64,000 bases of DNA. Origin: Alphaproteobacteria bacterium (GTDB taxonomy: Bacteria; Pseudomonadota; Alphaproteobacteria; UBA9219; RGZA01). The DNA lies in NCBI GenBank assembly GCA_033762625.1, contig JANRLI010000007.1, positions 151,541 to 215,540 of the forward strand, written 5' to 3'. The translations under genes were made by a program, and so were the position numbers. Within the stretch, counting starts at the first letter, position 1; every line of letters starts with the position of its first letter. This document shows, piece after piece, positions 1 to 64,000 of this stretch. The notes under the pieces were generated by a model. That model was not told the DNA's origin. It saw only the letters and a program-made list of their open reading frames with translations, and searched no databases.

Positions 1-1265
1 TTCTTTCCAACCGCCCGCGCGTACTTGCCATCATGCGTGATGAAATGGCAGCGATTAAATTGCAATTTAATACGCCGCGCCGTACTACGGTTGAGGATCT
101 GGAATTTGAAAGCGATATCGAAGATTTAATCCAGCGCGAAGACATGGTGGTGACTGTTTCGCAGTCCGGTTATGTCAAACGTGTCCCGCTTTCAACCTAT
201 CGCGCGCAGCGCCGCGGCGGTAAGGGCCGCACCGGTATGACCACGAAGGAAGAAGACGTAGTGGTAGATGTGTTTGTGGCGAATACCCATACGCCGATGC
301 TGTTCTTCTCATCGCGCGGCATGGTCTATGAAATGAAGGTCTATAAGCTGCCGCTGGGCAACCCCGCATCGCGCGGCAAGGCATTGGTGAACCTGTTGCC
401 ATTGCAGCAGGGTGAAACCATCACCGCCGTGATGCGCATGCCGGAAGAAGAATCCCGTTGGGAATACCTCTACGCCATGTTTGCTACCTCGGCTGGCACT
501 GTGCGTCGTAACAAGCTGTCCGACTTCACCAGCATCCGCCAATCCGGTTTGATTGCCATGAAGCTGGAGGAGGGCGAAAAGCTCATCTCCGTTCATACCT
601 GTGAAGAAACCGACGATGTGCTCTTGGCTTCCAAACTGGGCAAGGCTATTCGTTTCCCGGTTGATGACATTCGCGTATTTGCGGGCCGTAACTCCATGGG
701 TGTGCGCGGTATTAAACTGGCCGATGGCGATGAACTTATTTCTATGTCCATCATCAAGCATACCGAAGCAACAGCCGAAGAACGCATTGCTTATTTGCGT
801 GCGGCTGCCGCGCTTCGCCGCGCGGAAAGCGGTGTGGAAGAAACGGTGGAATCGGATGAAGAAGGCAGCGTTGCCAACATCACGCTTTCACCCGAACGAA
901 TGAAGCAATTGGCTGATGCTGAGCAGTTCATTCTCACTGTTTCAACATCTGGTTTTGGCAAACGCACATCATCTTATGAATACCGCATCTCTGGCCGCGG
1001 TGGTTCGGGAATCTGGGTTATGAATATGGGTGCAAAAAACAACGCAATCGTTGCTTCTCTGCCTGTGGAGCTGAGCCAGGATCTGATGCTGGTATCCAAT
1101 GGCGGACAAATTATCCGTATGCCTGTAAAAGACATTCGTGTGGCTGGCCGTGCAACGCAGGGTGTAACGCTATTCCGTGTTTCGGAAGGGGAACAAGTGG
1201 TTTCCGCTGCGCTCATCCAGCAGGAAGAAGAAAATGCAGCTGAAGAAAGCAATACAACCGAATGA
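1..1265 (+). CDS. gyrA: DNA gyrase subunit A, C-terminal beta-pinwheel region; 5'-truncated by the window edge
   Basis: The frame is open from nt 3. The translation 'IREELEAIK..RRT' and the repeated GyrA-box-like blades (QSGYVKRVPLSTYRAQRRGGKG...) match the GyrA C-terminus. It ends with an acidic tail. Confidence 0.9.
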   Translation, partial: LSNRPRVLAIMRDEMAAIKLQFNTPRRTTVEDLEFESDIEDLIQREDMVVTVSQSGYVKRVPLSTYRAQRRGGKGRTGMTTKEEDVVVDVFVANTHTPMLFFSSRGMVYEMKVYKLPLGNPASRGKALVNLLPLQQGETITAVMRMPEEESRWEYLYAMFATSAGTVRRNKLSDFTSIRQSGLIAMKLEEGEKLISVHTCEETDDVLLASKLGKAIRFPVDDIRVFAGRNSMGVRGIKLADGDELISMSIIKHTEATAEERIAYLRAAAALRRAESGVEETVESDEEGSVANITLSPERMKQLADAEQFILTVSTSGFGKRTSSYEYRISGRGGSGIWVMNMGAKNNAIVASLPVELSQDLMLVSNGGQIIRMPVKDIRVAGRATQGVTLFRVSEGEQVVSAALIQQEEENAAEESNTTE

Positions 1266-1316
1266 CCAGCAGCCAAATGATCCGTCACGGCATCAAGCCA
1301 GGAACACCTAACTAAC

Positions 1317-1829
1317 ATGGCAAAAAAAACATCCGCAGATGATCAGTTGGTTGGCCTTTATCCCGGCACCTTTGACCCGATTACCTTGGGGCATACCGAC
1401 ATTATTCTGCGCGGCGCAAAGGTCGTGAACAAGTTGGTGGTCGGCGTTGCCGATAATGCGGGCAAAGGGCCGTTATTCAGTCTGAAAGACCGCATCAAAA
1501 TGGTCGAAGCCGAAGTTGCCAAGCTTGACACAAAAACCGAGATTATCGTTCGCCCATTCAAAAACCTGCTGATCGATTTTGCAGGGCAGGTGGGTGCGCG
1601 GGTGATTATTCGCGGGCTTCGTGCCGTGTCCGATTTTGAATATGAATTTCAAATGGCGGCGATGAACCGCAAGATCGCACCGGAACTTGAAACCATGTTC
1701 TTGATGTCATCGGATAAGTACCAGTTCATTTCTTCCCGTTTTGTTAAGGAAATCGCGCGCCTCGGCGGCGAGGTCAGCCCGTTCGTGAGCGACCGCGTGC
1801 TTAAACACATCAAACAAAAACTGAAATAA
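1317..1829 (+). CDS. coaD: phosphopantetheine adenylyltransferase
   Basis: 170 aa with GLYPGTFDPITLGHTDII (T/HxGH nucleotidyltransferase motif). Size and motifs are typical of CoaD. Confidence 0.9.
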   Translation: MAKKTSADDQLVGLYPGTFDPITLGHTDIILRGAKVVNKLVVGVADNAGKGPLFSLKDRIKMVEAEVAKLDTKTEIIVRPFKNLLIDFAGQVGARVIIRGLRAVSDFEYEFQMAAMNRKIAPELETMFLMSSDKYQFISSRFVKEIARLGGEVSPFVSDRVLKHIKQKLK

Positions 1830-1830
1830 T

Positions 1831-2889
1831 TTAAACAGACCGTACAAGGCTGATAAGACCGCGCTTACGTGGACGCGGCAGCAGCGGCATGGCGTTTCCT
1901 TGCGCGGTCAATAATTCCACAGCGCGCTGGCCATCGGCGTTCAATTCGTCGCCCACCATATACGGTGTGTAATTTTTCCGGAAGCCAAGGAACATACCAT
2001 AGATATCATGCTTGCCTTGCAGCTCGATGATTTGGGCATTTGTTTCCGGATCAATAATCGGTTCACCGGTTTTTGGATTTACCTGTGGCACATATTTGCA
2101 TAAATGCTCGATAACCGCTTCTTCACGCACAACGCCGCCATGCTTTGCTGCATCAGCATCAACCTTTGCAACGTCTTCGATAATTTCGCCTATTTTATCA
2201 AAGAAGGTGGCAATGCCCGCGCTCTTGCGAATGTTAAATCCGTTATTATATCCAACGATCATGTTGCGGTCTTCGCCAATATGCCCTGTAACAACACGGC
2301 CAGTGCCAGGCAATGATTTGTACACATGCGTGCGGCCAGTGGGCACGTAATCGCCTTTATATCCTGCACCTCTGGTTTGTTTTGCATGGAAACGTATCGC
2401 TTCCACGGTCCAGATGCCGATGGCGCTAACCACGCATTTAACCAACTGCCCTGAATTCAACGCATCGCACACGCCTTTGTGGGTGATGGCTTGCCCGTAC
2501 AAGCGGAAGATTTTTTCCATCACTTCGCCAGCTTCATCGGGATCGGGGAAATAATCCATATCCATGACAACTACGCGATCGGGGCGCAATATTGCTTCCG
2601 ACATTTCACGGGTACTGTTGTCTTGTAATGTTTCGCCTTCTAGCCGCGGAATATCGAAAGCTAGAACTTCCGCATGTTTGTGCTCCAAACGTCCATTCAT
2701 GATCAGGTTTTTTACCAGATCATAATATTCCAATGCCGACATCTTCGGCAGGTTGTCATTCACGCTTTGATCAGCGCCGGAAATGACCGAAAAAGTAACC
2801 AGTGGGCGCTTCGAACGCATTAGGCGTGAATAGAGTGTAGGGGCTTGGATGATCTCATGAATGATGGGATCGCCTGCTGTAATGGCCAT
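1831..2889 (-). CDS. conserved hypothetical protein of about 352 aa; family not recognised
   Basis: Long ORF. An internal ATG at 2889 is preceded by a GGAG ribosome-binding site about 9 nt upstream. The ORF-table start at 2943 is likely too long. No diagnostic motif was identified. Confidence 0.5.
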   Translation of the reverse strand: MAITAGDPIIHEIIQAPTLYSRLMRSKRPLVTFSVISGADQSVNDNLPKMSALEYYDLVKNLIMNGRLEHKHAEVLAFDIPRLEGETLQDNSTREMSEAILRPDRVVVMDMDYFPDPDEAGEVMEKIFRLYGQAITHKGVCDALNSGQLVKCVVSAIGIWTVEAIRFHAKQTRGAGYKGDYVPTGRTHVYKSLPGTGRVVTGHIGEDRNMIVGYNNGFNIRKSAGIATFFDKIGEIIEDVAKVDADAAKHGGVVREEAVIEHLCKYVPQVNPKTGEPIIDPETNAQIIELQGKHDIYGMFLGFRKNYTPYMVGDELNADGQRAVELLTAQGNAMPLLPRPRKRGLISLVRSV

Positions 2890-3038
2890 GACTATAACTC
2901 CAGAAAAATCACTTTTATTGTTTAATGGCCGCATTTTTAACAACTAAACTACGAAAGTAAAGCGGGAGATTTTTGAGGCAAAACTTGGATTTCAATGCGT
3001 TAAACGCGTGGCAATACACCAGTAAAAAGTTAATCTAA

Positions 3039-3665
3039 TTAACGCCGCCAACTGGGTGCCAAAAACGACGGCCCTTTCATGTGCGCGGGGCGGCGATAAA
3101 TACCCATCGACATATCGGCAGCGTTTAACCCTGCAACCCGTATGCGCCCAACCGTATCAAAACCATAAGCAGTGGGTTTTAATAGGCTGTCCAGATCATA
3201 TTCGCCTTGTCTGGTATTCCCGGTTGCATAAGCAATACGGAAATGCGGTGTTTGCCGTAATTCATCCAGAGCATACAGAACCAGATCATTCGCAGTTTCT
3301 TTATTGCCAATAAAAGGCACACGAAAGAAATTGAACAACGCAACCGGTTCATTTGCGCGATGCGTAATATTCAATCTCTTGCCTTCAACAGGCGAATACG
3401 CAGCATAACCCATAAGTACACCATCACAGCGGGCGGTAAATACACCGCCATGCGCATGACATTGTTGAAACGTGGATATAACTTGTCCGAAAATTGGTGG
3501 CAACCAGGAACGACTACGTAAAGAAGGCAGCACATCGTGATCGGTAATCGTCGCTAGTACTCTTTGCATAGCGACAGGTTGTACTGCGCGGAAGTGAAAC
3601 CCCATCACCTCATTCAATTGTGCGGCATCATCAGGTGGGATGGAAGCACAGATGATCTCGCTCAT
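3039..3665 (-). CDS. hypothetical protein, paralog A of a tandem pair; possible acyltransferase-like fold, unverified
   Basis: 208 aa. It shares conserved blocks with the neighbouring ORF: ...FNFFRV / INFFKL and ...FRIAYATG / IRRIAYGKS. Confidence 0.5.
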   Translation of the reverse strand: MSEIICASIPPDDAAQLNEVMGFHFRAVQPVAMQRVLATITDHDVLPSLRSRSWLPPIFGQVISTFQQCHAHGGVFTARCDGVLMGYAAYSPVEGKRLNITHRANEPVALFNFFRVPFIGNKETANDLVLYALDELRQTPHFRIAYATGNTRQGEYDLDSLLKPTAYGFDTVGRIRVAGLNAADMSMGIYRRPAHMKGPSFLAPSWRR

Positions 3666-3672
3666 ATTATCC

Positions 3673-4317
3673 CTATGGTGTTAAAATGGCGGGGCGGGCC
3701 GGGCCAATGCGCGGTGTTTTCATGCCCTTATATGCCTCATTGATGCCCGCGACAACAAGACATGTGTTATCTGGTGCACCCGAATAGCGATGGGATAAAA
3801 ACGATTGTTTTTCAGGTCCCATCAACGCATCTATGGATAAAAGGCTTGGATCTTCATCAATCGATTTTCCATAGGCAATACGGCGAATTCCACGCTGTGA
3901 AATTAGATCCAGCGCCGCGATAACCAATGATTTTCCTGTTTCGACATCGCCTTTAAAATCATGCAGTTTGAAAAAATTGATGAGCCCAACATAGTCATCG
4001 CGCGCAGTGTCAATACCAAGAACTTGCGCTTTGTAAGGCATGTAGGATGCAACGCCAATGGTTTTTCCGGCTGCGTTCTTTGCAACAATCACATGGCCTG
4101 CAAACAAGCATTGCTGGAATTGCTGGATACTGGCTTTGACAAAAAGATCGCCGTCTTTCTTGCTGCGTGCCGCAAATTGAATGACCCCTATATCATCCAA
4201 TGCGGGGTCAACCATAATATTGCCAACACCTAAATTCGCTTTCCAATAGCATGCGAGGGCGGCCTGAAAGCCAGCGACATCTTGGGAATCGAGCTTGGAA
4301 ATGGTGGCGGCTGGCAT
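3673..4317 (-). CDS. hypothetical protein, paralog B of a tandem pair
   Basis: The ORF-table start at 4344 is a TTG. An in-frame ATG at 4317 has an AAGGA ribosome-binding site about 10 nt upstream. Conserved blocks are shared with 3039-3665. Confidence 0.5.
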   Translation of the reverse strand: MPAATISKLDSQDVAGFQAALACYWKANLGVGNIMVDPALDDIGVIQFAARSKKDGDLFVKASIQQFQQCLFAGHVIVAKNAAGKTIGVASYMPYKAQVLGIDTARDDYVGLINFFKLHDFKGDVETGKSLVIAALDLISQRGIRRIAYGKSIDEDPSLLSIDALMGPEKQSFLSHRYSGAPDNTCLVVAGINEAYKGMKTPRIGPARPAILTP

Positions 4318-4493
4318 CAAAAAATCCTTTAAAATATATGCCAATCTAACAACGCATTTTGAAAGTAATATGGACTTTTTGCGGGATGGCGGTACAGAAG
4401 CGCTAAAACAGCCTATAATCGCTTAAAATAATCAAAATCAATGAGTTGACCTACAGGGCGCGAAAGGCTATTAAACCACATCTTTGAAATAAA

Positions 4494-4569
4494 GACCCTG
4501 TAGCTCAGCTGGTAGAGCACGCGACTTTTAATCGAGTGGTCATGGGTTCAAATCCCATCGGGGTCACCA
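4494..4569 (+). tRNA. tRNA-Lys (anticodon TTT)
   Basis: Cloverleaf: acceptor GACCCTG/CGGGGTC, D-arm GCTC-AGCTGGTA-GAGC, anticodon loop CTTTTAA, T-arm GGTTCAAATCC, 3' ACCA. There is one G-A mismatch in the anticodon stem. Confidence 0.8.
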
Positions 4570-4616
4570 TTTCTTGGAGTTCTTTTGAACCCATGTTTTT
4601 GTCGCGCTTCGCGCGC

Positions 4617-4648
4617 GGTTCAAATCCCAACGGGGGTCACCATTTCTT
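4617..4648 (+). repeat. direct repeat of the tRNA-Lys 3' end (T-loop, acceptor and 7 nt of downstream flank)
   Basis: GGTTCAAATCCCAACGGGGGTCACCATTTCTT versus tRNA positions 4545-4575 GGTTCAAATCCCATCGGGGTCACCATTTCTT. The 42-bp spacer contains an inverted copy of the T-stem (TTGAACCCATG). Confidence 0.7.
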
Positions 4649-4714
4649 ATGTGCACGGCAATCGATGCACTATAATCAACGCAAACTATGTGCATCTAAA
4701 ACTCAATAAAATGG

Positions 4715-5095
4715 TTATGGAGCAAGGCCTTTTTTAGGCCTGAGATAGTTATCCATGATTTGTGCTCTGGAAATATCAGCCGCTGCGGCGATTGCACCCT
4801 GATTATCCGGATAACTTCTGCTGAGGTATTGATTTTTAAAATAATCAGCACCTAAAACTTCATGCATATCCCGAGCAAATGTTTGCGGTAAAACTCCGTT
4901 GGGAGTTGTCAAATGTGTGCCACGACCGTCAAACGTCATTGTTCCGCCGTTCCCATTTGCATTAGGGTATTCCAGTCTTACAGAAAGTCTGTTGGTAGAT
5001 GGATCGGGAATTCCAAGTGCTCTTGCCTGTCTACCATCAGCAAATGTAATGTTGACATATCCTTGATGGTCTGGCGCGCTGTATGTTGTGCCCAT
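4715..5095 (-). CDS. hypothetical protein, 126 aa
   Basis: ORF with an ATG start and no recognisable motif. It lies next to the tRNA-Lys repeat scar. Confidence 0.35.
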   Translation of the reverse strand: MGTTYSAPDHQGYVNITFADGRQARALGIPDPSTNRLSVRLEYPNANGNGGTMTFDGRGTHLTTPNGVLPQTFARDMHEVLGADYFKNQYLSRSYPDNQGAIAAAADISRAQIMDNYLRPKKGLAP

Positions 5096-5293
5096 TATGA
5101 ATTCCTCTTGCAGCCACTAATTGCCAGATAATTATCGTTTTGAAATGATAAAAAAATGCTAATTGGCAGATTTATGTATCAACATACTGATAGCAAAAGG
5201 TTTTTTTGATGACTATAGTTTGATCTGACTATTGGGTGCTTCAAACAACACAAAATCTCGGCTTTAAAAAACAACTGCAGGATAATCCCAAGA

Positions 5294-6277
5294 ATGATTC
5301 AATATTATTCCAATCAAAATGGCGTTGTAACTGTTTCCGAAACCAAGTCCGCAGATACGCCAAATATCTTCTGGTACGACATTATAAATCCGACCAAGGA
5401 AGATGAAGCGCAGATTGAAAGCCTGCTGGGCATTGATTTGCCCACGCGCGAAGAAATGCAGGAACTGGAAGTATCCGCGCGCCTTTACAAAGATGATCAG
5501 CAATTATTTGCCATCGCATCCTTCCCGGTGGAACAATCCGAAGATGATTATGCGAATGTCAATATAACCTTTGTGGTGTCGAAGGATTATATCGTCACCA
5601 TGCGTTATATGCTTACCCGCGTTATCACGCCGTTCGCCACAAAACTGCTGCGCAAACCCGCGCCCAATGCTCAGGAATTGTTATTGAGCATGATGGAAGC
5701 ATTCGTTGCTGCCTTTGCCGATATGCTGGAGAAGAAAACCGCGCGGCTTGATGGTATTGGTCGTACTATTTTTACTGAACCCCATGCGGCTAAAACCAAA
5801 TCACTTAATAGCTTTTCGGTACGTAACTGGCGCAGCATGCTTCAAAACATCGGTATGATCGGGCAGAAACTGGCCGTCATCCGTGAAGGGCTTGTCTCGT
5901 TTTCGCGTATGGCTACATTTTTGCATGGGCAAACTAACCATGCGTGCTTTGATAAAGAAGCATCAGCGCGGCTTGCAACCATTGAACGCGACAGCACGCA
6001 TTTATCCGAACACGCCGATTATCTATCCGACAAGGTCAGCTTTCTACTTGAAGCAACGCTGGGTTTGTTGAACGTCGAGCAGAACCAGATTATCAAGCTG
6101 TTCTCGGTCGTGTCCGTGGTATTGATGCCGCCCACGCTGGTAGCCAGCATTTACGGCATGAATTTCGAATGGATGCCAGAATTGAAGTGGCATTTTGGCT
6201 ATCCGGCGACGATCACGCTGATGGTGCTTAGCGCCATATTGCCATTTGTGTACTTCAAGTTCAAAAAATGGCTGTAA
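5294..6277 (+). CDS. corA: CorA-family Mg2+/Co2+ transporter
   Basis: 327 aa with two C-terminal transmembrane helices and the YGMNFEWMPEL (GMN) signature. Confidence 0.85.
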   Translation: MIQYYSNQNGVVTVSETKSADTPNIFWYDIINPTKEDEAQIESLLGIDLPTREEMQELEVSARLYKDDQQLFAIASFPVEQSEDDYANVNITFVVSKDYIVTMRYMLTRVITPFATKLLRKPAPNAQELLLSMMEAFVAAFADMLEKKTARLDGIGRTIFTEPHAAKTKSLNSFSVRNWRSMLQNIGMIGQKLAVIREGLVSFSRMATFLHGQTNHACFDKEASARLATIERDSTHLSEHADYLSDKVSFLLEATLGLLNVEQNQIIKLFSVVSVVLMPPTLVASIYGMNFEWMPELKWHFGYPATITLMVLSAILPFVYFKFKKWL

Positions 6278-6338
6278 TTCGTTAACGAAAGTAATGCTGG
6301 TGTAGTGGGGCGGCCATGCATTTGGCTACAACTATGTC

Positions 6339-7130
6339 ATGGCGATTAGCTTAAATACTCAACCTGCGCATGAATTCGGTGATGATTTCTTTGAAATCAC
6401 CAATGTTGCCCCGCGCCAGGAACAGCGCGATGCACTGGCATTTCTTACGCATATCGGATTGAAAATGCCCATATTGTTTGGCGGTTCCATGCGCGATGTG
6501 GTGTATGGCCTGCCATTTAAAGATGTCGATGTGCTGGGTTCATACCGCGATATTGGCGATAAAACACTGCCGGAAATTGCCCAGGAAATCGAAGCGCGCC
6601 TTAGTGCGCAAAGTGATGTTAGCGCTATTTTTACACGTATCAAATTCAACTATCACACCGGTGGCCAGCAGTTGATCGTGCAATTCTTGCATAAGGGCGT
6701 CGCCGTTGACGTAACGCTGGAAGATACGCAGCTTAGTATTAGTCAAGCGCAGGCACGTGAAAACGTGACTTTGTCGGGTGCTTATATGAACAGCGATGGC
6801 CGGATAATTGTTCATAAAAGCTTTCTTGATGCGGTAAATGGCGCCACGTTTAAAGTAGTCAAATATCGCTCTGCCAAGCAGTTCCTGATTGCTATTGAAC
6901 GCTATATTCGCTTGCGTAAGCGCGACGCATACCGTGATTATAAGTTTCGCGTGGATATTCGTGCCTGTTTCCGCAATCGTGGCACCACGTTGCCCGAACC
7001 GTGGCCCAGCATGGCTGGCTTTTTTAAGCATGCAAAACGGCTGCTCGGACGTGCAAAATTGCACGAACCAGTTCACCCTATCAATCCAAGAAAATCAGAA
7101 CCAAAGCCTGACGAACCTGCGCAGAATTAA
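6339..7130 (+). CDS. stand-alone tRNA-nucleotidyltransferase/poly(A)-polymerase head-domain protein (PolyA_pol-like), 263 aa
   Basis: [22 protein letters not shown] closely matches the CCA-enzyme motif [31 protein letters not shown] block also matches. The HD and tail domains are absent, and the C-terminus is a basic tail. Confidence 0.65.
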   Translation: [263 protein letters not shown]

Positions 7131-8131
7131 TCTTCGCGTTCGTCTTCATCGACTTCTTTTTCATCGATGTCTTTTTCTTCGCTAACCACGGTTTGCGCCA
7201 AAACCGATAATGCATCGGCAATTTCAGGACGCACGCGGCTTACTGCCAATTCGCCTTCGGCAATCGCATCCTCGGCGCGGTCAAATTCCAACAATCCCAC
7301 ATTCCCCAAACGCGGTGCAATCATTACGTCGGGTGGTTCGCCTGCCATACGCGAGCGTGTGATACGGTCCTGCATGATGTTGAGTGTTGCAACCATCACC
7401 CCAAACAGGCTCGGCCCGTCGCTCTCACGCCTAAATACGCGGCGCGACAGACTATCCATCGTGGGCGAACCTTCATCCCCCGTCTGGTCAATCATCTTGA
7501 GCAAATCAAAGCCAGCAGCGGTCGGTATGGATGATCCCTGCTTGCGGGATTTGCCAATAATATCCGAATTGAGGTTTACAGCGATGACCATATCTGCGCC
7601 AAGTGCGCGGCATGCAGCAACCGGAACAGGGTTTACCAAAGCGCCATCCAATAGCCAGCGGCCTTGCATTTTCACAGGGGTAAAGACACCGGGCATAGCA
7701 AACGATGCGCGCATCGCATCCACAATGCTGCCTTTTTGCAACCAGACTTCATGGCCCGTGACAAGGTCGGTAGCCACGGCAGTGAAAGGGTGACCCAAAT
7801 CTTCGATTTTTGTTTCGCCAACATAGCTGCGGATTTCATCGGTGACTTTTTCGCCGCCAATTAATCCGCCGGTGCGAATACGCAAATCCAGAAAATTGAT
7901 AATTTTTTTCTTATTCAGTTGCAATGCCCATTGCTCTAGCTCATCCAGCTTATTGGCAAGGTATAACCCGCCCACCACAGCGCCGATGGATGCGCCTGCA
8001 ATAATGTCCGGTTCCAGACCTAAACGCTTCAATCCACGAATAACGCCGATATGTGCCCAACCACGTGCCAATCCGCTGCCAAGGGCTAAGCCAATTTTGC
8101 GTCGGGAAGGGTTTGCAGTACGTTCGTTCAT
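7127..8131 (-). CDS. patatin-like phospholipase (RssA-like)
   Basis: Oxyanion-hole motif GSGLARG and lipase motif GASIG (GxSxG) are present. It has an acidic C-terminal tail. Confidence 0.85.
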   Translation of the reverse strand: MNERTANPSRRKIGLALGSGLARGWAHIGVIRGLKRLGLEPDIIAGASIGAVVGGLYLANKLDELEQWALQLNKKKIINFLDLRIRTGGLIGGEKVTDEIRSYVGETKIEDLGHPFTAVATDLVTGHEVWLQKGSIVDAMRASFAMPGVFTPVKMQGRWLLDGALVNPVPVAACRALGADMVIAVNLNSDIIGKSRKQGSSIPTAAGFDLLKMIDQTGDEGSPTMDSLSRRVFRRESDGPSLFGVMVATLNIMQDRITRSRMAGEPPDVMIAPRLGNVGLLEFDRAEDAIAEGELAVSRVRPEIADALSVLAQTVVSEEKDIDEKEVDEDERED

Positions 8132-8316
8132 GGATACAAAATCAAGGGTAGGGGTTGATCACGCAAGTTCAAACCTTAGTATAGAAGACTAGTTCTAAAG
8201 ACTTTATTGCCGTAACGCCCCTATAACACATACAAACTGCATTGCCATTGCTCATTTTTTTTGCTGTTGTGCAACATAAGCCACATTTTGCGGCGCAAAC
8301 CCTGCTATAAAGCCTC

Positions 8317-10077
8317 ATGCTGAACCCCGTGCTACAACCAATTGATAACCGTACTGCCACGCTTGTTTCTCGCTTGTGGCGTCTCTGGATAAAGCCTTAC
8401 CGCACCCAAATTATCGGCGTGTTCGCGCTGATGATACTCGCTGCCGTAACGACCACGGCCTATCCGCTGGTCATTCAATGGACCTTCAAGCTGATAGATC
8501 AAAAAGATACACAAACAATTTACCTTATTCCTATTTTGATTATTGCGGTCACATCGTGCCGTGCCGCAACGCTTTATTTTCAGGCGATTTCAACCAGCGC
8601 CATGGTCAATCAAATTGTGCTTGATATTCAAAATGCACTTTACCGTCATTTACTTGGTTCCGATCTGGCGCGTCTGCAACGCGATGCTGCGGGCACGCTT
8701 ACATCGCGCTTCACGGCTGATGTGGAAGCGCTGCGTATGGCCATCAACCGCTGTCTTACCGGAATTGTGCGCGATGGGCTGACGGTAGTCGCGCTTCTTG
8801 GCACTATTTTGTACATCGATCCATTGCTCACCGTCATTGTGCTGGTTGTTTATCCGGTCATGGGCTATCCCATCATCCAAATCGGAAAACGCATCCGTAA
8901 AACCGCAGGTTCATTGCAAGCAGGAATTGGTGATTTAACTGCATTCTTGCAACAAAGCTTTTTGGGCGTTCGTATGATTAAATCATACCGTTTGGAAAGC
9001 GATGAAGCACACCGTGCCGATGGCGCATTTAAAACACTTTATACGGCATTGATGAAGGCATCACGCTTGCGTGCCCGCGTTGACCCCCTGTTGGAGGTCG
9101 CCAGCGGATTTGCCGTTGCAGGCGTACTTGCATTTGGCACATGGCGCGTGGCGTCAGGCACAGGAACCGTGGGTGATTTCACCGGCTTTGTCACGGCATT
9201 GCTAATGGCGGCGCAGCCGGTTCGCTCGCTGGGCAATCTGAATGCCGTGATGCAGGAAGGCCTAGCCGCAGCACAACGTGTGTTTGAAATTATGGATGAG
9301 CAACCACAGATTACGCAGCGCCCAAGCGCAATACCGCTTGCGATAAAACAAGGCCGCGTCGAATTGAAATCTGTCGTATTTGCGTATAAACCCGAACGCC
9401 CTGTTTTACAGAATTTAAATCTGGTGGCCGAAGCGGGGCAAACCGTTGCGCTGGTCGGGCGCAGTGGTGGCGGTAAATCCACGATCTTTAATATGCTCAC
9501 GCGTCTATATGATGTGCAGGGCGGGCAGGTGTTGATTGATGGGCAAGATGTGCGCGATGTCACCATCCCCAGTTTGCGGGATGCAGTAACTCTGGTTAGC
9601 CAAGATGTAATTGTGTTTAACGAAAGCGCCGCAGCCAATATTGGCTATGGGCGTAAAGGCGCGCCCATGGAAGATATCCAAGCCGCCGCCCAGGCAGCCG
9701 AAGCGCATGAATTCATCACGAAACTGCCGATGGGCTATGACACGGTAGTAGGGGAGCAAGGCAGTTCGTTATCCGGCGGACAAAAACAACGCCTCGTATT
9801 GGCGCGTGCGTTCCTGCGTAATAGTCCAATTTTATTGCTGGATGAAGCAACCTCTGCATTGGATGCAGCCTCCGAAGAAATGGTGCAGCATGCGATTAAA
9901 CGTCTGGCACAAGGCCGCACGACCTTCATCATCGCACACCGCTTATCCACCGTGCGTCAGGCTGATGTGATTTATGTGATTGATAAAGGCCAAGTGATTG
10001 AACAAGGCAAGCATGATGAATTGCTTGCCAAAAACGGCGCCTATGCCGAGCTATATCGCTTGCAGTTTAAGGCTTAA
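8317..10077 (+). CDS. msbA: ABC transporter permease/ATPase, MsbA-like lipid exporter
   Basis: 586 aa. N-terminal six-helix transmembrane domain, Walker A GRSGGGKST, signature LSGGQKQRLVLARA, and Walker B ILLLDEATSALD. Confidence 0.85.
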   Translation: MLNPVLQPIDNRTATLVSRLWRLWIKPYRTQIIGVFALMILAAVTTTAYPLVIQWTFKLIDQKDTQTIYLIPILIIAVTSCRAATLYFQAISTSAMVNQIVLDIQNALYRHLLGSDLARLQRDAAGTLTSRFTADVEALRMAINRCLTGIVRDGLTVVALLGTILYIDPLLTVIVLVVYPVMGYPIIQIGKRIRKTAGSLQAGIGDLTAFLQQSFLGVRMIKSYRLESDEAHRADGAFKTLYTALMKASRLRARVDPLLEVASGFAVAGVLAFGTWRVASGTGTVGDFTGFVTALLMAAQPVRSLGNLNAVMQEGLAAAQRVFEIMDEQPQITQRPSAIPLAIKQGRVELKSVVFAYKPERPVLQNLNLVAEAGQTVALVGRSGGGKSTIFNMLTRLYDVQGGQVLIDGQDVRDVTIPSLRDAVTLVSQDVIVFNESAAANIGYGRKGAPMEDIQAAAQAAEAHEFITKLPMGYDTVVGEQGSSLSGGQKQRLVLARAFLRNSPILLLDEATSALDAASEEMVQHAIKRLAQGRTTFIIAHRLSTVRQADVIYVIDKGQVIEQGKHDELLAKNGAYAELYRLQFKA

Positions 10078-10078
10078 A

Positions 10079-10825
10079 TCATTCCCGTTTCAGGAAATCG
10101 TTATACAGCCATTCGGCCCATCCCGCGATTTTGTGGGATGCAATAACAGCATCGCGGTCATAATGATTCATCGCCCATTCCATGAATGGCATCGGGGTCT
10201 TGGCGTTAAAATCGCGGTAGGTTTCAAAGAATTTATCCAAAACGCCCGCTTTAGACTGTTTGACATGTCCGAATTTAAACGACAACTGCTGCAACGCTTT
10301 TTCCACAGGCACGTTGTCATGAATGAGCAAATATAATGTGCTCATGATACCCACGCGGTCTGCGCCAGCTTTACAATGCATCAATGCCGGTTTTTTGATT
10401 TGCGCGAATAGCGCTTCCAGTTTTTCCAACACTTCACGGGTTGGCGGTTGGCGGGAATTCACCGGAAAATTAATCAGCTCCACGCCGTTTTCTCGGCATG
10501 CTTCGGCTTCCAGATAATAGGATGCGCAATCGCGCTCGCCGCGCAAATTCACAATGGTGCGTATGCCTTCTTTTGCCAATGCCGCAATTTGCGTTTGCGT
10601 GGGCTGGCTTGATCGCCACAATCCATCCGTCACGCGGTGGCGGTTCGGGTTGATAAGGCTCACAACCGTATGGTCGATGAACAATGATTCAACAATGGCC
10701 AATGCGCGCTGCCCTTGGGTTTCCATGGGGCCGCGGGCGGTTTTAAAGTCATGGCTCATACGCGCAAACCACCTGCGAATAGGGTCTTTACGTTTGGTCA
10801 CAAAGGGGCGTGGTTGGTACTGCAT
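10079..10825 (-). CDS. protein-tyrosine/dual-specificity phosphatase family protein
   Basis: CX5R catalytic loop HCKAGADRVG. Confidence 0.75.
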   Translation of the reverse strand: MQYQPRPFVTKRKDPIRRWFARMSHDFKTARGPMETQGQRALAIVESLFIDHTVVSLINPNRHRVTDGLWRSSQPTQTQIAALAKEGIRTIVNLRGERDCASYYLEAEACRENGVELINFPVNSRQPPTREVLEKLEALFAQIKKPALMHCKAGADRVGIMSTLYLLIHDNVPVEKALQQLSFKFGHVKQSKAGVLDKFFETYRDFNAKTPMPFMEWAMNHYDRDAVIASHKIAGWAEWLYNDFLKRE

Positions 10826-10927
10826 AGCCTTAATTATTAAGCCAAAAATTAATGTGGGGCATTTACATTTATGTGTTCCCTAGTAAGCTCCACCCATATG
10901 CTGCGTCAAGCAAAGAAAAGGATTTTT

Positions 10928-11923
10928 ATGCGTTCAACCCTCGAACCGAACTATTTAAGACGCCTTGTGGGGATTTTCGGCACCATATTTGCCATTTATG
11001 TTGTGTTTTTGGCCTTTTTGGTGTTGGTTCAGCGCCAGCTGATGTATTTCCCCGATGACATCCGTTTCTCGCCAACGCAAGCGCGTTTGGAAGGATTCAC
11101 TGAACTAAATTATGTCAGTGCGGATGGCATCAAGCTTCATGGATTTTTTGCGCCCCCAAAACCCAATCGTAAACTGACCATCGTATTCTTTCAGGGCAAT
11201 GCCCAAAATCTTGGTGTGCGTGTTGAAAAAATCAAGATGTGGCGTGACCAAGGTTATGGCGTGATGCTGGCAACGTATCGCGGGTTTGAAAAAAATGAAG
11301 GTAGCCCAAGTGAAACGGGGTTGTATCAAGATGCACGTAGCGCAATTGAAGCTATCCGCCAAAAGGGTGTTCCCATCAGCAATATGATTATATATGGGGA
11401 ATCCCTTGGAACAGGTATTGCGGTTGAAATGGCCGCTGAAATGGGCAGCGTTGCGCCGCCTGCCGGTGTTGTTTTAGAAGTTCCCTATACATCTATTCCA
11501 GAAGTTGGCGCGTATCGCTACCCATTCGTGCCGATTTTCTGGATGCTGTGGGACAGGTATGAATCTGTGACCAAAATGAAAAATATTAAAGCGCCCGTGC
11601 TGATTTTGCAGGCCGGGCAGGATAAAGTTATTCCGCCCATATTTGCCAAAAAATTATTCGAAGCAGCACAACCGCCAAAAAGCATGCTGACGAATATCAA
11701 GGCAGGGCATATGGAAATTTATTCATCTGCCGATATTGTAAAAAGCATCTTTGCATGGATGGGCGATATCGAGAAAGTAACGCCGCTTCCAGCTGCAACC
11801 GCTGCGCCAGTTGCGCCGCCCGCGGCCCAGCCTGTTATCCAGCAATCCGTTGTTCAGCAAGCGCCCGCCCCAGCACAAGCGTCACCCCCAGCGCCTGCAA
11901 CCAAACACCGCCGCCGGAATTAA
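10928..11923 (+). CDS. membrane-anchored alpha/beta hydrolase with an Ala/Pro-rich C-terminal tail
   Basis: N-terminal transmembrane helix, GESLGTG nucleophile elbow, and a C-terminal PAATAAPVAPPAAQP low-complexity tail. The ATG at 10928 has an AAAAGGA ribosome-binding site. Confidence 0.7.
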   Translation: MRSTLEPNYLRRLVGIFGTIFAIYVVFLAFLVLVQRQLMYFPDDIRFSPTQARLEGFTELNYVSADGIKLHGFFAPPKPNRKLTIVFFQGNAQNLGVRVEKIKMWRDQGYGVMLATYRGFEKNEGSPSETGLYQDARSAIEAIRQKGVPISNMIIYGESLGTGIAVEMAAEMGSVAPPAGVVLEVPYTSIPEVGAYRYPFVPIFWMLWDRYESVTKMKNIKAPVLILQAGQDKVIPPIFAKKLFEAAQPPKSMLTNIKAGHMEIYSSADIVKSIFAWMGDIEKVTPLPAATAAPVAPPAAQPVIQQSVVQQAPAPAQASPPAPATKHRRRN

Positions 11924-11930
11924 GCGCTAT

Positions 11931-12698
11931 TTATCGGTATAGGCACTCGCCTTTGCCATTGCCCAGGTATCTGAATGTCAACGCAATCGAACCGCCATGA
12001 GTAGGCGGGCAGCTTACGTTACCAGCGCTGATTTTATAAAATCCGCCTTGATCAATCACGGTGCCGTTAACCGGCTGCTTGATTTTTTTACATGCAAGGG
12101 TTGGAAGAACATTCACTTCCGTCAATGGTTGGCTAAAGCGTTGCTGCGCTAATGTTGTCCGACCCATCGATAATATGGAACCGTTTCTTTCGCCCATTGC
12201 CAGGACTACCGCGTTTTCAAATGTGCAATTCGCAACAATCTCCTGCGGGCTTAAGCCAAGCTGCTGATAAAGTGCGTTTACTTCTTGCTGACCAATTGAA
12301 GCAGGTTGTAATTCAACACTGAAGGTGTTTGCGCCGTTTCCAGGCGGTATGACAACAGGGGGTTGGCTGACGCTAACAATTTGAAGGGTACCATCGGGTT
12401 GCGGTGGTACGAATGCGGGTTGTTGTGGTACGGGCTGTGGTGTTGGTCGCGCTTGCTGAGCTGGATTTGGAGCAGGCTGTTGGCCAATGGGTTGTTGCGC
12501 GGCTGGTTGTTGCTGCGAAGGGGGCATTGCTTTTTGGGTATTGGTGGGCGCGACAGGCGCGGGCTTTACGGCAATCCCCAAATCAACGGGATGCGCCGCC
12601 TGATTATTGGGGCGCACAAACATATCCTGAGCATACGCATTCACGCCCGCACAAAGCATAAAAATCAACAACGCTAAAAACCGATAATATGCCCGCAT
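11931..12698 (-). CDS. secreted protein with a Pro/Gln-rich linker and a Cys-containing C-terminal domain
   Basis: Signal peptide MRAYYRFLALLIFMLCAGVNAYAQD, then the linker PPSQQQPAAQQPIGQQPAPNPAQQARPTPQPVPQQPAFVPPQP. Confidence 0.5.
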   Translation of the reverse strand: MRAYYRFLALLIFMLCAGVNAYAQDMFVRPNNQAAHPVDLGIAVKPAPVAPTNTQKAMPPSQQQPAAQQPIGQQPAPNPAQQARPTPQPVPQQPAFVPPQPDGTLQIVSVSQPPVVIPPGNGANTFSVELQPASIGQQEVNALYQQLGLSPQEIVANCTFENAVVLAMGERNGSILSMGRTTLAQQRFSQPLTEVNVLPTLACKKIKQPVNGTVIDQGGFYKISAGNVSCPPTHGGSIALTFRYLGNGKGECLYR

Positions 12699-12814
12699 GG
12701 GAAACCCTGCATTACTGTTGGCCTGATTCTAAAACCATTTTGCTGCCTTGAATGCCCAAAAGCAATCGGGGCATAATGGCGGTATCCTGCTAACCCCCAG
12801 ATATTGAGCGCCAA

Positions 12815-13327
12815 ATGCCTAAACAAATTCTTAAATGGGTTGCATATCTGCTTATCGCCTTAAGCGCCGCAGTTATTTTCAATGGCTTATTTGTTTCGGG
12901 CAAGGGTGTCCATGACGCGATGGAAGCCAGCAGTCTCAAATCTGACCAGTTGATGATTGTCACGGCAGACAAGAAACAGCATGTATTTAAGATTGAGCTC
13001 GCACTCACGGTGGATGAGCAGCAAAAGGGGTTGATGAATCGCGAAAAAATTGCCGATGACTACGGAATGCTGTTTGTTTATACCCGCGTTCAGGAAACAT
13101 CGATGTGGATGAAAAACACGCTAATTCCGCTTGATATGCTGTTTATCGACAATAACGGCAAGATTGTCTGGATTGCCGAAAATGCCAAACCCTTTGATGA
13201 ACGGGCGATTTCGTCCCATTTTCCGGTGCGTGCAACCCTTGAAATCAAGGGCGGGCAGGTGGCGGCGAGGGGCATAAAACTCGGCGATACCGTATTTAAC
13301 AGCTATTTTGGCAATACAGATAAGTAG
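12815..13327 (+). CDS. DUF192 (COG1430) family protein
   Basis: N-terminal transmembrane/signal segment. The motif MWMKNTLIPLDMLFID is typical of DUF192. Confidence 0.75.
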   Translation: MPKQILKWVAYLLIALSAAVIFNGLFVSGKGVHDAMEASSLKSDQLMIVTADKKQHVFKIELALTVDEQQKGLMNREKIADDYGMLFVYTRVQETSMWMKNTLIPLDMLFIDNNGKIVWIAENAKPFDERAISSHFPVRATLEIKGGQVAARGIKLGDTVFNSYFGNTDK

Positions 13328-13381
13328 CTAATTTTGCTATTGAATTAAGTCGGCTAAACGCCTAGAAAAACCTACTTACTT

Positions 13382-13459
13382 CGGGGCGTAGCTCAGCCTG
13401 GCTAGAGCGCTAGTTTTGGGTACTAGAGGCCCACGGTTCGAATCCGTGCGCCCCGACCA
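13382..13459 (+). tRNA. tRNA-Pro (anticodon TGG)
   Basis: Acceptor CGGGGCG/CGCCCCG, anticodon stem CTAGT/ACTAG, anticodon loop TTTGGGT, T-arm GGTTCGAATCC, 3' ACCA. Confidence 0.85.
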
Positions 13460-13480
13460 TCTTTTCGTTATCATCTCCAC

Positions 13481-13792
13481 ATGACCCTTCGCGTTCGCAT
13501 TTTCCAAGCCGCAAAAAGTACCATGCAGTCTGGCCGCGCCAAGTCCAGTGAGTGGAATATTGAACCAGAATTGCAAACCGCGCGCACGCCAGAACCCATC
13601 ATGGGCTGGGCCAGCGCAGGCGATACACTGGGCGAGTTGAAATACAGAATGCAGTTTAACGACAAGGCACAGGCTATTGCTTTTGCAGAAAAACAGGGCT
13701 GGGAATATTCGGTGGCAGAACCGGCAGTCCGTGTGATTACACCCAAAAATTACCTGGATAATTTCAAGACCACCCGCCCGCAGGATGAATAG
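13481..13792 (+). CDS. ETC complex I subunit conserved region protein (NDUFS4-like)
   Basis: 103 aa. The wording 'RAKSSEWNIEPE...EPIMGWASAGDTLGELKYRMQF...AIAFAEKQGWEY' is characteristic of the alphaproteobacterial NDUFS4-like family. Confidence 0.75.
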   Translation: MTLRVRIFQAAKSTMQSGRAKSSEWNIEPELQTARTPEPIMGWASAGDTLGELKYRMQFNDKAQAIAFAEKQGWEYSVAEPAVRVITPKNYLDNFKTTRPQDE

Positions 13793-13917
13793 CTCTTTGC
13801 CGAAGGCAAATGGGCTTACGAGCTCGAAACGGCGCAGTGTTTTGGCGGCATTTTGCCCACTAGTAGCTTTTTAACGCTTAGGTTTTATGCTACGCAGGAC
13901 TAGTAAACCTGCTGCAA

Positions 13918-13994
13918 GACCCCGTAGCTCAGCTGGATAGAGCAATTGCCTTCTAAGCAATAGGTCGTACGTTCAAATCGTATCGGGGTCGCCA
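13918..13994 (+). tRNA. tRNA-Arg (anticodon TCT)
   Basis: Acceptor GACCCCG/CGGGGTC, anticodon stem ATTGC/GCAAT, anticodon loop CTTCTAA, T-arm GTTCAAATC, 3' GCCA. Confidence 0.85.
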
Positions 13995-13999
13995 GTTTT

Positions 14000-16900
14000 C
14001 TAATCCAGCTTCAGCAAATTCACATCGCCGCCGGCGGCTGCAAGGTTTTGCGTAATCACGCGCTCGGTTGCAAAGCGCATCAGGTAATTTGGCCCGCCGG
14101 CCTTTGGCCCTGTGCCCGATAATGCATCGCCGCCAAAGGGCTGGCTGCCCACAACTGCGCCGATGATGGAGCGGTTGATATACAAATTTCCAACACGCAG
14201 ATGTTTTTTGGCAAGTTCAATCGTTGGTTCAATGCGGCTGTGAAGTCCGCCCGTCAGGCCGTAGCCAAGCTTATTGATGGCATCAAAGGTCTGCACCAAT
14301 TCGCCGGTTTTAAACCGCACCACATGCAATATTGGCCCGAATACTTCTTTATCCAATGCTGAAATGGCGGGGATTTCCCATGCTTGCGGCAACACATAAT
14401 GCCCCATGTTCACGGCTTCGGTGGCACGTGCGGTGCCGATTAACTTCGCGCTGCCCTTTAATAACCGTTCATGTGCTTCCAGCATTTCTTTGGCGTGCTG
14501 GTCAATCACTGGGCCAACATCGGCGCACAGATGCATGGGGTCATCCACGCGCAGTTCTAATAATGCGCCTTTTAGCATGGCAATCACTTCATCAGCGATG
14601 CTGTCTTGTAATACCAAAAGCCGCGCAGCCGAACAGCGTTGGCCAGCGCTGCGGAATGCACTTATCATCACATCATCAACAATTTGTTCCGGCAAAGCGG
14701 AGCTATCGGCAATCAATGCATTGATGCCGCCTGTTTCAGCGATGAAGGGGATGATAGGCGCATCTTTTTCTGCCAATGCGCGGTTGATGGCGCGCGCGGT
14801 GGCAGTGGAGCCGGTGAACGCCACACCCGCTAATAACGGGTGATTGATAATTTGTGCCCCTACATCAGAATAGCCGGGCAGCATAGCGATAACATTCGCG
14901 GGAACGCCGCTTTCCAGCATCAAATCAATAAATTTGGCGGCAACCAGCGGTGTTTGCTCGGCGGGTTTTGCTACAACCGTATTACCTGCCAATAATGCGC
15001 CAATAATTTGCCCTGCAAAAATCGCCAGCGGAAAATTCCACGGCGCAATGCACGCAAACACACCGCGTCCATGAATGCGCAATTCGTTGCTTTCGCCATT
15101 TATACCGCGAAGCGGTGTGGGCGCAGCGAACAATTCACGCGCACGTGCGGCATAATACCGGCAATAATCAACCGTTTCTCGGATTTCGCCAATCGCATCG
15201 GCAATGGTTTTTCCGCCTTCATAACACAACAGCGCCATGAGTTGTTCGCGGTGTTCTTCCAGCTTGTGCGCAAGTCGCTCAATAGGAATACAGCGTTCAT
15301 GTACCGGCTTTGCCGACCATGCAGGGAAAGCAGCATCCAGACTTTGCATCGCGGTATTGACATGCATCGGAATGGCATCGACGCATTCACCAATTTTTTG
15401 ATAACTATTGGCAGGCGAATTCATTTCCCGCGCCAGATTGTCCTTTTGCTTTTTGCCGTCAATGACCGGAAAAGCCTGCCAAACTTGGGCTTTTGCTGCT
15501 TTTAGCATCGCGGTAATTTTGGCAGTCACAGCGCTATCATGCAGATTTATCCCGGCCGAGTTCATGCGCTCTGCGCCAAAAATATGTGCCGGCAAGGGGA
15601 TGGCGGGGTGGGATTTTACATCCGCATCTTCCCATTTTTGCAACGGGTCTGCGGTCAACGCATCTACATCTAATGTGCCTTGGTGCAATTGATTGACAAA
15701 AGATGTGTTGGCGCTGTTTTCCAACAAACGACGCACCAGATAGCTCAACAATTCCTTATGCGGGCCAACGGGGGCATAGACACAACTCGGCACGCCTTCA
15801 TCGAGCATTTTGGCATGTAAATCTTCGCCCATGCCATGCAGACGCTGGATTTCATAATCCCGTTCATCGCCAGCCATCGCTTTTATAGACAAAACGGTGC
15901 GCAAATTATGCGTACCGAATTGCGGGAAAATCACATCGCGCCAGCCCAGCAGTTTTTTGGCGCATGCCAAATACGCAATATCTGTAGCTTCTTTTCGTGT
16001 ATAAACGGGGTAATTAGCCAGCCCGCGTTCCTGCGCGCGTTTGATTTCCGTATCCCAATAAGCGCCTTTTACCAACCGCACGGTTATCTTCACGCCATGT
16101 AATTGCGCTTGCGCATACAGCCAATCCAAAACAGCAGGCGCGCGTTTCTGGTATGCCTGCACCGCAATGCCAAATCCGTTGTAATTTTTCAAGTGCGGGC
16201 TTGCCAATACCTGTTCGATAATGGCGAGTGAGAGTTCCAATCGCTCGGCTTCCTCCGCATCAATTGTCAGCCCAATGTTATGGTGTGCGGCAATCTCTAC
16301 TAAATCCATCAAACGCGGTGTGATTTCGTTTAACACGCGTTCGTGCTGTGCCCATTCATACCGCGGATGCAGCGCGGAAAGCTTAACAGAAATAGACGGT
16401 CCATGAACCGCATTGCCGCCAACCTTGTGCATCGCATTGTATCCTGCCAATGCTTCAATCGCGTGTTTATACGCCATGAAATAACGCTCGGCATCGATAG
16501 CGGTATGGGCGGCTTCGCCCAGCATGTCGAAGGAATAACGCTCTAAAGCATGTTTCTTCTTATTGCTGTTTTGTATGGCGTTTTCAATTGTGGTGCCTAG
16601 CACAAAGTGCTCGCCCAAACGCTTCATACCCATGCGTACGGCTTCGCGTAAACCATGCTGGCTTATCTTGTTAACCCACGAACTTAATGGATTGGATGAA
16701 CTGACATCCTTGCCCAGCGATAGCCCAAGCCAAGCCATTTTGGAAATCATATCCGGGTAATGTTGCAGATATTCGCGCCAATTTCCTTGCGATAATTTAT
16801 CTGCAATCAGCGCATCGGCCGTCGGATCATCGGGAATGCGCGGTAGCGCTTCGGCAAGTCCCATCAATGCAACGCCTTCCTTATCGGTCAGGCGGAAACG

Positions 16901-17125
16901 GTGAATAAGACGTTCAATCGGTTCGGCTTTTTGTGCCGCGTCGCGCAGATAGCTTAGCCACTCTTTTGCCTGCGCGCTTACTTGCCGTTCATCTTGAATG
17001 GAAAGGCGACCTAAAGGGGTAAGGGCGCGAATGCAGCTTTCTTCGTCGGCCAGCGTAAGCTGTGTTATCCGGCGGCGAAGTTCTTCAAGATTGGTGTTGT
17101 TATTATCCAGTGGCATCCGGCTCAT
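14000..17125 (-). CDS. putA: bifunctional proline dehydrogenase / delta-1-pyrroline-5-carboxylate dehydrogenase
   Basis: 1041 aa. N-terminal PRODH barrel, central aldehyde-dehydrogenase core (FTGSTATARAINRALAEKDAPIIPFIAETGGINALIADSSALPEQ) and a C-terminal domain. Confidence 0.95.
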   Translation of the reverse strand: MSRMPLDNNNTNLEELRRRITQLTLADEESCIRALTPLGRLSIQDERQVSAQAKEWLSYLRDAAQKAEPIERLIHRFRLTDKEGVALMGLAEALPRIPDDPTADALIADKLSQGNWREYLQHYPDMISKMAWLGLSLGKDVSSSNPLSSWVNKISQHGLREAVRMGMKRLGEHFVLGTTIENAIQNSNKKKHALERYSFDMLGEAAHTAIDAERYFMAYKHAIEALAGYNAMHKVGGNAVHGPSISVKLSALHPRYEWAQHERVLNEITPRLMDLVEIAAHHNIGLTIDAEEAERLELSLAIIEQVLASPHLKNYNGFGIAVQAYQKRAPAVLDWLYAQAQLHGVKITVRLVKGAYWDTEIKRAQERGLANYPVYTRKEATDIAYLACAKKLLGWRDVIFPQFGTHNLRTVLSIKAMAGDERDYEIQRLHGMGEDLHAKMLDEGVPSCVYAPVGPHKELLSYLVRRLLENSANTSFVNQLHQGTLDVDALTADPLQKWEDADVKSHPAIPLPAHIFGAERMNSAGINLHDSAVTAKITAMLKAAKAQVWQAFPVIDGKKQKDNLAREMNSPANSYQKIGECVDAIPMHVNTAMQSLDAAFPAWSAKPVHERCIPIERLAHKLEEHREQLMALLCYEGGKTIADAIGEIRETVDYCRYYAARARELFAAPTPLRGINGESNELRIHGRGVFACIAPWNFPLAIFAGQIIGALLAGNTVVAKPAEQTPLVAAKFIDLMLESGVPANVIAMLPGYSDVGAQIINHPLLAGVAFTGSTATARAINRALAEKDAPIIPFIAETGGINALIADSSALPEQIVDDVMISAFRSAGQRCSAARLLVLQDSIADEVIAMLKGALLELRVDDPMHLCADVGPVIDQHAKEMLEAHERLLKGSAKLIGTARATEAVNMGHYVLPQAWEIPAISALDKEVFGPILHVVRFKTGELVQTFDAINKLGYGLTGGLHSRIEPTIELAKKHLRVGNLYINRSIIGAVVGSQPFGGDALSGTGPKAGGPNYLMRFATERVITQNLAAAGGDVNLLKLD

Positions 17126-17175
17126 CGGGGATAGCGATTCATAAATTTGAAAACCTCATTAAATATTAATCAAAA

Positions 17176-17910
17176 ATGGTTAATAAAGGTAAACGCACCC
17201 ATAGTGCAGTAAAATATGAGGATGAAATGACGCACAACAAAGCACCGCTTTTGCAACGAATGAAAGATGCCGGATTTCGCAGCGTGGATTTTCTAATCCT
17301 CGCTTTGTTTTTTGGCTATCTCGCATTCATGGTTGCGCAGTTATCGGGTGAGGTAAGCTTTGAAAAAGGAATTTTGCTCGCCATTTTATCCTATTACATG
17401 CTTCGCATCTTTTATGAATTCACATTCAATCGCGGTAATATCCCGACCATGGCGACAGGTTTTTTTGAAATCAAAAAAATCGCCGAACTGATAAAAGCTG
17501 ACTTCAAAGCTAAAAACAAAACCGATTATCATGTGCTCGATTGCGGGTCAGGCAAGGGGCAAATGACCCGCACGATTGCGCGTGCAGTGCCAGCCGCGTA
17601 TGTGTTGGGGCTTGAAATGGCAACGCTGCCATATCAGCAATCGCAGTTTTTTAAAAAGCTGTTTGGGTTCAAGAATATCGAATACCAGCAAAAGGATTTC
17701 TTCGCCCATGATTGCCGGAATGCCGATGCAGTCGTGATTTTCTTAAATGGCCGTATAACAGAGCTTTTGGGCGAAAAGCTCTATGATGAATTGAAAGCCG
17801 GCGCTTTGGTCATAACTAATGAATTTGAACTAAAAGGCCGTTGGCCCGCGCCGGAAGCGATAACCATGTACACCCCGTTCAAGGGTAATTTGTTTGTCTA
17901 TCGCAGATAG
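17176..17910 (+). CDS. membrane-anchored class I SAM-dependent methyltransferase
   Basis: Two N-terminal transmembrane helices, then the SAM motif I VLDCGSGKGQ. Confidence 0.6.
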   Translation: MVNKGKRTHSAVKYEDEMTHNKAPLLQRMKDAGFRSVDFLILALFFGYLAFMVAQLSGEVSFEKGILLAILSYYMLRIFYEFTFNRGNIPTMATGFFEIKKIAELIKADFKAKNKTDYHVLDCGSGKGQMTRTIARAVPAAYVLGLEMATLPYQQSQFFKKLFGFKNIEYQQKDFFAHDCRNADAVVIFLNGRITELLGEKLYDELKAGALVITNEFELKGRWPAPEAITMYTPFKGNLFVYRR

Positions 17911-18187
17911 ATTGAATTAGCGTTTGTTCATGAACGACAGGCACTCCACAACTGATAGCCAGATGGGGGCGGTGTCGTTATCTGATCCATTGCGTGCGTG
18001 GGAAACGGCTTGCGGCAAAGCCTGCTCGCCATATTGTGCGCGCATCAAACCGGCGAGTGCCCAGGATTCATGAAGTTGTTGAGTGTTGTTTTGCATCGTA
18101 CCTAGCCCTTTATAATTCTTCCCGTTCTATTTGCGGGTGCACGGTTTCTAGCAACAAAGGGTTGAGGCCAAGTTAAAAACAGCTTTA

Positions 18188-18529
18188 TCAATCTTTAATG
18201 GCACGAAAAAAGCAATTGGGTGCGCCCGTGTGACATGCCGCGCCGGTTTGTTCAACCATCAACAGCAGTGTATCGCCATCGCAATCAATAAAAGCTTCCA
18301 CCAGTTTCTGCGTATGGCCGGATGTTTCGCCTTTGCGCCAAAGTTTTTGGCGGGAGCGTGAATAATATGTCACATCTTTTGTTTTGAGGGTAATGCCTAA
18401 TGCTTCCTTGTTCATCCACGCCATCATCAGCACGTCTTTGCTTTTGACATCCTGCGCGATAACGGCCACAAGGCCATCGGCATTATATGTGACTTCGGTT
18501 TCAAGCTGGAGCGGGGTAACGGTCTGCAT
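18188..18529 (-). CDS. hisI: phosphoribosyl-AMP cyclohydrolase
   Basis: 113 aa with the conserved HisI blocks MAWMNKEAL..., [18 protein letters not shown] and [20 protein letters not shown]. Confidence 0.85.
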
Positions 18530-18546
18530 AAGCTATTATAGTGTTC

Positions 18547-19674
18547 TTATGCTTTGCGGGTGAAGCGTAAAATTTCTGCTTCCTGCGCAATATGCGGCAT
18601 ATCTGGTACTGACATGGCCTTGCCTTCGAACAGGCGTTCATAGGCAAGTGCGATGCGTTGCACCCATGGTTCATCGCCATTTAAATCGCGTTCCTGCACG
18701 GCGGTGGCAAAGCGTTGCAAGGTTGGAAACCGCGCGACATCGGCCCGTGCAATCAGTAATTGCTTGGCTTTGAGCAAGAATGCAAAGGGATGCAGGCGGT
18801 GTTGATCGACAATATCTGCCGCCAGCCGGTTCATGTCCTGCACGTTCAGGCGCAGCAAATGGCTCTCATGGTCGATGGGCAGGTTTAGTTTTTGCTGCGC
18901 GATGCGCAGAGCAGCATCAATGAATACCGATGTGTCGTTTAATGCGGATGAAGCGTATTGATTGTTTTCATGGCGCACGGGTTCGGCTTGCGCGCCTTCA
19001 AATGCGCTGACCGCCAAAGCATCCGACATCAAACGGGGCAGGCGGGTGGAATGGGTTGCCTGCGCGATGGTGAGGGATGCTTCAACATCACGGCGCGCCT
19101 GCGTGAGGTAGCGGATATAAAAATTGGCAAGGGTTGCGGGCAGTTCCATCTTGGCGGGGAGGAATGCGCTTTCAATATCGGAGAGAGCCGCATTGTGGGA
19201 TTGCTCGAAATACCGTATTTCCGCCGCCGAAAGCGAGGGCAGGGCGTTCAATAAATCCCACTCATTCCTGTCAATTCGTACCAGTTTGGTGAAAGCATCC
19301 ACATCGGCTTCTTCGGCAAGCTTATTGTAATGCGCGGCGGGCGCGATAGCGGTAGTTTGCTGCGCAGCACGCAAAAGCCATTGCACCAGCTTGCTTTGTT
19401 CGAATGATTTACGCTGATTATTTTTGGCATGGGGCTTCTCGCGAATAACCAGCGGCGTGACGGTGTGTTCACCGCGCCCTGTTTCAAACATGCTTTCGGG
19501 AGAAATAAGGGTGGTTTGGAAATTGCGTTGACCTGCGCAAATCAACCAGCGCCACGGCGAAGATGTTGCTGCATAAACGGTCAGTCCACCGGCAGCAAAG
19601 AACGCATCAAACTCCGCTTGCGATACATCACCCTTATAGATGGCGAGAATGGATTTGGCTGTTTCAGTCATCAA
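18547..19674 (-). CDS. hypothetical protein, 375 aa
   Basis: Long ORF with no recognisable motif. Confidence 0.45.
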   Translation of the reverse strand: MMTETAKSILAIYKGDVSQAEFDAFFAAGGLTVYAATSSPWRWLICAGQRNFQTTLISPESMFETGRGEHTVTPLVIREKPHAKNNQRKSFEQSKLVQWLLRAAQQTTAIAPAAHYNKLAEEADVDAFTKLVRIDRNEWDLLNALPSLSAAEIRYFEQSHNAALSDIESAFLPAKMELPATLANFYIRYLTQARRDVEASLTIAQATHSTRLPRLMSDALAVSAFEGAQAEPVRHENNQYASSALNDTSVFIDAALRIAQQKLNLPIDHESHLLRLNVQDMNRLAADIVDQHRLHPFAFLLKAKQLLIARADVARFPTLQRFATAVQERDLNGDEPWVQRIALAYERLFEGKAMSVPDMPHIAQEAEILRFTRKA

Positions 19675-19957
19675 TCTTCTGCGTCGAAATTTTCCTGTGA
19701 GTAGCTTCGTTCAGATTCATAATTTCTTTACCATATTTTTGTGCGTGATTCAGTGCTTCGGCCGCGCCGAGCACGCGAATTATCGCGAATGCGCAAAAGT
19801 GTTGCGCATAAGACTCACACATGACTCGGTTTCGCTGATTCAAATTTGATTCACCTGCGCAACAGTCGAGGCAATCGAGCTGCGGAAATCCGGGCTTATT
19901 TTTTGCTTAACCTTTGCGCACGACAATAGGCGGACCACATTCACATGGTTTGAGCAC

Positions 19958-21289
19958 ATGCAATCATCCGATACGCCGCAGCTTACAAAGCCAAAATCAA
20001 TCGCGCATTGGTTTGACCCGTTTTTGTTTTTGATCATTATCGTCGGGCTTTATTTGCATTTCCGCGCAAGCGAGTTCACCAATCTGGAACTCACGCAAAT
20101 TATTCTGGTCACGCTTAGTGTTGTGATGTGCGGGCTGGAAGTATTGCGTGCGCCGTGGCGCGGCACGCCGCGCCCGCAGGTTCCGTTTAACGATGTGCTT
20201 AAATCCGCCACGCTGAAATGGGTCGGCAGCATGACGGGATTGGCGGTTGTGCTGTTTTTCTGGTGGGCGCTACAGGAATATCAGCGTGCGCAATATACCC
20301 CTTTATTTGCAGTGCTTCCGCATGCTTTGCCCATCGTTCCGCCGGTTATGTTTTTAACGCATTTGTTTACCGAATGGCGCCTTGGCCCATCCGAAGGCGA
20401 TGGAAAAGATCTGGGGCTGTTCACGCTGCTGCGCTGGAAGGAAGCAAAGTGGGCGGGCATCCGCGATGAATTGCTCACATGGTTCATCAAAGGTTTTTTC
20501 TTTGCGATTAATTTTTGCGAACTTCCCAAAACGCTGAAAGTTTTCCGTGGCCGCGAAGACGCAATCTTGCAAATGCCATGGCCGCAATTGCAGCCCATGA
20601 TTGTGCTGGCCATTTATGGGCTGATTATCGCCGCGATTATGCCGGGTTATTTGTTCAGCGCGCGCATTTTCGGCACGCATATCCGCCGCATTAGCGATAC
20701 ATGGTTTGCGTATATTGTCACGCTGATATGCTATGCGCCGCTGGTATCGGGCGTGTTTGGCCGCTGGGCCAATTATCATCCGGTTACGCCGGAACCCGAA
20801 TGGATGAAGCCATGGGTTTCACAATTTCATGCGAATGAAATCATGCTCTACACCATTGGCGGCATCGTTATTATATCGGAGCTAGTGCATTATTGGGGCG
20901 AAGCCATATTCGGCGCGCGTTCATCCAATTTATGCAATCGCGGCATCATCACCGCGGGGCCATTCCATTTTTGCAAACATCCCGTCTATACATTCAAATG
21001 TGTAACATGGATTTTGGTATGGTTGCCATTTATGTCAGGCGATACCATTCTTGAATGCATACGCCTAAGCATCGCATTCTTCTTTGTGTGCGTCATATTC
21101 GGTGCGCGTGCATGGGCAGAAGAACGCATCCTTGCCGAAGATCCCGTCTATGTTCAGTACGGATTATGGATTGATAAACACGGCATATTTGCATGGGCAG
21201 GGCGCATGGTTCCACTGCTGTCTTTCGAATGGCGCTTAAACCGCTGGATAAAACGCGGTGAAATCAGTGCGGATGTGCTGCCAAAGTGA
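19958..21289 (+). CDS. polytopic membrane protein with a C-terminal isoprenylcysteine-carboxyl/phospholipid methyltransferase (ICMT/PEMT)-like domain
   Basis: About 8 predicted hydrophobic helices. The C-terminal block GIITAGPFHFCKHPVYT fits the G-x-Y/F-x-x-x-RHP-x-Y family motif. Confidence 0.6.
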   Translation: MQSSDTPQLTKPKSIAHWFDPFLFLIIIVGLYLHFRASEFTNLELTQIILVTLSVVMCGLEVLRAPWRGTPRPQVPFNDVLKSATLKWVGSMTGLAVVLFFWWALQEYQRAQYTPLFAVLPHALPIVPPVMFLTHLFTEWRLGPSEGDGKDLGLFTLLRWKEAKWAGIRDELLTWFIKGFFFAINFCELPKTLKVFRGREDAILQMPWPQLQPMIVLAIYGLIIAAIMPGYLFSARIFGTHIRRISDTWFAYIVTLICYAPLVSGVFGRWANYHPVTPEPEWMKPWVSQFHANEIMLYTIGGIVIISELVHYWGEAIFGARSSNLCNRGIITAGPFHFCKHPVYTFKCVTWILVWLPFMSGDTILECIRLSIAFFFVCVIFGARAWAEERILAEDPVYVQYGLWIDKHGIFAWAGRMVPLLSFEWRLNRWIKRGEISADVLPK

Positions 21290-21317
21290 GTTTTAGCGCA
21301 TTCATCGGCGTCACAAA

Positions 21318-21361
21318 CTAATTTGTTAAATGAAGAAGTTTTAAAAAACTAATTTGTTAAA
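21318..21361 (+). promoter_or_regulatory. 15-bp direct repeat AACTAATTTGTTAAA (x2) in the AT-rich leader upstream of 21552
   Basis: caaactaatttgttaaatgaag ... aaaaactaatttgttaaaactt, with copies spaced 29 bp apart. Confidence 0.4.
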
Positions 21362-21551
21362 ACTTAAGTTTGTTTTACCACGCTACGCCAATTCCTTTTG
21401 TGTTCATTAACAACGCGTAAAATCCATCCCGAAATTAAGAAAATAGATACCGCAATAACGCAATATTACCAGTGTCTCGCAGCATTTTTGCGGGAAGTTT
21501 TTTATGCGCATGTTGTGCAGATTTTTTTATTTTTTGTGAGTTGAATTTTTT

Positions 21552-23165
21552 ATGGCTTTTGGTGACGCACCAGAAAACATTTACAGATTTCCAGTGCACC
21601 GTGCACGTGCGGGTGCGCGCGTCGGCATTCGCGTAACCGGGCTTGATCCAGACCAGAACCGCAATCTTCCCGAGCGCGAGCGTTACCCCATCAGCAATGA
21701 ACGCCGCAATGAAATCATCAATTTCCATCTTGCGGCCATCAATTCCATTCGCGCTGCAAAAGGCCTGCCTGCTTTGGCGGGCGCCGATTTGAACAAGGTA
21801 TTAGCGGCGGCATACCAAACCGATAACCCCAGCTCTGAATCCATTATGCAGGCGGTTATCGCCGCCGCCAGCGCCGCATTGCCGGATAATACCAAACAGG
21901 CATTCCTTGATAACCTGAAAGCCCAAGGCGTGACCGAAGAACAATATAACACGGCCCTTGCGCGTTATGGCACCTTCCCAAGCCTTGAAGCGGCCATCTT
22001 TGCCGCGCGCAGTGTGGGCAATGGCGGCACGGTGGGAAGCATTGATAACACCACCACCGCATCGAATGGCAGCTATCCGAATTACGGCGGCACCCCATTC
22101 CGCGATTATGGAAGCTATGCATCCTATGGTCATTCAACCTATGGGTTTAATGCTGCAACATCGCAGCAATTATGGGGCCTTGGCGTTCATACCAGAGAAC
22201 AAATGCAACAGGTCGTGAATGATGTGGGCCGCATTGGGTTGGGTGCGGGCAAAGAAAATCCGCATTTCACCAACAAAGTTGCACCGCATGTTGCGCGCTT
22301 GCGTATTCACGAAGGCGCTGATACTGACCGTCACCTTGATCATGCCAGACGCCACGCAGAAGAATATAGAAGGATCAAAAAAGCACGCCTAGACGCAGAA
22401 AAGCGCGGTGATGCCACAGCCATGGCCGAGGCAGACAGGCAATTGGCTGAATTGCATAAACAGCGCGAGCAGTATAATCGTGATCAGGTTCGCACGCCGG
22501 AAGGCCGCACGGCGCATGATAAGATTGTTACAGAAACTGAAAACGAAGTTCGCAGACAATTACGCTTGCAACATGGAAATCATCCATCACTTGGAGATAA
22601 TTATGATGCTGAAGCAATTAGGCGCGCTTATGAAGCGCAAAGAAACAGGATTGGTCAAGGCCATGACGTTGCTGCAATTGAAAAACTCAAATCTGAAGTT
22701 GAAGCAGAACAAAGGCGAATTCTTGCAGAACGCCATCGCTTGCATCCAGAACTTGCAGGGCATTTTACTCCATCCGCTCGCCCAGAGGTTCTGGCAGAGA
22801 GAAGGGGTGTGCCGACAACGGCAACGCCTAGTGCAACACCAACTCTTAGTGCCGTAGAACGTAGAGAAATCGCAACTGTTCAATCTGCATTAGATGAATT
22901 TGGTGCTGTACCAAGTGCAACGGTTCGTGCTGATGCTCCATTGGCAACCCCTTCATCCACAGTTGCTGCCGGAACACCAACTGGCACGCCATCCGCAACG
23001 GCGGTCGCCCAAAATACAGCTGGCACGCCTAGCGGTTCACCTTCCGCAACCGTGGTTGCGCAAAGCACAGCCACTGCAACAGCATCAACCGCCGCGGCCG
23101 CAGATAAAAAACCGAACCAGCAGGTCGCCGCCAGAGTTGTGCCCGCAGGTCCAAAACCAACTTAG
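21552..23165 (+). CDS. large low-complexity hypothetical protein with a charged coiled-coil-like middle and C-terminal T/P/S/A tandem repeats
   Basis: 537 aa. An R/E/Q-rich segment spans roughly residues 250-400. The C-terminus repeats GTPSATAVAQNTAGTPSGSPSATVVAQSTATATAS. No signal peptide is evident at the annotated start, which is uncertain. Confidence 0.45.
   Translation: MAFGDAPENIYRFPVHRARAGARVGIRVTGLDPDQNRNLPERERYPISNERRNEIINFHLAAINSIRAAKGLPALAGADLNKVLAAAYQTDNPSSESIMQAVIAAASAALPDNTKQAFLDNLKAQGVTEEQYNTALARYGTFPSLEAAIFAARSVGNGGTVGSIDNTTTASNGSYPNYGGTPFRDYGSYASYGHSTYGFNAATSQQLWGLGVHTREQMQQVVNDVGRIGLGAGKENPHFTNKVAPHVARLRIHEGADTDRHLDHARRHAEEYRRIKKARLDAEKRGDATAMAEADRQLAELHKQREQYNRDQVRTPEGRTAHDKIVTETENEVRRQLRLQHGNHPSLGDNYDAEAIRRAYEAQRNRIGQGHDVAAIEKLKSEVEAEQRRILAERHRLHPELAGHFTPSARPEVLAERRGVPTTATPSATPTLSAVERREIATVQSALDEFGAVPSATVRADAPLATPSSTVAAGTPTGTPSATAVAQNTAGTPSGSPSATVVAQSTATATASTAAAADKKPNQQVAARVVPAGPKPT
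22960..23090 (+). repeat. imperfect ~45-bp tandem nucleotide repeats encoding the TPSAT-VAQ peptide repeats
   Basis: ggcacgccatccgcaacggcggtcgcccaaaatacagct is followed by ggcacgcctagcggttcaccttccgcaaccgtggttgcgcaaagcacagcc. Confidence 0.5.
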
Positions 23166-23176
23166 ATCTAGATTAC

Positions 23177-23728
23177 TTATTTCTTATTTTCTGCTAAAAC
23201 CGGGCCGGGACGCTCAAGGGTCGATGTACGTCGTGTTGCCTGATAGGCAGGGCCATATGCTGTGGGGCTGTTTGGAATAACGCCAGCACCTACCATCAAT
23301 GTGCGGAATGCGTCTTCATCACTTGAATTCACAACTCGAATTTTTGCATCATCTTTGTCTAAACCATTAACATATCGTGCATAGTTAGATAGCGTTTCTT
23401 CGCTTACTCGAACCAACACCCTTTGTAATTCAGGGTCTCTGTTGTACTTCTTCAAGGATTCGATGAATAAAATAACTTTCAGACGGACCGTTTCAGGCAC
23501 TTCACCAGCTTGGTGAGTGGATACCAGCGTTATTACCCTACGCATTTTTGCGTTATAGGCGTCTAGTGCAGCTTGATCTCTAAATGCCGGAGGCAAGCCA
23601 TTTGGTACAGCATTAATCTGTGTAGGGGGGATGGCACTGCCTTGCGCAAAGACTTCGGTTGCTGACATCGCGAAGATTGCAAGGGCTGCTGCTGTTGTAA
23701 GCGCAACGTCGCGGATACTAATCGACAT
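23177..23728 (-). CDS. secreted hypothetical protein, paralog 1 of a tandem pair
   Basis: Signal peptide MSISIRDVALTTAAALAIFAMSATEVFAQG. It shares the conserved core KMRRV...YNRDP.LQR.LV..SE.TL.NYA..VN..D..DAKIRVVNS..ED.FRTLMV..GVIPN..TAYGPAYQ with 24053-24577. Confidence 0.5.
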   Translation of the reverse strand: MSISIRDVALTTAAALAIFAMSATEVFAQGSAIPPTQINAVPNGLPPAFRDQAALDAYNAKMRRVITLVSTHQAGEVPETVRLKVILFIESLKKYNRDPELQRVLVRVSEETLSNYARYVNGLDKDDAKIRVVNSSDEDAFRTLMVGAGVIPNSPTAYGPAYQATRRTSTLERPGPVLAENKK

Positions 23729-24052
23729 GATAAACTCCCAGCCAAAAAAGTTACTTTTTGCTTTGATAAGGCCAGAAAATAGTAACTATTTGCCCTGATT
23801 ACTGCCATAGAAAAGTAAAACTCCAAGGTATTGGATTCTTTACTGTTTTCATTACTGATTAGTTTCAAGCCAATATATATGACCAAAATGGTTAGTTTTA
23901 AGGCAGGGTAACAGTAATCACTACTAAACGAGTCCAGAATTACTTGGCTAGTGAAAAATGCTCATCGCGCGGAAATATTTCTGCACAAAAAAATTGCGCA
24001 AAAAATATTTTTTAAAAAATAGTGACGGAAAATTTATCTGGAAAAACCGCGC

Positions 24053-24577
24053 CTAATTTTTTGGCGCATCTTTGAGCGCAGGATTTATGAGCTGTCTTTT
24101 TCCATCAGGCGCCGTGGGTTGATATGCAGGGCCATATGCTGTTTCTGTATTTGGAATGACGCCGTTCGCAACCATTAATGTACGGAAGTTATCTTCATAT
24201 GTTGAGTTAACAACTCTAATTTTTGCATCGTTTGGATCTCGGCAATTAACAAAGTTAGCGTAATTAATCAGGGTAGATTCGCTTATGTTAACAAGCAGAC
24301 GTTGCAGTACAGGGTCTCTGTTGTATTTAATAATTGCATCCGAAAAAGCTATCATACGAATATTGCAAACTTCAGGTAACTGCTGTGCAGGAACATTCCT
24401 CACCTGCGCTACTACTCTGCGCATCTTAGCTTTGTATTCATTTTCTGCCGCAGCATCCTTGAAAGTTGGCGGTAATGCTGTGCTTTGTCCTGATACTTCT
24501 GTCGATGAAAGGGCAAATAACGCCAATGCAGCGGCGGTGGCAAGCGCAGCCTTGCGAAGTGAAATGGCCATCATCAT
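24053..24577 (-). CDS. secreted hypothetical protein, paralog 2
   Basis: Signal peptide MAISLRKAALATAAALALFALSSTEVSGQ. It shares the same conserved core as 23177-23728. Confidence 0.5.
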   Translation of the reverse strand: MMMAISLRKAALATAAALALFALSSTEVSGQSTALPPTFKDAAAENEYKAKMRRVVAQVRNVPAQQLPEVCNIRMIAFSDAIIKYNRDPVLQRLLVNISESTLINYANFVNCRDPNDAKIRVVNSTYEDNFRTLMVANGVIPNTETAYGPAYQPTAPDGKRQLINPALKDAPKN

Positions 24578-24604
24578 CTCCCGATAAAAATTACTTATAA
24601 AAAA

Positions 24605-24796
24605 TTATTTATATAAACGCTTCCCGAAGGTAAGCCAGAACCCGCTAATCAACAACAGCGGGGTTGAAACCCATTGCACCACCGCGAACATATGCGGCAC
24701 GTCGTGCAATGGCGTGTAAATAAACGATAACTGGAATATCGCAATCGCAATGTGCAGGTTGGCGGCCAGATTGCGGGATGTTTTAAAACTGATCAT
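24605..24796 (-). CDS. small membrane protein, 63 aa, two predicted transmembrane helices
   Basis: Two hydrophobic helices. The coding call is weak. Confidence 0.3.
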   Translation of the reverse strand: MISFKTSRNLAANLHIAIAIFQLSFIYTPLHDVPHMFAVVQWVSTPLLLISGFWLTFGKRLYK

Positions 24797-24820
24797 CGAT
24801 GGTTCCCGTTAATCCCATAA

Positions 24821-25153
24821 CTAATCCCATATCACCGGCACGGATGCGCTGAACTGCTTTGACCCGTCATCATCCACCACGCTGAAATACAGCGCTGCGG
24901 GTTTGTCGGTTTCCAGTGCAATCATGTACTGGGATGACAGAATGTTTTGCAAGTGCATTTTTGCCGCACCGCTTTGCACCACGATGCCACCGGCATCGAC
25001 GCGGGCGGAAAGGGTTTGCAGCGGATTATCAAGAAACGGGGCAGGGGCCTGACTGACGATCAAAAGCCATTCGCCCTTCGCATTGCGGACAAGTTCGAAA
25101 TCACTGATGGTCAGCGCTTCAAAACCTTGTGCCGCAGTGGAAGGGCGGTTCAT
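24821..25153 (-). CDS. hypothetical protein, 110 aa
   Basis: ORF immediately upstream of rplI on the same strand. No motif found. Confidence 0.4.
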   Translation of the reverse strand: MNRPSTAAQGFEALTISDFELVRNAKGEWLLIVSQAPAPFLDNPLQTLSARVDAGGIVVQSGAAKMHLQNILSSQYMIALETDKPAALYFSVVDDDGSKQFSASVPVIWD

Positions 25154-25156
25154 GGA

Positions 25157-25768
25157 TTAGCCTTCGGATTTAGCTTCAGCAGCTGGTGCAGCAGCCAGTT
25201 CTTCAGGTGGCTTTTCAAAGAAGCTTTCCGCGTTGATTTCTGCTTCAGCTTTTTTGTCTTCAGCAGCATTTTCGCGGCGCATCGCAGCCTTGCCAGTCTT
25301 TTCCTGGATCTTGGCTTCGTCTTCGGTGCGGGCGATGTTCAGCGTAATGGTCACGCTGACGTCGGCATGCAGCTTCACTGGGATTTGGAATACACCAATC
25401 GTTTTAATTGGCGCCGCCAACATAATGTATTGGCGTTCCACGGTGAACCCACCGGCCTTGATAAGCTCGGCGATATCACGAACGGTAACCGAACCGAACA
25501 ACTGGCCGACTTCCGACGCCTGACGAATGGTGGTGAACTTCTTGCCATCAAGGTTCTTACCTGATTTTTCAGCAGCGGCCTTGGCAGCAGCGTTTGCTGC
25601 TTCGATTTCACTGCGCTTGGCTTCAAAGTAAGCAAGGTTTTCCTTGGTCGCGCGCAGCGCTTTCTTCTTTGGCAGAAGGAAGTTACGTGCATAGCCGGGC
25701 TTAACCTTCACCACGGTTCCGATTTGACCGATACGGCCAACTTTTTCGAGTAGAATTACTTCAATCAT
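25157..25768 (-). CDS. rplI: 50S ribosomal protein L9 with a C-terminal extension
   Basis: [33 protein letters not shown] is canonical L9. About 50 extra C-terminal residues are A/E/K-rich. Confidence 0.9.
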
Positions 25769-26082
25769 GAGAAGTCTCCTGATTCACGAGCGTAAGGCAA
25801 CAACGCCATGAAACGCGCGCGCTTGATTGCGTTTGCGAGATCACGTTGGTGATGCGTGGATACGGCAGAAATGCGGCTTGGCACAATTTTTCCGCGTTCG
25901 GAAATGTAACGGCCAAGCAGCTTCACGTCTTTCCAGTCCAGCTTTGGTGCGTGGATGCTGTTGAACGGGCAAGTCTTGCGACGACGGAAGAATGGACGAC
26001 GACCGCCGCCACCTGCACCTGCTGGTGCGCCTTCTTCTGCATTTGCGGCTGCACCGCGGGTATTTTCACGTTCGCGTCTCAT
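25765..26082 (-). CDS. rpsR: 30S ribosomal protein S18
   Basis: [60 protein letters not shown]. It overlaps rplI by 4 nt. Confidence 0.9.
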
Positions 26083-26519
26083 GCTGCGTCTCCTTCTTCG
26101 CTACGTTGTGGGCGAGGGCGGAAGCCACGATCACCACCTCTGTCACCACCGCGGCTTGGACGATCGCCAAAACCGGTTGATGGGCGTTCATCATCATTGG
26201 CGCGGCGAAGAATAGCCGATGGGCCTTCTTCGTGTTCATCAACGCGGATGGTCATGTAACGCATCACGTCATCATGAATACGCATGGTGCGTTCCATTTC
26301 GGTGATAGCCGCCGCAGGCGCATCAATATTGATGAGCGTGTAATGGCCTTTTTTGTTTTTGTTGATGCGGTAGGCGAGTGTGCGAAGACCCCATTGTTCG
26401 GTCTTGGTCACTTTACCACCTTGGGCTTTCAGTGTTGTTTCGATTTCGCCCGTAAGCGTCTCGACTTGTGCAGGCGTTAAATCCTGCCGTGCGATAAACA
26501 CGGTTTCATATAGAGGCAT
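26079..26519 (-). CDS. rpsF: 30S ribosomal protein S6
   Basis: [20 protein letters not shown]... starts at an internal ATG at 26519. The ORF-table start at 26639 is upstream of the real start. The C-terminus is an RGG/D-rich tail. Confidence 0.9.
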
Positions 26520-26823
26520 GTTATATTCCCTATGGATGCTCAGGTAAGTACGAGATTTTAATATCCCGCCTAACCATAGCTCACAGCGACCACCGCCATG
26601 AGCAAGGATGGCCGTGTTTATAGAGGTTTGAAGCGCCATCTGTAAAGCAAAAAGGCCTATAGAAATAAGTGTTATATATCAGGCCTTTGCACAAAATGTT
26701 TCACGTGAAACACACGTTAAAATTGAAGAGTCTGAAAAACCAAGATGAAACTTGACGTGAAATGGCGTGAGGCCTACATCATCCCGCAAGTTTGGTATTT
26801 TTAAAAAGTAGGACGAATACGTT

Positions 26824-27354
26824 ATGGAAATTAAAAAAATTCCGATTGGAAAAAATCCACCGGATGAAGTGAATGTGATTATTGAAATTCCCCAAGGCGG
26901 CAATCCGATTAAGTATGAATTCGATAAAGAAAGCGGCGCAATATTCGTCGATCGCTTTTTGCATACATCAATGGTTTACCCAAGCAATTACGGGTTTATT
27001 CCCCACACGCTTTCGGCCGATGGCGATCCGGTTGACGCGTTGGTTGTGTGCCAGATGCCGGTGGTGCCGGGCGCGGTTATTCGTTCGCGTCCGATTGGCG
27101 CATTGCTGATGGAAGATGAATCCGGCGGCGATGAAAAAATTCTGATGGTGCCGGTTGACAAGCTGCACCCGTTCTATTCCAAAGTGCAGTCGTATAAGGA
27201 TTTGCCGCAAAGCTTATGCGAGCAAATTGCGCATTTCTTCCAACATTACAAAGACCTTGAAAAAGGCAAATGGGTGAAGATTGTGCAATGGGTTGGCCCC
27301 GATGAAGCCAAGGCGCTGATTGCCAAAGGCATTGCCGACGCTGCTAAAAAATAG
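26824..27354 (+). CDS. ppa: inorganic pyrophosphatase
   Basis: 176 aa with the motifs IEIPQGGNPIKYEFDKESGAIFVDRFL and DGDPVDALV. Confidence 0.9.
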   Translation: MEIKKIPIGKNPPDEVNVIIEIPQGGNPIKYEFDKESGAIFVDRFLHTSMVYPSNYGFIPHTLSADGDPVDALVVCQMPVVPGAVIRSRPIGALLMEDESGGDEKILMVPVDKLHPFYSKVQSYKDLPQSLCEQIAHFFQHYKDLEKGKWVKIVQWVGPDEAKALIAKGIADAAKK

Positions 27355-27462
27355 CCATTTGGCCAACTTTTTGCGGCTGAAAGTAAAATTAGTCTGTATA
27401 TGAAGGTGCCTTTTCTAATAACTATAGGCGCAGATTTAAGATGATATTTTACGGCATTATAA

Positions 27463-28923
27463 ATGGCGACCGACGAACAGCACACATACCGACAAGGCAT
27501 TTCGTATTGGTTTGAAGCAGAAGATGCTTTGCAGGGCTATTTTCAGCATATCGCCGAACAGCATTTCCCCTATGACCCGCAAAAAGCAGCGCAACTGGTA
27601 GATTGCCTTGGCCAAGCCTTGCTGCCGGTGGTTGCAAAAACAGGCCGCGTTGAAAATCACGAAAAGCGCACCCCGCGATATTTAAAAGCCATGGAAGAGT
27701 GGAGCGCATTATCGGCAGAATTTGTGCACGCAGGTTATGAAATGACCAGCTTCATGAACCGTGTGAAGCGCGAATTGCGCAAATCGATGGGATTTGAAGG
27801 TGATTTCAAAGTGCAGCAATACAGCCTTGATCTGATTATCGATTGGCTGGTGGAAGCGGTAGATAAGCAAAAGCATTGGTTGTTCAGTTATGATGCATTG
27901 GGCCGGATTGATTTATTCAATCATGCCAAACAGCAGGGGCCAGCCTTGCTTAAGCTAGCCAACGCCGATTTCAAAGGGTTCCGTATGGTGGGATTGGCGC
28001 GCGGGCTTGATTATGAAACCGTCAATCTCAATGGACGCCCAGCCGTTACAAAAGACGGGCTGCGTTTTGTAAAGATTAAATCAATTGCAGCACTTGATAA
28101 AGCCGGAAAAGATTTACAGAACTGCCTGCGCAACAAACCGCGTGATAATGAATTGCACCTGGACTACCAATCATTATTCCAGTCGGGTAGGGTGGAATTT
28201 ATTGCGCTGTGCGGCGCACAGGGTGACATTCATGGTCTGCTTAGCGTTCAAAATGGCGTTATTCAGGAAGCCAGCGGCAAACAAAGCGAATTGCTTGGCA
28301 GAAAATACATGGCTGCGATTATTGATTTTGCCACGGACCTTGGACTGGATACGACAGAACACGTGTACCGCACAGGAATTGTAAAAACGACCAGTGGGCT
28401 TGTCAGTTACCTTGATTTGGTGGACAGGCACCGCCACACCACGCTGCATGTGGCGGGCGATTTGTTGTTAAACAAGATGCGCAGGTCATATGAGACGCAC
28501 CGCTTGCCATTTGCCCTTCATAATATACGGGTTGATGGTGTTTTGTTCATGCATGATTGCGCAGTTCAGGCAATGAGCCATGTTTTCGCGAACACGATTG
28601 CCGCGCTGGGATGCACACTCTTGAAAGAAATTAGCGCAACGGTTTATGCGGGCACATTAATTACCGACCGTTCGCCTGCCGACATGCAGTTGGAAACGCA
28701 GCCCGACCGTGCAAGCACGAATATCAATCTGGTCAAAATTTGCAGACCGTTTGAGGTGGGCCAGAAGGGGTATGACGTGGTTCAGATCATGACCGGCGAA
28801 GCCTTTGCCGAGTTGCATAGCAGCGGTAATGCGTTTTTACGCGACTACCGCGAAAAACTGGCCAAGCGCCCTGCGTTGGAAACCATTTTCCACGAGATTA
28901 CATTCCCGCCATCGTTGAGATAA
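27463..28923 (+). CDS. hypothetical cytoplasmic protein, 486 aa
   Basis: Long ORF ending 5 nt before a strong terminator hairpin. No motif recognised. Confidence 0.5.
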   Translation: MATDEQHTYRQGISYWFEAEDALQGYFQHIAEQHFPYDPQKAAQLVDCLGQALLPVVAKTGRVENHEKRTPRYLKAMEEWSALSAEFVHAGYEMTSFMNRVKRELRKSMGFEGDFKVQQYSLDLIIDWLVEAVDKQKHWLFSYDALGRIDLFNHAKQQGPALLKLANADFKGFRMVGLARGLDYETVNLNGRPAVTKDGLRFVKIKSIAALDKAGKDLQNCLRNKPRDNELHLDYQSLFQSGRVEFIALCGAQGDIHGLLSVQNGVIQEASGKQSELLGRKYMAAIIDFATDLGLDTTEHVYRTGIVKTTSGLVSYLDLVDRHRHTTLHVAGDLLLNKMRRSYETHRLPFALHNIRVDGVLFMHDCAVQAMSHVFANTIAALGCTLLKEISATVYAGTLITDRSPADMQLETQPDRASTNINLVKICRPFEVGQKGYDVVQIMTGEAFAELHSSGNAFLRDYREKLAKRPALETIFHEITFPPSLR

Positions 28924-28928
28924 AAAAA

Positions 28929-28960
28929 CACCCGCCCTGTAAGGGGCGGGTGCTTTATTA
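28929..28960 (+). terminator. rho-independent terminator
   Basis: Hairpin CACCCGCCC-tgtaag-GGGCGGGTG followed by CTTTATT. A second palindrome GCGAAGC...GCTTCGC at 28994-29013 could terminate the convergent rpsA. Confidence 0.6.
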
Positions 28961-29044
28961 CTTTATTAGCCATTCGCTCTGCGCCTTGTTATTGCGAAGC
29001 CTCTGTGCTTCGCACAAACGGCGCAACCGCTCGGGCGATAAGGA

Positions 29045-30910
29045 TTAATCCTTCTTATCTTCTTTGTTCTTCTTCAAGGCTGCGCCGAGGATATCGCCAA
29101 GGCTTGCACCTGAATCCGATGAACCGTATTCGGCCATCGCTTCTTTTTCTTCATCAACTTCACGTGCCTTGATGGAGAGGGTGATTTTGCGTGCGCCCTT
29201 GTCAATTTGCGTGACTTTGGCATCCACTTTTTCACCAACCGCAAAGCGGTCTGGACGTTGTTCGGTGCGTTCACGTGACAGTTCAGCCTTGCGGATGAAG
29301 CCCGTGAGGTTATCAAGCAGGGTTACTTCCACGCCATTTTCATTGGTGGAGGTAATGGTGCAGGTAACCACATCGCCCTTCTTAACGCCCAAGGAAACGC
29401 CTTCGAATGGGTCGGCAGAAAGCTGCTTGATACCCAAGGAAATACGTTCTTTTTCGGCGTCGTTTTCCAGAACCTTGAACTTGACAACCTGGCCTTTGGC
29501 GTAGTTGGCAAGTGCTTCTTCGCCGGACTTGTCCCATGAAATATCGGACATGTGGATCATGCCATCGATATCGCCGGGCAATGCCACAAACAGACCGAAT
29601 TCGGTGATGTTGCGGATTTCGCCTTCGAGTTCGGTGCCAGCAGGATGCTTCTCTGCGAACTGTGCCCATGGATTTTCCTGGCATTGCTTCACGCCCAAGG
29701 ATACGCGGCGTTTTGCACTGTCCACATCCAGAACGACAACTTCGACTTCTTGGCCGGGGTTGACGATCTTGTTCGGGTGCATGTTCTTCTTGGTCCATGA
29801 CATTTCTGACACGTGCACAAGACCTTCGATGCCGGGTTCAAGTTCAACAAATGCACCGTAATCGGTGATGTTGGTAACCTTACCGCTGAAGCGCGTACCG
29901 GCTGGGTACTTGGCTGCAACGCCTTCCCATGGATCGGACTCCAATTGCTTCATGCCAAGGCTGATACGCTGGGTTTCCGAGTTGAAGCGGATAACCTGTA
30001 CCTTCACGCTTTGGCCGATTTGCAATGCTTCGGATGGGTGGTTGATGCGCTTCCATGAAATATCGGTAACGTGGAGCAAACCATCAACACCGCCCAGATC
30101 AACGAACGCACCGTAATCGGTGATGTTCTTGACCACGCCTTGCAGGATCTGACCTTCCTTGAGGTTGGATACGAGTTCAGTGCGTGCTTCGGCGCGGCTT
30201 TCTTCCAGAACAGCACGGCGTGACACAACGATGTTACCACGCACGCGATCCATCTTTAAAATCTGGAATGGTTGCGGGGTGCCCATCAATGGGGTGATGT
30301 CCTTCACCGGACGGATATCGACTTGGGAGCCTGGCAAGAATGCAACTGCGCCTTGGAGATCAACGGTGAAACCACCCTTAACCTTACCAAAGATGATACC
30401 GTTAACACGGGTTTGCGAGGTGTGGGATTGTTCGAGCAATACCCAAGCTTCTTCGCGTTTTGCTTTTTCGCGTGATAGCACGGACTCGCCATTGCGGTCT
30501 TCCATGCGTTCTACGAATACGTCAACAAGGTCACCGTTCTTCAATTCAACATTGCCCGATGCGCCGAATTCGCGGATGTTAACGCGGCCTTCGGATTTCA
30601 GACCAGCGTCGATAACAACGAAGTCTTTTTCTACAGCGATGATGCGACCCTTTACAACCTGACCTTCAAGGCTCTTTTGCTTGCCATAGGCTTCGTTGAA
30701 GAGGTCTGCAAACTTTTCACCCTTTAGGTACTGGGTGTAATCTTGTTCATCAGGGGTGATGGTGATGGCGCGGCGTTTTGGTTGGCTGCGGCTGTTGTTG
30801 CGGTTGTTTCTGTCACCGCGACCTTCTTTACCGCCTTTTTTCGCGCGGTCGTTCTTCTTGGGCTCTGCGGATGCTTCGCCGTCTTTGGGTTTACGTGCTG
30901 CTTGTGTCAT
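29045..30910 (-). CDS. rpsA: 30S ribosomal protein S1 with a basic N-terminal extension
   Basis: Six S1-domain repeats (GxV.G.V..I.DFGAFV pattern). The first ~50 residues form a K/R/N-rich low-complexity extension. Confidence 0.9.
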   Translation of the reverse strand: MTQAARKPKDGEASAEPKKNDRAKKGGKEGRGDRNNRNNSRSQPKRRAITITPDEQDYTQYLKGEKFADLFNEAYGKQKSLEGQVVKGRIIAVEKDFVVIDAGLKSEGRVNIREFGASGNVELKNGDLVDVFVERMEDRNGESVLSREKAKREEAWVLLEQSHTSQTRVNGIIFGKVKGGFTVDLQGAVAFLPGSQVDIRPVKDITPLMGTPQPFQILKMDRVRGNIVVSRRAVLEESRAEARTELVSNLKEGQILQGVVKNITDYGAFVDLGGVDGLLHVTDISWKRINHPSEALQIGQSVKVQVIRFNSETQRISLGMKQLESDPWEGVAAKYPAGTRFSGKVTNITDYGAFVELEPGIEGLVHVSEMSWTKKNMHPNKIVNPGQEVEVVVLDVDSAKRRVSLGVKQCQENPWAQFAEKHPAGTELEGEIRNITEFGLFVALPGDIDGMIHMSDISWDKSGEEALANYAKGQVVKFKVLENDAEKERISLGIKQLSADPFEGVSLGVKKGDVVTCTITSTNENGVEVTLLDNLTGFIRKAELSRERTEQRPDRFAVGEKVDAKVTQIDKGARKITLSIKAREVDEEKEAMAEYGSSDSGASLGDILGAALKKNKEDKKD

Positions 30911-31048
30911 TGAGTTTCTTTCTTGAAGACCTGACGTCTTCGGCGGAGTGGGTTAGTGTGTCAAAACGTGAGAGTCATTTTTTGTCACGCATCATGTCCG
31001 CACATGAGTTGCGTGAAATAAACGCCACGTCGCTTGGCACATGCCAAG

Positions 31049-31693
31049 CTATCTAAATGAATTTACGATTTTCAGGGCGGCCGCAAAGGCTTCATCCACA
31101 TTCAAATCGCTGGTATCCAGTTTCACAGCATCAACTGCAATTTTGGATGGCGCGGTTGTTCGGGTTTCATCCCTTGCATCCCGTGCCTGTAAATCCGTTA
31201 GAACGGCGTCATATGTAGTGGTTTGCCCTTTATTTTGCAACTCTTTAAATCGCCGTTCTGCCCGTTTTTCAGCAGAAGCGGTAATAAACAGCTTAATTTT
31301 AGCGTGTGGGGCGATAACGGTGCCAATATCGCGGCCATCAAGCACCGCGCCGCCCGCCTGATTAGCAAAGGATTGCTGTAATTCCACCAGTTCGCGGCGG
31401 ACTTCGGGCATCGCTGCAACCATGGAGCTAGGCTGTGAAATGGCGTGCCCCCGCAGCTCCGGATCATCAAACGATATGGTTATAATGTTTTGGCGCAGGT
31501 GAATGGCGGCATTACGCGCGGCATCGATATCATCGGCGGCTTTATTCTGACTTTTAAGCGATAGCGCAACCCAGCGGTATAAAAGCCCCGTATCAAGATA
31601 GGGGAGGCGAAAATGGTCAGCGAGTTTTCGGGCGATGGTGCCCTTGCCGCTGGCCGATGGCCCGTCGATGGCAATGATAAAGTCATTAGACAT
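31049..31693 (-). CDS. cmk: cytidylate kinase
   Basis: IIAIDGPSASGKGTIARKLADHFRLPYLDTGLLYR. Confidence 0.9.
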   Translation of the reverse strand: MSNDFIIAIDGPSASGKGTIARKLADHFRLPYLDTGLLYRWVALSLKSQNKAADDIDAARNAAIHLRQNIITISFDDPELRGHAISQPSSMVAAMPEVRRELVELQQSFANQAGGAVLDGRDIGTVIAPHAKIKLFITASAEKRAERRFKELQNKGQTTTYDAVLTDLQARDARDETRTTAPSKIAVDAVKLDTSDLNVDEAFAAALKIVNSFR

Positions 31694-31724
31694 GGAATGG
31701 GTTTATTGAAGAATGATTTTTAAA

Positions 31725-33089
31725 TCAAGTCACAGCAGGGCGTACCGCATTGGTTAGCAGTTGCGCAGCGCCATGTGCCACATGGCAGGCCCCACGTACT
31801 GCTGCAAATTTGGAAGATGTTTCAAGAATACCAACCTTCACGGCTGCTTGGCGCAGTCGTGGGTGAGTGGGGATTAGCACCTGCGTACGGTGGAATTGTA
31901 AAAGCATATCGTGAATGCGGCGGTCGCCCTTAAAGCTATCGACCAGCGATTTCGCAATCAGCATGCTTTGGTTCAGGCCAACGCCCGATTGCGCGGCGAT
32001 GAAATGGACACCTTCTTCGCTGGTAAGGGAGCCGACAATTGGCAACAGATTACTGGATGTATTTAAGCCGCCCACAGTAGGCTTAATGCGGTAATGCCCG
32101 TTGGCTAAAAACGGCAGGCGTTCAAATAGTTCACGGCGCACATCGGCAATCATATCGGCGATATTTTTTTCGGTGGTTTCATGGTTGGGGCTACCAAAAC
32201 AACCGCCAAACCCCATCGCCAAATAGCCATCGCTGCGCAGGCTGAACCATAAAAAATCCCCTTCAAGGGGATTTTGATTGCTCTTTAAATCGCTATCACA
32301 TCCCGCGAGGGGTTGTGCGTTTGGCGAGATACGTTTGAAATCATCCTTGGCGAGGCGCACAGCGATGCGACCCGTATAAACCGTAACTGTACGGTGATGC
32401 AGGAATTCGATTTGCCGACTGAGAATATCTCCGCCTGCTAAAACCAGCTTGTCGGTTTGCAGCATTTGGCCAGTGGTGAGAATGACTGCATGTTTTTTTG
32501 ATGAGCGTTTTAAGGGTTCGTGCGAGTCATATTCGCTGCCTTCCGCAATGATGCCGCCGCGCTTAACAAAGGCGTCCGCAAGGCCATAGATGAATTTGGG
32601 CGTATCAAAGGATGCAATATCGGGAAAATGTAGCCCCACATTGTAGCCATTGAAATCAGCAAATTTTTTTAACGCTGCGCCTTCATGGAATTCGGGTTCA
32701 GGAATGCCCAGCGCGCGGCGGGGCCTCATGAATTCATCAAGCTTTGAGAATTCGGATGCCTGTTCATCGACAATCCAGTAGCCATGCCGCGCGCCGCATT
32801 TGATTTTTTCCCGGGCAATAATTGCATCAGTCAGTTTGGATGTTTCGATGGTTTCGCGGTAAAGCTCCAAGGCTTTATCTTCGCCAAGTAATTTGACGAG
32901 TTCGCTATAGTCCGCTTCAAACCCGGGCATGCGGTGGCCGCCAGAACGTCCTGAAAGGCCGGCGCCTGTGCCTTTGCGATCAAGAACCAGAACGGAGTGA
33001 TTTGGAAACTGGCATTTGTAAAAATAAGCGGTGGCAAGGCCGGCAATGCCAGCCCCCACAACAATCAAATCATGCTTATCTGGAATCAT
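31725..33089 (-). CDS. FAD-dependent oxidoreductase (DAO family)
   Basis: N-terminal dinucleotide-binding motif DLIVVGAGIAGLATAY. The 454-aa length is typical of the amine/amino-acid oxidase family. Confidence 0.7.
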   Translation of the reverse strand: MIPDKHDLIVVGAGIAGLATAYFYKCQFPNHSVLVLDRKGTGAGLSGRSGGHRMPGFEADYSELVKLLGEDKALELYRETIETSKLTDAIIAREKIKCGARHGYWIVDEQASEFSKLDEFMRPRRALGIPEPEFHEGAALKKFADFNGYNVGLHFPDIASFDTPKFIYGLADAFVKRGGIIAEGSEYDSHEPLKRSSKKHAVILTTGQMLQTDKLVLAGGDILSRQIEFLHHRTVTVYTGRIAVRLAKDDFKRISPNAQPLAGCDSDLKSNQNPLEGDFLWFSLRSDGYLAMGFGGCFGSPNHETTEKNIADMIADVRRELFERLPFLANGHYRIKPTVGGLNTSSNLLPIVGSLTSEEGVHFIAAQSGVGLNQSMLIAKSLVDSFKGDRRIHDMLLQFHRTQVLIPTHPRLRQAAVKVGILETSSKFAAVRGACHVAHGAAQLLTNAVRPAVT

Positions 33090-33098
33090 GCGATAAGC

Positions 33099-33713
33099 TT
33101 ATTCGTTTGGTGCCTCTTTTGGCACGATGATTTCACCGGGAATGTGCGAACCATCTGTGGGTAATTCCATCTGGTAAGGTGTGCCGGTGATGGTTGGTTT
33201 GGCTGATGTAACCGTGTCATAAATGGCATAAGCCAAATAGCCAGCAATTACCGCTGTGCCTATATAAGCAGCAGTGTTGGAAACGCCGCCAGCTTGCGCC
33301 AGTTTCTTGGTGGTGACCTCTTCGGTTTCCCCGAGTTTGCGGATCTCAAGGATCTTTTTGGCGTTCACTTGCAAATAAATCATGCGGCTGATTTGCTGCA
33401 CGGCGATCGCATAGACGATGCCCGGAATATTTTTAATGCCGGCCATTTCAAGGCCAAGGTCAATACAATAAACGATGACAAAATAGGCAAGCATCGACCA
33501 ATACATCTTTCGGTATAAAAACCAGACAGGTGCAAGGCCGAGCGCAAGCCAGTTGATGTTTTTGAAATCGAATAGGGTTTTGGGACGCTCCGCGTATTTT
33601 AATGCGCGCCATGTTGGTTCGTACTGTGCCCAGTTTTTTCCGGTAAAAAGGGCCATATCGGCATCATCGACCAAGTGGATGTCGGATTGCTTTTTTACCT
33701 GCTGATTGTTCAT
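33099..33713 (-). CDS. DUF2628-like membrane protein
   Basis: FKNINWLALGLAPVWFLYRKMYW block, two transmembrane helices. Confidence 0.55.
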   Translation of the reverse strand: MNNQQVKKQSDIHLVDDADMALFTGKNWAQYEPTWRALKYAERPKTLFDFKNINWLALGLAPVWFLYRKMYWSMLAYFVIVYCIDLGLEMAGIKNIPGIVYAIAVQQISRMIYLQVNAKKILEIRKLGETEEVTTKKLAQAGGVSNTAAYIGTAVIAGYLAYAIYDTVTSAKPTITGTPYQMELPTDGSHIPGEIIVPKEAPNE

Positions 33714-33745
33714 TTAATATTACGCCTAGATTAATGTGCACTGGA

Positions 33746-34018
33746 TTATTTAAATAGTTCTGAATGGCTGCCTGTTCGAACTAAGTATAGAATATCGTCT
33801 TTTATAGAATAAATAAGCAGCCAATCAGGTTTTATGTGGCATTCGCGATGCCCTCTCCAGTTATTACTAAGTTTATGATCATTATACTCTTGAGCAAGCC
33901 TTTTGCGAGAAGCTAAGGTTAGAATAACTAATTCCAAATCATCGAGTTTTTTGTTTTGCCGCGCAATTTTCTTTAAGTCTTTCTTGAAACTGCTGGTTCG
34001 ATGAATGCGTAAAGTCAT
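33746..34018 (-). CDS. yafQ: type II toxin, YafQ/RelE family mRNA interferase
   Basis: 90 aa. The C-terminus HRECHIKPDWLLIYSIKDDILYLVRTGSHSELF parallels E. coli YafQ ...DAHVEPDWILIYKLTDKLLRFERTGTHAALF. It overlaps the upstream antitoxin by 4 nt. Confidence 0.7.
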   Translation of the reverse strand: MTLRIHRTSSFKKDLKKIARQNKKLDDLELVILTLASRKRLAQEYNDHKLSNNWRGHRECHIKPDWLLIYSIKDDILYLVRTGSHSELFK

Positions 34019-34296
34019 TTTTTCTTCAGTGCTTTAAATTCTTTTCTCAACTGTTCTATTGTAACTTCTTCAGTTTGGCCTTCCTCAACTTCGTGCATGG
34101 CTGCCAATGTCTCAGCATTCGGTACCCGTGCGGTAGGTTGAAATGGCAGCCCATTGCTATTGACGCTTTGTTGAAGAAATAATCGAACAGCTTCTGATGT
34201 TTTAAGGCCGATGGACGAAAAAACCATATCCGCCTGCGCTCTAAGGTCAGAAGAAATCCTTATTTGCAATGTGTCTGTGTTTGTAGTCATTGTCAA
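34015..34296 (-). CDS. dinJ: type II antitoxin, DinJ/RelB family
   Basis: 93 aa. LQIRISSDLRAQADMVFSSIGLKTSEAVRLFLQQSV...LPF resembles DinJ RARIDEDLKNQAADVLAGMGLTISDLVRITLTKVAREKALPF. Confidence 0.65.
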   Translation of the reverse strand: MTMTTNTDTLQIRISSDLRAQADMVFSSIGLKTSEAVRLFLQQSVNSNGLPFQPTARVPNAETLAAMHEVEEGQTEEVTIEQLRKEFKALKKK

Positions 34297-34404
34297 TCCT
34301 TTTGTAATACATTTGCAATAATAATACTACAAAAAGTAGTTACATTCAATTCGTTTTTTTGCAAAAGTGAAAAAAGCGAACAAAAAAATCTAATAAAAAC
34401 AATA

Positions 34405-35736
34405 TTATGAAATACTTGCACCAAGATTATTCATGAGGCCAACAAAATTCGGGAAGCTGGTGTTAATAAAACCGCCATCATCAATATTTACAGATTGCTG
34501 TGATGCCAGCCCCATTACCAAAAAGCTCATCGCAATACGGTGGTCCATAGCGGTAGCAATAGTGGCGCCGCCTTTTGGTGCTTTGCCGTTGCCATTCACA
34601 ATAAGTGTTTCGCCTTTTATCTCGTGTTCTACGCCGCAGGCTTTCAACCCATCGGCGATCATTGCCAAACGGTCGCTTTCCTTTACCCGTAGCTCGCCCA
34701 AGCCATCCATCGTCGTGGTGCCATCGGCATATCCGGCAAGGACTGATAATATAGGATATTCATCAATCATCGATGCAGCACGGCTGGCAGGAACATGCAC
34801 GCCTTTTAATGCGGAATGTTTGACGCGGATATCGGCAACTTTTTCGCCAGCCTGCATGCGTTCGTTTTCATAAACAACATCGCCGCCCATTTCGCGCACT
34901 GTTTCATAGAAGCCCGCGCGCAGCGGATTAATGCAGACATTTTTAACGAGCAGGTTTGATCCAGAAGTAATCAGTGCGGCAGCAACAGGGAAGGCAGCAG
35001 AGGAAGGGTCTGCGGGAACATCAATATCCTTTGCAATCAATTCCGGCTGGCCATGCAGATGAATAACATTTTTACCTTCCTTATTCTTGGCATAGGTAAT
35101 CTTCGCGCCAAAATGTTCCAACATGGTTTCGGTATGATCGCGCGTGGGGGTGGGTTCGATAACCGTTGTTATACCAGGGGTATTTAAGCCACATAACAGC
35201 ACGGCGGATTTCACCTGCGCCGATGCAACGGGCAATGAATAGGTAATCGGAATAGGGGATGATGTGCCGATGACGGCAAGCGGCAAACGACCGGCGGAAC
35301 GTCCATGAAAGCTGACGCCCATCTGTTGCAAAGGAATAGTCACACGCGCCATGGGGCGTTTACGTAAACTGTCATCGCCTGTGAAGAAGGTTGTGAAGCC
35401 ATAGCTGCCGACCAGCCCCATCAACAATCGCGTTGAGGTGCCGGAATTTCCTAAATCGAGAATATTGTCTGGTTCCAGCAATCCGCCAACGCCAACGCCC
35501 TGCACCCACCATGAACCGTCGGCATTCTTGCCAGATTGCACACCCATTTGGGATAGCGCCTTTGCGGTGTTCAAAACATCTTCACCTTCGAGTAACCCGC
35601 GGATGGTGGTTTTGCCAATCGCCATGCCACCCAGCATAAGGGCACGGTGGGAGATGGATTTATCGCCCGGAACAGTCAGTTCCCCCTTTATGGAATTGGC
35701 ATTATGGCTACTTAGGGGCTGGGGTACGTGCGACAT
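34405..35736 (-). CDS. aroA: 3-phosphoshikimate 1-carboxyvinyltransferase (EPSP synthase)
   Basis: 443 aa with the motifs LGNSGTSTRLLMGL and KESDRLAMIADGLKACGV. Confidence 0.9.
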   Translation of the reverse strand: MSHVPQPLSSHNANSIKGELTVPGDKSISHRALMLGGMAIGKTTIRGLLEGEDVLNTAKALSQMGVQSGKNADGSWWVQGVGVGGLLEPDNILDLGNSGTSTRLLMGLVGSYGFTTFFTGDDSLRKRPMARVTIPLQQMGVSFHGRSAGRLPLAVIGTSSPIPITYSLPVASAQVKSAVLLCGLNTPGITTVIEPTPTRDHTETMLEHFGAKITYAKNKEGKNVIHLHGQPELIAKDIDVPADPSSAAFPVAAALITSGSNLLVKNVCINPLRAGFYETVREMGGDVVYENERMQAGEKVADIRVKHSALKGVHVPASRAASMIDEYPILSVLAGYADGTTTMDGLGELRVKESDRLAMIADGLKACGVEHEIKGETLIVNGNGKAPKGGATIATAMDHRIAMSFLVMGLASQQSVNIDDGGFINTSFPNFVGLMNNLGASIS

Positions 35737-35868
35737 AAAAGTGCTTTTACATTAGGGAGTTAGGGTGTTTTCAAAATAGTTTTGACAGCAAACCTCACCT
35801 ATGGCAAGTCAGCGGCTCTGTTTTTCACAATAATCAAGATTCCAATAGTCATTCTAGGGAGTTACAAC

Positions 35869-36180
35869 GTGGTCAATCCGGATTGGGGCATTAAGCGTAC
35901 CTGCCATTCCTGCGGCGCTAAATATTATGATTTTAAGAAGAAGGCACCCGAATGCCCAAGCTGCAACACGCTGTTTGATCCTGAAGCGCTGCTGAAGTCA
36001 CGCCGCCGCGCGATGCCGGAAGAAAAAGTGAAGAAGGTTGAAACCGTTGAAGAAGTGGTGGTGGATACCGAAGAAGAAGTCGAGGAGACCGAGAGCGATG
36101 AAGTGTTGGAAAACACCGACGATCTTGGCGGCGACGACGTAGAAGTTGAAGCCGAAAAGGAAGAGGAAGAAGAGAAATAA
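35869..36180 (+). CDS. TIGR02300-family (FYDLN_acid) zinc-ribbon protein with an acidic tail
   Basis: WGIKRTCHSCGAKYYDFKKKAPECPSCN zinc ribbon plus an E/D-rich C-terminus. The probable start is GTG at 35869 with an AGGGAG ribosome-binding site. The ORF-table ATG at 35782 adds an implausible hydrophobic leader. Confidence 0.6.
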   Translation: MVNPDWGIKRTCHSCGAKYYDFKKKAPECPSCNTLFDPEALLKSRRRAMPEEKVKKVETVEEVVVDTEEEVEETESDEVLENTDDLGGDDVEVEAEKEEEEEK

Positions 36181-36190
36181 TTCTCGACTT

Positions 36191-36766
36191 CTATTCCTTC
36201 AGGGCGCGTTCAATGCGCCTGTCCGGAATTAGCCAGATAATCGCAACGATCGTGTAGATGATGTTTGCTACTGTAGGCATCACGAAGGACGATGCAATTC
36301 CGCAGCAATATAAAAGCGGTGATAGCTTGCCTTTGATATCACTCCCCAATGCTTTGCGCAGGATGGAATTCGCGCCATGCGAACGGATAATCACCAATTG
36401 CAGGATGTAATAGGCGATCGCTGCCATCAGCAACATGACACCATATACAGCGGTGGGTACTGGTGCAAAGTGGTTTTCCCCCATCCATGCGGTTGCAAAC
36501 GGCACCAGCGATAGCCAGAACAGTAAATGCGTATTTGCCCATAAAATGGAACCAGATACATGATGCACCGTGTGCAGCATGTGGTGATGGTTATTCCAAT
36601 AGATGGCCACGTATATAAAGCTCAGCACGTAGCTTAAAAACACCGGCATCAATTCCAGTAGCGCGGAAAAATCCGCGCTATGCGGTGCTTTCAATTCCAG
36701 CACCATGATGGTGATGATGATGGCGATCACGCCATCGCTGAATGCGGCCAATCTCTCGCGTTCCAT
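36191..36766 (-). CDS. DUF1211 / TMEM175-like membrane protein (putative K+ channel family)
   Basis: The hallmark RxxxFSDGVIAIIITIMVLEL begins at the internal ATG at 36766. Six transmembrane helices. Confidence 0.65.
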   Translation of the reverse strand: MERERLAAFSDGVIAIIITIMVLELKAPHSADFSALLELMPVFLSYVLSFIYVAIYWNNHHHMLHTVHHVSGSILWANTHLLFWLSLVPFATAWMGENHFAPVPTAVYGVMLLMAAIAYYILQLVIIRSHGANSILRKALGSDIKGKLSPLLYCCGIASSFVMPTVANIIYTIVAIIWLIPDRRIERALKE

Positions 36767-37695
36767 TATCTTCTCCTCCTTATATCGGGCTTTCGCCAGA
36801 ACACTGTGCTTAAGCCCCATGTCAGTGCGCGTGCGATGGTTTTGAAGCTCGCTTTACGTGCGCTTTGAACCGATTTACGTTTTTGCCAGAGCTGTTTGGG
36901 ATGCTTGAATGCAGCGATTAGACCCGATAGCCGCGCATTAAAGTGCAGCACATCGCATAGCATGAACACGTGAATTAGAATGTGTAGCGGGAGGAGTGGA
37001 TAGAACAATGCATCCGGCATATTCTTAACAAACGTCCAGACGATATTCCGACTTGTATAATAATACGCTTCCTTATGCGGATGTTCGGTCACAAATAAAA
37101 CCGCTTCGCTCGCCAATATTGCGTGATGACCCGCAAGGCGAAGGCGGAATGCCAAATCGGTATCTTCGCACATGGTTTCAAATTCGTCGTCAAACCCGCC
37201 CAGTTGTTCAAACACATTTTTTTGAATAAAGATGCAAGCCGTGTTTGCACCAAAGCATTCGCCTTCATCGGGCAATACATCCATCGGCCAGTCTTTGCCG
37301 CCGCAGAATGGAAAGCCCGCAAAGAAATAGGATTTCCCCGCAGCCGCCAGCATTTCCGGTGCGGCATTATCCAACTGGGTTGCTGCAAACATGGCGCAAT
37401 CGGGAAAGCGCAGGGATGCGGCATAGAGCCGTGCGAGGCATTCATCTTCCAAAACCGAAGTGGCACCTAGGAATAAAAGCCATTCGCCTGCGGCCTGCCT
37501 TGCGGCCAGATTTTTCGCAGCAATGATGTTCGATGTATCCGCTTCGATGCAGCGGAAGCGTTCGTCCGGCAGCGGGTGTTTTAGACCCACCACCAATACT
37601 TCAATATCGCGCTGGGTTTGCTGTGCTATGCTGGTTAAGCAGCGGGAAAGCATCCCTCTATCGCCTTTATTCACAACTATTACAGAAAATTTCAT
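36766..37695 (-). CDS. family 2 glycosyltransferase
   Basis: MKFSVIVVNKGDRGMLSRCLTSIAQQT...EVLVVGL (GT-A N-terminus) and a DxD-like EDTD. Its stop overlaps the DUF1211 start as TAATG. Confidence 0.65.
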   Translation of the reverse strand: MKFSVIVVNKGDRGMLSRCLTSIAQQTQRDIEVLVVGLKHPLPDERFRCIEADTSNIIAAKNLAARQAAGEWLLFLGATSVLEDECLARLYAASLRFPDCAMFAATQLDNAAPEMLAAAGKSYFFAGFPFCGGKDWPMDVLPDEGECFGANTACIFIQKNVFEQLGGFDDEFETMCEDTDLAFRLRLAGHHAILASEAVLFVTEHPHKEAYYYTSRNIVWTFVKNMPDALFYPLLPLHILIHVFMLCDVLHFNARLSGLIAAFKHPKQLWQKRKSVQSARKASFKTIARALTWGLSTVFWRKPDIRRRR

Positions 37696-37825
37696 TAATG
37701 AGGGCCCTTGAAACGCATGATTTAGGCAACAAAATGAATAGAAACCGCCTGAAAACAAAATGAAATGCTGGACAGTAGAGGTGCTATTCTGCACTAATTA
37801 GGAGATAAAAAAAGGACTAAAAAAA

Positions 37826-39418
37826 ATGGCAAAGCCGACGACAAATGCAGTAAACGACAAGAACCGTGTCATCATTTTTGACACGACGCTCCGTGACGGG
37901 GAACAATCCCCGGGTGCGGCGATGAATCTTGAAGAAAAACTGCGCATTGCGGCGGTCCTTGAGGAGCTTGGCGTCGATGTGATCGAAGCAGGTTTCCCCG
38001 TGTCTTCAGCGGGCGATTTTCAGGCTGTGAATGAAGTCGCAAAGCTTATAAAGAATTCGACCATCTGCGGGTTGGCGCGTGCCGCCAAGACCGATATTGA
38101 GCGTGCAGCCGAAGCATTAAGGCCGGCGGCGCGCAAGCGTATCCATGTATTCTTGTCCACATCGCCATTGCACATGAAATACAAATTGCAGAAGGAGCCG
38201 GAACAGGTATTGCAAGCGGTGATTGATGCAGTGAGTTATGCGCGTAATTTAACCGACGATGTGGAGTGGAGCGCGGAAGATGGTTCGCGCAGCGAACCAG
38301 ACTTTTTGTGCAGATGTGTTGAAGCTGCGATTAAGGCGGGTGCAGGCACTATAAACATTCCTGACACCGTTGGTTACACCACCCCTGATGAATACGGCGC
38401 GATGTTCAAAATGCTTATCAACCGCGTGCCGAATGCTGACCAAGCGGTTTTCTCCGTGCACTGCCATAATGATTTGGGCTTGGCGGTTGCAAACTCGCTC
38501 GCTGGTGTTATTAACGGCGCGCGGCAGGTGGAATGCACCGTGAATGGCTTGGGTGAGCGCGCAGGGAATGCGGCGCTCGAAGAAATTGCCATGGCATTAA
38601 AGGTGCGCGGCGACAGAATGCCGTTTACTACCGGAATTAATACTGAAGTCATCACACGCGCATCGCGCTTGGTGTCGGGTATTACAGGTTTTCCTGTGCA
38701 GCCGAACAAGGCAATTGTGGGCGCGAATGCGTTTGCCCATGAAAGCGGCGTACACCAAGACGGTATGCTAAAAAACCGCGAGACGTATGAAATCATGACA
38801 CCCGGTTCGGTGGGGTTGACCAAGTCGTCGTTGAAGCTTGGTAAATTGTCAGGCCGTAATGCGTTCCGCTCCAAGTTGAAAGAGCTTGGTTATGAATTGG
38901 GCGATAACGCGCTGGAAGATGCGTTTAAGCGCTTCAAGGATTTAGCGGATAAAAAACGCGATGTGTTTGATGATGACATTATTGCCTTGGTGGATGATGA
39001 AGTTGCGAATGCGTTGGCGCGTATCAAATTCTTGAATCTTGAAATCTATGCGGGTTCAAAAGGTCCGCAGCGCGCGGAGTTGGAATTGGAATTTGATGGT
39101 AAGGTGCACAAGGTCACAGCGACCGGAAACGGCCCTGTGGATGCGACGTTTAATGCGATCAAGCAGATTATTCCGCATGAAGCTTCCTTGTTACTGTATC
39201 AGGTTCACGCCGTCACCCAAGGCACTGATGCGCAAGCAGAAGTGACTGTTCGTCTGGAAGAAAACGGCCGCACGGTAAACGGGCAGGGGGCAGACCCCGA
39301 TACGCTGGTGGCTTCGGCGCGCGCTTATATCCACGGCCTGACCAAGCTCATGACCAAGCGCGAGAAAAAAGCGCCGGATGACATGACACTAATTACTTCA
39401 GGGAACTTGGCTAGATAA
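37826..39418 (+). CDS. leuA: 2-isopropylmalate synthase
   Basis: VIIFDTTLRDGEQSPGAAM and HCHNDLGLAVANSLAGV. 530 aa with a C-terminal regulatory domain. Confidence 0.9.
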   Translation: MAKPTTNAVNDKNRVIIFDTTLRDGEQSPGAAMNLEEKLRIAAVLEELGVDVIEAGFPVSSAGDFQAVNEVAKLIKNSTICGLARAAKTDIERAAEALRPAARKRIHVFLSTSPLHMKYKLQKEPEQVLQAVIDAVSYARNLTDDVEWSAEDGSRSEPDFLCRCVEAAIKAGAGTINIPDTVGYTTPDEYGAMFKMLINRVPNADQAVFSVHCHNDLGLAVANSLAGVINGARQVECTVNGLGERAGNAALEEIAMALKVRGDRMPFTTGINTEVITRASRLVSGITGFPVQPNKAIVGANAFAHESGVHQDGMLKNRETYEIMTPGSVGLTKSSLKLGKLSGRNAFRSKLKELGYELGDNALEDAFKRFKDLADKKRDVFDDDIIALVDDEVANALARIKFLNLEIYAGSKGPQRAELELEFDGKVHKVTATGNGPVDATFNAIKQIIPHEASLLLYQVHAVTQGTDAQAEVTVRLEENGRTVNGQGADPDTLVASARAYIHGLTKLMTKREKKAPDDMTLITSGNLAR

Positions 39419-39419
39419 C

Positions 39420-40028
39420 ATGTGTGACGTTTCTCAAACTGACCTAATGAGTGGCTTTATTGGAGCATTGGTCGGTGGCCTTTTGTCATTGGCTGGAACG
39501 TATATTTCGAATTCATTGCAAGCCAATAATTCGAAAAAAGCAGAAGAAAAACTAATCATGGGTCTTTTACAATCAATCCATGATGAGGTTGAAACCTTAT
39601 GGGAACTTTATATGAATGGTGTCGGAGCTAATTTAGAAGCTCTCGCTGAAAGACAGCCGTTTTTGTTTTTTTGGCCAATCACTCAAGATTATTTCACTGT
39701 GTATGCCACAAATGCATTCCTAATTGGACGCATTAATAACCATGATTTAAGAAAGCTAATTATTGCTGTTTACTCGAGATCTCGTGGACTGGTTGATAGT
39801 TTCCGATTAAATAATGATATGGTCCAAAAAAGACAAAATTGCCTAATGATTTTTGCTGAAACTAAAAATCCAGTGCATCAACAACAAGGCATGGCTTTTG
39901 AAGCTGCTTTAAGCGAATATGCGGCAAAAATTAGAAAAAGTCATTTTGAAGTAAAAGCTTTAACTTCAGATTTATTGAGAGCCTTAAGAAAACAAGGCGT
40001 CTTGAGTCCTTCATCAAAAGTGAAATAA
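39420..40028 (+). CDS. hypothetical membrane-anchored protein, 202 aa (AT-rich gene)
   Basis: N-terminal transmembrane helix MSGFIGALVGGLLSLAGTYI. Its composition is markedly more AT-rich than the flanking leuA. Confidence 0.4.
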   Translation: MCDVSQTDLMSGFIGALVGGLLSLAGTYISNSLQANNSKKAEEKLIMGLLQSIHDEVETLWELYMNGVGANLEALAERQPFLFFWPITQDYFTVYATNAFLIGRINNHDLRKLIIAVYSRSRGLVDSFRLNNDMVQKRQNCLMIFAETKNPVHQQQGMAFEAALSEYAAKIRKSHFEVKALTSDLLRALRKQGVLSPSSKVK

Positions 40029-40032
40029 TGAT

Positions 40033-41082
40033 ATGATCTTGCCCCCTGAACAAACCAATGCATTTGCGTGGTATGGGCCGGATATGGCTGCGCGTGAAAA
40101 TGAATGGCTGAGCGAGTTATCTACGCAAGAAATTGCAGAGATAGAGAATGCCGCCAAAAAACTCATCGCCGATAATACGGATATAGCGACCATTACCGCC
40201 GGTGATTTTCCATTACCGAGTTTGGAAAAGAAACTGCAAGCGATGAAGGAAGAGCTTATTCACGGGCGCGGCTTTGCTGTGCTGCGCGGCCTTCGTGCAA
40301 CCCATTATGATGAGCGCATGGCTGCGACGCTATTTTACGGTATTGGAACGCATTTGGGAAAAGCGCGCTCACAGAACGCGAAAGGCCATATTCTGGGCCA
40401 TGTGCGGGATTTAGGATTAAAAAGCAGTGACCCGAATGTACGTATTTATCAAACCAATGAACGCCAGACATTCCACACGGATTCATGCGATGTGGTGGGT
40501 TTGTTTTGTTTGAAAACCGCAAAGACAGGCGGCGCATCGTTGCTGGTCAGCTCCACCACTATCTTTAATGAAATGCGTAAACGCCGTCTTGATTTATTGA
40601 AGCTGTTGCTGGAACCTATTGCAACTGACCGCCGCGGCGAAGTGCCTGCCGGTATGTTGCCGTATTTTCTTATTCCTGTGTTCAGTTATGAACATGGTTT
40701 CCTCACCAGTATTTATCAGCGGCAATATATTGATAGTGCGCAGCGTTTTCCTGACGCGCCACGTTTAACGCCTGCACATATCGAAGCGCTGGATATGTTT
40801 GATGCACTGGCCAATGACCCGAAGCTGAATTTTGCGATGCAGTTGCAGGTTGGTGATTTGCAATTTGTCTACAACCACACGCTATTGCATGACCGTACCG
40901 GATTTGAAGACTGGCCGGATGATAAGCAAAAACGCCATTTATTACGGCTGTGGCTGGCAGTGGATGGTGATAGGCCATTGCCGGATATCTTCGCTTCGCG
41001 TTTTGGGACTACCGAAATCGGCAATCGCGGAGGTATCATTGTTGCCGATACATTGATGCACATTCCTTACACTGCGATTTAA
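40033..41082 (+). CDS. TauD/TfdA-family Fe(II)/2-oxoglutarate-dependent dioxygenase
   Basis: HxD facial-triad motif in TFHTDSCDV and a distal His in HTLLHDRTGF. Size 349 aa. Confidence 0.75.
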   Translation: MILPPEQTNAFAWYGPDMAARENEWLSELSTQEIAEIENAAKKLIADNTDIATITAGDFPLPSLEKKLQAMKEELIHGRGFAVLRGLRATHYDERMAATLFYGIGTHLGKARSQNAKGHILGHVRDLGLKSSDPNVRIYQTNERQTFHTDSCDVVGLFCLKTAKTGGASLLVSSTTIFNEMRKRRLDLLKLLLEPIATDRRGEVPAGMLPYFLIPVFSYEHGFLTSIYQRQYIDSAQRFPDAPRLTPAHIEALDMFDALANDPKLNFAMQLQVGDLQFVYNHTLLHDRTGFEDWPDDKQKRHLLRLWLAVDGDRPLPDIFASRFGTTEIGNRGGIIVADTLMHIPYTAI

Positions 41083-41083
41083 T

Positions 41084-42313
41084 ATGAGCGAAAAATTCGA
41101 TGCGATTGTTTTAGGAGCGGGAATTGCCGGCGTTAGTACCGCGCGGCATTTGCAGCAACGCGGCAAAAATGTTGCGCTGGTTGATGTTCGTGACCCTGGG
41201 CAGGAAACATCCTATGGCAATGCGGGTATCATTGAAGCATCCTTTGTGTTGCCATTCGGCTTTCCTGCGCCGCGCCGCTTCAAAGATATTTTGCTGGATA
41301 AGGACGCATCCGCACGGGTGGATTTATTATTTCTGCCGCGCATTTCAAAATGGCTACTCAATTTTTATCTCCAATCGAATGCTGAAAACCGCAGCAAAAA
41401 CGGGCTTTTAATGCGCCCGCTGGTGCAGGATGCGGTTGCAGAGCACATGGCGCTCATGAAAGGCAATGATGCAGAGAAGTATTTCTGCAAAACAGGCCGT
41501 GTAAAAATTCACCGCAGCAAAGCATCCTTTGATGGCGATAGCTTCGAGCGTGAAACACTGACCAAACTTGGCGTGGCATTTGAAGTATTAGATCCAAGTG
41601 AATTTTCTAAAATCGAACCGAATATCAAACCGATTTATTACAAGGCATTAAAGCTCAGCACCTCCGCGCGCGTGAGCGACCCCGGCGCAGTTGTAGCAGG
41701 ATACGCTGCGGCGTTTGTTGCAACCGGCGGCAGGTTTATCAAAGGCGATGCCGGAACATTAAAGCAATCTGGCGATAAGTGGGAAGTTGCCGGTGTAGCG
41801 GCAAAAGACGTTGTGATAGCGCTTGGCCCATGGGCGCCCAATCTTTTGAAGCCGATGGGATACTGCTTCCCGATTGGCTTAAAACGTGGCTATCACCAGC
41901 ATTTCAAAACCAATGCGCAATTAAACCATGCGATTGTAGATGCCGATATTGGGTATGTGATGGGCAGTTGCACTAAAGGCATACGTATTACCACAGGCGC
42001 GGAATTCGCTGCGCAGAACGCACCCGCAACCCCGGTGCAAATTCAGCGCGTATTGCCCCATGCGCGTGAGCTGTTGGATATTGGCGAACCAAGTGAAGCG
42101 CAAGCATGGTTGGGTTGCCGCCCATGCACAACCGATAGTCTGCCGATTGTAGGACGTGCACAGCACCACGACGGATTGTGGTTCAATATCGGCCATGGGC
42201 ATTCGGGATTTACAATTGGCCCAACCACAGGAAAATTATTAGTGCAGATGATGACGGGTGAGGCGTTATTCACTGATAATAAGCCATATAGTCCTGATAG
42301 GTTCATCAATTAA
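41084..42313 (+). CDS. FAD-dependent oxidoreductase (DadA / D-amino-acid dehydrogenase-like)
   Basis: DAIVLGAGIAGVSTARHL Rossmann motif, 409 aa. The start is 2 nt after the TauD-like stop. Confidence 0.75.
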   Translation: MSEKFDAIVLGAGIAGVSTARHLQQRGKNVALVDVRDPGQETSYGNAGIIEASFVLPFGFPAPRRFKDILLDKDASARVDLLFLPRISKWLLNFYLQSNAENRSKNGLLMRPLVQDAVAEHMALMKGNDAEKYFCKTGRVKIHRSKASFDGDSFERETLTKLGVAFEVLDPSEFSKIEPNIKPIYYKALKLSTSARVSDPGAVVAGYAAAFVATGGRFIKGDAGTLKQSGDKWEVAGVAAKDVVIALGPWAPNLLKPMGYCFPIGLKRGYHQHFKTNAQLNHAIVDADIGYVMGSCTKGIRITTGAEFAAQNAPATPVQIQRVLPHARELLDIGEPSEAQAWLGCRPCTTDSLPIVGRAQHHDGLWFNIGHGHSGFTIGPTTGKLLVQMMTGEALFTDNKPYSPDRFIN

Positions 42314-42371
42314 TTTATTTTAAACGGTTTAGTTAAGCGTGCAGTAAGCATATTTAGCTAAGCTATTCTGG

Positions 42372-42689
42372 ATGAAAAAGCACATACTACCCATCTCTTT
42401 TAGGCCAGTTGGACCGCAGCAAATCGACTGTGATGGTGCAGTATATAAGTCGTTTGCTGATGCGGCATTAAAAGCAGAGTTTGATAAAAATCAGTCAACG
42501 GTTTTAAGTTTTGGCGGAGATCAGCATATCACGCTGCCACCCGGTGTCACATTGCAAGAAGCTCCACGGGAAGCTCAAGATAGTGTCACGCGGCATTTAT
42601 TGAACAATGGCACTGTCACTGTTACCCAAGGTTCTGGGCACACAGCCCAGGTTTTAGGTGCCTATGTGTGCCGCCCCGGCAATAGCTAA
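42372..42689 (+). CDS. hypothetical protein, 105 aa
   Basis: ORF downstream of the dioxygenase/oxidase pair. Weak call. Confidence 0.3.
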   Translation: MKKHILPISFRPVGPQQIDCDGAVYKSFADAALKAEFDKNQSTVLSFGGDQHITLPPGVTLQEAPREAQDSVTRHLLNNGTVTVTQGSGHTAQVLGAYVCRPGNS

Positions 42690-42699
42690 AACTTCCTGC

Positions 42700-43761
42700 T
42701 TAAACCTTCTTATTCACATGGCCCATTTTGCGGCCTGCGCGCGCTTCGGCTTTGCCATAGAGATGCAGATGCATGTTGGGTTCGTTCAAATATTTCTGCC
42801 AATCATTCGCATCATCGCCGATCAGATTTTTCATCATGCATGGCGCGGTAATCGCGGTGCTGCCCAGGGGTAGGCCGCAAATGGCGCGTACCAATTGTTC
42901 GAATTGTGATGTGGCGCAATAATCCATCGTCCAGTGACCTGAATTATGCGGGCGCGGGGCCATTTCATTCATGACCACCATGTTATCAATCACAAAAAAT
43001 TCCACGGTGAGTAAACCGATGACACCCAGTTTTTCGGCAAGTGATTTGGCAGATTTTAAGGCCATTTCTTCAATCTGCGTTGATAGCATGGCGGGAACAT
43101 GGGTTTCATCCAGAATGCCATCCTTGTGCCGGTTTTCAACGGGCGGGTAGGCTTGCATCACACCATCGGCGCGGCGCGCAATAATCACGGAGATTTCTTT
43201 TTCAAACGGTACAAAGCGTTCGATAATCGCTTCATCTGTATTCAAACTTTCCCATGCGGCGTCGATTTCTTTTAAATCGCGGATGATGGCCTGGCCTTTA
43301 CCGTCATATCCCATGCGGCAAGTTTTCACCACACAAGGAATGCCGATTTTCATCACGCCATTACGTAATTCGTCAAGCGTGCCCGCATAAGCAAAAGCAG
43401 GCGCGTAAACCGAATTTTCAATCGCAAAGCTTTTTTCGGCAACACGGTTCTGGGTAATTTTCAGTGCGGTTGCACCGGGGTGAACGGGTTTGTGTTTTGC
43501 CAAAAATTCGATTGTGCTTACTGGAACATTTTCCCATTCCAGCGTAATGACATCGACAGCATCCACGAATTCTTTTAGCTTTGCTTCATCCGTGAAATCG
43601 CCAAGGGTTTTGAACGCGGTGACCTGACAGGCGGGTTCATCGGCATGTTCGGCGAATATATGCACCCTGTAGCCTAGGCGCTGCGCAGCTTGTGCGGTCA
43701 TGCGGCCCAGCTGCCCGCCGCCAAGAATACCGATGGTTGAACCTGTTGGGATAGAATTCAT
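42700..43761 (-). CDS. purK: N5-carboxyaminoimidazole ribonucleotide synthase
   Basis: Starts MNSIPTGSTIGILGGGQLGRM at the internal ATG at 43761. ATP-grasp family. Confidence 0.9.
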   Translation of the reverse strand: MNSIPTGSTIGILGGGQLGRMTAQAAQRLGYRVHIFAEHADEPACQVTAFKTLGDFTDEAKLKEFVDAVDVITLEWENVPVSTIEFLAKHKPVHPGATALKITQNRVAEKSFAIENSVYAPAFAYAGTLDELRNGVMKIGIPCVVKTCRMGYDGKGQAIIRDLKEIDAAWESLNTDEAIIERFVPFEKEISVIIARRADGVMQAYPPVENRHKDGILDETHVPAMLSTQIEEMALKSAKSLAEKLGVIGLLTVEFFVIDNMVVMNEMAPRPHNSGHWTMDYCATSQFEQLVRAICGLPLGSTAITAPCMMKNLIGDDANDWQKYLNEPNMHLHLYGKAEARAGRKMGHVNKKV

Positions 43762-43858
43762 AACAAAGTCTGGGCTGTTGAAAGTATTACCGATTATTAG
43801 GTTGGGCGCGCAAATTAGCATATTTGAAGATTTTATCAAATGCCAAGGTGGAGTGAAT

Positions 43859-44698
43859 ATGGCGCAGGTTGTAACCCCGATTTTCCGCGGTGCGGATGAA
43901 TTAGCAAAAAACGTGTTTACGGCGCTGCGCGATGCACGTGAATTCTATATTGCGCCTCAGCCATCTGCCAGTGATAACGATGTGGCTTCGGTTTTAAAGC
44001 AGTCGGATGCCATGCGCCGCGTAGATTTTTTGATGTCTGCCATCAAGGTCCATAGCTACATCACTTATGTTTCACGGCTTGGCGCAAATGAAAGCCCAGA
44101 GGTGCAGTCGAGCTTGCATTTCTGGACATCGCGCGCGGATAATCAAATATTGTGTGATATTGCGACGCTTGCATCGCATGAGATTCAAAACAAATATCCA
44201 AATGGTGCATTCAATGGGGCGCTGAGTGTGGATGATTTGAAATCGATTGTTGCCATGCGTAACGCGCTGGGAATAAGCATGAAAGACGATTTACTCGCCA
44301 GATATATTGAAGACGAGAAAAAGCACATCAACCCAGAAGCTATGGGTTTGCTGGCTGCACGATTGAATGATGTGCAATTCGTGAGCAATTTGGCAACCAA
44401 TTACGCGGTGATTGCTATCGCACGCGGTGTTGCCGCAGTCGTAGGGATTGATGATGCCCGGCCATTGATGGAAGGCATTGGCTGTGCGCGCAATATCCGC
44501 ACATGGGCGATTGGCTGGAAACCAATCACGCCAAGGATGTCAGGGCTTGATTATAATTTTCAGGGCATGCACCGCGAATTAGCGGTAAAGAGCCTTGCCG
44601 CACTGAATAAGGTTGTGGAAACGCTGCGCACCGTTCCAACACGTAGCGGCGCGATTTATCAGCAGATATTGGTAAGACCATCTGCCGGTTTGTCTTAG
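43859..44698 (+). CDS. hypothetical protein, 279 aa
   Basis: The ATG at 43859 has an AAGGTGGAG ribosome-binding site. The ORF-table start at 43700 would overlap purK. No motif recognised. Confidence 0.45.
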   Translation: MAQVVTPIFRGADELAKNVFTALRDAREFYIAPQPSASDNDVASVLKQSDAMRRVDFLMSAIKVHSYITYVSRLGANESPEVQSSLHFWTSRADNQILCDIATLASHEIQNKYPNGAFNGALSVDDLKSIVAMRNALGISMKDDLLARYIEDEKKHINPEAMGLLAARLNDVQFVSNLATNYAVIAIARGVAAVVGIDDARPLMEGIGCARNIRTWAIGWKPITPRMSGLDYNFQGMHRELAVKSLAALNKVVETLRTVPTRSGAIYQQILVRPSAGLS

Positions 44699-45489
44699 GC
44701 TGCAGGAACTGTTCTGGCATTTTGGATTTTATAGGTGCGATACCCCATGATGCAGTTCCCTATGAAGAACATATAAAGCCCGATACCTGCACCAATCCGG
44801 CCATCCATAAACCCAACAGTTCCAACAACCAGATTTGAAAGCGCAATACAAAAGCGTGCTGCAATTATGCGCTTGGGCTGAGAAAGAAATACGTTATCCA
44901 ATTCGTCAATCCCGGATTTTAACGAAAGAAGAAAAGCGGGAATAAGCAATGGCAAAATCAGCCATGTGCCAAATGCGCTGGCAAGAATGGAAGCAGGGAA
45001 GCTGGCATAAACCGAAATACATTCCGGTCTGCGCAGACTGGCAAAGAGATTGCCTGCAACTGTTTTTTTGCGAGGTAAAACCCATAATCCATCCAATTCG
45101 GCAGATTTTTGGATATTGGCAATCCCATAACCAAGCCCATTGGTGGCAACGAGAATTTTTTGGATAAGTGTTTCCGCATGAAAGTTGAAAACGATATCCA
45201 GCAGCGTTAGCGCGCAAAGGATCAGTAGAAAAACACCATTAATAAATAACGCAGCATTTTCGCGTGCAAACAGGCGTTGCAGGGCATCGCGTCCGCAGGT
45301 CTTTGGCACAACGGATAAAAGCTGTTCGATAAAATTGAAATCACGTGCAAGTTTGATGGCCGTTGAGATAACCAGCAGGATGATTGCGCCATAAAACGGT
45401 GCGCCGCCAGCAACCGAAAAAATGGCGATGTGTGATGCAAAAAAGAATAATCCCAAATCCGTAAGGTAGGAATATAGCGTAACCTTCAT
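44695..45489 (-). CDS. polytopic membrane protein, 264 aa, translationally coupled to purE
   Basis: About 7 hydrophobic helices. Its start overlaps the purE stop by 1 nt. Confidence 0.45.
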   Translation of the reverse strand: MKVTLYSYLTDLGLFFFASHIAIFSVAGGAPFYGAIILLVISTAIKLARDFNFIEQLLSVVPKTCGRDALQRLFARENAALFINGVFLLILCALTLLDIVFNFHAETLIQKILVATNGLGYGIANIQKSAELDGLWVLPRKKTVAGNLFASLRRPECISVYASFPASILASAFGTWLILPLLIPAFLLSLKSGIDELDNVFLSQPKRIIAARFCIALSNLVVGTVGFMDGRIGAGIGLYMFFIGNCIMGYRTYKIQNARTVPAA

Positions 45490-46010
45490 TACGTGGGTCG
45501 CTTTGCTACCGATGCGGTTTGCATGGCACGAAATTGCGCTAGTTTGCTGTTAAGCTTTTTATCTTCCAGCGCCAAGACGGCAACCGCAAGCAGTGCTGCG
45601 TTTTTCGCGCCGGCTTCACCAATCGCCAGCGTGCCAACGGGAATACCGGCGGGCATTTGCGCAATCGATAACAGGCTGTCGATGCCTTTCAATGTTTTGC
45701 TTTCCACCGGCACGCCAAAAACGGGCAGGGTGGTCATGGCTGCTGCCATGCCCGGTAAATGTGCAGCGCCGCCTGCGCCAGCAATAATGACCTTTAGACC
45801 CCGCGCTGAGGCCATACCCGCATAGTCAAACAACCGCTTAGGGGTGCGGTGTGCGGAAACAATTGCCACCTCATGGGGAATTCCGAATTTCTTTAATAGG
45901 GCTGCCGCATGGTTCATGGTGGCCCAGTCTGACTGGCTACCCATAATAATTCCAACAAGAGGGCGCGATTTAGGGGATGCGGTTTTTTTTGATTTGATTC
46001 GTTTGGCCAT
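45489..46010 (-). CDS. purE: N5-carboxyaminoimidazole ribonucleotide mutase
   Basis: [39 protein letters not shown] canonical PurE. Confidence 0.9.
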
Positions 46011-46063
46011 GAGTAATCTTTTAAGTGTAGGTTATAAAGAGACCATAAAGAGGAATTCGTTAG

Positions 46064-47071
46064 ATGTCCAATTCATCCCCATTACCACAAATGATGCGCG
46101 CAGTAATAGCGGAACCCTTTGGCGGGCCGGAAGTATTGCAGATAAAAGCCATGCTGCTACCAACCCCAGCCGCTACCGAAGTGCTTGTCAAAATGACGGC
46201 TTCGGGAATTAACCGCCCCGATATCCTTCAGCGCGAAGGGCTTTACAAGCCGCCCCAAGGTATTACCAATATTTTGGGATTGGAGGGCGCAGGGGAAATT
46301 GTAGCTGTGGGCGCAAATGTGTCGCGTTTCAAAGTGGGCGATAAAGTATGCGTGCTTGTGGCGGGCGGAAGTTATGCGGAATATGCCGTTGTGCCGGAAG
46401 GCCAATGTCTTCCCGTGCCGGCAAATATGGATATGGTGGAAGCCGCCACCTTGCCCGAAGGCGTTTTTACCGTATGGGCGAATTTATTTGAATCCGGCCA
46501 GTTGAAAAAGGGGGATACGGCTTTGGTGCATGGCGGCGCCAGCGGTATCGGTACATATGCCATTCAAATGGCGATTGCTGCCGGTGCAAAAATAATCGTG
46601 ACCGTAGGTAATCAGGAAAAAGCAGAATTATGCGAAGAGCTTGGCGCAACGCATGTTATTAATTATGAAAATGCAGATTATAAAATAGCCGTGTTGCAGT
46701 TAACCGATGGGCGAGGCGTGGATGTTGTGATGGATATGGTTGGAGCTGATTACATCCCCCGTAACATTGATTGCATGGCTTATGGTGGCCGCCATGTCAG
46801 CATCGCAACCATGCATGGCGCAAATGCAGCTATTAATATCCGTGATGTGATGGCAAAGAATTTGACACTGACGGGTTCAACCTTGCGTCCGCGTAGTGTT
46901 GCTGAAAAAACCCGCTTGGCCCGCGAAATCGAAGCACATGTGTGGCCGTGGATTGCTGCGGGGAAAGTCAAACCCCAATTGCACAAAAGTTTGCCGATTG
47001 ATGATGTGATTGAAGCGCATAAGTTATTGGAGAGTGGCAAGTATTTTGGAAAGTTAGCGCTGACGTTTTAG
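46064..47071 (+). CDS. qor: NADPH:quinone oxidoreductase (MDR zinc-free Qor family)
   Basis: MMRAVIAEPFGGPEVLQ and the ALVHGGASGIGTYAIQMA nucleotide-binding motif. Confidence 0.8.
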   Translation: MSNSSPLPQMMRAVIAEPFGGPEVLQIKAMLLPTPAATEVLVKMTASGINRPDILQREGLYKPPQGITNILGLEGAGEIVAVGANVSRFKVGDKVCVLVAGGSYAEYAVVPEGQCLPVPANMDMVEAATLPEGVFTVWANLFESGQLKKGDTALVHGGASGIGTYAIQMAIAAGAKIIVTVGNQEKAELCEELGATHVINYENADYKIAVLQLTDGRGVDVVMDMVGADYIPRNIDCMAYGGRHVSIATMHGANAAINIRDVMAKNLTLTGSTLRPRSVAEKTRLAREIEAHVWPWIAAGKVKPQLHKSLPIDDVIEAHKLLESGKYFGKLALTF

Positions 47072-47090
47072 TAGGTTTTTGGTTTGAACT

Positions 47091-47687
47091 TTATATCGTA
47101 GGCGTATTTTTTGGTTTCGATGCAGCTGCGGCACTTGGCAGTATTGCAGACACAGCTTTAGTTACGGCATTCGTCACATTTGTGATAATAGGGCTCACAA
47201 TAGGCGGTGAAAAAGGGCTGGTAATGTCCTGATACCCACGGTAAGCGTCAACTGCTAAAACCTCGGCATCAGGATTTAAGCTGGTGTTGATGGATGATGC
47301 CGCTCTCATGCCAAGCATGGCGCGTACTGTGAGTGCAACCGGAAGCATTTCCCCAGTTAACATCGCCCCGGGAACGGCTAATATTTTTCCTGTTTCAATA
47401 AGGCGCTGCCTTGCCTGTTCAGCTCGGTAATGACCAAGACGTTCTGCATCTGGCGCCAAGGGCCCCGGTGTAAATCTGCCCGGCGTAAGCAAATAGGCAG
47501 CGCTATTGCGCACATCGCTTCCCAATGTATTGGGTCTTGCATAAGCTTCAGCGCGACGCGTTGCTAATATCTTAGCCATATCCTCGGTGCTGATGCATTG
47601 ATGGGTAGGTAGGCTTGAATACGCGGCGCCACGACGCGGCTGTGTGTGCGGCGGCAAAACAGAAGTGTCTTTTGGTGCTTCAGCCAT
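47091..47687 (-). CDS. hypothetical protein, 198 aa
   Basis: ORF with a proline-rich N-terminus. No motif found. Confidence 0.35.
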   Translation of the reverse strand: MAEAPKDTSVLPPHTQPRRGAAYSSLPTHQCISTEDMAKILATRRAEAYARPNTLGSDVRNSAAYLLTPGRFTPGPLAPDAERLGHYRAEQARQRLIETGKILAVPGAMLTGEMLPVALTVRAMLGMRAASSINTSLNPDAEVLAVDAYRGYQDITSPFSPPIVSPIITNVTNAVTKAVSAILPSAAAASKPKNTPTI

Positions 47688-47935
47688 ATCTGATATATAG
47701 CTAATTTTTATAAAGAACGGCTTTATAGATGTGGTTAATCAAAGGTTTAAATGGTCTTTTCTGCTGCGAATACATAAATAACAGTGGCATTTTTTAATAA
47801 TCACGTTACTATGCGGTTACCTGTTATCAGGAATACCCCTTAAATCGGTCCCTTAAGTCACGGATCGTCCGGATGGTCAAAACCGCCCGGCAGGGGATGA
47901 GTATTGCGTTTTTTTTGTATTTAAAAGTATGAGGT

Positions 47936-48613
47936 TTGACCATGGCTACCAATCTTCTTATGCCCAAGGCGACGGCTGTATGGCTTGTTGAAAATACAGC
48001 GCTTAGCTTTGACCAGATTTCCGAATTCTGCGAATTACATCCGCTGGAAGTCAAAGCGATTGCCGATGGCGAAGTAAATATCGGCATGGTGGGCCTCAAC
48101 CCTATTTTGAATGGCCAGATTACCAAGGAAGAAATCGAACGCTGCGAAAAAGACCCCAGCGCAAAAATTTCCATGAAGGTGAACAAGCTGCCGGAAGTGG
48201 CAACGCGCCAAAAGGGCCCACGTTATACGCCTGTGACCAAACGCGGCGATAAGCCCGATGCTATCGCATGGCTGGTAAAGAACCATCCGGAATTGACCGA
48301 TGGGCAGCTGGTAAACCTGATTGGTACAACCAAAAGCACCATCGAAAAAATCCGTGACCGTTCGCACTGGAATATGAGCAATATCAAACCCCGCGATCCC
48401 GTATATTTGGGATTGTGCAAACAAACCGATTTAAATGCAGCGGTTGAAAAAAGCCGTAAGCATTTGCCAAAGGAACAACAGGCCGCATTGGCCTCAGCGG
48501 ATGCAGCAACAGCAGGCAACGAATCCGAAGTGGGTTTGGTGTCAGGCTTTGGCAGCAGCAATGATAGCCAGCAGCCATCAGATGAAGGTTTCGAAAAGCT
48601 GATGCGCGGCTAA
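47936..48613 (+). CDS. DUF1013-family protein (alphaproteobacterial)
   Basis: ATAVWLVENTALSFDQISEFCELHPLEVKAIADGEV and a second repeated half (AIAWLVKNHPELTDGQLVNLIGTTKSTIEKIRDR) are characteristic of DUF1013. Confidence 0.65.
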   Translation: MTMATNLLMPKATAVWLVENTALSFDQISEFCELHPLEVKAIADGEVNIGMVGLNPILNGQITKEEIERCEKDPSAKISMKVNKLPEVATRQKGPRYTPVTKRGDKPDAIAWLVKNHPELTDGQLVNLIGTTKSTIEKIRDRSHWNMSNIKPRDPVYLGLCKQTDLNAAVEKSRKHLPKEQQAALASADAATAGNESEVGLVSGFGSSNDSQQPSDEGFEKLMRG

Positions 48614-48714
48614 GGAATATCAGCAACGGCAGCCTTAAAAGGTTGTCCTTGCTTTTCGGTTATTTAAGGCCTAAACAGGCCGCATGTTTAGCAAAGACGC
48701 GGATTAACTTCCGC

Positions 48715-48743
48715 TATTTGGTGACGCGGGATAGAGCAGCCCG
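48715..48743 (+). repeat. 29-bp direct repeat duplicating the first 19 nt of tRNA-Met plus 10 nt of 5' flank
   Basis: tatttggtgacgcgggatagagcagcccg recurs identically at 48798-48826 (10 nt of flank, then tRNA-Met 5' end 48808-48826). An inverted copy gctaccgggctgct of tRNA D-arm sequence lies at 48771-48784. Confidence 0.7.
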
Positions 48744-48807
48744 CGGTTTGCACAAGCAAACTAACAAAATGCTACCGGGCTGCTTTGCAGCGCGGTTTAT
48801 TTGGTGA

Positions 48808-48884
<77 letters not shown>

Positions 48885-48913
48885 AACTTTTCTCAATAAA
48901 ATCAATGAACTAA

Positions 48914-48937
48914 GCGGCCCGTTGCGGGCCGTTTTTA
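48914..48937 (+). terminator. rho-independent terminator after tRNA-Met
   Basis: GGCCCgttgcGGGCC hairpin followed by GTTTTT. Confidence 0.55.
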
Positions 48938-49086
48938 TGTGCCATGCACCGTTTTCGTGCACCTCCATGATTTCCCATATATATCAGCTGTTTACACGAA
49001 TTCCGGCGTCCGTTCCCATCGGTCAACTACCGTTCCATGGCACAAATTTGGCACATGAAATTGGGATCGTTTGAGCCCAGCTTCGT

Positions 49087-51759
49087 TCAGAAGTTGTACT
49101 TCTTCCGGCGCTGCATAAATGCCTCCTTGCCGCCCTCAAGGATTTCCTCGGCCAGCGCGGCGACGCTCTTCTTGTCGATCGAGCCCATATGCTCCGGTGG
49201 AACATCGGCATGCCCATCACCTGCTTCGCCGACCGCCCTCATGCCAATGATCAGCTCTGCGTCGCCGAGCACTGGAATGTTGGCATTGTGAGAGGAGAAG
49301 ATGAACTGACGTCTGCGCTTCTCAGCACGGATGCGTGGCACGATGCCCTCGGAGATGAACCGGTTATCGAGATTGTCTTCCGGCTGGTCGAGCACCAGCG
49401 GAGCCTCTGCATCGAGCAGCAATAGATACAGCAGCGCCGTCGCTTTCTGCCCTGTCGACAGATCTCCCAGTTTTCGCCATTCCGGCGGTGCGCGCTCTGC
49501 ACCGACGTTCAACTCGATTTCAGTAACGTGCGGCAGATCTAACTCTTCTACTAGCATTGGTAGCTCTGGCCCGGCGGCCGCCAATTTCTCTCCTTGCGCG
49601 GTCGGTATACCGAATTCCTTGTTAAGGGGCTCCTTTCCTGCCCGCAGCGCCTCCGCCAACGCCCCCAGCGACAATTGCTCCTTCTTCGCTATTGCGGCGC
49701 TGGCCTCGGCAAAGCGACCAGGGCGCTGCTTAATGAGATCGAGAAGGGCTGTGCGGTCGGCGCCATAGCGAACAGTGACTCGTAGGCGATCCGGCAGTTC
49801 TCGGCTCACCTTCTTGGCGGCTTTTTCCAACCGCTGGAACGTCTCACGCTTAAGGTCCTCCCAGGCGGCAAGATCATTGCGCCGCCGCTGCTCGAAGGCT
49901 TTTTGTCGCGTCTCCAACGCTGCCTTTTGGCCCTGCAAAGGTGACAAGCGCTCGATGTCCTGGCGGAGCTTGATGAACTCGTTGCCGTCGATCTTATCCC
50001 TTTGTAGATCGCGCAAGGCAGCCTCGTAAGCTTGTTGCGACGCCTTTTTCTCCGTATCGATGGCGCTAGCTACAGAGGCGATTTCGCTTTCGGCTACGGC
50101 CAAAGCATTTGCCAGCAACTTTTGCGCCTCTTCCACGGCGGCCTTCAACCGTGTGATCGTTGCGCCCAGTCCCTTGAGCAATTCAGCCGCCGGTAGCTCC
50201 TTCAATGCCACCTCTGAGATGAAATCGGCATCCACGTCGACTGCTTCTAGCAGGCCATCGCGGGCATCGCGGACCGGCTGCAGCCGTTGTTTAGCTGTGC
50301 TGATGATGGCTTCGGCCTTCACGATGACGTCGCGGGATTTAAGCTTCTCCTCGACACCGGCGGCACGATAACGGTTCAGCGTTTCCGTCAACGCCGGCAA
50401 AGCTGCTAGTTGCTCGTCAACTTTTGTGGCTTTTCCTATGCAATCGAGAATGCCTTGGCGACTTTCCTTCAGCTTTTCCTGGAGGTCCTGGTACCTCTCG
50501 TCGGCCGCGCCATCTACCGCGACAAAGCGATATAGCAGTGATGTCAGTTTCTCCGGGCTGCGCGCTAGTTCCGCCAACTCGTTCTGGCCATAGACAGCGG
50601 TTCCGCGGACGATGTCTATGGGCTTTTGTTTCAACACGTCGCCGTTTTCGTCAATGACCCTCGGCGGATCAGGCACGGTTCGTTCGATCAGGAAGCGGCG
50701 CCGGTCTGGCTGGTAAGACTGCACGAGCAAGGAGATCTTGGTACCGCTCTTCAACACACCGCTGATAATACCATTGTGAATGTCTTTGGCATCGTCGCCT
50801 ACTGGCTCAAGCCCCAGCACGTAGCGCAGACTCTCGATCACCGTGGACTTTCCTGAGCCGCGCCCTCCAATGAGGACGTTTAGGTTCTCGTTGAAATGTA
50901 TCCGGCAGCTTCGGAGGAACCCCTCCGTCTCCCAAGCCATTCCGATGAATTCGACGTGCTCTTCAGGGCCCGGATCGCTGGCTAGACGAATGCGGGAGCT
51001 TGGATCGAGGAATGCTTGCCGGAGCCCTTCGATTGTGGGCTCAGTCATCTTGACCATGCACCATGCACCGCCGCGCGAAACATCATCCGGGCTCTTCACG
51101 TCGCCGCAGTTTAGCACGCTGATATGCCGGTCACGATGATAGGCAGGGTCAGTGTTCTTAAGGATCGGTCTCACATCCTCCGGTGCATCATTGACCGGTC
51201 CGGGAATAGCACAGGCCGCGAGTTCTTCGTGCCTCCAGATGGCGCTTCGTGCTTTTCCAGCCTGTAGTGCCCGAAATAGTCCACCGGCGCTGGCTACATG
51301 AGCTACGATGCACTGCATCTCCCATTTCGGGCAATTGTCCAGCAGTTCGCCTGCCGATAGCTCACCGAGCGGCGAAGCTTCCTCATCGTCATGCACTCCG
51401 CAGGCGCTGATGCAAGACTGTACGGCATCAAAGGTCTTAGCGGGGTCGAAGAGGCAAAGGACGTGGACGCCCTCGCGTGTCACTGCCTCGAAACCGGGGA
51501 ACACCACGATGCCAGCAGCCCGCGCGGCGTTGGCAAGGCTTTCAGCACCCCTTATCCGGTAGTGATCGGTGATAGCGATGACCTCGATATCAGCGTCACG
51601 GCATGCCTTGATGATCGCTTTATTGTACTCATCTTCGCTCTTGTACGCAGTCGGGTGCTTGTGACGGAGAACGTAGTCAAATGTGTTGACTTGGAATGCG
51701 CACCGGAAAAAGCGCGATCCGTTCGGCAATGCCTTCAGTTGTTCTAGAAAAGGATGCAT
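49087..51759 (-). CDS. PHP phosphoesterase domain fused to an SbcC/Rad50/SMC-like coiled-coil ATPase (890 aa); last gene of the defence operon
   Basis: N-terminal ~270 aa is PHP-like (IAITDHYRIRG, FPGFEAV). It has Walker A LIGGRGSGKST, a long coiled-coil middle, a C-terminal ABC signature LSTGQKATAL and Walker B/D-loop PLVLDQPEDNLD. Confidence 0.7.
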   Translation of the reverse strand: MHPFLEQLKALPNGSRFFRCAFQVNTFDYVLRHKHPTAYKSEDEYNKAIIKACRDADIEVIAITDHYRIRGAESLANAARAAGIVVFPGFEAVTREGVHVLCLFDPAKTFDAVQSCISACGVHDDEEASPLGELSAGELLDNCPKWEMQCIVAHVASAGGLFRALQAGKARSAIWRHEELAACAIPGPVNDAPEDVRPILKNTDPAYHRDRHISVLNCGDVKSPDDVSRGGAWCMVKMTEPTIEGLRQAFLDPSSRIRLASDPGPEEHVEFIGMAWETEGFLRSCRIHFNENLNVLIGGRGSGKSTVIESLRYVLGLEPVGDDAKDIHNGIISGVLKSGTKISLLVQSYQPDRRRFLIERTVPDPPRVIDENGDVLKQKPIDIVRGTAVYGQNELAELARSPEKLTSLLYRFVAVDGAADERYQDLQEKLKESRQGILDCIGKATKVDEQLAALPALTETLNRYRAAGVEEKLKSRDVIVKAEAIISTAKQRLQPVRDARDGLLEAVDVDADFISEVALKELPAAELLKGLGATITRLKAAVEEAQKLLANALAVAESEIASVASAIDTEKKASQQAYEAALRDLQRDKIDGNEFIKLRQDIERLSPLQGQKAALETRQKAFEQRRRNDLAAWEDLKRETFQRLEKAAKKVSRELPDRLRVTVRYGADRTALLDLIKQRPGRFAEASAAIAKKEQLSLGALAEALRAGKEPLNKEFGIPTAQGEKLAAAGPELPMLVEELDLPHVTEIELNVGAERAPPEWRKLGDLSTGQKATALLYLLLLDAEAPLVLDQPEDNLDNRFISEGIVPRIRAEKRRRQFIFSSHNANIPVLGDAELIIGMRAVGEAGDGHADVPPEHMGSIDKKSVAALAEEILEGGKEAFMQRRKKYNF

Positions 51760-51770
51760 AAAATCTCGGC

Positions 51771-54700
51771 CTATACTTGGAAAATTTCATCGAGCGACGT
51801 TGCGTGCACAAAACGTGCAGGATTGTCAGCCGCGGCAATCGCAGTGAAGTGGGCTTTTCCGCACGCTATCTTGGCGGCTTCCTTGTCGCGCAGATCATCC
51901 TTGAACAGGCTGCCCTTGGTCTCGACGACGAAGTAAAGGCGCTCGGTGCCGTTCTTCTCGACCAGTACGGCCCAGTCGGGATTGTAGAAGCCGAGAGGGG
52001 TGGGTACTTTGAACCATTGCGGAAGCTTGGCGTAGACGCGGACAGCATCGTTCGCTTCGAGTGCTTCCGCAAAGGGGCGTTCGATGGTCTCTGAATCATA
52101 TACGACGTACTCGTAGACCGAGCGTTTGGACGCGATCGCGTTCTTCATGAAGCGCACCAGCTCCTGACTCTTGAAAAGCTGCTGACAGTAGAATTGGTCG
52201 TCGCCGAGCCGCTGATACTTGATGCCGTCTACGAGCGCGAGGCGCTTGGTGCGGTTGATGCACTCAGCGGCAATCTCGATGAATTCCTGCGGGTTACGTT
52301 TGAAGTCGTTGAGCCGACCGCTGTCCTTCAAGATGCGCACGATGCTGCGTCGGGTGAGCTGGGTCTTATCTTGCAAATCTGTGAGTAGGTCCGGCAGTTC
52401 TATGTCGTTCTCATCCAGCGTGATGTAATTGGTGCTGGTCGCATCGCCGGCAATCACGCCCCCTTTACCGATGGCTAGATCGGCCTTTCGGACATGGATG
52501 CGCGCTTTACTGATGGCGGGGCCGTCACCCAACGCTTTTGCACAGCTTGCTATCAGCTTCTCGTTGTCGAATTCCACTCGGTAAGTCGTCTTGTGCTTTA
52601 TGCGGTCCCATAGCTCTTTGAACTCTGGGCTATCCAGAACGGCCTGCCGAGTCCGAATGGTTTTCTTGGCATCCGCATCTTTGATTTCCAGGCGACCGGC
52701 GAGCTTGCGAAGTATCTCGCGCACTTGAGCAGCGTGTGGTGCAAGGTGCTTAGGCAGGGTAAGCGTATTATCTTTTAAAGCTTTGCGCAGCTCGTCCTGG
52801 ACCTTGCCTTGGGCATTCACGAGGCCTTCACCTTTCAGGTGCTCGAAGATTGCCTTCGACTCATCGAAGCCGAGCACGCCGAGTGTGCCATCAGCCTTCG
52901 TCACTGTGATGGCAGCGAACTGCTGCGGTTCCACGATGCCAAACCGGTAGCCGGTCTCTCGCTCGATCTCCGTCTGCAATTGCTCGGCGAAGCTCTCGTA
53001 GCTTTCGTTGGCTATGACCGTCAGGATGTTAACGTTCGTGTCGCGCACACGCTCGCCATTCTGATTGACGCAGATGCGCAAGCCGCGCCCGATGCTCTGG
53101 CGGCGCTCGCGTTCCGTGCCGATTTCACGCAGCGCGCAAATCTGGAAGACGTTCGGGTTGTCCCAGCCTTCGCGTAGCGCGGAGTGGGAGAAAATGAACT
53201 TCAGCTTGGTATCGAAGCTGAGCAGCTTCTCCTTGTCGCGCATGATGAGATTGTAGGCGCGCTCGGCGTTGTCCCGGTTCGACTGGTTGTTCTCAGCCGT
53301 GTCGCTCCACGCGCCCTTCTTGTCGATGGAGAAATAGCCATTGTGGACGTCCGCCGCTTCGGTCGTTACGTCGACATCTTTGAACAGCGTCTGGTACTCG
53401 GGAAGCTTGGCCGCGCGGCGGTACTCCTCCTCGAACATCAGTGCGTACTTGCCTTTGTGAGCTGTCGACTGCTTCTTGCCGCCGATCTCCTTCTCCTCGT
53501 AGCGGCGATAGTTCTCGACCGCATCGATAAAGAACAGGCTCAGCACTTTGATGCCGAGGGGGGCAAGGCGCACCTCGGCATCCAGATGCTCTTTGATTGT
53601 GCGGCGGATCATCTGACGCTTGACTTGATCCGGATCGACCTCGCCAATAGCCTGGCCGGTCTCCAGGAACTTCTCTTCCCCTGGCATCTTGATCTCGGCG
53701 AGCTGCTGGCCACGGCCAGCGCGTATCTCGCCGATGCGATAGCCGCGATAAACCTGCCGTCCTGTCAGCTCCTCCAGATCGTCACCATCGCGCACTGCTT
53801 TTTCCATGCGCCGCACGCCGCCTTGCTGCTGTACGTCGATCTCGACGCGCGCGGTGACGCCATTGGCACGCGTGCTCGACGTGGCGACGAGACGGATATA
53901 CGGCTTGTTGTGAACGCCCTCGACTTCCATGCCGGCGACGGAGATCTGCTTGACCAGCTTCCGCTCGTAGGCATCTACGGCATCGAGCCGGTAGACCATG
54001 TGATGCTTGTCGGCGTGGGTTGCCGAATAGCGCAATGTGCTCAGCGGATTGAGCTTCTCAATGGCTTTGCGACCCTGGCCTTCGAGACCGCCGTCGACGG
54101 ATTGCGGCTCGTCGATGATGACGATTGGCCGGGTTGCGGAGACCAGATCAATCGGGCGTTCGTCGGCGAGCTTCTCGTTGCGGCGATACATGACGTTGGT
54201 TGTTGGCCTGTCGCGCGCATCAAGATGCTGCGCTTCGTCCTCGTCACCGAAGCGATTGATGGCGCCGACGGTGATGACCATGATGCGGATGTGCGGGCTT
54301 GTGGCGAAGTCGCGCACGAGGCCGAGCTTGGCGGAATCATAGATGAAGAAATCGTAGCCTTTGGCCGAAGGGAAGTACTGCTCGAAGTGTTCGCGCGTGA
54401 TCTGCAGCGTCTTGAACACGCCCTCCTTGATGGCGATGGAGGGGACGACTATGACGAACTTGGTGAAGCCGTACTGCCGGTTCAGCTCGAAGATAGTGCG
54501 GAGATAGACGTAGGTCTTGCCGGTGCCGGTCTCCATCTCGACGGTGAAGTCGCCGGAAGAGAGCGTGTCGGAGGGCCGAACGCCGTTGCGCAGCTGCACA
54601 GCATGTAGGTTGGCTAGCAATTCGTCGTCCAGCAGGGTGAGGCGGTTGCCGATGCCTAGTCCAGACTCTTCAAGCCCGAGCGACTTTTGCATTCCAGGCT

Positions 54701-54863
54701 TCACGCCGAGATCGGCGCCGCCGAACTCAAGGCCGATCTGCCCACGAGTTGGCTTAGTGACAGTGAACTCGGTGCGGCAGATTTCTTGGCCGCGGAAAAG
54801 GTCAGCGACAGCGTTGACAGCTTGTTCCTGGAAGTCGAGGGGCCATTCAAAGTGAAGCTTCAT
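51771..54863 (-). CDS. res: type III restriction enzyme Res subunit (SF2 helicase plus C-terminal PD-(D/E)xK endonuclease)
   Basis: Motif I ETGTGKTYV, motif II VIIDEPQS. The C-terminus FYNPDWAVLVEKNGTERLYFVVETKGS is a PD-D/ExK nuclease. 1030 aa. It lies 10 nt downstream of mod. Confidence 0.85.
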   Translation of the reverse strand: MKLHFEWPLDFQEQAVNAVADLFRGQEICRTEFTVTKPTRGQIGLEFGGADLGVKPGMQKSLGLEESGLGIGNRLTLLDDELLANLHAVQLRNGVRPSDTLSSGDFTVEMETGTGKTYVYLRTIFELNRQYGFTKFVIVVPSIAIKEGVFKTLQITREHFEQYFPSAKGYDFFIYDSAKLGLVRDFATSPHIRIMVITVGAINRFGDEDEAQHLDARDRPTTNVMYRRNEKLADERPIDLVSATRPIVIIDEPQSVDGGLEGQGRKAIEKLNPLSTLRYSATHADKHHMVYRLDAVDAYERKLVKQISVAGMEVEGVHNKPYIRLVATSSTRANGVTARVEIDVQQQGGVRRMEKAVRDGDDLEELTGRQVYRGYRIGEIRAGRGQQLAEIKMPGEEKFLETGQAIGEVDPDQVKRQMIRRTIKEHLDAEVRLAPLGIKVLSLFFIDAVENYRRYEEKEIGGKKQSTAHKGKYALMFEEEYRRAAKLPEYQTLFKDVDVTTEAADVHNGYFSIDKKGAWSDTAENNQSNRDNAERAYNLIMRDKEKLLSFDTKLKFIFSHSALREGWDNPNVFQICALREIGTERERRQSIGRGLRICVNQNGERVRDTNVNILTVIANESYESFAEQLQTEIERETGYRFGIVEPQQFAAITVTKADGTLGVLGFDESKAIFEHLKGEGLVNAQGKVQDELRKALKDNTLTLPKHLAPHAAQVREILRKLAGRLEIKDADAKKTIRTRQAVLDSPEFKELWDRIKHKTTYRVEFDNEKLIASCAKALGDGPAISKARIHVRKADLAIGKGGVIAGDATSTNYITLDENDIELPDLLTDLQDKTQLTRRSIVRILKDSGRLNDFKRNPQEFIEIAAECINRTKRLALVDGIKYQRLGDDQFYCQQLFKSQELVRFMKNAIASKRSVYEYVVYDSETIERPFAEALEANDAVRVYAKLPQWFKVPTPLGFYNPDWAVLVEKNGTERLYFVVETKGSLFKDDLRDKEAAKIACGKAHFTAIAAADNPARFVHATSLDEIFQV

Positions 54864-54873
54864 TGGCCGATCC

Positions 54874-56871
54874 TCACAAGCTGCGCACGATCATCGGGCG
54901 ATCTTCACGCGCTTGCGCGAGAATGGCGGTGAGGTTCGTCTTGGCCACATCATCTGCGAAGGCACTGTCGCGGAACACGACCACAGTCTCACCAGCGGGA
55001 GCCAGCTCCTTGTGCCAGTCGGCGATGCCGTGAGCAAGCTTCTCGACGTCCTTTGCAGATATCTTGGTATTCAGGCACGCCATGAGTGTGCCGGCGCCAA
55101 TGTTGTAGACGGTCTTGCCCGCGATTTTCTTCTCTTCGAGCGGTACGGTCAGCTCCAAGCCGAGCTTCAACAATAGTTCGGCCAGGATATCTTTCTCCGT
55201 TCGGTCGGTCTTCAGGTGCTCAACAGATTCATCGAGAGTGCTAGCAATGTCATCGCGGCGTGGATCCCACGCACGGATGTTGCTCGTGTTGAGTTGAAAT
55301 GTTCGGAAGCCTAGGTCTCCTGCGAATAGCGGATTGGCAGACTTCAATCGAGCACCAGCACGCCGGAGCCTTTCCTTAGTCAACTCTGCAATGTTGCGGG
55401 GACGGTTCAATGCGTCACAAAGCTGTGCCGCGCCCCGTTGTTCCTTGTCATCGACGCTCAATGGCTCGGGCAGCTGAACTAGGATGAAACGCCGCTGGAC
55501 ATTGTCCGCAGAATTCAGCTGCATGACGGCTCTCGCGCTCGCGCCTGAGCCCGCAAAGAAGTCGAGCATTATGTCGCCAGTTTGCTTAAGCACAAAAGGA
55601 AAAAACGAAGTGAACAATCTTACTGGTTTGGGATTGCTAAATACTTTAACTTGCTCTGGAAAGTCTTCGCGCAAATCGTATGCGCCCAAGCGCCCATCTA
55701 ACTCAAGCAAGCTGGACAGTTTTTCCTCGTACTCATGAGCGTAAACTTTGAGTTCGACGATTTTATCGTGATCGTCGCCGAATAGTATTCGCCCCTCCGC
55801 TAAGAGCGTGTCCATTGTCTCCTTCGGGAAGCGATAGCCCATGAGGGGCTGCTTGCATGGTTTTTTAGTTGCCGGATGAATTACGTCGTAGCGATAGCCC
55901 TCTTTGCCAGGATTGTGAACGCTCTGACTGCCGGTATAAACACCGCCCTTATCGATGTACTTATACCTGTCCAAAGGCCAGAGTTCGCTCTTATGCTCCC
56001 GGAACCAAGACTCGTATTCTGCAGTCAACCGATCCCCCGAGTGGCGGGCCGCTAGTTCGGTTCCAACGCGAACCAGGACATCCTTTACGTCCGAAACCTT
56101 GGACTTCCATTCTTTCTCAATGGCATTGCGATCCTTGGCTATGGCCAGGATGTATTCGTGTTCGGTGGCAACATTCGTTGGATTGTTGTCGGTCGCGTTC
56201 TTCCACACCACAGTTCCGAGCACATTCTCGGCGCCGTAAATCTCATTGCACATCGCGGCGAGGTTTGCGTACTCAACGTTGTCTATGGAAATAAATATTA
56301 CGCCGTCGGACTTTAGAAGTGCGCGCGCCAGCCGCAAGCGCGGATACATCATATTCAGCCAGTCGGTGTGAAACCGCCCTGATGCATCCGTGTTCGACGA
56401 GATGCGTTTGTCCCCCTCGATCTGCCCTGTCAGTTCCAGGTAGTTGCGGATGTTGTCGCGGAAGTCGTCGGGATAGACGAAGTCCTTGCCGGTGTTGTAC
56501 GGCGGGTCGATGTAGATGAGCTTGACCTTGCCTGCGTAGCTCTTCTGCAGAAGCTTGAGCACCTCCAGATTGTCGCCCTCGATCATGAGGTTCTGCGTCG
56601 TGTCCCAATCGACGCTTTCCTCGGGGCAGGGGCGCAGCGTTCCAGTTGATGGTGTGAGCGCGAGTTGGCGTGCACGGCGCTTGCCGTGCCAGTTGAGGCC
56701 GTAGCGTTCCTCGCGCTCGTCGATCGTGCCGCCCAACAGCTGCTTCAGAACGTCGAAGTCGATCTTGCCTTCCTTGACGGCCTCGGGAAACAGCACCTTG
56801 AGCTGGTCGACATTTGTGGCGACAACGTCGGCACTCTTTGCCAGCGCATCCTCTGCATCGATCTTCTTCAT
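54874..56871 (-). CDS. mod: type III restriction-modification Mod subunit, N6-adenine DNA methyltransferase
   Basis: LIYIDPPYNTGKDF (motif IV DPPY), SAM motif FFAGSGASARAV, 665 aa. There is no separate specificity subunit. Confidence 0.85.
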   Translation of the reverse strand: MKKIDAEDALAKSADVVATNVDQLKVLFPEAVKEGKIDFDVLKQLLGGTIDEREERYGLNWHGKRRARQLALTPSTGTLRPCPEESVDWDTTQNLMIEGDNLEVLKLLQKSYAGKVKLIYIDPPYNTGKDFVYPDDFRDNIRNYLELTGQIEGDKRISSNTDASGRFHTDWLNMMYPRLRLARALLKSDGVIFISIDNVEYANLAAMCNEIYGAENVLGTVVWKNATDNNPTNVATEHEYILAIAKDRNAIEKEWKSKVSDVKDVLVRVGTELAARHSGDRLTAEYESWFREHKSELWPLDRYKYIDKGGVYTGSQSVHNPGKEGYRYDVIHPATKKPCKQPLMGYRFPKETMDTLLAEGRILFGDDHDKIVELKVYAHEYEEKLSSLLELDGRLGAYDLREDFPEQVKVFSNPKPVRLFTSFFPFVLKQTGDIMLDFFAGSGASARAVMQLNSADNVQRRFILVQLPEPLSVDDKEQRGAAQLCDALNRPRNIAELTKERLRRAGARLKSANPLFAGDLGFRTFQLNTSNIRAWDPRRDDIASTLDESVEHLKTDRTEKDILAELLLKLGLELTVPLEEKKIAGKTVYNIGAGTLMACLNTKISAKDVEKLAHGIADWHKELAPAGETVVVFRDSAFADDVAKTNLTAILAQAREDRPMIVRSL

Positions 56872-57638
56872 CCTTGCCCCCTCGCAAGTGTTGCCTTGGC
56901 CGCAACGAGCTCCGCCTCCAGCCTCTGGATGGCGAGGTTGAGCTCGACGCGGCGGTTAATCTGGGTTTCCCGCGCGGCCTTCTTGCGCAACATGGCAATC
57001 TCGCGTGTGACCCGCGTATGGGTGTCGAGCGCCGCGCGCCGCAAGGCCGCTTCCTCAGGAGACTTTGGCAGGTTGAACGCTCCCGTCAAGTTCGACGCAG
57101 CAAGCCCCGCACAGCAATCGATCCAGCCCTGATAGAGTGCCCACAAATGCTGCTGAGGCTGCCGGGCAATGCTCAAACTTGCCAAGAAGGTTGCCCCCAA
57201 CGCGTCACCCTCAGAGCCGGTTGTGGCACATACCAGGGGCCCATCGAGCACCACTGCGGCCTTTTCAGCCTGGGATGCGCGCTTGTGAGCCAGCGACAGC
57301 TGCACAGTCTCGCCGTCCGCTACGAGCAGAAGCACGGGGTAGGGCACGGCTCGATGGATCAACTCCGTCAAGCGGGCTACCTTCGCACCTTCACGAAGAG
57401 AGGCTGTGATGATGGCTATTTCCAGATATTCGCCTGCTTCACCTTTCCAAATGGGCACGCCAATGTTGGTTGGCTTGAGCGCGGCAATCCAGAGCAGCTC
57501 ATTGACGCCATCTTGTATGGCACGCTTGTCGGCAGCGGTCGGCGCACCCTGTTCGGTTAGCAGTTTCTTTGTAATGCGCTGATCAACCCGAGCAGTATCG
57601 GGGATGGCGAGAGCACTAATAACTGCGTCCAGCGTCAT
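56868..57638 (-). CDS. hypothetical protein, 256 aa; possibly DUF4391-like
   Basis: Overlaps the helicase stop and the mod start by 4 nt each. My family assignment is from memory of similar helicase/mod/res neighbourhoods. No catalytic motif is visible. Confidence 0.45.
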   Translation of the reverse strand: MTLDAVISALAIPDTARVDQRITKKLLTEQGAPTAADKRAIQDGVNELLWIAALKPTNIGVPIWKGEAGEYLEIAIITASLREGAKVARLTELIHRAVPYPVLLLVADGETVQLSLAHKRASQAEKAAVVLDGPLVCATTGSEGDALGATFLASLSIARQPQQHLWALYQGWIDCCAGLAASNLTGAFNLPKSPEEAALRRAALDTHTRVTREIAMLRKKAARETQINRRVELNLAIQRLEAELVAAKATLARGQG

Positions 57639-60600
57639 GTGCTGCCGCCTTTGCCCTCCTCAGGCAGTACGATGAGAAAGGCAACCACTTCAAAATCATT
57701 GATGCCTGCAAATTCGCCCTTCATGGCGTGTGTGCCGCCTGGCGCGAACAGGCTCGCTGCAGCGCGCTCCTCCTTCTTGCCGACAATGGAGGCAACTGCA
57801 CGCGCCAGCAGTTTTTGGTACGACGACATATCCGCACCTTGCTTTGTAGAGCGATCGAGGCGGGCCCATGCCTTGGCGTCCGGTTCCGTGCGATCAAGCG
57901 CCAGTCGCTTTAGGCGATCGAGCACCTGCTTGACCTGTGTGTAGGGCAGCAGGACGTCACCGCCGTCGCCGATATGGACGAGGTAGTGCGGTGCCAACGG
58001 GTAACCTGGCTCGATGCCTTGCAAGGCAGTCTCACTTGCCGCGCGAAGGCAGAAGATGACACCGGATGAGATTGCGCTGTCTCCGATTTGCGGAGCTGTC
58101 ACTACGGCAGACAAGCCGAGTGGCATTGCATCAAGTTCGGCGCGGCGACTCTTGATCTGACCTGCGAGATCGATGCGGAAATCGTTGAGCGTTAGATCGG
58201 CGATGGAAACGCCACTTGACAGATCCTCAAGGTCAATGACGGTGTCTTGGAGCTTCTGCAGCTGGTTACGGCGATATTCGAGGTCATTCATCTGATTACC
58301 AGACTGGTGCTCGATGACGTTTTCCTCTCCGGTTGCTGAAACGTCGAGCAGGACCATGCGTCCACTGACGCGCTGTTCGAGATTGATGTATTCGTCTAGC
58401 TCCATGTTGGGCCAAAAATTGACCAGCTGAACGGACGTGTTCGGCGAGCCGATGCGATCAATGCGCCCGAAACGCTGGATGATGCGAACCGGATTCCAGT
58501 GAATGTCATAGTTGATGAGAAAGTCGCAATCCTGGAGGTTCTGGCCTTCAGAGATGCAATCAGTGCCGATCAGAAGGTCAATCTCGCCTTCCTTAGCAAG
58601 CTCGGCAGGACGCTCCTTTGAGCGTGGCGAGAATGCGGCAAGGATGCTGCCAAGGTCGGCTCTCACAGACTTAAGAGTGGTGCGGTTTGGCCCCGCCCCT
58701 GTGACGAGCGCAGCATCGACGCGATGCTCCTTCGCAGCCCACGGAGCGAGCTCTTTGTAAAGATACTCAGCCGTATCGGCGAAAGCCGTAAAGATCAAAA
58801 TCTTGCGATTTTTGTCATTGAGTGGGTTAGCCATCTTGCGCGTGATGATATCGCGCAGATCGGCCAGTTTGGCATCCCGGCTCGGGATGACTTGGAGAGC
58901 TGCTTTGAGCAGTGCCGATAGCCGCTTCCGATCTTCATCGAGATCTTGGCGCCATCGCACGCGGTCAACATCGTGCAGCAGAACCTTCACTTTCCGTCCG
59001 ACCAGAAGAGACTCGAATGCAGCATCATCGACGTCGATATCGTCGATCGATACCTCCTCAACATCGTCGTCGTGGGCATCTATCCGGGCGATCACATGCT
59101 CCACATCCTTAAGCTGACGTTGGATTGTCAATGCGAATGAAGCGACGGAGCTTTCCATGCGCTTCAAGATGTTGACGCGCAGCAGGTGAACGAGGCTTTC
59201 CTCGCGGTCAACCTGCCGAAAAATGCTTTCGCCGCCACGGATCTTGGTACTGTATTTCTCATCGTAGGCGGCTTGCTTGTGGCGAAGCACGTAGCGCAGC
59301 GGGGCGTAGGCGGCGAGCGTCAATCGGCGGATTTCGTTGTTGATCTCGCGGATCGGCCGAAACTCAGCGGCGAGGTCCACGTCGGACTTAATGTTTAGCG
59401 GCTTGCGGCGCTCCGGGAAGCGGCCAGTTTCAGTGATCCCGTAGTATTTCTCGATGTGTTTGCGCGAACGCGCGATGGTCAGCAGATCAAGCAACTTGAA
59501 GTAGTCGAAGCCCAGCATCTCAATGAGGCGGGAGGGACGTCGATCCTCCTCAGCAAGGTCTGACCAGCGGTTGAACTGCGATTGGGCCTGACGAACCGTT
59601 GCTTCGATACTCGGAATGTTGTGGGTGGCTAGTGCCGTGTCATTTCCCTCGGTCGCGAACGCGATCTGGTTCTTGAGATCTGCGAGCCGATTGTTCACCG
59701 GCGTTGCCGATAGCATCAGCACCTTAGTCTTCACGCCAGCGCGGATAAGCCGGTTCATGAGACGGTCATACCGGGTCTCGCGTTCCTTGTGTGGCGCCTT
59801 GTTCCGGAAGTTATGAGACTCGTCTATGACGAGCAGATCGTAGTTTCCCCAGTTAACGTGGCTGAGGTCGATGTCACCTGATAGGCCACCATCGCGTGAT
59901 AGATCGGTGTGGTTGAGCACGTCGTAGTTTAAGCGGTCAGGGGCCAGCACGTTGCGGCGATCGTTGGCCTTATAAAGCGTCCAGTTGTCTCGGAGACGTT
60001 TGGGGCAGAGCACCAGCACGCGGTCATTGCGTAGTTCGTGATACTTGATGACCGCAAGAGCCTCGAACGTCTTTCCGAGACCAACACTGTCGGCGATGAT
60101 GCAGCCACCAAATCGCTGCAACTTATCGATCGCGCCAATCACTCCGTCTCGCTGAAACTTGAACAGTTTGTTCCAAACCACAGTGTCGCGAATGCCGGTT
60201 GCCGAACGGACAATGCGATCCTCGTCCAGTTCCTCACTCATGTCTTTGAAGATCTGGTAGAGTATATGGAAGTAGGCGCCAGCCGGCGCGTGTTCTGTTG
60301 CAAGCGAGGCAACGCGATCTACGAACGCTTGCTGAGAGTCAGGGTCATCTTTGAGTTGTGACCATTGAGATTCAAACCATTGCACGAGCGGCGCGGCATC
60401 CTGCTCATCCTCAGCTATTTGGATAAAGCCGATTTGGTTGCTGGGAGTGAGCCCGATACCGTCAGTTGTCAAAGCGCAGGTGCCGACATACGCGCGCTGC
60501 GCCTCTGACTGCGTGGCAATCATCAACGCTTGTGGGATCGCCGAAGTCGTAGAGCGAACGGCTATGGCCGAGCACCAACGAGCCGCTGTGCGCGCGATCC

Positions 60601-60841
60601 AGCGTGTTCGCAGTCGATTGCGAAACACGCGGTCAGCGTCTGATCCAAGAAGCGACTGCGCCGCATTCGAACTTCCAATAATCAACCTGCAACGTTCAGC
60701 GGTGGCCAGAGCCTCTTGAACCTCCTCGAAAGCAAAAAGGGAAAACTCCGGTGAACAGATATCCAGAGCTGTACCGGGTTTCACGAAGCCTCGAAGTTCG
60801 TCGACAAGGCGCTCGCTGCCCGAATTACGCAGAAGCTTCAT
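57635..60841 (-). CDS. SNF2-family helicase with a ~230-aa N-terminal domain of unknown function
   Basis: DExH box LLVIDESHNFRN and motif I ADSVGLGKT. C-terminal motifs V/VI LIGTDCISEGQNLQ and QRFGRIDRIGS. 1068 aa. The N-terminal domain may be a degenerate PLD-like nuclease fold. Confidence 0.8.
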   Translation of the reverse strand: MKLLRNSGSERLVDELRGFVKPGTALDICSPEFSLFAFEEVQEALATAERCRLIIGSSNAAQSLLGSDADRVFRNRLRTRWIARTAARWCSAIAVRSTTSAIPQALMIATQSEAQRAYVGTCALTTDGIGLTPSNQIGFIQIAEDEQDAAPLVQWFESQWSQLKDDPDSQQAFVDRVASLATEHAPAGAYFHILYQIFKDMSEELDEDRIVRSATGIRDTVVWNKLFKFQRDGVIGAIDKLQRFGGCIIADSVGLGKTFEALAVIKYHELRNDRVLVLCPKRLRDNWTLYKANDRRNVLAPDRLNYDVLNHTDLSRDGGLSGDIDLSHVNWGNYDLLVIDESHNFRNKAPHKERETRYDRLMNRLIRAGVKTKVLMLSATPVNNRLADLKNQIAFATEGNDTALATHNIPSIEATVRQAQSQFNRWSDLAEEDRRPSRLIEMLGFDYFKLLDLLTIARSRKHIEKYYGITETGRFPERRKPLNIKSDVDLAAEFRPIREINNEIRRLTLAAYAPLRYVLRHKQAAYDEKYSTKIRGGESIFRQVDREESLVHLLRVNILKRMESSVASFALTIQRQLKDVEHVIARIDAHDDDVEEVSIDDIDVDDAAFESLLVGRKVKVLLHDVDRVRWRQDLDEDRKRLSALLKAALQVIPSRDAKLADLRDIITRKMANPLNDKNRKILIFTAFADTAEYLYKELAPWAAKEHRVDAALVTGAGPNRTTLKSVRADLGSILAAFSPRSKERPAELAKEGEIDLLIGTDCISEGQNLQDCDFLINYDIHWNPVRIIQRFGRIDRIGSPNTSVQLVNFWPNMELDEYINLEQRVSGRMVLLDVSATGEENVIEHQSGNQMNDLEYRRNQLQKLQDTVIDLEDLSSGVSIADLTLNDFRIDLAGQIKSRRAELDAMPLGLSAVVTAPQIGDSAISSGVIFCLRAASETALQGIEPGYPLAPHYLVHIGDGGDVLLPYTQVKQVLDRLKRLALDRTEPDAKAWARLDRSTKQGADMSSYQKLLARAVASIVGKKEERAAASLFAPGGTHAMKGEFAGINDFEVVAFLIVLPEEGKGGST

Positions 60842-63069
60842 GGCGTCTCTCTGCGTTGCTGATGAGTGGTCTCAGTTCGATCCGAGGTATCGTCTACTTC
60901 ATCCCCAAGTCTCGCCAACAGTTCCTTCAGACTAACTCCATCAGCCTTCCAGACACGCCAACCGTTCTCCGATTTCCTAATCTGGCCTACACTGGCGTAG
61001 CACCGGACGGCTGCATCGCTAGGCGAGAAGATGCCATCAGCGATTTTGATGCCGCTCCCGGTGATTTGACCGGTGAAGCGGTGATCCTTGTATGAGAGTT
61101 GAAGTGCATCACCGCCTTTGAGGCTGCCAGATGCGATGAGGCGCTGTAGACGTTCTGTGAAGTGCGGTGTCGAAGTTGGTTCGGTCGCCGTCCTTTTGCG
61201 AGTGTCCGCCGGGCGCGGCCAGAGCGTGAGGCCACGTTCAAACAATTCATTGCCACGAGAGATGATGTCGGCTTCTGACCAACGCTTGTGTTCGCCACTG
61301 CGCAGCCAGGCATTGAGGCGCAGATCACTGTCTGTAACGATAGCTTTGCTTTTGCCTGCGAACGCGCCATTGCTGACCGAAGTGTTCAGCGCCTGTGTGA
61401 GCAATGTGAGGTTGCCAATCGTGTGTAATATGCGGCTACGGCAACGCTCGTGCGTTTCATCGTCACGGATTGGCATGCTATCAGCGTAGGGGTAGTCACT
61501 CAGCACATATTTCTGCGGCAACAAGTGCTCGATCGAAAGCTTTGTGGGAATCTGAAGCGCTTCGTTGCGCGTTGTGCGACTGACTTCTTCAATGGCTCTT
61601 AGCACCATGGCAGCACGCTCGGTGCGCGTCTTCATATAGATAGGTTCTGAAAGCCACGCTTTGCGGAACTCATCGTCAGACGGCCAAATCGCCGTCTTCT
61701 CCTCGGAGCGCAGCAGCTCATCGCGGATCGCATCGGCGATCGATGCGTGATCGCTTGCCGCCTTCTTCGCCTTGCTGAGAAGACCGAGGAAGAACTTGTT
61801 GTAGTTCTTGGTGGTTAGACCGCAAATCAATCGGCGCACAAGGAAGGATTCGAGATCTACGATGGCGCGTTCGAGCTGATCGGTCGGAAGCACGTCTTTG
61901 GGTTGCGCCATCAGGAAGAGGAGCAGGGGATAGACCGTGCTGGTGTCCAATGCTTTTAGGCGGCGCGCGAACACCGCGAGACGATCATTCCCTTCTGGTG
62001 CGATCAGCTGTTGGAACCGTGCGCTCTGCGTCTTGAGATCGGCGAGCAACTTTTCGACGTTGCCATCACCCTTCTCATGCCATTCGCGGAATTCTTTGAA
62101 GAGCTGGCCGATGTTCAGTTCACGCTCGGTGTGGAGCGTGAGGTAGTGGAAGAGGAAGAGATCGATGCGCGGGCGGGTGAGGCGGCCTTGTCGCTCCAGC
62201 ATGTGCCAGAAGCGATCTTCGCCTGTGTCGTCGGGCAGGTCCTCGCGCAGATCGTCGAAAGCCTTCCAGTAGTTCTCATAAAGTTTGTCGCTCGACTTGT
62301 CGGCCTTGGCCGTTGCCTTCAGGAACACGTAGTTGCGCACGAGATCGGATGGCAGCAGAGGCTGACCACGCGCATTCAGTGTCTCGAAGATCACCTGCGG
62401 ATCATCGCCCTGTTCAAGCTCGATCACCACGAACAGCAAAGAGGTGCGCATCGCCTGAGCGATCGCATGAATACGATCGGCCTTCTCGTCAGCCGTCTTT
62501 CCTTCATCGGCGAACTGCCGGATCACATCGGCAAAATAGAGGTACGCTTCCGCCATGCGCGGCAACGCTTGCTCCGCCGGCGAACCCTCACGCGCATAAA
62601 GTGCTTTGACCGCAGCTGGGCCGCCAGCACGCATCACGGCGCGAAACACATCTCGGTCGGCGTTGGTCGGCCAGACCTTCAGCTCTTCATCTGAACCTTC
62701 ACGATCGGGATTGACTGACCAGCGCGCCGCCTGCTTCTGGACGCGTTGATCGATTTCGGTCGCGCAATCGCGCAGCGCGGCGATGAACAGTTGGAGGGTC
62801 GTTAGGCGCTGCTGACCGTCGATGACATCTGCCTTCGCGATAGCACGGCCCTGAACCTGATTGATGCTCCACACTGCGGCGCCGAGGAAGTGCGAGCCAA
62901 GCTTTCCGGTGCTGTCCTGTAGCGCACGTTCGGCCTGCTTGCGGATGTCGTCCCAGAGAGGCTCCCATTGGTCGTCTTGGTTCCAGACATAGGCGCGCTG
63001 ATAGAGCGGGATGTCGTAGCGGCGCTCCTTCTCGAAGACGTCGTGGATCGTGAATTTGTGTGGCTGCAT
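60838..63069 (-). CDS. GmrSD-like nuclease (N-terminal DUF262 plus C-terminal DUF1524 His-Me finger)
   Basis: IPLYQRAYVW and DGQQRLTT (DUF262 DGQQR motif). C-terminal IEHLLPQ...HTIGNLTLLTQALNTSVSNGAF is an HNH-like block. The probable start is ATG 63069 (MQPHKFTIHDV) with a GGGGGGA ribosome-binding site. The ORF-table start is 63168. Confidence 0.75.
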   Translation of the reverse strand: MQPHKFTIHDVFEKERRYDIPLYQRAYVWNQDDQWEPLWDDIRKQAERALQDSTGKLGSHFLGAAVWSINQVQGRAIAKADVIDGQQRLTTLQLFIAALRDCATEIDQRVQKQAARWSVNPDREGSDEELKVWPTNADRDVFRAVMRAGGPAAVKALYAREGSPAEQALPRMAEAYLYFADVIRQFADEGKTADEKADRIHAIAQAMRTSLLFVVIELEQGDDPQVIFETLNARGQPLLPSDLVRNYVFLKATAKADKSSDKLYENYWKAFDDLREDLPDDTGEDRFWHMLERQGRLTRPRIDLFLFHYLTLHTERELNIGQLFKEFREWHEKGDGNVEKLLADLKTQSARFQQLIAPEGNDRLAVFARRLKALDTSTVYPLLLFLMAQPKDVLPTDQLERAIVDLESFLVRRLICGLTTKNYNKFFLGLLSKAKKAASDHASIADAIRDELLRSEEKTAIWPSDDEFRKAWLSEPIYMKTRTERAAMVLRAIEEVSRTTRNEALQIPTKLSIEHLLPQKYVLSDYPYADSMPIRDDETHERCRSRILHTIGNLTLLTQALNTSVSNGAFAGKSKAIVTDSDLRLNAWLRSGEHKRWSEADIISRGNELFERGLTLWPRPADTRKRTATEPTSTPHFTERLQRLIASGSLKGGDALQLSYKDHRFTGQITGSGIKIADGIFSPSDAAVRCYASVGQIRKSENGWRVWKADGVSLKELLARLGDEVDDTSDRTETTHQQRRETP

Positions 63070-63580
63070 GGCCGTCCCCCCCAGGTACCTTCCAGCATAA
63101 AGAACAGGGCGATAAACACAACGAGAGGCTGCATACTTCTTTGTTGAGAATGGGCGAGTTTTCCACATTTATTCAACGACTTGAAAGAAGGTGGGCGCGT
63201 CCGCCAGCAGTAGCGGCGGACCGGGCTCTCGTGAACCGAGCCGCCTGAAGGCGAAGTGCGGGCGTCTCGGCCATCCGGCATCGATCCCTCGCGCGTGTCG
63301 TTCAATGTGATGCCGGCAGTCCACTTGTCTCAGCATCGGTGACACTCAGCGATCGCCGCGTGATCCATAGATCGCGATGTCAGGTTCGCTGCCTGGTTGG
63401 TATTGGGCCCGCTCGGCTCACGTGGCGCGCTTTAGCGCCGCGTCGACCGCGCGCAAGGCATAAAGCCTCCTTCACTTCGTTGCGGCCCCTAAAGGGGTGC
63501 GCGCGGTCTCATGCCGCGTCGCTCCGGAAAGCGCGTTGAGCCGAGCATTGGGCCCGGCTCCGCACTTGAAGGAGCTCACC

Positions 63581-64000
63581 ATGACACGTCCATCTCATCC
63601 AGATCTGCATCAACAGGTCACCGACACCATCATCCGTGCGGTCGAGCAGGGCGGCACCACCGTCACGCTGCCCTGGCATCGCTCTGGACTGCCTGCAATG
63701 CTGCCGCACAATGCGCACTCGAAAGCGGCTTACAACGGCATCAACATCGTCGCACTGTGGTCCGCAGCCATGCTGCGCGGTTATCCGCATGCGATCTGGG
63801 CTACCTATCGCCAATGGGCCGAGCTGGGCGCGCAGGTGCGCAAAGGCGAGAAGGCCTCGACTGTCATTTTCTACAAGGAGCTCGACGTCGATGTGCCTGA
63901 CGACGCTTCTGGCGATGACGGCAAACGTCGCGTTGCCCGCGCGTCATCCGTGTTCAATGCTGCGCAGGTCGATGGCTTCACTGCGGCTGAACTGCCGGAG
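63581..64000 (+). CDS. ardC: ArdC-like (DUF1738) antirestriction/ssDNA-binding protein N-terminal domain; 3'-truncated by the window edge
   Basis: My own translation from ATG 63581 is open to 64000. MTRPSHPDLHQQVTDTIIRAVEQGG...PWHR...PHNAHSKAAYNGINIVALW...WATYRQWAELGAQVRKGEKASTVIFY matches the conserved ArdC N-terminus. It sits in a very GC-rich stretch. Confidence 0.65.
   Translation, partial: MTRPSHPDLHQQVTDTIIRAVEQGGTTVTLPWHRSGLPAMLPHNAHSKAAYNGINIVALWSAAMLRGYPHAIWATYRQWAELGAQVRKGEKASTVIFYKELDVDVPDDASGDDGKRRVARASSVFNAAQVDGFTAAELPE

What the first reader, a model, noticed from the sequence alone, without database searches (positions are those of the whole stretch)
49087..63168. Six-gene, translationally coupled defence operon immediately downstream of tRNA-Met
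The six genes are GmrSD-like nuclease, SNF2 helicase, DUF4391-like protein, type III Mod, type III Res and a PHP-SbcC-like ATPase. All are co-directional, with three 4-nt ATGA-type overlaps and two gaps of only 10 nt, so they very likely form one transcript.

The operon would combine a methylation-dependent type IV nuclease (DUF262/DUF1524), a methylation-based type III R-M pair, a chromatin-remodeller-type helicase and a PHP-ATPase in one unit. I cannot match that composition to a named defence system (not DISARM, BREX, Dnd, Lamassu, Gabija or Druantia as I know them).

A Mod-Res pair flanked by a helicase plus DUF4391-like pair is a neighbourhood I believe recurs in genomes without experimental characterisation. 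Adding a GmrSD upstream and a PHP-SbcC fusion downstream makes this instance unusually elaborate.

The region is visibly GC-richer than the flanking core (GCG/CGC-rich codons), consistent with horizontal acquisition.
Basis: partly seen in the sequence, partly recalled or inferred. Interest (0 to 1): 0.85.

Follow-up and report, generated by a model that had tools for sequence, protein, structure and literature searches.

The report
Type III restriction system with extra motor
The six genes are real and tightly packed, but they are a mosaic: a widespread, unnamed and unstudied four-gene DNA-restriction system (a type III enzyme pair plus a nuclease-dead SNF2 motor and a small DUF4391 protein), flanked by two known, independently mobile defence genes.

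Summary
Six intact minus-strand genes (49087-63168) have three ATGA overlaps and gaps of 10 and 11 nt. They are GC-rich (0.57 vs 0.49) and sit between tRNA-Met and an ArdC gene of a mobile element.

The "one six-gene system" reading is only partly right. Anchored on DUF4391, 81 loci from more than 10 phyla show SNF2 upstream in 66/67, Mod downstream in 56/59 and Res in 44/45, always in the same order. Anchored on Res, 16/17 loci have both extra genes. The four genes co-evolve (Mantel r 0.86-0.96). The order persists on E. coli IncF and archaeal plasmids at 24-32% DUF4391 identity.

GmrSD and the TrlF-family PHP-ATPase are swappable cargo. DNA homology to the two closest relatives starts exactly at the SNF2 start codon. 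It ends at the Res end in one relative and at the TrlF stop in the other. TrlF homologues mostly sit alone elsewhere.

The SNF2 protein is related to HKD+Snf2 effectors such as MANTIS MtsD, but its PLD domain has lost the catalytic residues. DUF4391 has no PADLOC or NCBIfam model, no solved relative and no literature in the library searched.

Verdict: a new variant of a known kind. It is widespread, uncharacterised and testable in E. coli.

The parts
48808..48884 (+). tRNA-Met (CAT). It marks the left edge of the GC-rich island and is convergent with the operon.
   Evidence: ARAGORN. GC steps up from about 0.48 to 0.54-0.58 here. The left flank is core genome: purE, an ADH and TrcR. The tRNA 3' end is not repeated elsewhere in the window.
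49087..51759 (-). G6: TrlF-family PHP + ABC/SMC-like ATPase (890 aa). Autonomous defence-island cargo in the 3' slot.
   Evidence: NCBIfam TrlF_fam_ATP scores 485.5 bits against a cutoff of 350. Ppl scores only 187 against 1000. Pfam finds PHP, AAA_21, AAA_23 and SMC_N. Walker A is GGRGSGKS, the signature is LSTGQ and Walker B is LVLDQ. Homologues at 51-74% identity sit in unrelated islands, alone or with TrlG-like genes. Only the 88% relative L086 has it after the same core. Homology to L086 ends exactly at its stop codon, and homology to L006 ends before it.
51771..54863 (-). G5: type III Res (1030 aa), an SF2 ATPase with a C-terminal PD-(D/E)xK nuclease. Core gene 4.
   Evidence: PADLOC REase_III E=0 (1221 bits, full length). 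Pfam finds ResIII and RE_endonuc PF19778. Motifs are GTGKT, IIDEPQ and QSIGRGLR. P962-D963 and E981-T982-K983 are invariant in 8 diverse homologues and at least 95% conserved in 52.
54874..56871 (-). G4: type III Mod (665 aa), a beta-class N6-adenine methyltransferase. Core gene 3. The central target-recognition region (about aa 178-534, window about 55270-56341) is a swap zone.
   Evidence: PADLOC MTase_III 7.5e-209. Pfam finds N6_N4_Mtase. DPPY at residue 122 precedes FAGSG at 439. Against L006 the two ends are about 95% identical and the centre has diverged. The DNA homology gaps are 56342-55269 (L006) and 56314-55326 (L086).
56868..57638 (-). G3: DUF4391 protein (256 aa). Core gene 2. An N-terminal alpha/beta domain is followed by a C-terminal three-helix bundle. 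It is probably a non-catalytic partner of the SNF2 motor.
57635..60841 (-). G2: SNF2-family ATPase (1068 aa). Core gene 1. The N-terminal domain of about 210 aa (window about 60212-60841) is a degenerate PLD/HKD domain.
   Evidence: Pfam finds SNF2-rel_dom and Helicase_C. PADLOC 'HKD+Snf2' scores 8.4e-113, aligned from model position 153 only. The nearest PDB relatives are RapA, SNF2H and Rad54-like proteins. Motifs are GLGKT, DESH, SAT and QRFGRIDR. hhalign of the N-terminal profile against a real PLD-helicase gives probability 91% and E 1e-6, with the HxK and GSxN residues replaced. Full-length BLASTP gives 1e-38. 339 of 1068 positions are at least 95% conserved over 52 systems.
60838..63168 (-). 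G1: GmrSD-family type IV (modification-dependent) restriction enzyme with a C-terminal RAMA-like domain (776 aa; possibly 743 aa from Met34 at 63069). Autonomous cargo in the 5' slot.
   Evidence: Pfam GmrSD_N 4.5e-35 and GmrSD_C 1.9e-24. RAMA scores 32.7 bits, below the 35.2 cutoff. PADLOC mREase_IV 3.8e-78. DGQQR and EHLLP motifs are present. Homology to L006 and L086 starts at the SNF2 start codon; those relatives carry an HTH_37 gene in this slot.
63581..64000 (+). 5' part of an ArdC-type anti-restriction gene, cut by the window end. It shows that the operon lies inside a larger conjugative or integrative element.
   Evidence: Pfam ArdcN 1.7e-34. GC is 0.629 over 63169-64000. ArdC also neighbours the core in L006 and a solo TrlF in L088.

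Best explanation
The cluster is a mosaic of three defence modules on a mobile island at tRNA-Met. They are packed tightly enough to be co-transcribed.

**Module 1, the core (G2-G5).** This is a conserved four-gene restriction-modification system.
- Mod is a beta-class N6-adenine methyltransferase with an exchangeable target-recognition region. It marks host DNA and supplies sequence specificity.
- Res is an SF2 ATPase with a PD-(D/E)xK nuclease. It cuts unmarked DNA, as in type III R-M.
- An SNF2-family ATPase and its small partner DUF4391 are obligatory additional subunits. The PLD nuclease domain of the SNF2 protein has lost its catalytic residues.

**Most likely mechanism (inferred).** SNF2-DUF4391 forms a second ATP-driven DNA motor or loader. 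It is recruited to, or gates, the Mod-Res complex, and it is needed for efficient restriction. This would parallel the second ATPase of MANTIS, BREX and DISARM. The nuclease role has passed from the dead PLD domain to Res.

**Module 2 (G1).** A self-contained GmrSD type IV enzyme that attacks modified DNA. This covers phages that escape the R-M by hypermodifying their DNA.

**Module 3 (G6).** A self-contained TrlF-family PHP-ATPase of unknown trigger, related to the single-gene Ppl system.

**Shown:** gene content, intact motifs, cohesion and co-evolution of the four core genes, and the independence and exchange of G1, G6 and the Mod recognition region.

**Inferred:** physical complex formation, the role of SNF2-DUF4391, and all activities.
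For: **Core cohesion**
- In 81 non-redundant DUF4391-anchored loci from more than 10 phyla, SNF2 is directly upstream in 66/67, Mod is downstream in 56/59 and Res in 44/45. Order and strand are always the same.
- Anchored on Res (80 metagenomic loci), the window's Res clade has DUF4391 in 21/24 and SNF2 + DUF4391 in 16/17.
- The order is kept at 24-32% DUF4391 identity on E. coli IncF, Acinetobacter, Vibrio IncC and archaeal plasmids.
- Mantel r values: SNF2-DUF4391 0.96, SNF2-Res 0.92, DUF4391-Res 0.90, Mod-Res 0.87, all p = 0.001.

**Modularity**
- DNA homology to L006 and L086 begins at the SNF2 start codon.
- It is interrupted only over the Mod recognition region.
- It ends 16 nt before the Res stop (L006) or exactly at the TrlF stop (L086).
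- L006 has HTH_37 and an HSDR_N nuclease in place of G1 and G6.
- Other copies carry different passengers.
- TrlF homologues are solo or paired with TrlG-like genes elsewhere.

**Dead PLD domain:**

**Intact enzymes:**

**Precedents**
- GmrSD embedded in methylation-based systems: PMC8565348, PMC11411939.
- Cargo insertion into defence operons: PMC11232893.
- A dual-ATPase methylation system with an HKD-SF2 effector: bioRxiv 10.64898/2026.09.23.753747.
Against: - No experiment exists for any member. The role of SNF2-DUF4391 is inferred from linkage only.
- Three loci in the window's Res clade lack DUF4391 upstream of Mod although there is room (L115, L118, L124). A more distant Res clade exists as plain Mod-Res. 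So Mod-Res of this general type can probably work alone.
- TrlF-like genes follow a type III Res in three independent lineages: window/L086, L033 and L160. This may be more than chance, so some functional coupling of G6 with Res is not excluded.
- The ATGA overlap of G1 with G2 means G1 is at least expression-coupled to the core.
- The PLD homology rests on one profile-sequence comparison at 91% probability. Pfam, PADLOC and a PDB profile search of the N-terminus found nothing.
- Co-evolution could partly reflect co-transfer without physical interaction.
Confidence: 0.72

Rival explanations
1. One reading: all six genes form one integrated defence system in which GmrSD, the type III pair, SNF2/DUF4391 and the PHP-ATPase depend on each other.
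For: All six genes are co-directional, with 4-nt overlaps or gaps of 10-11 nt, and no internal terminators or promoters above chance. All six have similar GC and GC3. The TrlF gene is kept after the core in the 88% relative L086. TrlF-like genes also follow Res in L033 and L160. GmrSD-type genes recur in or near the operon in about 7 of 161 loci.
Against: No other locus sampled has the six-gene combination. The closest relative L006 (SNF2 93%, Res 95%) has neither G1 nor G6. Homology breakpoints fall exactly at the G1/G2 junction and at the Res/TrlF junction. GmrSD positions vary between upstream, embedded and downstream. TrlF homologues are mostly unlinked to type III. Both families are known as, or look like, autonomous units.
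Confidence: 0.08
2. SNF2 + DUF4391 is an independent two-gene defence system that merely travels next to a classical, self-sufficient type III R-M pair. This would be defence-island co-localisation, not a four-subunit machine.
For: Single SNF2-nuclease proteins can defend alone, for example HmaA (PMC11232893). Plain Mod-Res loci exist in the sister Res clade, and three loci of the window's clade lack DUF4391. Passenger genes are often inserted between DUF4391 and Mod (15/64) and between Mod and Res (23/47), so the operon tolerates interruption.
Against: Linkage is almost absolute in both directions, with fixed order, across bacteria and archaea. SNF2-Res distances correlate (r = 0.92) as well as Mod-Res (0.87). 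In the loci sampled, DUF4391 lacked a Mod with room to show one in only 3 of 59. The SNF2 protein has lost its own nuclease residues and DUF4391 has no catalytic signature, so the pair has no evident effector of its own.
Confidence: 0.1
3. The composition is as in the best explanation, but SNF2-DUF4391 acts on the modification or self-protection side. It would load or activate Mod, or restrain Res on host DNA, as MtsA/MtsB do for MtsC in MANTIS. It would not assist cleavage.
For: [quoted passage not shown] DUF4391 sits immediately before Mod and overlaps it by 4 nt. The dead nuclease domain is compatible with a purely regulatory motor.
Against: Classical type III Mod methylates without helpers. 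G2 is homologous to the MANTIS effector MtsD-type proteins, not to the loader MtsA (DUF499). There are no data either way.
Confidence: 0.18
4. The module is not primarily anti-phage. It might serve the mobile element as an addiction or exclusion function, or act as an epigenetic regulator.
For: It is located on ICE-like islands and conjugative plasmids, next to ArdC. R-M systems are known to behave as selfish addiction modules (established knowledge).
Against: An intact nuclease, rapid exchange of the recognition region and consistent embedding of anti-phage passengers are the hallmarks of active restriction systems. Addiction and defence are also not mutually exclusive.
Confidence: 0.05

Closest known systems
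Classical type III restriction-modification (EcoP15I, EcoP1I, StyLTI)
   Same: A mod gene lies upstream of a res gene. Mod is a beta-class N6-adenine methyltransferase (DPPY before FxGxG) with a central recognition region. Res carries SF2 ATPase motifs and a C-terminal PD-(D/E)xK nuclease. PADLOC type III models give top hits (7.5e-209 and E=0).
   Different: Two further genes, SNF2 and DUF4391, are conserved and co-evolve as part of the operon. Res matches the StyLTI-type NCBIfam model only below its cutoff (358 bits against 564). Classical systems are two-subunit enzymes (PMC4490356).
MANTIS (formerly Gao_RL / BREX-related type 2): MtsA-MtsB-MtsC-MtsD
   Same: It is a four-gene, methylation-based system with two ATPases and a small protein of unknown role. 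Its effector family (HKD/PLD nuclease fused to an SF2/Snf2-like ATPase) is the nearest defence relative of G2: PADLOC 'HKD+Snf2' 8.4e-113, and 24% identity (1e-38) to a plasmid PLD-helicase. An exchangeable methyltransferase recognition region sets specificity in both.
   Different: There is no DUF499 AAA+ ATPase (MtsA) and no DUF3870 protein (MtsB). The PLD domain of G2 lacks the HxK and GSxN residues. The nuclease here is a type III Res. The methyltransferase is a type III Mod, not the MtsC type. Gene order differs.
DISARM (DrmD SNF2 helicase + methyltransferase) and BREX type 3 (BrxHII SNF2 helicase)
   Same: Both combine a self-marking methyltransferase with an SNF2-family ATPase. G2 gives partial hits to DrmD and BrxH models.
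   Different: The hits cover the helicase core only and fall far below the cutoffs (DrmD 161 bits against 610). DrmA, DrmB (DUF1998), DrmC, PglZ, BrxC and BrxL are all absent.
BREX + BrxU on pEFER, and type I R-M + TgvAB in Vibrio VPI-2
   Same: A GmrSD-family type IV enzyme is embedded in, or fused onto, an operon of a methylation-based system. The two give complementary cover against unmodified and hypermodified phages (PMC8565348, PMC11411939).
   Different: The host system here is the SNF2/DUF4391-type III core. G1 also carries a RAMA-like C-terminal domain. Complementarity has not been tested here.
TRL locus of Photorhabdus (trlR-trlF-trlG) and the single-gene Ppl system
   Same: G6 passes the NCBIfam TrlF family cutoff. 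Its PHP + ABC-type ATPase architecture is shared with Ppl.
   Different: There is no TrlG (AlbA_2 + HATPase_c_4) or TrlR next to G6, although TrlG-like genes follow TrlF in L177 and L178. Ppl scores are far below its cutoff (187 against 1000). In Photorhabdus no phenotype was mapped to trlF itself (PMC7554251).

Membership tests
Type III restriction-modification | Mod subunit: a beta-class N6-adenine methyltransferase (motif IV DPPY before motif I FxGxG) with a central target-recognition region | tested here: met
   DPPY at 122 and FAGSG at 439. PADLOC MTase_III 7.5e-209 over the full length. The central region is exchanged relative to L006 and L086.
Type III restriction-modification | Res subunit: SF2 helicase-like ATPase with a C-terminal PD-(D/E)xK endonuclease, encoded directly after mod | tested here: met
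   GTGKT, IIDEPQ and QSIGRGLR motifs; PD963 and E981-x-K983 conserved. PADLOC REase_III E=0 and Pfam RE_endonuc 3.5e-36. The mod-res gap is 10 nt.
Type III restriction-modification | A two-component enzyme: Mod and Res alone suffice | not testable with these tools
   Genomic evidence argues for two more obligatory partners (SNF2 66/67, Res-anchored 16/17, Mantel r 0.90-0.96). Sufficiency needs genetics.
Type III restriction-modification | Hemimethylation of an asymmetric site, and cleavage that needs two inversely oriented unmethylated sites | not testable with these tools
   This needs methylome data and cleavage assays.
MANTIS / Gao_RL | MtsA: a DUF499 AAA+ (ORC/Cdc6-clade) ATPase | tested here: not met
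   No DUF499 or AAA+ ORC-type protein is among the six genes.
MANTIS / Gao_RL | MtsB: a small DUF3870 protein | tested here: not met
   The small protein here is DUF4391 (3.2e-64), with no other Pfam or PADLOC hit.
MANTIS / Gao_RL | MtsD: an active HKD/PLD nuclease fused to an SF2 ATPase | tested here: not met
   G2 is homologous (PADLOC HKD+Snf2 8.4e-113; hhalign 91% for the N-terminal domain). However, the HxK and GSxN catalytic residues are replaced in all 15 aligned family members.
DISARM | DrmA helicase + DrmB (DUF1998), plus DrmC or DrmD and DrmMI/MII | tested here: not met
   There are only sub-threshold DrmD and DrmA helicase-core hits (NCBIfam 161 bits against a cutoff of 610). There is no DUF1998.
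BREX | PglZ phosphatase, BrxC ATPase and PglX methyltransferase | tested here: not met
   None are present. BrxHI/HII hits to G2 cover the helicase core only.
GmrSD-family type IV restriction enzyme (G1) | An N-terminal DUF262 domain with the DGQQR motif plus a C-terminal DUF1524 His-Me/HNH-type nuclease in one polypeptide | tested here: met
   GmrSD_N 4.5e-35 and GmrSD_C 1.9e-24, both above cutoffs. DGQQR at 117 and EHLLP at 547. PADLOC mREase_IV 3.8e-78. Substrate specificity was not tested.
TrlF family AAA-like ATPase (G6) | A full-length match to NCBIfam NF045780 above its curated cutoff, with an N-terminal PHP domain and an ABC/SMC-type ATPase | tested here: met
   485.5 bits against a cutoff of 350, covering residues 13-889. 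PHP 4.4e-5, just under the Pfam cutoff. Walker A, Walker B and the signature motif are present.
TRL operon (trlR-trlF-trlG) | TrlG (AlbA_2 + HATPase_c_4) and TrlR encoded next to TrlF | tested here: not met
   Only a 202-nt spacer and tRNA-Met lie downstream of G6, and Res lies upstream.
Ppl (Gao et al. single-gene system) | A match to the Ppl equivalog model above its cutoff | tested here: not met
   NF042955 scores 187 bits against a cutoff of 1000. The PADLOC Ppl hit (4e-38) has its best stretch over the C-terminal ~120 residues only.
Hma (HmaA-HmaB-HmaC) | SNF2 helicase with a NOV_C nuclease, a DUF1156 methylase and a DUF499 ATPase | tested here: not met
   The HmaA hit is to the helicase core only (2.8e-22). 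There is no NOV_C, DUF1156 or DUF499.

The most novel reading that the evidence does not exclude
SNF2(dead-PLD)-DUF4391-Mod-Res is a distinct, ancient and widespread class of ATP-dependent restriction-modification. It would be a dual-motor type III system in which the SNF2-DUF4391 pair is a required subunit, either for loading or activating Mod-Res or for driving long-range communication or degradation. Such a class would form a mechanistic and evolutionary bridge between classical type III R-M and the BREX-related and MANTIS systems. It would give DUF4391 its first function.
Probability: 0.4. Interest if true: 0.75.

Novelty: new variant of a known kind. Interest (0 to 1): 0.6.

Why it matters
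Type III R-M has been treated for decades as a two-subunit enzyme.

**Scale of the variant.** A large clade always carries two more co-evolving genes. It occurs in more than 10 bacterial phyla and in archaea, on ICEs and conjugative plasmids including E. coli IncF. One of the two extra genes is an SNF2 motor that has discarded its own nuclease. The other is a domain of unknown function with no structural relatives.

**Gap in current tools.** The defence-annotation models tested here would call only 'type III R-M', 'type IV' and perhaps 'Ppl', and would leave SNF2 and DUF4391 unexplained.

**What a test could show.** If the extra pair is needed for restriction or methylation, the textbook picture of type III enzymes changes. 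The system would also link them to the newly described dual-ATPase methylation systems.

**Other value of the locus.** It is a clean natural example of slot-wise exchange of defence cargo and of methyltransferase specificity, with breakpoints resolved to the codon.

**Practical point.** The E. coli plasmid copies make the question directly testable.

Tried and rejected
1. **Rosetta-stone fusion.** P0250 (1419 aa) ends in DUF4391, but its N-terminal 1160 aa is an SF1 helicase with a RecB-like nuclease, not SNF2. It is a fused or read-through cargo gene, like the inserted ORF in L051. It is not evidence for SNF2-DUF4391 contact.

2. **DUF4391 as a PD-(D/E)xK nuclease.**
   - Foldseek found nothing: E at least 0.05 and TM at most 0.28.
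   - No conserved acidic/lysine triad exists.
   - The idea is rejected as unsupported.

3. **A small HTH_37 gene as a fifth core component.** It is found only in the two closest relatives, L006 and L086/L087, so it is not general.

4. **Direct detection of the PLD domain in the G2 N-terminus.** Pfam (E up to 10), PADLOC (E up to 10) and a PDB profile search all found nothing. Only hhalign against a real PLD-helicase worked.

5. **Source lookups.** The exact-sequence lookup of G3 failed. A megablast of the operon against E. coli genomes found nothing.

6. **afdb50 fold library.** It was not available.

7. **Literature.** Searches for 'DUF4391', 'PF14335', 'type III restriction' + 'SNF2' and variants gave no description of the module. 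The Goslar-phage paper's 'DUF4391' appears to be a slip for DUF7941.

8. **att repeat.** The tRNA-Met 3' end is not repeated elsewhere in the window, so the far island boundary lies outside it.

Full report
**1.

Six long ORFs occupy the minus strand at exactly the stated coordinates. The table gives their sizes and family assignments.

| Gene | Coordinates | Size | Family assignment |
|---|---|---|---|
| G1 | 60838-63168 | 776 aa | GmrSD_N + GmrSD_C, plus a sub-threshold RAMA domain; PADLOC type IV enzyme 3.8e-78 |
| G2 | 57635-60841 | 1068 aa | SNF2-type ATPase |
| G3 | 56868-57638 | 256 aa | DUF4391 (3.2e-64); no PADLOC or NCBIfam model |
| G4 | 54874-56871 | 665 aa | type III Mod (7.5e-209) |
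| G5 | 51771-54863 | 1030 aa | type III Res with the RE_endonuc domain (E=0) |
| G6 | 49087-51759 | 890 aa | PHP + ABC/SMC-like ATPase; passes the NCBIfam 'TrlF family' cutoff (485 bits against 350) but not the Ppl cutoff (187 against 1000) |

- The junctions are three ATGA overlaps, one 10-nt gap and one 11-nt gap.
- All catalytic motifs are intact.
- Internal promoter-like and terminator-like sites do not exceed shuffled expectation.
- tRNA-Met lies at 48808-48884 on the opposite strand, 202 nt from the G6 stop.
- GC is 0.570 in the operon against 0.488 in the rest of the window. GC3 is 0.64-0.74 against 0.49-0.54.
- Left of the tRNA are core genes: purE, an alcohol dehydrogenase and TrcR. 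Right of the operon an ArdC anti-restriction gene begins at 63581 and runs off the window. The operon is therefore the tRNA-proximal end of a larger conjugative or integrative element.
- A 100% identical DUF4391 protein is on record from an Alphaproteobacteria MAG, on a 280-kb contig.
- The G1 start is uncertain. Met34 has a Shine-Dalgarno-like GGGGGGGA and the annotated ATG has none.

**2. Four of the six genes form a conserved unit**

*Anchored on DUF4391.*
I kept 80 loci from more than ten phyla.
- I ran tblastn with the six window proteins and counted only loci with enough flanking DNA.
- SNF2 is directly upstream in 66 of 67, Mod is downstream in 56 of 59 and Res in 44 of 45. Order and strand are always the same.
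- The association survives at 24-32% DUF4391 identity. E. coli IncF plasmids, an Acinetobacter plasmid, a Vibrio IncC plasmid and a Methanomethylovorans plasmid all show helicase-related/SNF2, then DUF4391, then DNA methyltransferase, then DEAD/DEAH (Res). They are annotated gene by gene with no system name.

*Anchored on Res.*
- I used 80 metagenomic loci at 37-65% identity and HMMs for each component.
- The window's Res clade has DUF4391 in 21 of 24 loci. It has SNF2 + DUF4391 in 16 of 17 where there is room.

*Co-evolution.*
- Across 52 complete systems the pairwise distance matrices of the four proteins are strongly correlated.
- Mantel r values are SNF2-DUF4391 0.96, SNF2-Res 0.92, DUF4391-Res 0.90 and Mod-Res 0.87, all p = 0.001.
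- The extra pair therefore tracks Res at least as closely as Mod does.

*Family size.* DUF4391 comprises 1,949 clusters at 50% identity in a library of 1.84 billion representatives.

**3. GmrSD and the PHP-ATPase are exchangeable cargo**

*Frequency.*
- Among the 161 anchored loci, a GmrSD-type gene is near the core in about seven. Its position varies between upstream, embedded and downstream.
- A TrlF-like gene follows Res in L033, L086 and L160 only.

*The closest relative.*
- L006, a Hyphomicrobiaceae MAG, has SNF2 at 93%, DUF4391 at 87% and Res at 95% identity.
- It carries a small HTH_37 gene where G1 is and an HSDR_N-type nuclease where G6 is.

*DNA breakpoints.*
- Homology to L006 runs 60842-56342 and 55269-51787.
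- Homology to L086 runs 60840-56314 and 55326-49087.
- Homology therefore begins at the SNF2 start codon in both relatives.
- It is broken only over the central part of Mod.
- It ends 16 nt before the Res stop in L006 and exactly at the TrlF stop in L086.
- The Mod gap is a classic recognition-domain exchange. The protein ends are about 95% identical and the centre has diverged.

*TrlF contexts.* I sampled seven homologue loci at 51-88% identity.
- One is linked to this core (L086).
- Four are alone or with unrelated genes in other islands. One of these is next to ArdC and one is in Burkholderia pseudomallei.
- Two are followed by an AlbA_2/HATPase_c_4 gene. This is the TrlG architecture of the Photorhabdus 'temperature restricting locus' that gave the family its name (PMC7554251).

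*Passengers in other copies.*
- Inserts longer than 400 nt occur between SNF2 and DUF4391 in 6 of 63 loci, between DUF4391 and Mod in 15 of 64, and between Mod and Res in 23 of 47.
- The inserted genes are RhuM, GmrSD, YhcG/DUF1016, AlbA_2-HATPase_c_4, Abi_2, PDDEXK_3, SF1 helicases, Fic and Zeta.
- Downstream neighbours are AAA_15/AAA_21/OLD-type ATPases, HNH, PIN, GmrSD and a PHP-ATPase.
- The same habit is documented for Hma (PMC11232893), for BREX with BrxU (PMC8565348) and for the Vibrio type I system with TgvAB (PMC11411939).

**4. What the two extra core proteins are**

*G2.*
- It is a true SNF2 ATPase with GLGKT, DESH, SAT and QRFGRIDR motifs. Its nearest solved relatives by sequence are RapA, SNF2H and Rad54-like proteins.
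- It is exceptionally constrained. 339 of 1068 positions are at least 95% conserved across 52 systems.
- Its best defence-model hit is PADLOC 'HKD+Snf2' (8.4e-113), but the alignment starts only at model position 153.
- The next-nearest plasmid relatives are annotated as phospholipase D-like proteins.
- A Haloquadratum example aligns at 24% identity over 795 residues, E = 1e-38.
- A profile of the G2-family N-terminus aligns to the PLD domain of that protein with 91% probability and E = 1e-6 over 199 columns.
- In that alignment G2's ...PQALMIAT...YVGTCALTTDG lies opposite ...FHPKGACF...VIGSSNFSEKG. The catalytic His, Lys and Asn are replaced, and none of the 15 aligned family members has an HxK.
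- G2 is therefore a relative of HKD-SF2 effectors such as MtsD of MANTIS (bioRxiv 10.64898/2026.09.23.753747; see also PMC12839542), with a dead nuclease domain.
- This rests on one profile comparison. Pfam, PADLOC and a PDB profile search of the N-terminus were negative.

*G3.*
- The model is confident, with pLDDT 88 and pTM 0.84. It has an alpha/beta domain (residues 1-160) and three long helices.
- Only 16 residues are near-universal: P13, K24, W50, L54, P56, E73, R89, P99, P101, L104, R120, Y169, G186, E224, Q226 and N234. There is no nuclease-type triad.
- I read it as a non-catalytic partner or adaptor of the SNF2 motor.

**5. Mechanism**

*Shown:* a type III-type Mod-Res pair with intact enzymes and an exchangeable recognition region, and two extra genes that are inherited with it.

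*Inferred:*
- Mod methylates host sites and targets Res to unmethylated DNA, as in EcoP15I (PMC4490356).
- SNF2-DUF4391 is a second ATP-driven module required for full activity. Most likely it assists restriction, for example by translocation, clearing of bound proteins or relaxing site-orientation rules.
- Alternatively it loads or activates Mod, as MtsA/MtsB do in MANTIS.
- The loss of the PLD residues in G2 fits a system in which Res supplies the nuclease.
- G1 adds modification-dependent restriction. G6 adds an unknown ATPase/phosphoesterase activity.
- Both are probably co-transcribed with the core but functionally autonomous.

*Caveats:*
- Three loci of the window's Res clade lack DUF4391.
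- A sister Res clade is either plain Mod-Res or carries a different, shorter canonical SNF2 ATPase without DUF4391.
- TrlF-like genes follow Res in three independent lineages, so some coupling is not excluded.

**6. Comparison and novelty**

- The core meets the sequence-level definitions of type III Mod and Res. It breaks the two-subunit rule at the genomic level.
- It is not MANTIS: there is no DUF499 or DUF3870 protein and the HKD domain is dead.
- It is not DISARM, BREX or Hma, because their defining genes are absent.
- I found no name for it in PADLOC v2, NCBIfam or Pfam.
- I found no description of it in the searchable literature. Subscription-only papers and REBASE could not be checked.
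- I classify it as a new variant of a known kind. It is widespread, uncharacterised and experimentally tractable. A distant version sits in 10 of 5,426 complete E. coli genomes, almost all on plasmids.
However, it is a mosaic and not a single elaborate machine.

Noticed in passing
window 48715-48743 and 48798-48826: A perfect 29-nt direct repeat. The second copy is the 10 nt before tRNA-Met plus its first 19 nt, so a 5' fragment of the tRNA is duplicated 83 nt upstream. It may be a scar of an earlier integration or excision on the core side of the tRNA.
   Followed up: partly
window 63581-64000 (runs off the window end): An ArdC-type anti-restriction gene (ArdcN 1.7e-34) lies divergent from the operon, in DNA of GC 0.63. 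ArdC also lies near the core in L006 and next to a solo TrlF in L088. The same family of conjugative elements seems to carry both restriction cargo and anti-restriction genes.
   Followed up: partly
L146, L154, L159, L165, L170, L172, L173, L174 (for example L154:5342-8059): A sister clade of type III Res (37-42% identity) has a different, shorter (~900 aa) canonical SNF2 ATPase (PF00176 about 1e-33) directly upstream of Mod, with no DUF4391. This is a second, three-gene 'SNF2 + type III' architecture.
   Followed up: partly
L177:9697-10926, L178:9829-10824; embedded ORFs listed: TrlG-like genes (AlbA_2 + HATPase_c_4) directly follow TrlF homologues in two unrelated genomes. The same architecture is among the commonest passengers inside the DUF4391 operons (HATPase_c_4 in 5 of 44 ORFs, AlbA_2 in 3). 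TrlF and TrlG may be a wider two-gene defence pair beyond Photorhabdus.
   Followed up: partly
L160:13006-15663 and L033:17057-19738: Distant TrlF-like PHP-ATPases sit 30-115 nt after a type III Res in two further lineages. In L160 the system is plain Mod-Res, with no SNF2 or DUF4391. Whether PHP-ATPases are enriched after type III Res was not tested statistically.
   Followed up: no
protein P0250 (1419 aa); compare L051:6582-9989: This protein is DUF4391 fused to, or read through from, an SF1 helicase with a RecB-like nuclease. That is the kind of gene found inserted between SNF2 and DUF4391 in some loci.
   Followed up: yes
L107:10004-12955: A Res homologue is broken into four ORF fragments, and no Mod, SNF2 or DUF4391 was detected nearby. 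It is apparently a decayed copy.
   Followed up: no
L092 (NZ_CP075717.1 25504-34844) and 9 other E. coli genomes: A distant version of the four-gene module is carried on E. coli plasmids (10 of 11 places; IncF for pCPWW7), often next to IS elements. PGAP labels the Res 'type III restriction-modification system endonuclease' and leaves the SNF2 as 'helicase-related protein'.
   Followed up: partly
window 33000-35000 and 4000-6000: There are local GC dips to 0.44-0.45 in the otherwise ~0.49 GC core part of the window. Three further tRNA genes (Lys 4494-4569, Pro 13382-13459, Arg 13918-13994) are also present. None of these was examined.
   Followed up: no

What the first reader, a model, noticed from the sequence alone, without database searches (positions are those of the whole stretch)
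49087..51759. Single-polypeptide PHP nuclease plus SbcC/Rad50-like ATPase encoded directly after type III Res
SbcCD and Mre11-Rad50 split the phosphoesterase nuclease and the coiled-coil ABC ATPase into two proteins. Here a PHP-family phosphoesterase is fused to the N-terminus of an ATPase that has Walker A, a long coiled coil and a C-terminal signature plus D-loop.

Its position as the terminal gene of a mod-res operon suggests a DNA-end-processing or abortive module coupled to restriction. I vaguely recall NCBI labelling similar proteins as a 'TrlF-family AAA-like ATPase' but cannot confirm that.

The PHP active site needs checking: the canonical N-terminal HxH is not obvious, and the protein begins ...FRCAFQVNTFDY.
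Basis: seen in the sequence. Interest (0 to 1): 0.7.

Follow-up and report, generated by a model that had tools for sequence, protein, structure and literature searches.

The report
TrlF/Ppl-type defence nuclease-ATPase behind restriction genes
The gene encodes a member of an already named and widespread bacterial family (TrlF, which includes the anti-phage protein Ppl) that fuses a PHP phosphoesterase to an SMC/Rad50-like ATPase. It sits as the last gene of a mobile restriction-modification operon, so it is an ordinary, mildly variant defence gene and not a new kind of machine.

Summary
Window 49087-51759 (-) is an intact 890-aa ORF starting 11 nt after a type III Res gene. It has an N-terminal PHP-fold domain, an SMC/Rad50-type ABC ATPase head, and a ~240-residue helical insertion with no zinc hook.

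The fusion is not new. The protein passes NCBIfam's TrlF-family model (485 bits, cut-off 350). The validated anti-phage protein Ppl scores about the same on that model. I counted at least 1,200 clusters at 50% identity and relatives on 1,111 plasmids.

The link to Res is accessory:
- The SNF2-DUF4391-Mod-Res cassette occurs without TrlF on three plasmids.
- Most close relatives of this TrlF are solo genes.
- The ~50%-identical sister clade is followed by TrlG in 59 of 78 loci. TrlG is absent here.
- TrlF genes do recur next to type I and type III R-M and BREX operons.

Two sequence features stand out. The PHP HxH motif is an invariant QxN in this clade, while H66, E91, H99, H154 and D220 are kept. 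The Walker B catalytic Glu position is Gln throughout the superfamily.

Best reading: an NTP-gated, DNA-end-sensing Ppl-like defence effector co-transcribed with a restriction cassette in an island next to tRNA-Met. It is a new member of a known kind, and interest is low to moderate.

The parts
49087..51759 (-). TrlF-family (Ppl-superfamily) protein, 890 aa. Domains: PHP-fold domain (about aa 15-260), ABC head N-lobe (270-415), antiparallel helical insertion (417-654), small helical domain (655-745), ABC head C-lobe (745-890).
50980..51717 (-). PHP-like domain (aa 15-260). Invariant Q23-x-N25 replaces HxH. H66 (TDH), E91 (GFE), H99, H154 (AHV) and D220 are conserved. The final His of the DxH motif is absent (K222).
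49798..50511 (-). Coiled-coil-type helical insertion (aa 417-654). The predicted turn lies at about aa 507-524. There is no CxxC zinc hook.
49366..49398 (-). Walker B and D-loop, LVLDQPEDNLD (aa 788-798). Gln792 sits at the catalytic-Glu position.
51771..54863 (-). Type III restriction subunit Res (helicase plus C-terminal endonuclease), 11 nt upstream of TrlF.
54874..56871 (-). Type III Mod methyltransferase. Its central region differs from the otherwise 83%-identical block in L001.
56868..57638 (-). DUF4391 protein. It overlaps both neighbouring genes by 4 nt.
57635..60841 (-). SNF2-type helicase (PADLOC 'HKD+Snf2' candidate, DrmD-like).
60838..63168 (-). GmrSD-type (DUF262/DUF1524 plus RAMA) type IV restriction enzyme. 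It overlaps the SNF2 start by 4 nt and is not part of the block shared with L001.
48808..48884 (+). tRNA-Met at the edge of the island. GC rises from about 48% to about 56% here. TrlF ends 202 nt away.

Best explanation
The gene encodes a TrlF-family protein, a member of the superfamily that contains the anti-phage protein Ppl. It belongs to a monophyletic sub-clade that lacks the usual partner TrlG.

Proposed mechanism, by homology:
- It works as a homodimeric SMC/Rad50-like ABC head that binds NTP.
- The universal Gln at the Walker B catalytic position suggests nucleotide sensing or a slow switch rather than motor activity.
- It engages DNA ends.
- It presents them to the N-terminal PHP phosphoesterase, which degrades invading DNA when nucleotide pools fall or free 3' ends appear.

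Genomic setting: the gene has been captured as the last cistron of a mobile SNF2-DUF4391-Mod-Res cassette, inside a six-gene defence operon next to tRNA-Met. It is therefore expressed together with restriction. It probably acts as an autonomous extra layer that can use the DNA ends that restriction produces.

Shown here: family membership, fold, motifs, operon arrangement, mobility of the five-gene block.

Inferred: defence function, NTP gating, end sensing, nuclease activity of the QxN variant, and any use of Res-made ends.
For: Family membership:
- NF045780 TrlF_fam_ATP scores 485.5 bits (cut-off 350) over residues 13-889.
- An annotated Ppl scores 477 bits on the same model, so Ppl lies inside this family.
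- The PADLOC Ppl model hits at E 4e-38.

Fold and motifs:
- PHP and SMC/Rad50 folds.
- H66, E91, H99, H154 and D220 are each at least 96% conserved (115-120 of 120 representatives). D791, Q792, E794, H824 and K304 are conserved in 120 of 120.

Ppl function: reported as a 3'-5' ssDNA exonuclease inhibited by bound NTPs and triggered by 3'-OH ends (review PMC12904381; Xu et al., Mol Cell 2026, cited in PMC13434339). Ppl restricts T7 (PMC11482910).

Context:
- Gaps or overlaps of -4 to 11 nt run through six same-strand defence genes.
- GC shifts at tRNA-Met.
- 83% nucleotide identity to L001 runs exactly from the SNF2 start to the TrlF stop.
- Relatives sit in integrase, relaxase and defence islands, and on 1,111 plasmids.
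- The clade is autonomous: 0 of 9 members have TrlG, against 59 of 78 in the sister clade (Fisher p = 1.3e-5).
Against: - No member of this QxN clade has been tested.
- The two His of motif I and the last His of the PHP site are missing, so the metal site differs from that of Ppl and catalysis is unproven.
- Identity to Ppl is only 23%, and the Ppl-specific model is far below its cut-off (187 against 1000).
- The only experimental work on a TrlF operon (Photorhabdus, PMC7554251) found a temperature-restriction phenotype mapped to trlG, with no mutations in trlF.
- The Ppl primary paper could not be read. The mechanism is taken from secondary citations.
Confidence: 0.6

Rival explanations
1. 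TrlF is functionally coupled to the restriction enzyme. It either processes or destroys the DNA ends that Res (and GmrSD) create so that phage DNA cannot be repaired, or it acts as a PrrC/RloC-like back-up that fires when the R-M enzyme is inhibited.
For: - An 11-nt gap after Res with no intervening signals.
- The five-gene block moves as a unit.
- Independent juxtapositions elsewhere: L091 Res-Mod-TrlF; L077 with the same R-M lineage (84% and 75% aa identity) before a TrlF of a different clade; L063 Mod-Res-TrlF-TrlG; L027 TrlF-TrlG followed by Mod-Res.
- MTase directly upstream in L006, L015, L026 and L049.
- HsdR-TrlF-TrlG-HsdS-AAA-HsdM on a Klebsiella plasmid, and BrxL-TrlF on another.
- Ppl is reported to sense 3'-OH ends made by endonucleases.
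Against: - The cassette exists without TrlF on three plasmids.
- Seven of nine members of the window's TrlG-less clade and most of the 78 sister-clade loci have no R-M neighbour.
- The partner systems are heterogeneous (type I, type III, BREX), as expected from defence-island clustering.
- No background rate of adjacency was computed.
Confidence: 0.22
2. The PHP domain of the QxN clade is catalytically inactive. It serves as a nucleotide- or DNA-end-binding sensor or scaffold, and the damage is done by another nuclease (the Res endonuclease domain here, TrlG or others elsewhere).
For: - HxH is replaced by QxN and the last His is lost. These residues bind the alpha and gamma metals in canonical PHP enzymes (established knowledge).
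- QxN occurs in 91 of 120 representatives, with QxH and HxN intermediates.
- The sister clade is nearly always paired with a second protein.
Against: - Five metal ligands, and Q23 and N25 themselves, are strictly conserved, which argues for a working site.
- Members of the TrlG-less clade occur as solo genes with no nuclease neighbour.
Confidence: 0.13
3. It is a housekeeping SbcCD/Mre11-Rad50-type DNA repair enzyme of the host chromosome.
Against: - It lies in a GC-shifted island beside a tRNA, within a restriction operon.
- Distribution is patchy and mobile, with 810 conjugative plasmids among the carriers.
- There is no zinc hook and only a short coiled coil.
- The nuclease is PHP, not Mre11/SbcD.
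- The Walker B Glu is Gln.
Confidence: 0.03

Closest known systems
Ppl (E. coli single-gene anti-phage system; NCBIfam NF042955)
   Same: - Same length (891 against 890 aa) and same order of PHP domain, ABC ATPase head and helical insertion.
- Both pass the TrlF-family model (477 and 485 bits).
- Shared H66, E91, H99, H154, D220, Walker A, LS.GQ signature and DQPED Walker B.
- Often a solo gene on mobile elements.
   Different: - Only 23% identity; the Ppl model scores 187 bits against a cut-off of 1000.
- Ppl keeps HxH (FHNH) and the DxH histidine. The window protein has QVN and D-V-K.
- The window gene is a cistron of an R-M operon.
TrlF of the Photorhabdus temperature-restriction locus (trlR-trlF-trlG; PMC7554251) and its homologues
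   Same: It passes the family model named after this protein. About 50%-identical relatives sit in TrlF-TrlG pairs preceded by a short unannotated ORF, matching the trlR-trlF-trlG layout of Photorhabdus.
   Different: - The window has no TrlG (AlbA_2 plus HATPase_c_4) anywhere in 64 kb.
- No small ORF lies in the TrlR position, because Res ends 11 nt upstream of the TrlF start (TrlR itself was not searched for).
- It belongs to a separate TrlG-less clade.
- Enterobacterial TrlFs that I read have HxH.
SbcCD / Mre11-Rad50
   Same: ABC head split by an antiparallel coiled coil, with Walker A, Q-loop, signature, D-loop and H-loop. A nuclease is associated with an end-binding ATPase.
   Different: - The nuclease is a PHP domain fused in cis, not an Mre11/SbcD calcineurin-fold subunit.
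- The coiled coil is about 240 residues in total, against about 600.
- There is no CxxC zinc hook.
- Gln replaces the catalytic Glu.
PrrC and RloC (ABC or Rad50-like ATPase fused to a nuclease, embedded in or linked to R-M loci; own knowledge)
   Same: ATPase-nuclease fusion encoded within or next to restriction-modification operons. RloC also has a coiled-coil insertion.
   Different: Those nucleases are C-terminal anticodon tRNases. RloC has a zinc hook. No sequence relationship beyond the ABC fold was tested here.
OLD / Gabija GajA, Septu PtuA, Lamassu LmuB, Wadjet JetC
   Same: Defence proteins built on ABC/SMC-type ATPase heads coupled to nucleases. Weak HMM hits and structural matches.
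   Different: The nuclease types differ (TOPRIM, HNH, Cap4 and others) and are often separate subunits. None has a PHP domain.
PHP nucleases: EndoQ, PolX/PolC PHP exonucleases, RNase AM (YciV/TrpH)
   Different: These enzymes use the HxH motif. None is fused to an SMC-like ATPase.

Membership tests
TrlF family AAA-like ATPase (NCBIfam NF045780) | Whole-protein HMM score at or above the curated cut-off (350 bits), with end-to-end coverage | tested here: met
   485.5 bits; residues 13-889 match profile positions 1-944 of 944
TrlF family AAA-like ATPase (NCBIfam NF045780) | Operon partner TrlG (AlbA_2 plus HATPase_c_4) directly downstream, as in the Photorhabdus TRL locus | tested here: not met
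   No TrlG by tblastn or HMM anywhere in the window. tRNA-Met follows the gene. 59 of 78 sister-clade loci have TrlG. This is a contextual feature, not part of the HMM definition.
Ppl anti-phage protein (NCBIfam NF042955 / PADLOC Ppl) | HMM score at or above the cut-off (1000 bits) | tested here: not met
   187 bits; PADLOC Ppl 129 bits, E 4e-38. A homologue, not an equivalog.
Ppl anti-phage protein (NCBIfam NF042955 / PADLOC Ppl) | PHP plus ATPase single-polypeptide architecture | tested here: met
   Alignment A3 is collinear over the full length. The model confirms the domains.
Ppl anti-phage protein (NCBIfam NF042955 / PADLOC Ppl) | Protection against phage; NTP-inhibited 3'-5' exonuclease | not testable with these tools
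   Requires experiments. Known only for E. coli Ppl.
PHP superfamily (Pfam PF02811) | Pfam gathering score (26.4 bits) | tested here: inconclusive
   24.3 bits, E 4.4e-5, residues 47-123 only. The clade profile hits a solved PHP protein at E 1e-4.
PHP superfamily (Pfam PF02811) | PHP (distorted TIM-barrel) fold | tested here: met
PHP superfamily (Pfam PF02811) | Nine metal ligands, including N-terminal HxH and C-terminal DxH | tested here: not met
   Q23-x-N25 replaces HxH, and D220-x-K222 replaces DxH. H66, E91, H99, H154 and D220 are present.
SbcC / Rad50 | ABC head with Walker A/B, Q-loop, signature, D-loop and H-loop, interrupted by an antiparallel coiled coil | tested here: met
   Motifs; helices 417-506 and 525-654; Smc, Rad50 and SbcC structural matches.
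SbcC / Rad50 | CxxC zinc hook at the coiled-coil apex | tested here: not met
   No CxxC in the protein; the only Cys in the insertion is C440.
SbcC / Rad50 | Catalytic Glu after the Walker B Asp | tested here: not met
   LVLDQ: Q792 aligns with the Glu of SMC VLDE. Gln in 120 of 120 family representatives.
SbcC / Rad50 | Separate Mre11/SbcD nuclease partner | tested here: not met
   The five same-strand operon partners are Res, Mod, DUF4391, SNF2 and GmrSD, and none has a metallophosphatase domain.
Core component of the SNF2-DUF4391-Mod-Res cassette | Present wherever the cassette is present | tested here: not met
   Acetobacter, Paraburkholderia and Desulforapulum plasmids carry the cassette (47-70% aa identity) with no TrlF. 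It is present only in the window and in the 83%-identical L001-L003.

The most novel reading that the evidence does not exclude
TrlF-type proteins are modular 'end-game' cistrons that repeatedly plug into type I, type III and BREX operons. They convert the breaks or stalled complexes made by those systems into irreversible DNA destruction, or they guard those systems against phage inhibitors. The dominant QxN form has a remodelled PHP metal centre. Together with the universal Walker B Gln, this would define an NTP-sensing, non-motor SMC-like nuclease distinct in chemistry from Ppl.
Probability: 0.2. Interest if true: 0.55.

Novelty: new member of a known kind. Interest (0 to 1): 0.3.

Why it matters
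As a stand-alone finding it mainly corrects an impression: the PHP plus Rad50-like fusion is a known, abundant defence architecture (TrlF/Ppl).

Three points could be worth a specialist's follow-up:
- Most of the family near this protein replaces the PHP HxH motif by QxN, so the biochemistry established for Ppl may not transfer.
- The whole superfamily carries Gln at the ATP-hydrolysis position, which fits a nucleotide-sensor role.
- TrlF genes recur as appended cistrons of R-M and BREX operons, so they may be one more candidate for cooperation between defence layers.

Tried and rejected
- Solved close relative: sequence searches of the PDB with the protein, the clade profile and Ppl itself gave only SMC, Rad50 and ABC-F heads. 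No Ppl or TrlF structure is in this copy.
- Ppl primary paper (Xu et al. 2026): not held.
- TrlG anywhere in the window: none by tblastn or HMM.
- Conserved presence of window-type Res, Mod, SNF2 or DUF4391 near 80 genome homologues: mostly absent. I therefore rejected the idea of TrlF as a dedicated type III accessory.
- Far side of the island: the look-up of the window's GmrSD protein found no exact record.
- HTH_37, integrase and the downstream gene of L001: none is in the window.
- Literature on DUF4391: nothing useful.
- Housekeeping SbcCD-like repair role: rejected on context and motifs.
- Metal-site geometry in the model: I could not inspect it because coordinates are not exposed.
Full report
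**What is at the coordinates**

Window 49087-51759 (-) is one uninterrupted ORF of 890 aa with an ATG start. It is the last of six tightly packed genes on the minus strand:
- GmrSD-type type IV restriction enzyme, 60838-63168.
- SNF2 helicase, 57635-60841.
- DUF4391, 56868-57638.
- Type III Mod, 54874-56871.
- Type III Res, 51771-54863.
- This gene, 49087-51759.

The junctions are -4, -4, -4, +10 and +11 nt. No promoter-like or terminator-like site on the minus strand separates Res from the gene. GC rises from about 48% to about 56% at about 48.9 kb, where a tRNA-Met (48808-48884, +) lies 202 nt from the stop codon. The operon is therefore at the edge of a genomic island.

**Domain architecture**

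PHP domain:
- Pfam gives PHP at E 4.4e-5, 24.3 bits, just below the gathering score.
- A profile of the N-terminal 285 residues finds solved PHP phosphoesterases: 3e0f at E 1e-4, plus weaker sub-threshold matches (E 0.03-0.5) to RNase AM, TM0559 and the PolC PHP domain. The alignments run through the TDH, GxE, H and AH motifs.
- An AlphaFold2 model built on 28 homologues has mean pLDDT 82.6, and about 90 in the N-terminal domain.

ATPase:
- Pfam gives AAA_21, SMC_N and AAA_23.
- All ABC motifs are present.

Helical insertion:
- Helices 417-506 and 525-654 lie between the two lobes, with a turn at about 507-524. A small helical domain follows at 655-745.
- There is no CxxC, so no zinc hook. The coil is short, closer to RecN or JetC than to SbcC.

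**Family**

- NCBIfam NF045780, 'TrlF family AAA-like ATPase', matches end to end at 485.5 bits against a cut-off of 350.
- The name comes from the Photorhabdus temperature-restriction locus trlR-trlF-trlG. There the phenotype mapped to trlG (AlbA_2 plus HATPase_c_4), and trlF was annotated as a histidinol phosphatase (PMC7554251).
- An E. coli plasmid gene annotated 'anti-phage protein Ppl' scores 1330 bits on the Ppl model and 477 bits on the TrlF model. Ppl is therefore a sub-family of the same superfamily.
- The window protein is as close to the TrlF model as Ppl is. It is only 23% identical to Ppl and far below the Ppl cut-off.
- The family is large: 1,202 clusters at 50% identity with E <= 1e-30; more than 2,700 hits among the 8,000 candidates scored in the 90% database; relatives on 1,111 PLSDB plasmids, 810 of them conjugative.
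- The identical protein is already in NCBI as 'phosphoesterase' from an alphaproteobacterial MAG.

Ppl mechanism from the literature: Ppl is described as a single-gene system with ATPase and PHP domains. It restricts T7 and is countered by Bas63 gp130 (PMC11482910). A 2026 review summarises it as a 3'-5' ssDNA exonuclease inhibited by NTPs bound to both domains and triggered by 3'-OH ends (PMC12904381). The primary paper is Xu et al., Mol Cell 2026, cited in PMC13434339. I could not read it.

**Active-site details**

In 28 homologues at 51-88% identity the following are invariant: Q23, N25, H66, E91, H99, H154 and D220.

Aligned with Ppl and with enterobacterial TrlFs:
- Q23-V-N25 occupies the position of HxH (Ppl FHNH; E. 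coli and Klebsiella FHLH; Yersinia LHIH; Bradyrhizobium FQCH).
- D220-V-K222 occupies the position of DxH.

Across 120 diverse representatives:
- Motif I is QxN in 91, HxH in 14, QxH in 6 and HxN in 3.
- H66, E91, H99, H154 and D220 are each at least 96% conserved.

From established knowledge of PHP enzymes, HxH supplies two ligands of the alpha metal and the last His supplies one of the gamma metal. The metal centre of this clade must therefore differ from that of Ppl. Activity is neither excluded nor shown.

In the ATPase, the residue after the Walker B Asp is Gln in 120 of 120 sequences, including Ppl. It aligns with the catalytic Glu of SMC. By analogy with E-to-Q mutants of ABC ATPases, this suggests slow or absent hydrolysis. 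That fits an NTP-sensing role. This is an inference.

**Genomic context of relatives**

Sister clade, about 46-53% identical:
- I examined 80 genome loci from many phyla and one archaeal MAG.
- 59 of 78 scorable loci have a gene of about 400 aa directly downstream, and all 59 carry SLFN_AlbA_2 plus HATPase_c_4. This is the TrlG arrangement.

The window:
- It has no TrlG anywhere.

The window's own clade, 55-88% identical:
- 0 of 9 members have TrlG (Fisher p = 1.3e-5).
- These members form one clade in a neighbour-joining tree.
- Seven of the nine sit alone in integrase, relaxase or defence islands.
- Two follow R-M genes: the window's twin L001 (TrlF 88%, Res 95% aa identity) and L091 (a different Res-Mod pair, 12-nt gap).

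**Is TrlF part of the restriction cassette?**

Evidence that it is an add-on:
- The SNF2-DUF4391-Mod-Res cassette occurs at 47-70% aa identity on Acetobacter, Paraburkholderia and Desulforapulum plasmids without any TrlF.

Evidence that it travels with the cassette in this lineage:
- Between the window and L001, nucleotide identity (83%) runs exactly from the SNF2 start to the TrlF stop codon. It is interrupted only over the middle of Mod, and the flanks are unrelated. In this lineage the five genes move as a unit.

Juxtapositions elsewhere:
- L077 carries the L091-type Res-Mod (84% and 75% aa identity) before a TrlF-TrlG pair of the other clade.
- L063 is Mod-Res-TrlF-TrlG, and L027 is TrlF-TrlG followed by Mod-Res.
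- L006, L015, L026 and L049 have a methyltransferase immediately upstream.
- A Klebsiella plasmid has HsdR-TrlF-TrlG-HsdS-AAA-HsdM.
- Another Klebsiella plasmid has BrxL-TrlF.

The association recurs, but it is heterogeneous and found in a minority of loci. It is compatible both with functional cooperation and with ordinary defence-island shuffling. I did not compute a background rate.

**Interpretation**

Most likely (0.6): an autonomous TrlF/Ppl-type defence effector co-transcribed with the restriction cassette.

Rivals:
- Genuine coupling to restriction, as end processing or as a PrrC/RloC-like back-up (0.22).
- A catalytically silent PHP domain acting as a sensor (0.13).
- A housekeeping repair enzyme (0.03).

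**Novelty**

This is a new member of a known kind. The fusion, the name and an experimentally studied relative already exist. The QxN variant, the universal Walker B Gln and the TrlG-less, R-M-appended arrangement are modest refinements and do not amount to a new system.

Noticed in passing
window 49366-49398 (-), aa 788-798: The Walker B motif reads LVLDQPED. The catalytic-Glu position is Gln in this protein and in 120 of 120 diverse TrlF/Ppl-superfamily representatives, including Ppl. The best PDB sequence hits were EttA entries whose printed sequence reads LLLDQPT at this motif; from memory wild-type EttA has Glu there, so these look like E-to-Q constructs. This suggests a built-in hydrolysis brake or NTP sensor.
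   Followed up: partly
window 51685-51693 (-), aa 23-25; family-wide: PHP motif I is QxN in 91, HxH in 14, QxH in 6 and HxN in 3 of 120 family representatives. It looks like an evolutionary series from HxH to QxN, while the other five metal ligands stay fixed.
   Followed up: partly
window 48715-48743 and 48798-48826 (+): A perfect 29-nt direct repeat. The second copy covers 10 nt upstream plus the first 19 nt of tRNA-Met (48808-48884). The first copy lies 83 nt upstream, on the non-island side. It may be a remnant of an earlier integration or duplication at this tRNA.
   Followed up: no
window 54874-60841 (-) and loci L097-L099: SNF2 helicase, DUF4391, type III Mod and Res form a conserved four-gene cassette on plasmids of Acetobacter, Paraburkholderia and Desulforapulum. 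DUF4391 has no PADLOC or NCBIfam match and no useful literature. The helicase matches the PADLOC candidate 'HKD+Snf2'. This R-M variant seems uncharacterised.
   Followed up: partly
window about 55270-56305 (-), middle of Mod: Against the otherwise 83%-identical five-gene block of L001, the central part of Mod has no nucleotide match. From general knowledge this would fit a swapped target-recognition domain, meaning a different methylation and restriction specificity.
   Followed up: no
window 60838-63168 (-): A GmrSD-type (DUF262/DUF1524) enzyme with a C-terminal RAMA domain overlaps the SNF2 start by 4 nt. L001 instead has an HTH_37 gene at this position. A type IV (modification-dependent) enzyme and a type III (modification-blocked) enzyme therefore share one operon here.
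   Followed up: no
loci L004-L083 (for example L022:12638-13867): TrlG-like proteins (AlbA_2/Schlafen plus HATPase_c_4) directly follow TrlF in 59 of 78 loci. They share weak homology with PADLOC pAgo and pAgo-associated SIR2-PNTD models.
   Followed up: partly
L095 (Klebsiella quasipneumoniae plasmid NZ_AP022145.1, 124288-134897): A TrlF-TrlG pair is inserted inside a type I R-M operon, between hsdR and hsdS, with overlapping stops and starts and an extra AAA ATPase before hsdM. The layout resembles prrC within the EcoprrI locus.
   Followed up: no
L091 and L077: The same Res-Mod lineage (84% and 75% aa identity) precedes TrlF genes of two different clades, one without and one with TrlG. This indicates module exchange at a fixed junction.
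   Followed up: partly
window 53184-54608 (+): A 474-aa ORF antisense to Res lies within the GC-rich island. It overlaps a well-supported gene and is very likely a composition artefact.
   Followed up: no
window 47091-47687 (-): A 198-aa ORF just outside the island has no Pfam or NCBIfam match. It is next to the TrcR cell-cycle regulator gene (47936-48613, +).
   Followed up: no

Follow-up and report, generated by a model that had tools for sequence, protein, structure and literature searches.

A Snf2-family helicase, a small DUF4391 protein and the Mod and Res subunits of a type III restriction-modification (R-M) system are encoded one after the other in the stretch of DNA analyzed here (64 kb in length and referred to as the window), and these four genes form a widespread cassette which is found in hundreds of other microbes. 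The four genes probably represent a single mobile defence cassette, viz. a helicase-assisted type III R-M system. We found no description in the literature of a helicase and a DUF4391 protein as an extra pair beside type III Mod-Res.

The cassette and its distribution

The features of the locus are listed in Table 1. The left part of the window contains housekeeping genes, and at ~48 kb the GC content changes from ~0.48 to 0.54-0.60. The positions, lengths and 4-nt overlaps that a preliminary description had given for the helicase and the 256-aa protein are as described there. The helicase stop and the DUF4391 start share an ATGA (acATGAcg), the same holds for the DUF4391 stop and the Mod start (ggATGAag), and a 10-nt gap separates Mod from Res, all three junctions being read directly from the sequence. 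As homology searches identified hundreds of conserved homologues for each of the cassette proteins, these ORFs are not chance occurrences.

Table 1. Location of the cassette genes, helicase regions and neighbouring features in the 64-kb window
Feature	Coordinates	Strand	Description
Snf2 helicase, 1068 aa	57635..60841	-	Core accessory gene 1; Snf2-family ATPase with predicted nuclease-dead PLD-fold domain at N-terminus
Helicase residues 1-200	60242..60841	-	Predicted PLD-superfamily fold lacking HKD catalytic residues (pseudo-nuclease domain)
Helicase residues 225-830	58352..60169	-	Snf2 motor: two RecA-like lobes, long insert
Helicase residues 831-1068	57638..58351	-	Conserved C-terminal region; no domain assignment
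DUF4391 protein, 256 aa	56868..57638	-	Core accessory gene 2; Pfam PF14335
Type III Mod, 665 aa	54874..56871	-	Beta-class N6-adenine methyltransferase; Pfam N6_N4_Mtase
Type III Res, 1030 aa	51771..54863	-	SF2 ATPase and C-terminal PD-ExK endonuclease; Pfam ResIII, RE_endonuc PF19778
GmrSD-like type IV restriction enzyme, 776 aa	60838..63168	-	C-terminal RAMA domain; Pfam GmrSD_N, GmrSD_C, RAMA; PADLOC mREase_IV
TrlF-family PHP and ABC/SMC-like ATPase (Ppl-related), 890 aa	49087..51759	-	NCBIfam NF045780, PADLOC Ppl
tRNA-Met	48808..48884	+	ARAGORN; edge of the high-GC island bearing the cassette

The distribution of the cassette was studied in 80 genome loci from many phyla, which were picked via DUF4391 and represent one family's closest relatives. 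Within these DUF4391-ascertained loci, the helicase is located upstream of DUF4391 in 70/70 loci, Mod is found downstream in 46/47 and Res in 44/45, and the junction between the helicase and DUF4391 is an ATGA in 45 of 53 cases; between DUF4391 and Mod there is in most loci a short gap and no coupling. Helicase, DUF4391, Mod and Res also follow one another in cassettes from E. coli, Enterococcus and Vibrio plasmids, whose DUF4391 proteins are 21-28% identical, and an identical gene order is present in Shewanella, Phaeobacter, Listeria (where the partner is divergent and 185 aa long) and Bacillus. The cassettes reside on plasmids and islands and their flanks are not conserved, 182 of the 202 flanking ORFs being singletons. 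A small helix-turn-helix regulator gene lies upstream in some of them, and on B. cereus plasmids the cassette is directly downstream of drmA-drmB.

Two further genes on the island are outside the conserved cassette and they are hitchhikers. The GmrSD-like gene is translationally coupled to the cassette in the window through an ATGA overlap with the helicase start, an overlap that was missed in the preliminary description, and the gene occurs in only 3 of the 80 related loci, at differing positions. The TrlF-like gene (NCBIfam NF045780, 485 bits against a cut-off of 350; PADLOC Ppl, 4e-38) begins 11 nt downstream of Res, and L027 is the only other locus in which Res is followed by a gene of this kind.

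Sequence characteristics of the four proteins

At the sequence level, nothing that characterises a functional type III enzyme is missing from Mod and Res. In Mod, the DPPY motif (at 122) precedes the FxGxG motif (FAGSG, at 439), which is the beta-class order, and the PADLOC model MTase_III matches the protein over its full length with 694 bits. In most other loci the best Mod match is restricted to the first ~250 residues, from which it follows that the middle part diverges, consistent with a variable target-recognition domain. Res shows the motifs of an SF2 ATPase joined to a PD-(D/E)XK nuclease, viz. TGTGKT at 113, DEPQ, QSIGRG, PD at 962-963 and ETK at 981-983, and all of these, including K116, D963, E981 and K983, are invariant in the alignment; its score with PADLOC REase_III is 1221 bits. 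With plasmid-encoded Res proteins of the EcoP1/P15 type it shares ~28% identity over 55-70% of the length, and against NCBIfam PRK15483, which represents the curated Res family of EcoP15I/StyLTI, it scores 359, below the cut-off of 564. On the basis of these comparisons, Res is a distinct subfamily with a PF19778 endonuclease domain, which usually travels with a Snf2 helicase.

The first ~230 residues of the helicase lack helicase motifs, as had been noted earlier, since these motifs begin at residue 254 (GLGKT 254-258, DESH 340-343, SATP 378 and QRFGRIDRIG 789) and Pfam SNF2-rel_dom begins at residue 237 (39.5 bits against a threshold of 24.9). The protein has the attributes of a Swi2/Snf2 enzyme, viz. 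motifs I, II (DExH), III and VI, a long insert between the lobes and a SNF2-rel_dom score above the Pfam threshold, and Helicase_C and ResIII are its other Pfam domains. The Walker A lysine K257, DESH 340-343 and motif VI at 789 are all intact. RapA and eukaryotic Snf2 remodellers are its best sequence matches in the PDB, and the top PADLOC model is 'HKD+Snf2' (PDLC01075, E 8e-113), which aligns from residue 145 onward. Within the cassette, conservation is highest in the motor (mean pairwise identity 77-86% across phyla). For the C-terminal region the corresponding value is 72-76%, and a Pfam search with this region at E<=1 gave only noise.

The helicase's N-terminal part is, as judged from its model and sequence, a folded domain of the PLD superfamily in which the catalytic His, Lys and Asn have been lost, and the suggestion in the preliminary description that it is a degenerate PLD/HKD-like domain is thereby upheld. 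The AF2 model of this domain has a pLDDT of 84 and pTM of 0.77, and residues ~166-230 form a helical linker. The best Foldseek match in the PDB is SauUSI (7clg, E 4e-5), followed by Zucchini, FAM83B, TrmBL2, NgoAVII, Nuc, BfiI and Tdp1, and every match in this list is a PLD-superfamily protein or one with a PLD-like domain. Alignment by hhalign with a PLDc_2-positive helicase from Calothrix gave a probability of 94% (E 1.4e-7). The motif HxK(x)4D(x)6G(S/T)xN is absent, no HxK being found anywhere in the 1068 aa, and Pfam PLDc gave no match to the helicase even at E<=1. The positions of the catalytic residues are occupied by Q104 or A109 (His), L106 or Q111 (Lys) and A123 (Asn), with G120 as the sole residue of the motif that is retained. 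The catalytic residues are likewise missing from all 68 homologues in the alignment and from distant plasmid clades, and distant relatives retain an intact PLDc_2/HKD at the equivalent N-terminal position. The domain is acidic (pI 5.1) and still contains numerous conserved polar residues; rather than serving for dimerisation alone, it may be a binding site for a ligand or a partner.

A Pfam scan for DUF4391, which had been recommended earlier, identified the 256-aa protein as a member of this family (PF14335, E 3e-64, 217.4 bits against a gathering threshold of 29.9, covering model positions 1-232 of 232). Its AF2 model (pLDDT 92.7) consists of an acidic alpha/beta core (residues 1-160, pI 5.7) and a basic three-helix hairpin (165-255, pI of the helices 9.9), for which structure searches of PDB and viral structures gave no fold match, and a sequence search of the PDB likewise gave none.

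The matrix comparisons divide the cassette into two modules. One comprises the helicase and DUF4391, which show translational coupling and co-evolution (Mantel r 0.83), the other Mod and Res, which likewise co-evolve (0.77), and the values across the modules are only 0.26-0.34. Thus, the earlier proposal that the 256-aa protein is an adaptor or specificity factor for Mod is not borne out, its r being 0.83 with the helicase versus 0.34 with Mod, and the protein appears from these sequence data to be better called the partner of the helicase than an adaptor of Mod. The weak co-evolution across the modules could mean that they share only an operon. The pair is almost never found without Mod-Res (1/47 loci), and Mod-Res of this subfamily sometimes occur without the pair. 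The two extra genes are present in 70/70 related loci, yet Mod and Res are also found alone elsewhere, e.g. on a S. epidermidis plasmid from which the pair is absent. Among 43 metagenome loci ascertained by means of Res, the pair is present in 25, Mod-Res are accompanied by another Snf2 helicase in 11, and none is in view in 7. The preliminary description had regarded two findings as contrary to it, viz. homologues of the pair occurring mostly without R-M genes nearby, or the N-terminal region being a simple linker; as the linkage of the pair to type III mod/res is tight and nearly universal, and the N-terminus is a predicted folded PLD domain, neither of these holds.

Relationship to known systems

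Classical type III systems (EcoP1I, EcoP15I, StyLTI) have in common with the cassette an operon in which mod precedes res, a beta-class adenine methyltransferase whose central region is variable and a Res made up of an SF2 ATPase and PD-ExK; however, they consist of two genes, whereas the cassette has two further conserved genes upstream. A sister architecture (variant B) is composed of Mod and Res of the same subfamily (Res 38-42% identical) and a Snf2 ATPase in the operon. Its helicase lacks the PLD-like domain and shares only the motor with that of the cassette (25% identity, residues 244-811); the Snf2 domain is right at its start, a C-terminal extension of ~400 aa follows, and there is no DUF4391 partner.

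The closest analogues of the helicase are HKD-Snf2 helicase-nucleases such as MtsD of MANTIS, rather than DISARM. Helicases of this kind encoded beside Eco57I/MmeI-type methyltransferases (on Calothrix, Nostoc and Halalkalicoccus plasmids) are true homologues with the same domain order (28% identity), but they have an intact PLDc_2 active-site motif (LHAKAYIF...GSSN), which the cassette helicase does not, and they are paired with a large type IIG/BREX-like methyltransferase, with DUF4391, Mod and Res absent. MANTIS (Gao_RL, BREX-related type 2; NAR 2026, PMC12839542) resembles the cassette in an N-terminal PLD fold joined to a Snf2/SF2 motor (~1000-1100 aa), in a small, separate protein with an orphan fold in the operon (MtsB in MANTIS) and in specificity that is defined by the methyltransferase. 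MtsD is a SauUSI-like PLD+SF2 dimer which acts together with a methyltransferase and a small co-regulator, and methylation in MANTIS requires an ATPase and the small co-regulator, i.e. MtsA and MtsB for MtsC (bioRxiv 10.64898/2026.09.23.753747). In vitro, no interaction of MtsD with MtsA-C was detectable (same source), and thus even this analogue is not mechanistically settled. The likeness should not be interpreted as showing that the cassette is a MANTIS system, and membership was rejected, as the signature domains, viz. the DUF499 AAA+ ATPase (MtsA), DUF3780 (MtsB) and a DUF1156-type methyltransferase, are absent from the operon, where the methyltransferase is instead a type III Mod, and the HKD motif is lost. 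The catalytic His of the PLD domain, which is H122 in MtsD, is missing in the cassette helicase, and the cutting must therefore come from Res.

DISARM class 1 (DrmD, DrmMI, DrmA, DrmB, DrmC) likewise combines in one operon a Snf2 helicase, an adenine methyltransferase, and PLD-fold and SF2 helicase components, but in the cassette the PLD domain is inactive and forms part of a fusion. Although DrmD models match the helicase in part, the score with NCBIfam DrmD is 161 bits, below the cut-off of 610, and no DrmA/YprA helicase, DUF1998 DrmB or DrmC domain was found in the six island genes. DISARM was rejected on these grounds, in agreement with the earlier statement that the gene set does not fit its classes. 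SauUSI (type IV), the best structural match of the N-terminal domain, has the same order of PLD domain followed by SF2 motor; it differs in that one protein makes up the whole enzyme, its HKD site is active, and it has a target-recognition domain of its own that is directed at modified DNA.

Possible roles of the helicase-DUF4391 pair

In the helicase-assisted system that we consider probable, Mod and Res would perform site recognition, hemimethylation and cutting, and the helicase and DUF4391 would form a separate complex, either an ATP-driven dsDNA translocase or a remodeller. SauUSI dimerises via its PLD domains, and by analogy with the active PLD domains of this enzyme and of MtsD the complex probably dimerises through its pseudo-PLD domains. 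The ancestral nuclease role of the complex would have passed to Res, and it would now boost or broaden restriction, conjecturally by motor-driven long-range communication or by clearance of roadblocks on linear, protein-coated phage DNA, while being dispensable for protective methylation. If this is correct, then loss of either accessory gene or a K257A change is predicted to lower phage restriction with methylation intact and no toxicity. More tentatively, the dead PLD-Snf2 helicase and DUF4391 may be a second motor complex that alters how the type III enzyme finds and destroys DNA. Active ATP-driven translocation would then replace or supplement passive one-dimensional sliding, and could reach targets which are missed by classical type III enzymes, e.g. 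sites lying in a single orientation, linear DNA whose ends are free and protein-coated phage DNA. If so, the cassette would represent a distinct and widespread ATP-dependent class of restriction ('two-motor type III'), with DUF4391 as a novel fold that links a Snf2 motor and an R-M enzyme. The other Snf2 helicase, recruited independently by the sister Mod-Res clade, would in that case provide convergent evidence for this principle.

The pair could instead restrain Res, as a regulator or anti-autoimmunity Snf2 remodeller which strips or gates Mod-Res and shields the chromosome, e.g. on entry into a naive unmethylated host. This is the 'helicase-gated' idea of the preliminary description, and the high mobility of the cassette (plasmids, islands, unconserved flanks), the match to RapA and a nuclease-dead domain suited to a non-destructive role are in accordance with it; Snf2 relatives such as RapA free stalled proteins from DNA. 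However, Mod-Res of the same subfamily persist intact without the pair, which speaks against an obligatory gate and shows that Res is not intrinsically intolerable, and in some cassettes the upstream helix-turn-helix regulator is already available for control. We regard a restraining role as unlikely.

Rather less probable still is that the pair serves independently as a defence or back-up system (e.g. one triggered when type III is inhibited), or is a selfish hitchhiker, merely sharing the operon of Mod and Res. Weak co-evolution across the modules, the different Snf2 helicase at the same place in the sister clade and the many hitchhiker genes embedded in R-M operons of this kind (RhuM, DUF1016, GmrSD_N, Abi_2 and others) are what it would lead one to expect. 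But the pair differs from the hitchhikers in that its position is fixed and it is present in essentially all loci, down to 21% DUF4391 identity, neither a nuclease nor another effector domain is found in the pair itself, its occurrence alone is confined to the single case noted above, and at two loci (L018 and L053) frameshifts are present in both modules together. To an equally slight degree do we credit an ATP-dependent loading or activation of the methyltransferase by the pair, with a role in modification or target recognition and not in cleavage, for although MtsA and MtsB act in this way for MtsC in MANTIS, and BREX partners for PglX, and DUF4391 directly precedes Mod with an ATGA overlap in the window, Mod is of full length and of canonical type III form, the existence of Mod and Res without the pair would be suicidal if methylation relied on it, and DUF4391 co-evolves with the helicase and not with Mod, from which it is gapped and uncoupled in most loci. 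Canonical type III Mods methylate unaided.

The cassette and its genomic setting

The helicase, DUF4391, Mod and Res genes (the cassette) form part of a block of six head-to-tail genes (Table). Its first four genes are joined to one another by ATGA overlaps, and gaps of 10-11 nt separate Mod from Res and Res from the TrlF-family gene. All of the coordinates, sizes and overlaps in the preliminary description proved correct when the ORFs and junctions were read directly. The GC content is 0.54-0.60 in the region holding this block and ~0.48-0.50 elsewhere in the window, which outside this region carries housekeeping genes (e.g. gyrA, putA, rpsA and leuA), and a tRNA-Met gene sits exactly where the GC content jumps from ~0.48 to 0.54-0.60. 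The defence genes lie on a foreign island (about 48000-64000) inserted beside this tRNA-Met gene. Neither an integrase nor the far boundary of the island is seen within the window, past the end of which the island extends. A search of the island for promoters and terminators did no better than on shuffled sequence, and a megablast of it against E. coli genomes and plasmids yielded nothing useful. The gene for the TrcR cell-cycle regulator lies immediately before the tRNA-Met gene. A DUF4391 protein identical to that in the window is present in an alphaproteobacterial MAG record, and the closest cassette found is in a Hyphomicrobiaceae MAG.

Table. Minus-strand gene block (49087 to 63168), in order of transcription, and genes at the edge of the island
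Feature	Position	Strand	Size	Order in transcription
GmrSD-like type IV restriction enzyme (DUF262/DUF1524), C-terminal RAMA domain	60838-63168	-	776 aa	first
Snf2-family helicase	57635-60841	-	1068 aa	second
DUF4391 protein	56868-57638	-	256 aa	third
Type III Mod	54874-56871	-	665 aa	fourth
Type III Res	51771-54863	-	1030 aa	fifth
TrlF-family protein, PHP domain + ABC/SMC-like ATPase	49087-51759	-	890 aa	sixth
tRNA-Met	48808-48884	+		
TrcR cell-cycle regulator	47936-48613			

A scan for DUF4391 proteins in one genome per species identified 525 relatives, of which the best 80 loci, from many phyla, were examined, gene order being counted in those loci whose contig leaves room for the neighbour. 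Among these best 80 of the 525, the helicase gene is upstream of DUF4391 in all 70 of 70 loci, whereas downstream of it Mod is found in 46 of 47 and Res in 44 of 45. It is thus not the case that the helicase-DUF4391 pair occurs mostly apart from restriction-modification (R-M) genes, an outcome that would have spoken against the preliminary description. The one locus behind both shortfalls is a Magnetococcales contig (PEAP01000104.1), where DUF4391 is at the contig start and at least 4.5 kb downstream of it lacks both genes. Helicase and DUF4391 meet in an ATGA overlap in 45 of 53 loci, the remaining cassette junctions being mostly short gaps. The flanks are not conserved, 182 of the 202 ORFs there being singletons, and the four genes therefore constitute a self-contained unit. 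The gene order is kept even where DUF4391 is just 21-28% identical (plasmids of E. coli, Enterococcus and Vibrio), and also in Shewanella, Phaeobacter and Listeria, the helicase partner in the latter being a divergent 185-aa protein. Plasmids bearing the cassette are found in E. coli, Enterococcus, Listeria, Lactococcus, Bacillus, Acinetobacter, Vibrio and one archaeon; it occurs on natural E. coli plasmids (10 of 5426 complete genomes), due to which it is directly testable.

Some copies of the cassette are decayed. In two loci (L018 and L053) both helicase and Res are split into several ORFs, and in three others (L055, L061 and L069) only helicase or Mod is split. In the E. coli IncF plasmid pCUVM3.1 (L081, 11931-14879), Res has only 630 aa and an ISApl1 transposase comes next; the ISApl1 insertion appears to have truncated Res, with helicase, DUF4391 and Mod left intact.

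The other two genes of the block were rejected as members of the system. The GmrSD-like gene is seen in 3 of the 80 loci, at varying positions, and a TrlF-like gene in two; the one other locus where it comes after Res is from Methylomonas (L027). Being rare and of varying position, they are neighbours and not members. The stop of the GmrSD-like gene overlaps the helicase start by ATGA, and therefore a modification-dependent enzyme is here co-transcribed with a modification-blocked one. The TrlF-family protein (NCBIfam score 485 bits, cut-off 350) is related to the anti-phage protein Ppl, and its gene begins 11 nt past Res. Elsewhere, the interior of the cassette hosts unrelated defence-type genes (related loci L005, L006, L015, L031, L033, L043, L047, L058, L061 and others), which encode RhuM, DUF1016/YhcG, DUF262, Abi_2, Bro-N and Schlafen-like proteins, large SF1 helicases and 23S-rRNA-IVP proteins. 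RhuM is inserted in 13 loci, in every case between Mod and Res, the DUF1016/YhcG nuclease in 6, DUF4062+HATPase_c_4+wHTH in 6 and GmrSD_N in 5, the insertion hot spots being the Mod/Res and DUF4391/Mod junctions. R-M operons are known to host embedded cargo genes, and these insertions are consistent with that habit.

The pseudo-PLD domain of the helicase and its DUF4391 partner

The Snf2 ATPase motifs of the helicase are all intact (GLGKT 254-258, DESH 340-343, SATP 378 and QRFGRIDRIG 789), and its best sequence relatives in the PDB are RapA and eukaryotic remodellers. It is the most conserved member of the cassette, with a mean identity of 74% across phyla (77-86% for the motor and 52% for the N-terminal domain). 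For this N-terminal domain a degenerate PLD nuclease-like fold had been suggested, with a mere linker as the other possibility. A model of residues 1-235, built from a 68-sequence alignment, has a pLDDT of 84 and a pTM of 0.77, and all of its matches listed by Foldseek against the PDB are proteins of the PLD superfamily or with PLD-like domains, the top match being SauUSI (E 4e-5), followed by Zucchini, TrmBL2, FAM83B, NgoAVII R, Nuc, BfiI and Tdp1. Based on these matches the domain is not a linker. Its identity as an HKD nuclease was also rejected, as HxK is absent throughout the helicase sequence, the PLD-fold core (residues 1-165) has no conserved His or Lys among the 68 homologues, and Pfam PLDc models do not match the helicase even at E<=1. 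The suggestion of a degenerate PLD domain is thus upheld.

Distant relatives with the same architecture (28% identity) occur on plasmids of Calothrix, Nostoc and Halalkalicoccus; these are Pfam-positive for PLDc_2 and their motif (LHAKAYIF...GSSN) is intact. A profile comparison of window-type with HKD-bearing N-termini gives 94% probability (E 1.4e-7). The His of the motif corresponds to Q104 of the window protein by hhalign or A109 by MAFFT, and the Lys to L106 or Q111, respectively; by both methods the Gly corresponds to G120, which is invariant, and the Asn to A123. As the far-diverged versions on E. coli, Enterococcus and Vibrio plasmids have lost the motif equally, the inactivation is old and stable. 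Many other, non-catalytic positions of this pseudo-PLD domain are conserved, and hence it is under selection for something besides catalysis.

The 256-aa partner is, as had been anticipated, a DUF4391 protein, matching the Pfam family over its full length. AF2 models it confidently (pLDDT 92.7) as an alpha/beta core (1-160, pI 5.7) with a long helical hairpin behind it (165-255, pI 9.9). Foldseek searches with this model against PDB and viral structures found nothing credible, the sole match to PDB sequences in a profile search was a chance one to a coiled coil, and Pfam at E<=10 showed no second family, DUF3780 being absent. The residues invariant across the family, which comprises 2044 clusters at 50% identity (E<=1e-3), are few (P13, K24, K38, E73, PYP 99-101, R120, Y169, E224, Q226 and N228) and form no recognisable catalytic motif, in agreement with the preliminary description. 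A PD-(D/E)XK core was considered and dropped, as no D...ExK constellation is conserved, D66, near-invariant in the close DUF4391 clade, is Gly in the window protein, and Foldseek found no nuclease fold.

A protein of 1419 aa that ends in DUF4391 is not a helicase-DUF4391 fusion; its other part is a hitchhiker of the RNase_H_2/SF1-helicase kind, to which DUF4391 has been fused or merged, and hence it provides no evidence for contact with the Snf2 helicase. In the Listeria/Enterococcus clade, the partner is a 185-aa 'hypothetical protein' (e.g. 11184-11741 of Listeria monocytogenes plasmid pCFSAN004330), resembling the N-terminal DUF4391 core only (hhalign 91%), most of the helical hairpin apparently being gone. 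Among 50,697 phage records one DUF4391 relative was found (25% identity), in Erysipelothrix phage phi1605 (MF172979.1, 78392-78988), where it is annotated as 'methyl-accepting chemotaxis protein'.

Two co-evolving modules

Mantel tests of pairwise distances were carried out on 35 loci in which all four genes are intact (34 genome loci and the window). The correlation is 0.83 between helicase and DUF4391 and 0.77 between Mod and Res, versus 0.26-0.34 across these modules. The break falls between DUF4391 and Mod, which are next to each other, and so distance by itself does not account for it. Accordingly, the proposal that DUF4391 is a specificity factor for Mod is not favoured.

In a second scan, metagenome contigs were searched with Res as the query, and 43 loci had enough upstream sequence. 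The pair is present in 25 of these, among them nearly every locus with a Res of 57% identity or more; a different Snf2 helicase is in the operon in 11 (Res 38-42% identical), and in the remaining 7 no helicase is in view. The helicase of this sister clade (L140, L147, L148, L150, L153, L159, L163, L164, L166, L167 and L168) is ~950-1030 aa long, with the Snf2 domain starting from the N-terminus and a ~400-aa C-terminal extension that ends in a coiled coil; in one locus its gene comes after Res. It lacks both a PLD-like domain and a DUF4391 partner, sharing with the window helicase the motor alone (25% identity), and looks like an independent recruitment, so that this Mod-Res subfamily would have recruited Snf2 motors at least twice. 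A Staphylococcus epidermidis plasmid also carries Mod and Res without the pair, and Res of the window shares only about 28% identity with the classical EcoP1/P15-type enzymes. The accessory pair thus depends on Mod-Res, but not strictly vice versa.

Possible role of the pair and relation to known systems

The cassette thus contains a complete type III enzyme and a Snf2 motor with intact ATPase motifs and a dead ancestral nuclease domain, the partner of which, DUF4391, is co-evolving and translationally coupled. We propose that Mod-Res would carry out recognition, methylation and cutting, and that the helicase-DUF4391 complex may be a dsDNA motor or remodeller in an auxiliary role, boosting or broadening restriction. 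The helicase would probably dimerise via its pseudo-PLD domains, by analogy with SauUSI and MtsD, the PLD+SF2 effector of MANTIS, in which the PLD domains pair and together build one active site (bioRxiv 10.64898/2026.09.23.753747). Rival readings are that the pair is a regulator, a methylation loader or an independent back-up system; as Mod and Res can persist alone, protective methylation is unlikely to require the pair, and Res is unlikely to need it as an indispensable brake. The contribution of an auxiliary motor is a matter of conjecture, and could be active long-range communication, a role on DNA that is linear or coated with protein, or post-cut processing.

No description of this cassette was found in the literature searched, coverage of which was incomplete, and DUF4391 is mentioned there only twice, once in a table of enrichments and once probably in error for DUF7941. 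Current genome annotation names the pair 'helicase-related protein' and 'DUF4391' only. REBASE flags helicase-domain genes beside some R-M systems. The cassette is genuine and intact, and is typical of a variant of type III R-M that is widespread yet functionally unstudied; the system is not categorically new, and it represents a clear and testable gap. Textbook type III systems are two-subunit enzymes that restrict by passive sliding; in contrast, this large and phylogenetically broad subfamily has an extra Snf2 motor in its operon. Understanding the pair would clarify the role of a nuclease-dead PLD-helicase, provide a mechanistic link from type III R-M to MANTIS, BREX-related systems and DISARM, give a role to an orphan fold, and improve the annotation of defence islands.

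In comparison with known systems, the cassette contains a type III R-M system and probably works like one, but its Res scores below the curated EcoP15I-family threshold and its operon has four genes. Its nearest relatives in architecture and sequence are MtsD and the HKD-Snf2 helicases beside Eco57I-type methyltransferases; however, it lacks the DUF499, DUF3780 and DUF1156 components of MANTIS/Gao_RL and its HKD is inactive. It also lacks DrmA, DrmB and DrmC, and its match to the DrmD model falls far short of the cut-off; hence, as judged by gene content, it is neither DISARM nor MANTIS/Gao_RL. The preliminary description was correct in placing the gene set outside DISARM, but the DISARM-like logic it suggested is a loose analogy. 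The helicase is present on 15 Bacillus plasmid records, several of them, among the matches listed, from B. cereus. On one B. cereus plasmid (L085, NZ_AP022875.1, 269924-288456), genes for an AAA ATPase, drmA and a DUF1998 protein (drmB) are immediately followed by the cassette on the same strand, representing either a DISARM core joined to the cassette or two adjacent systems.
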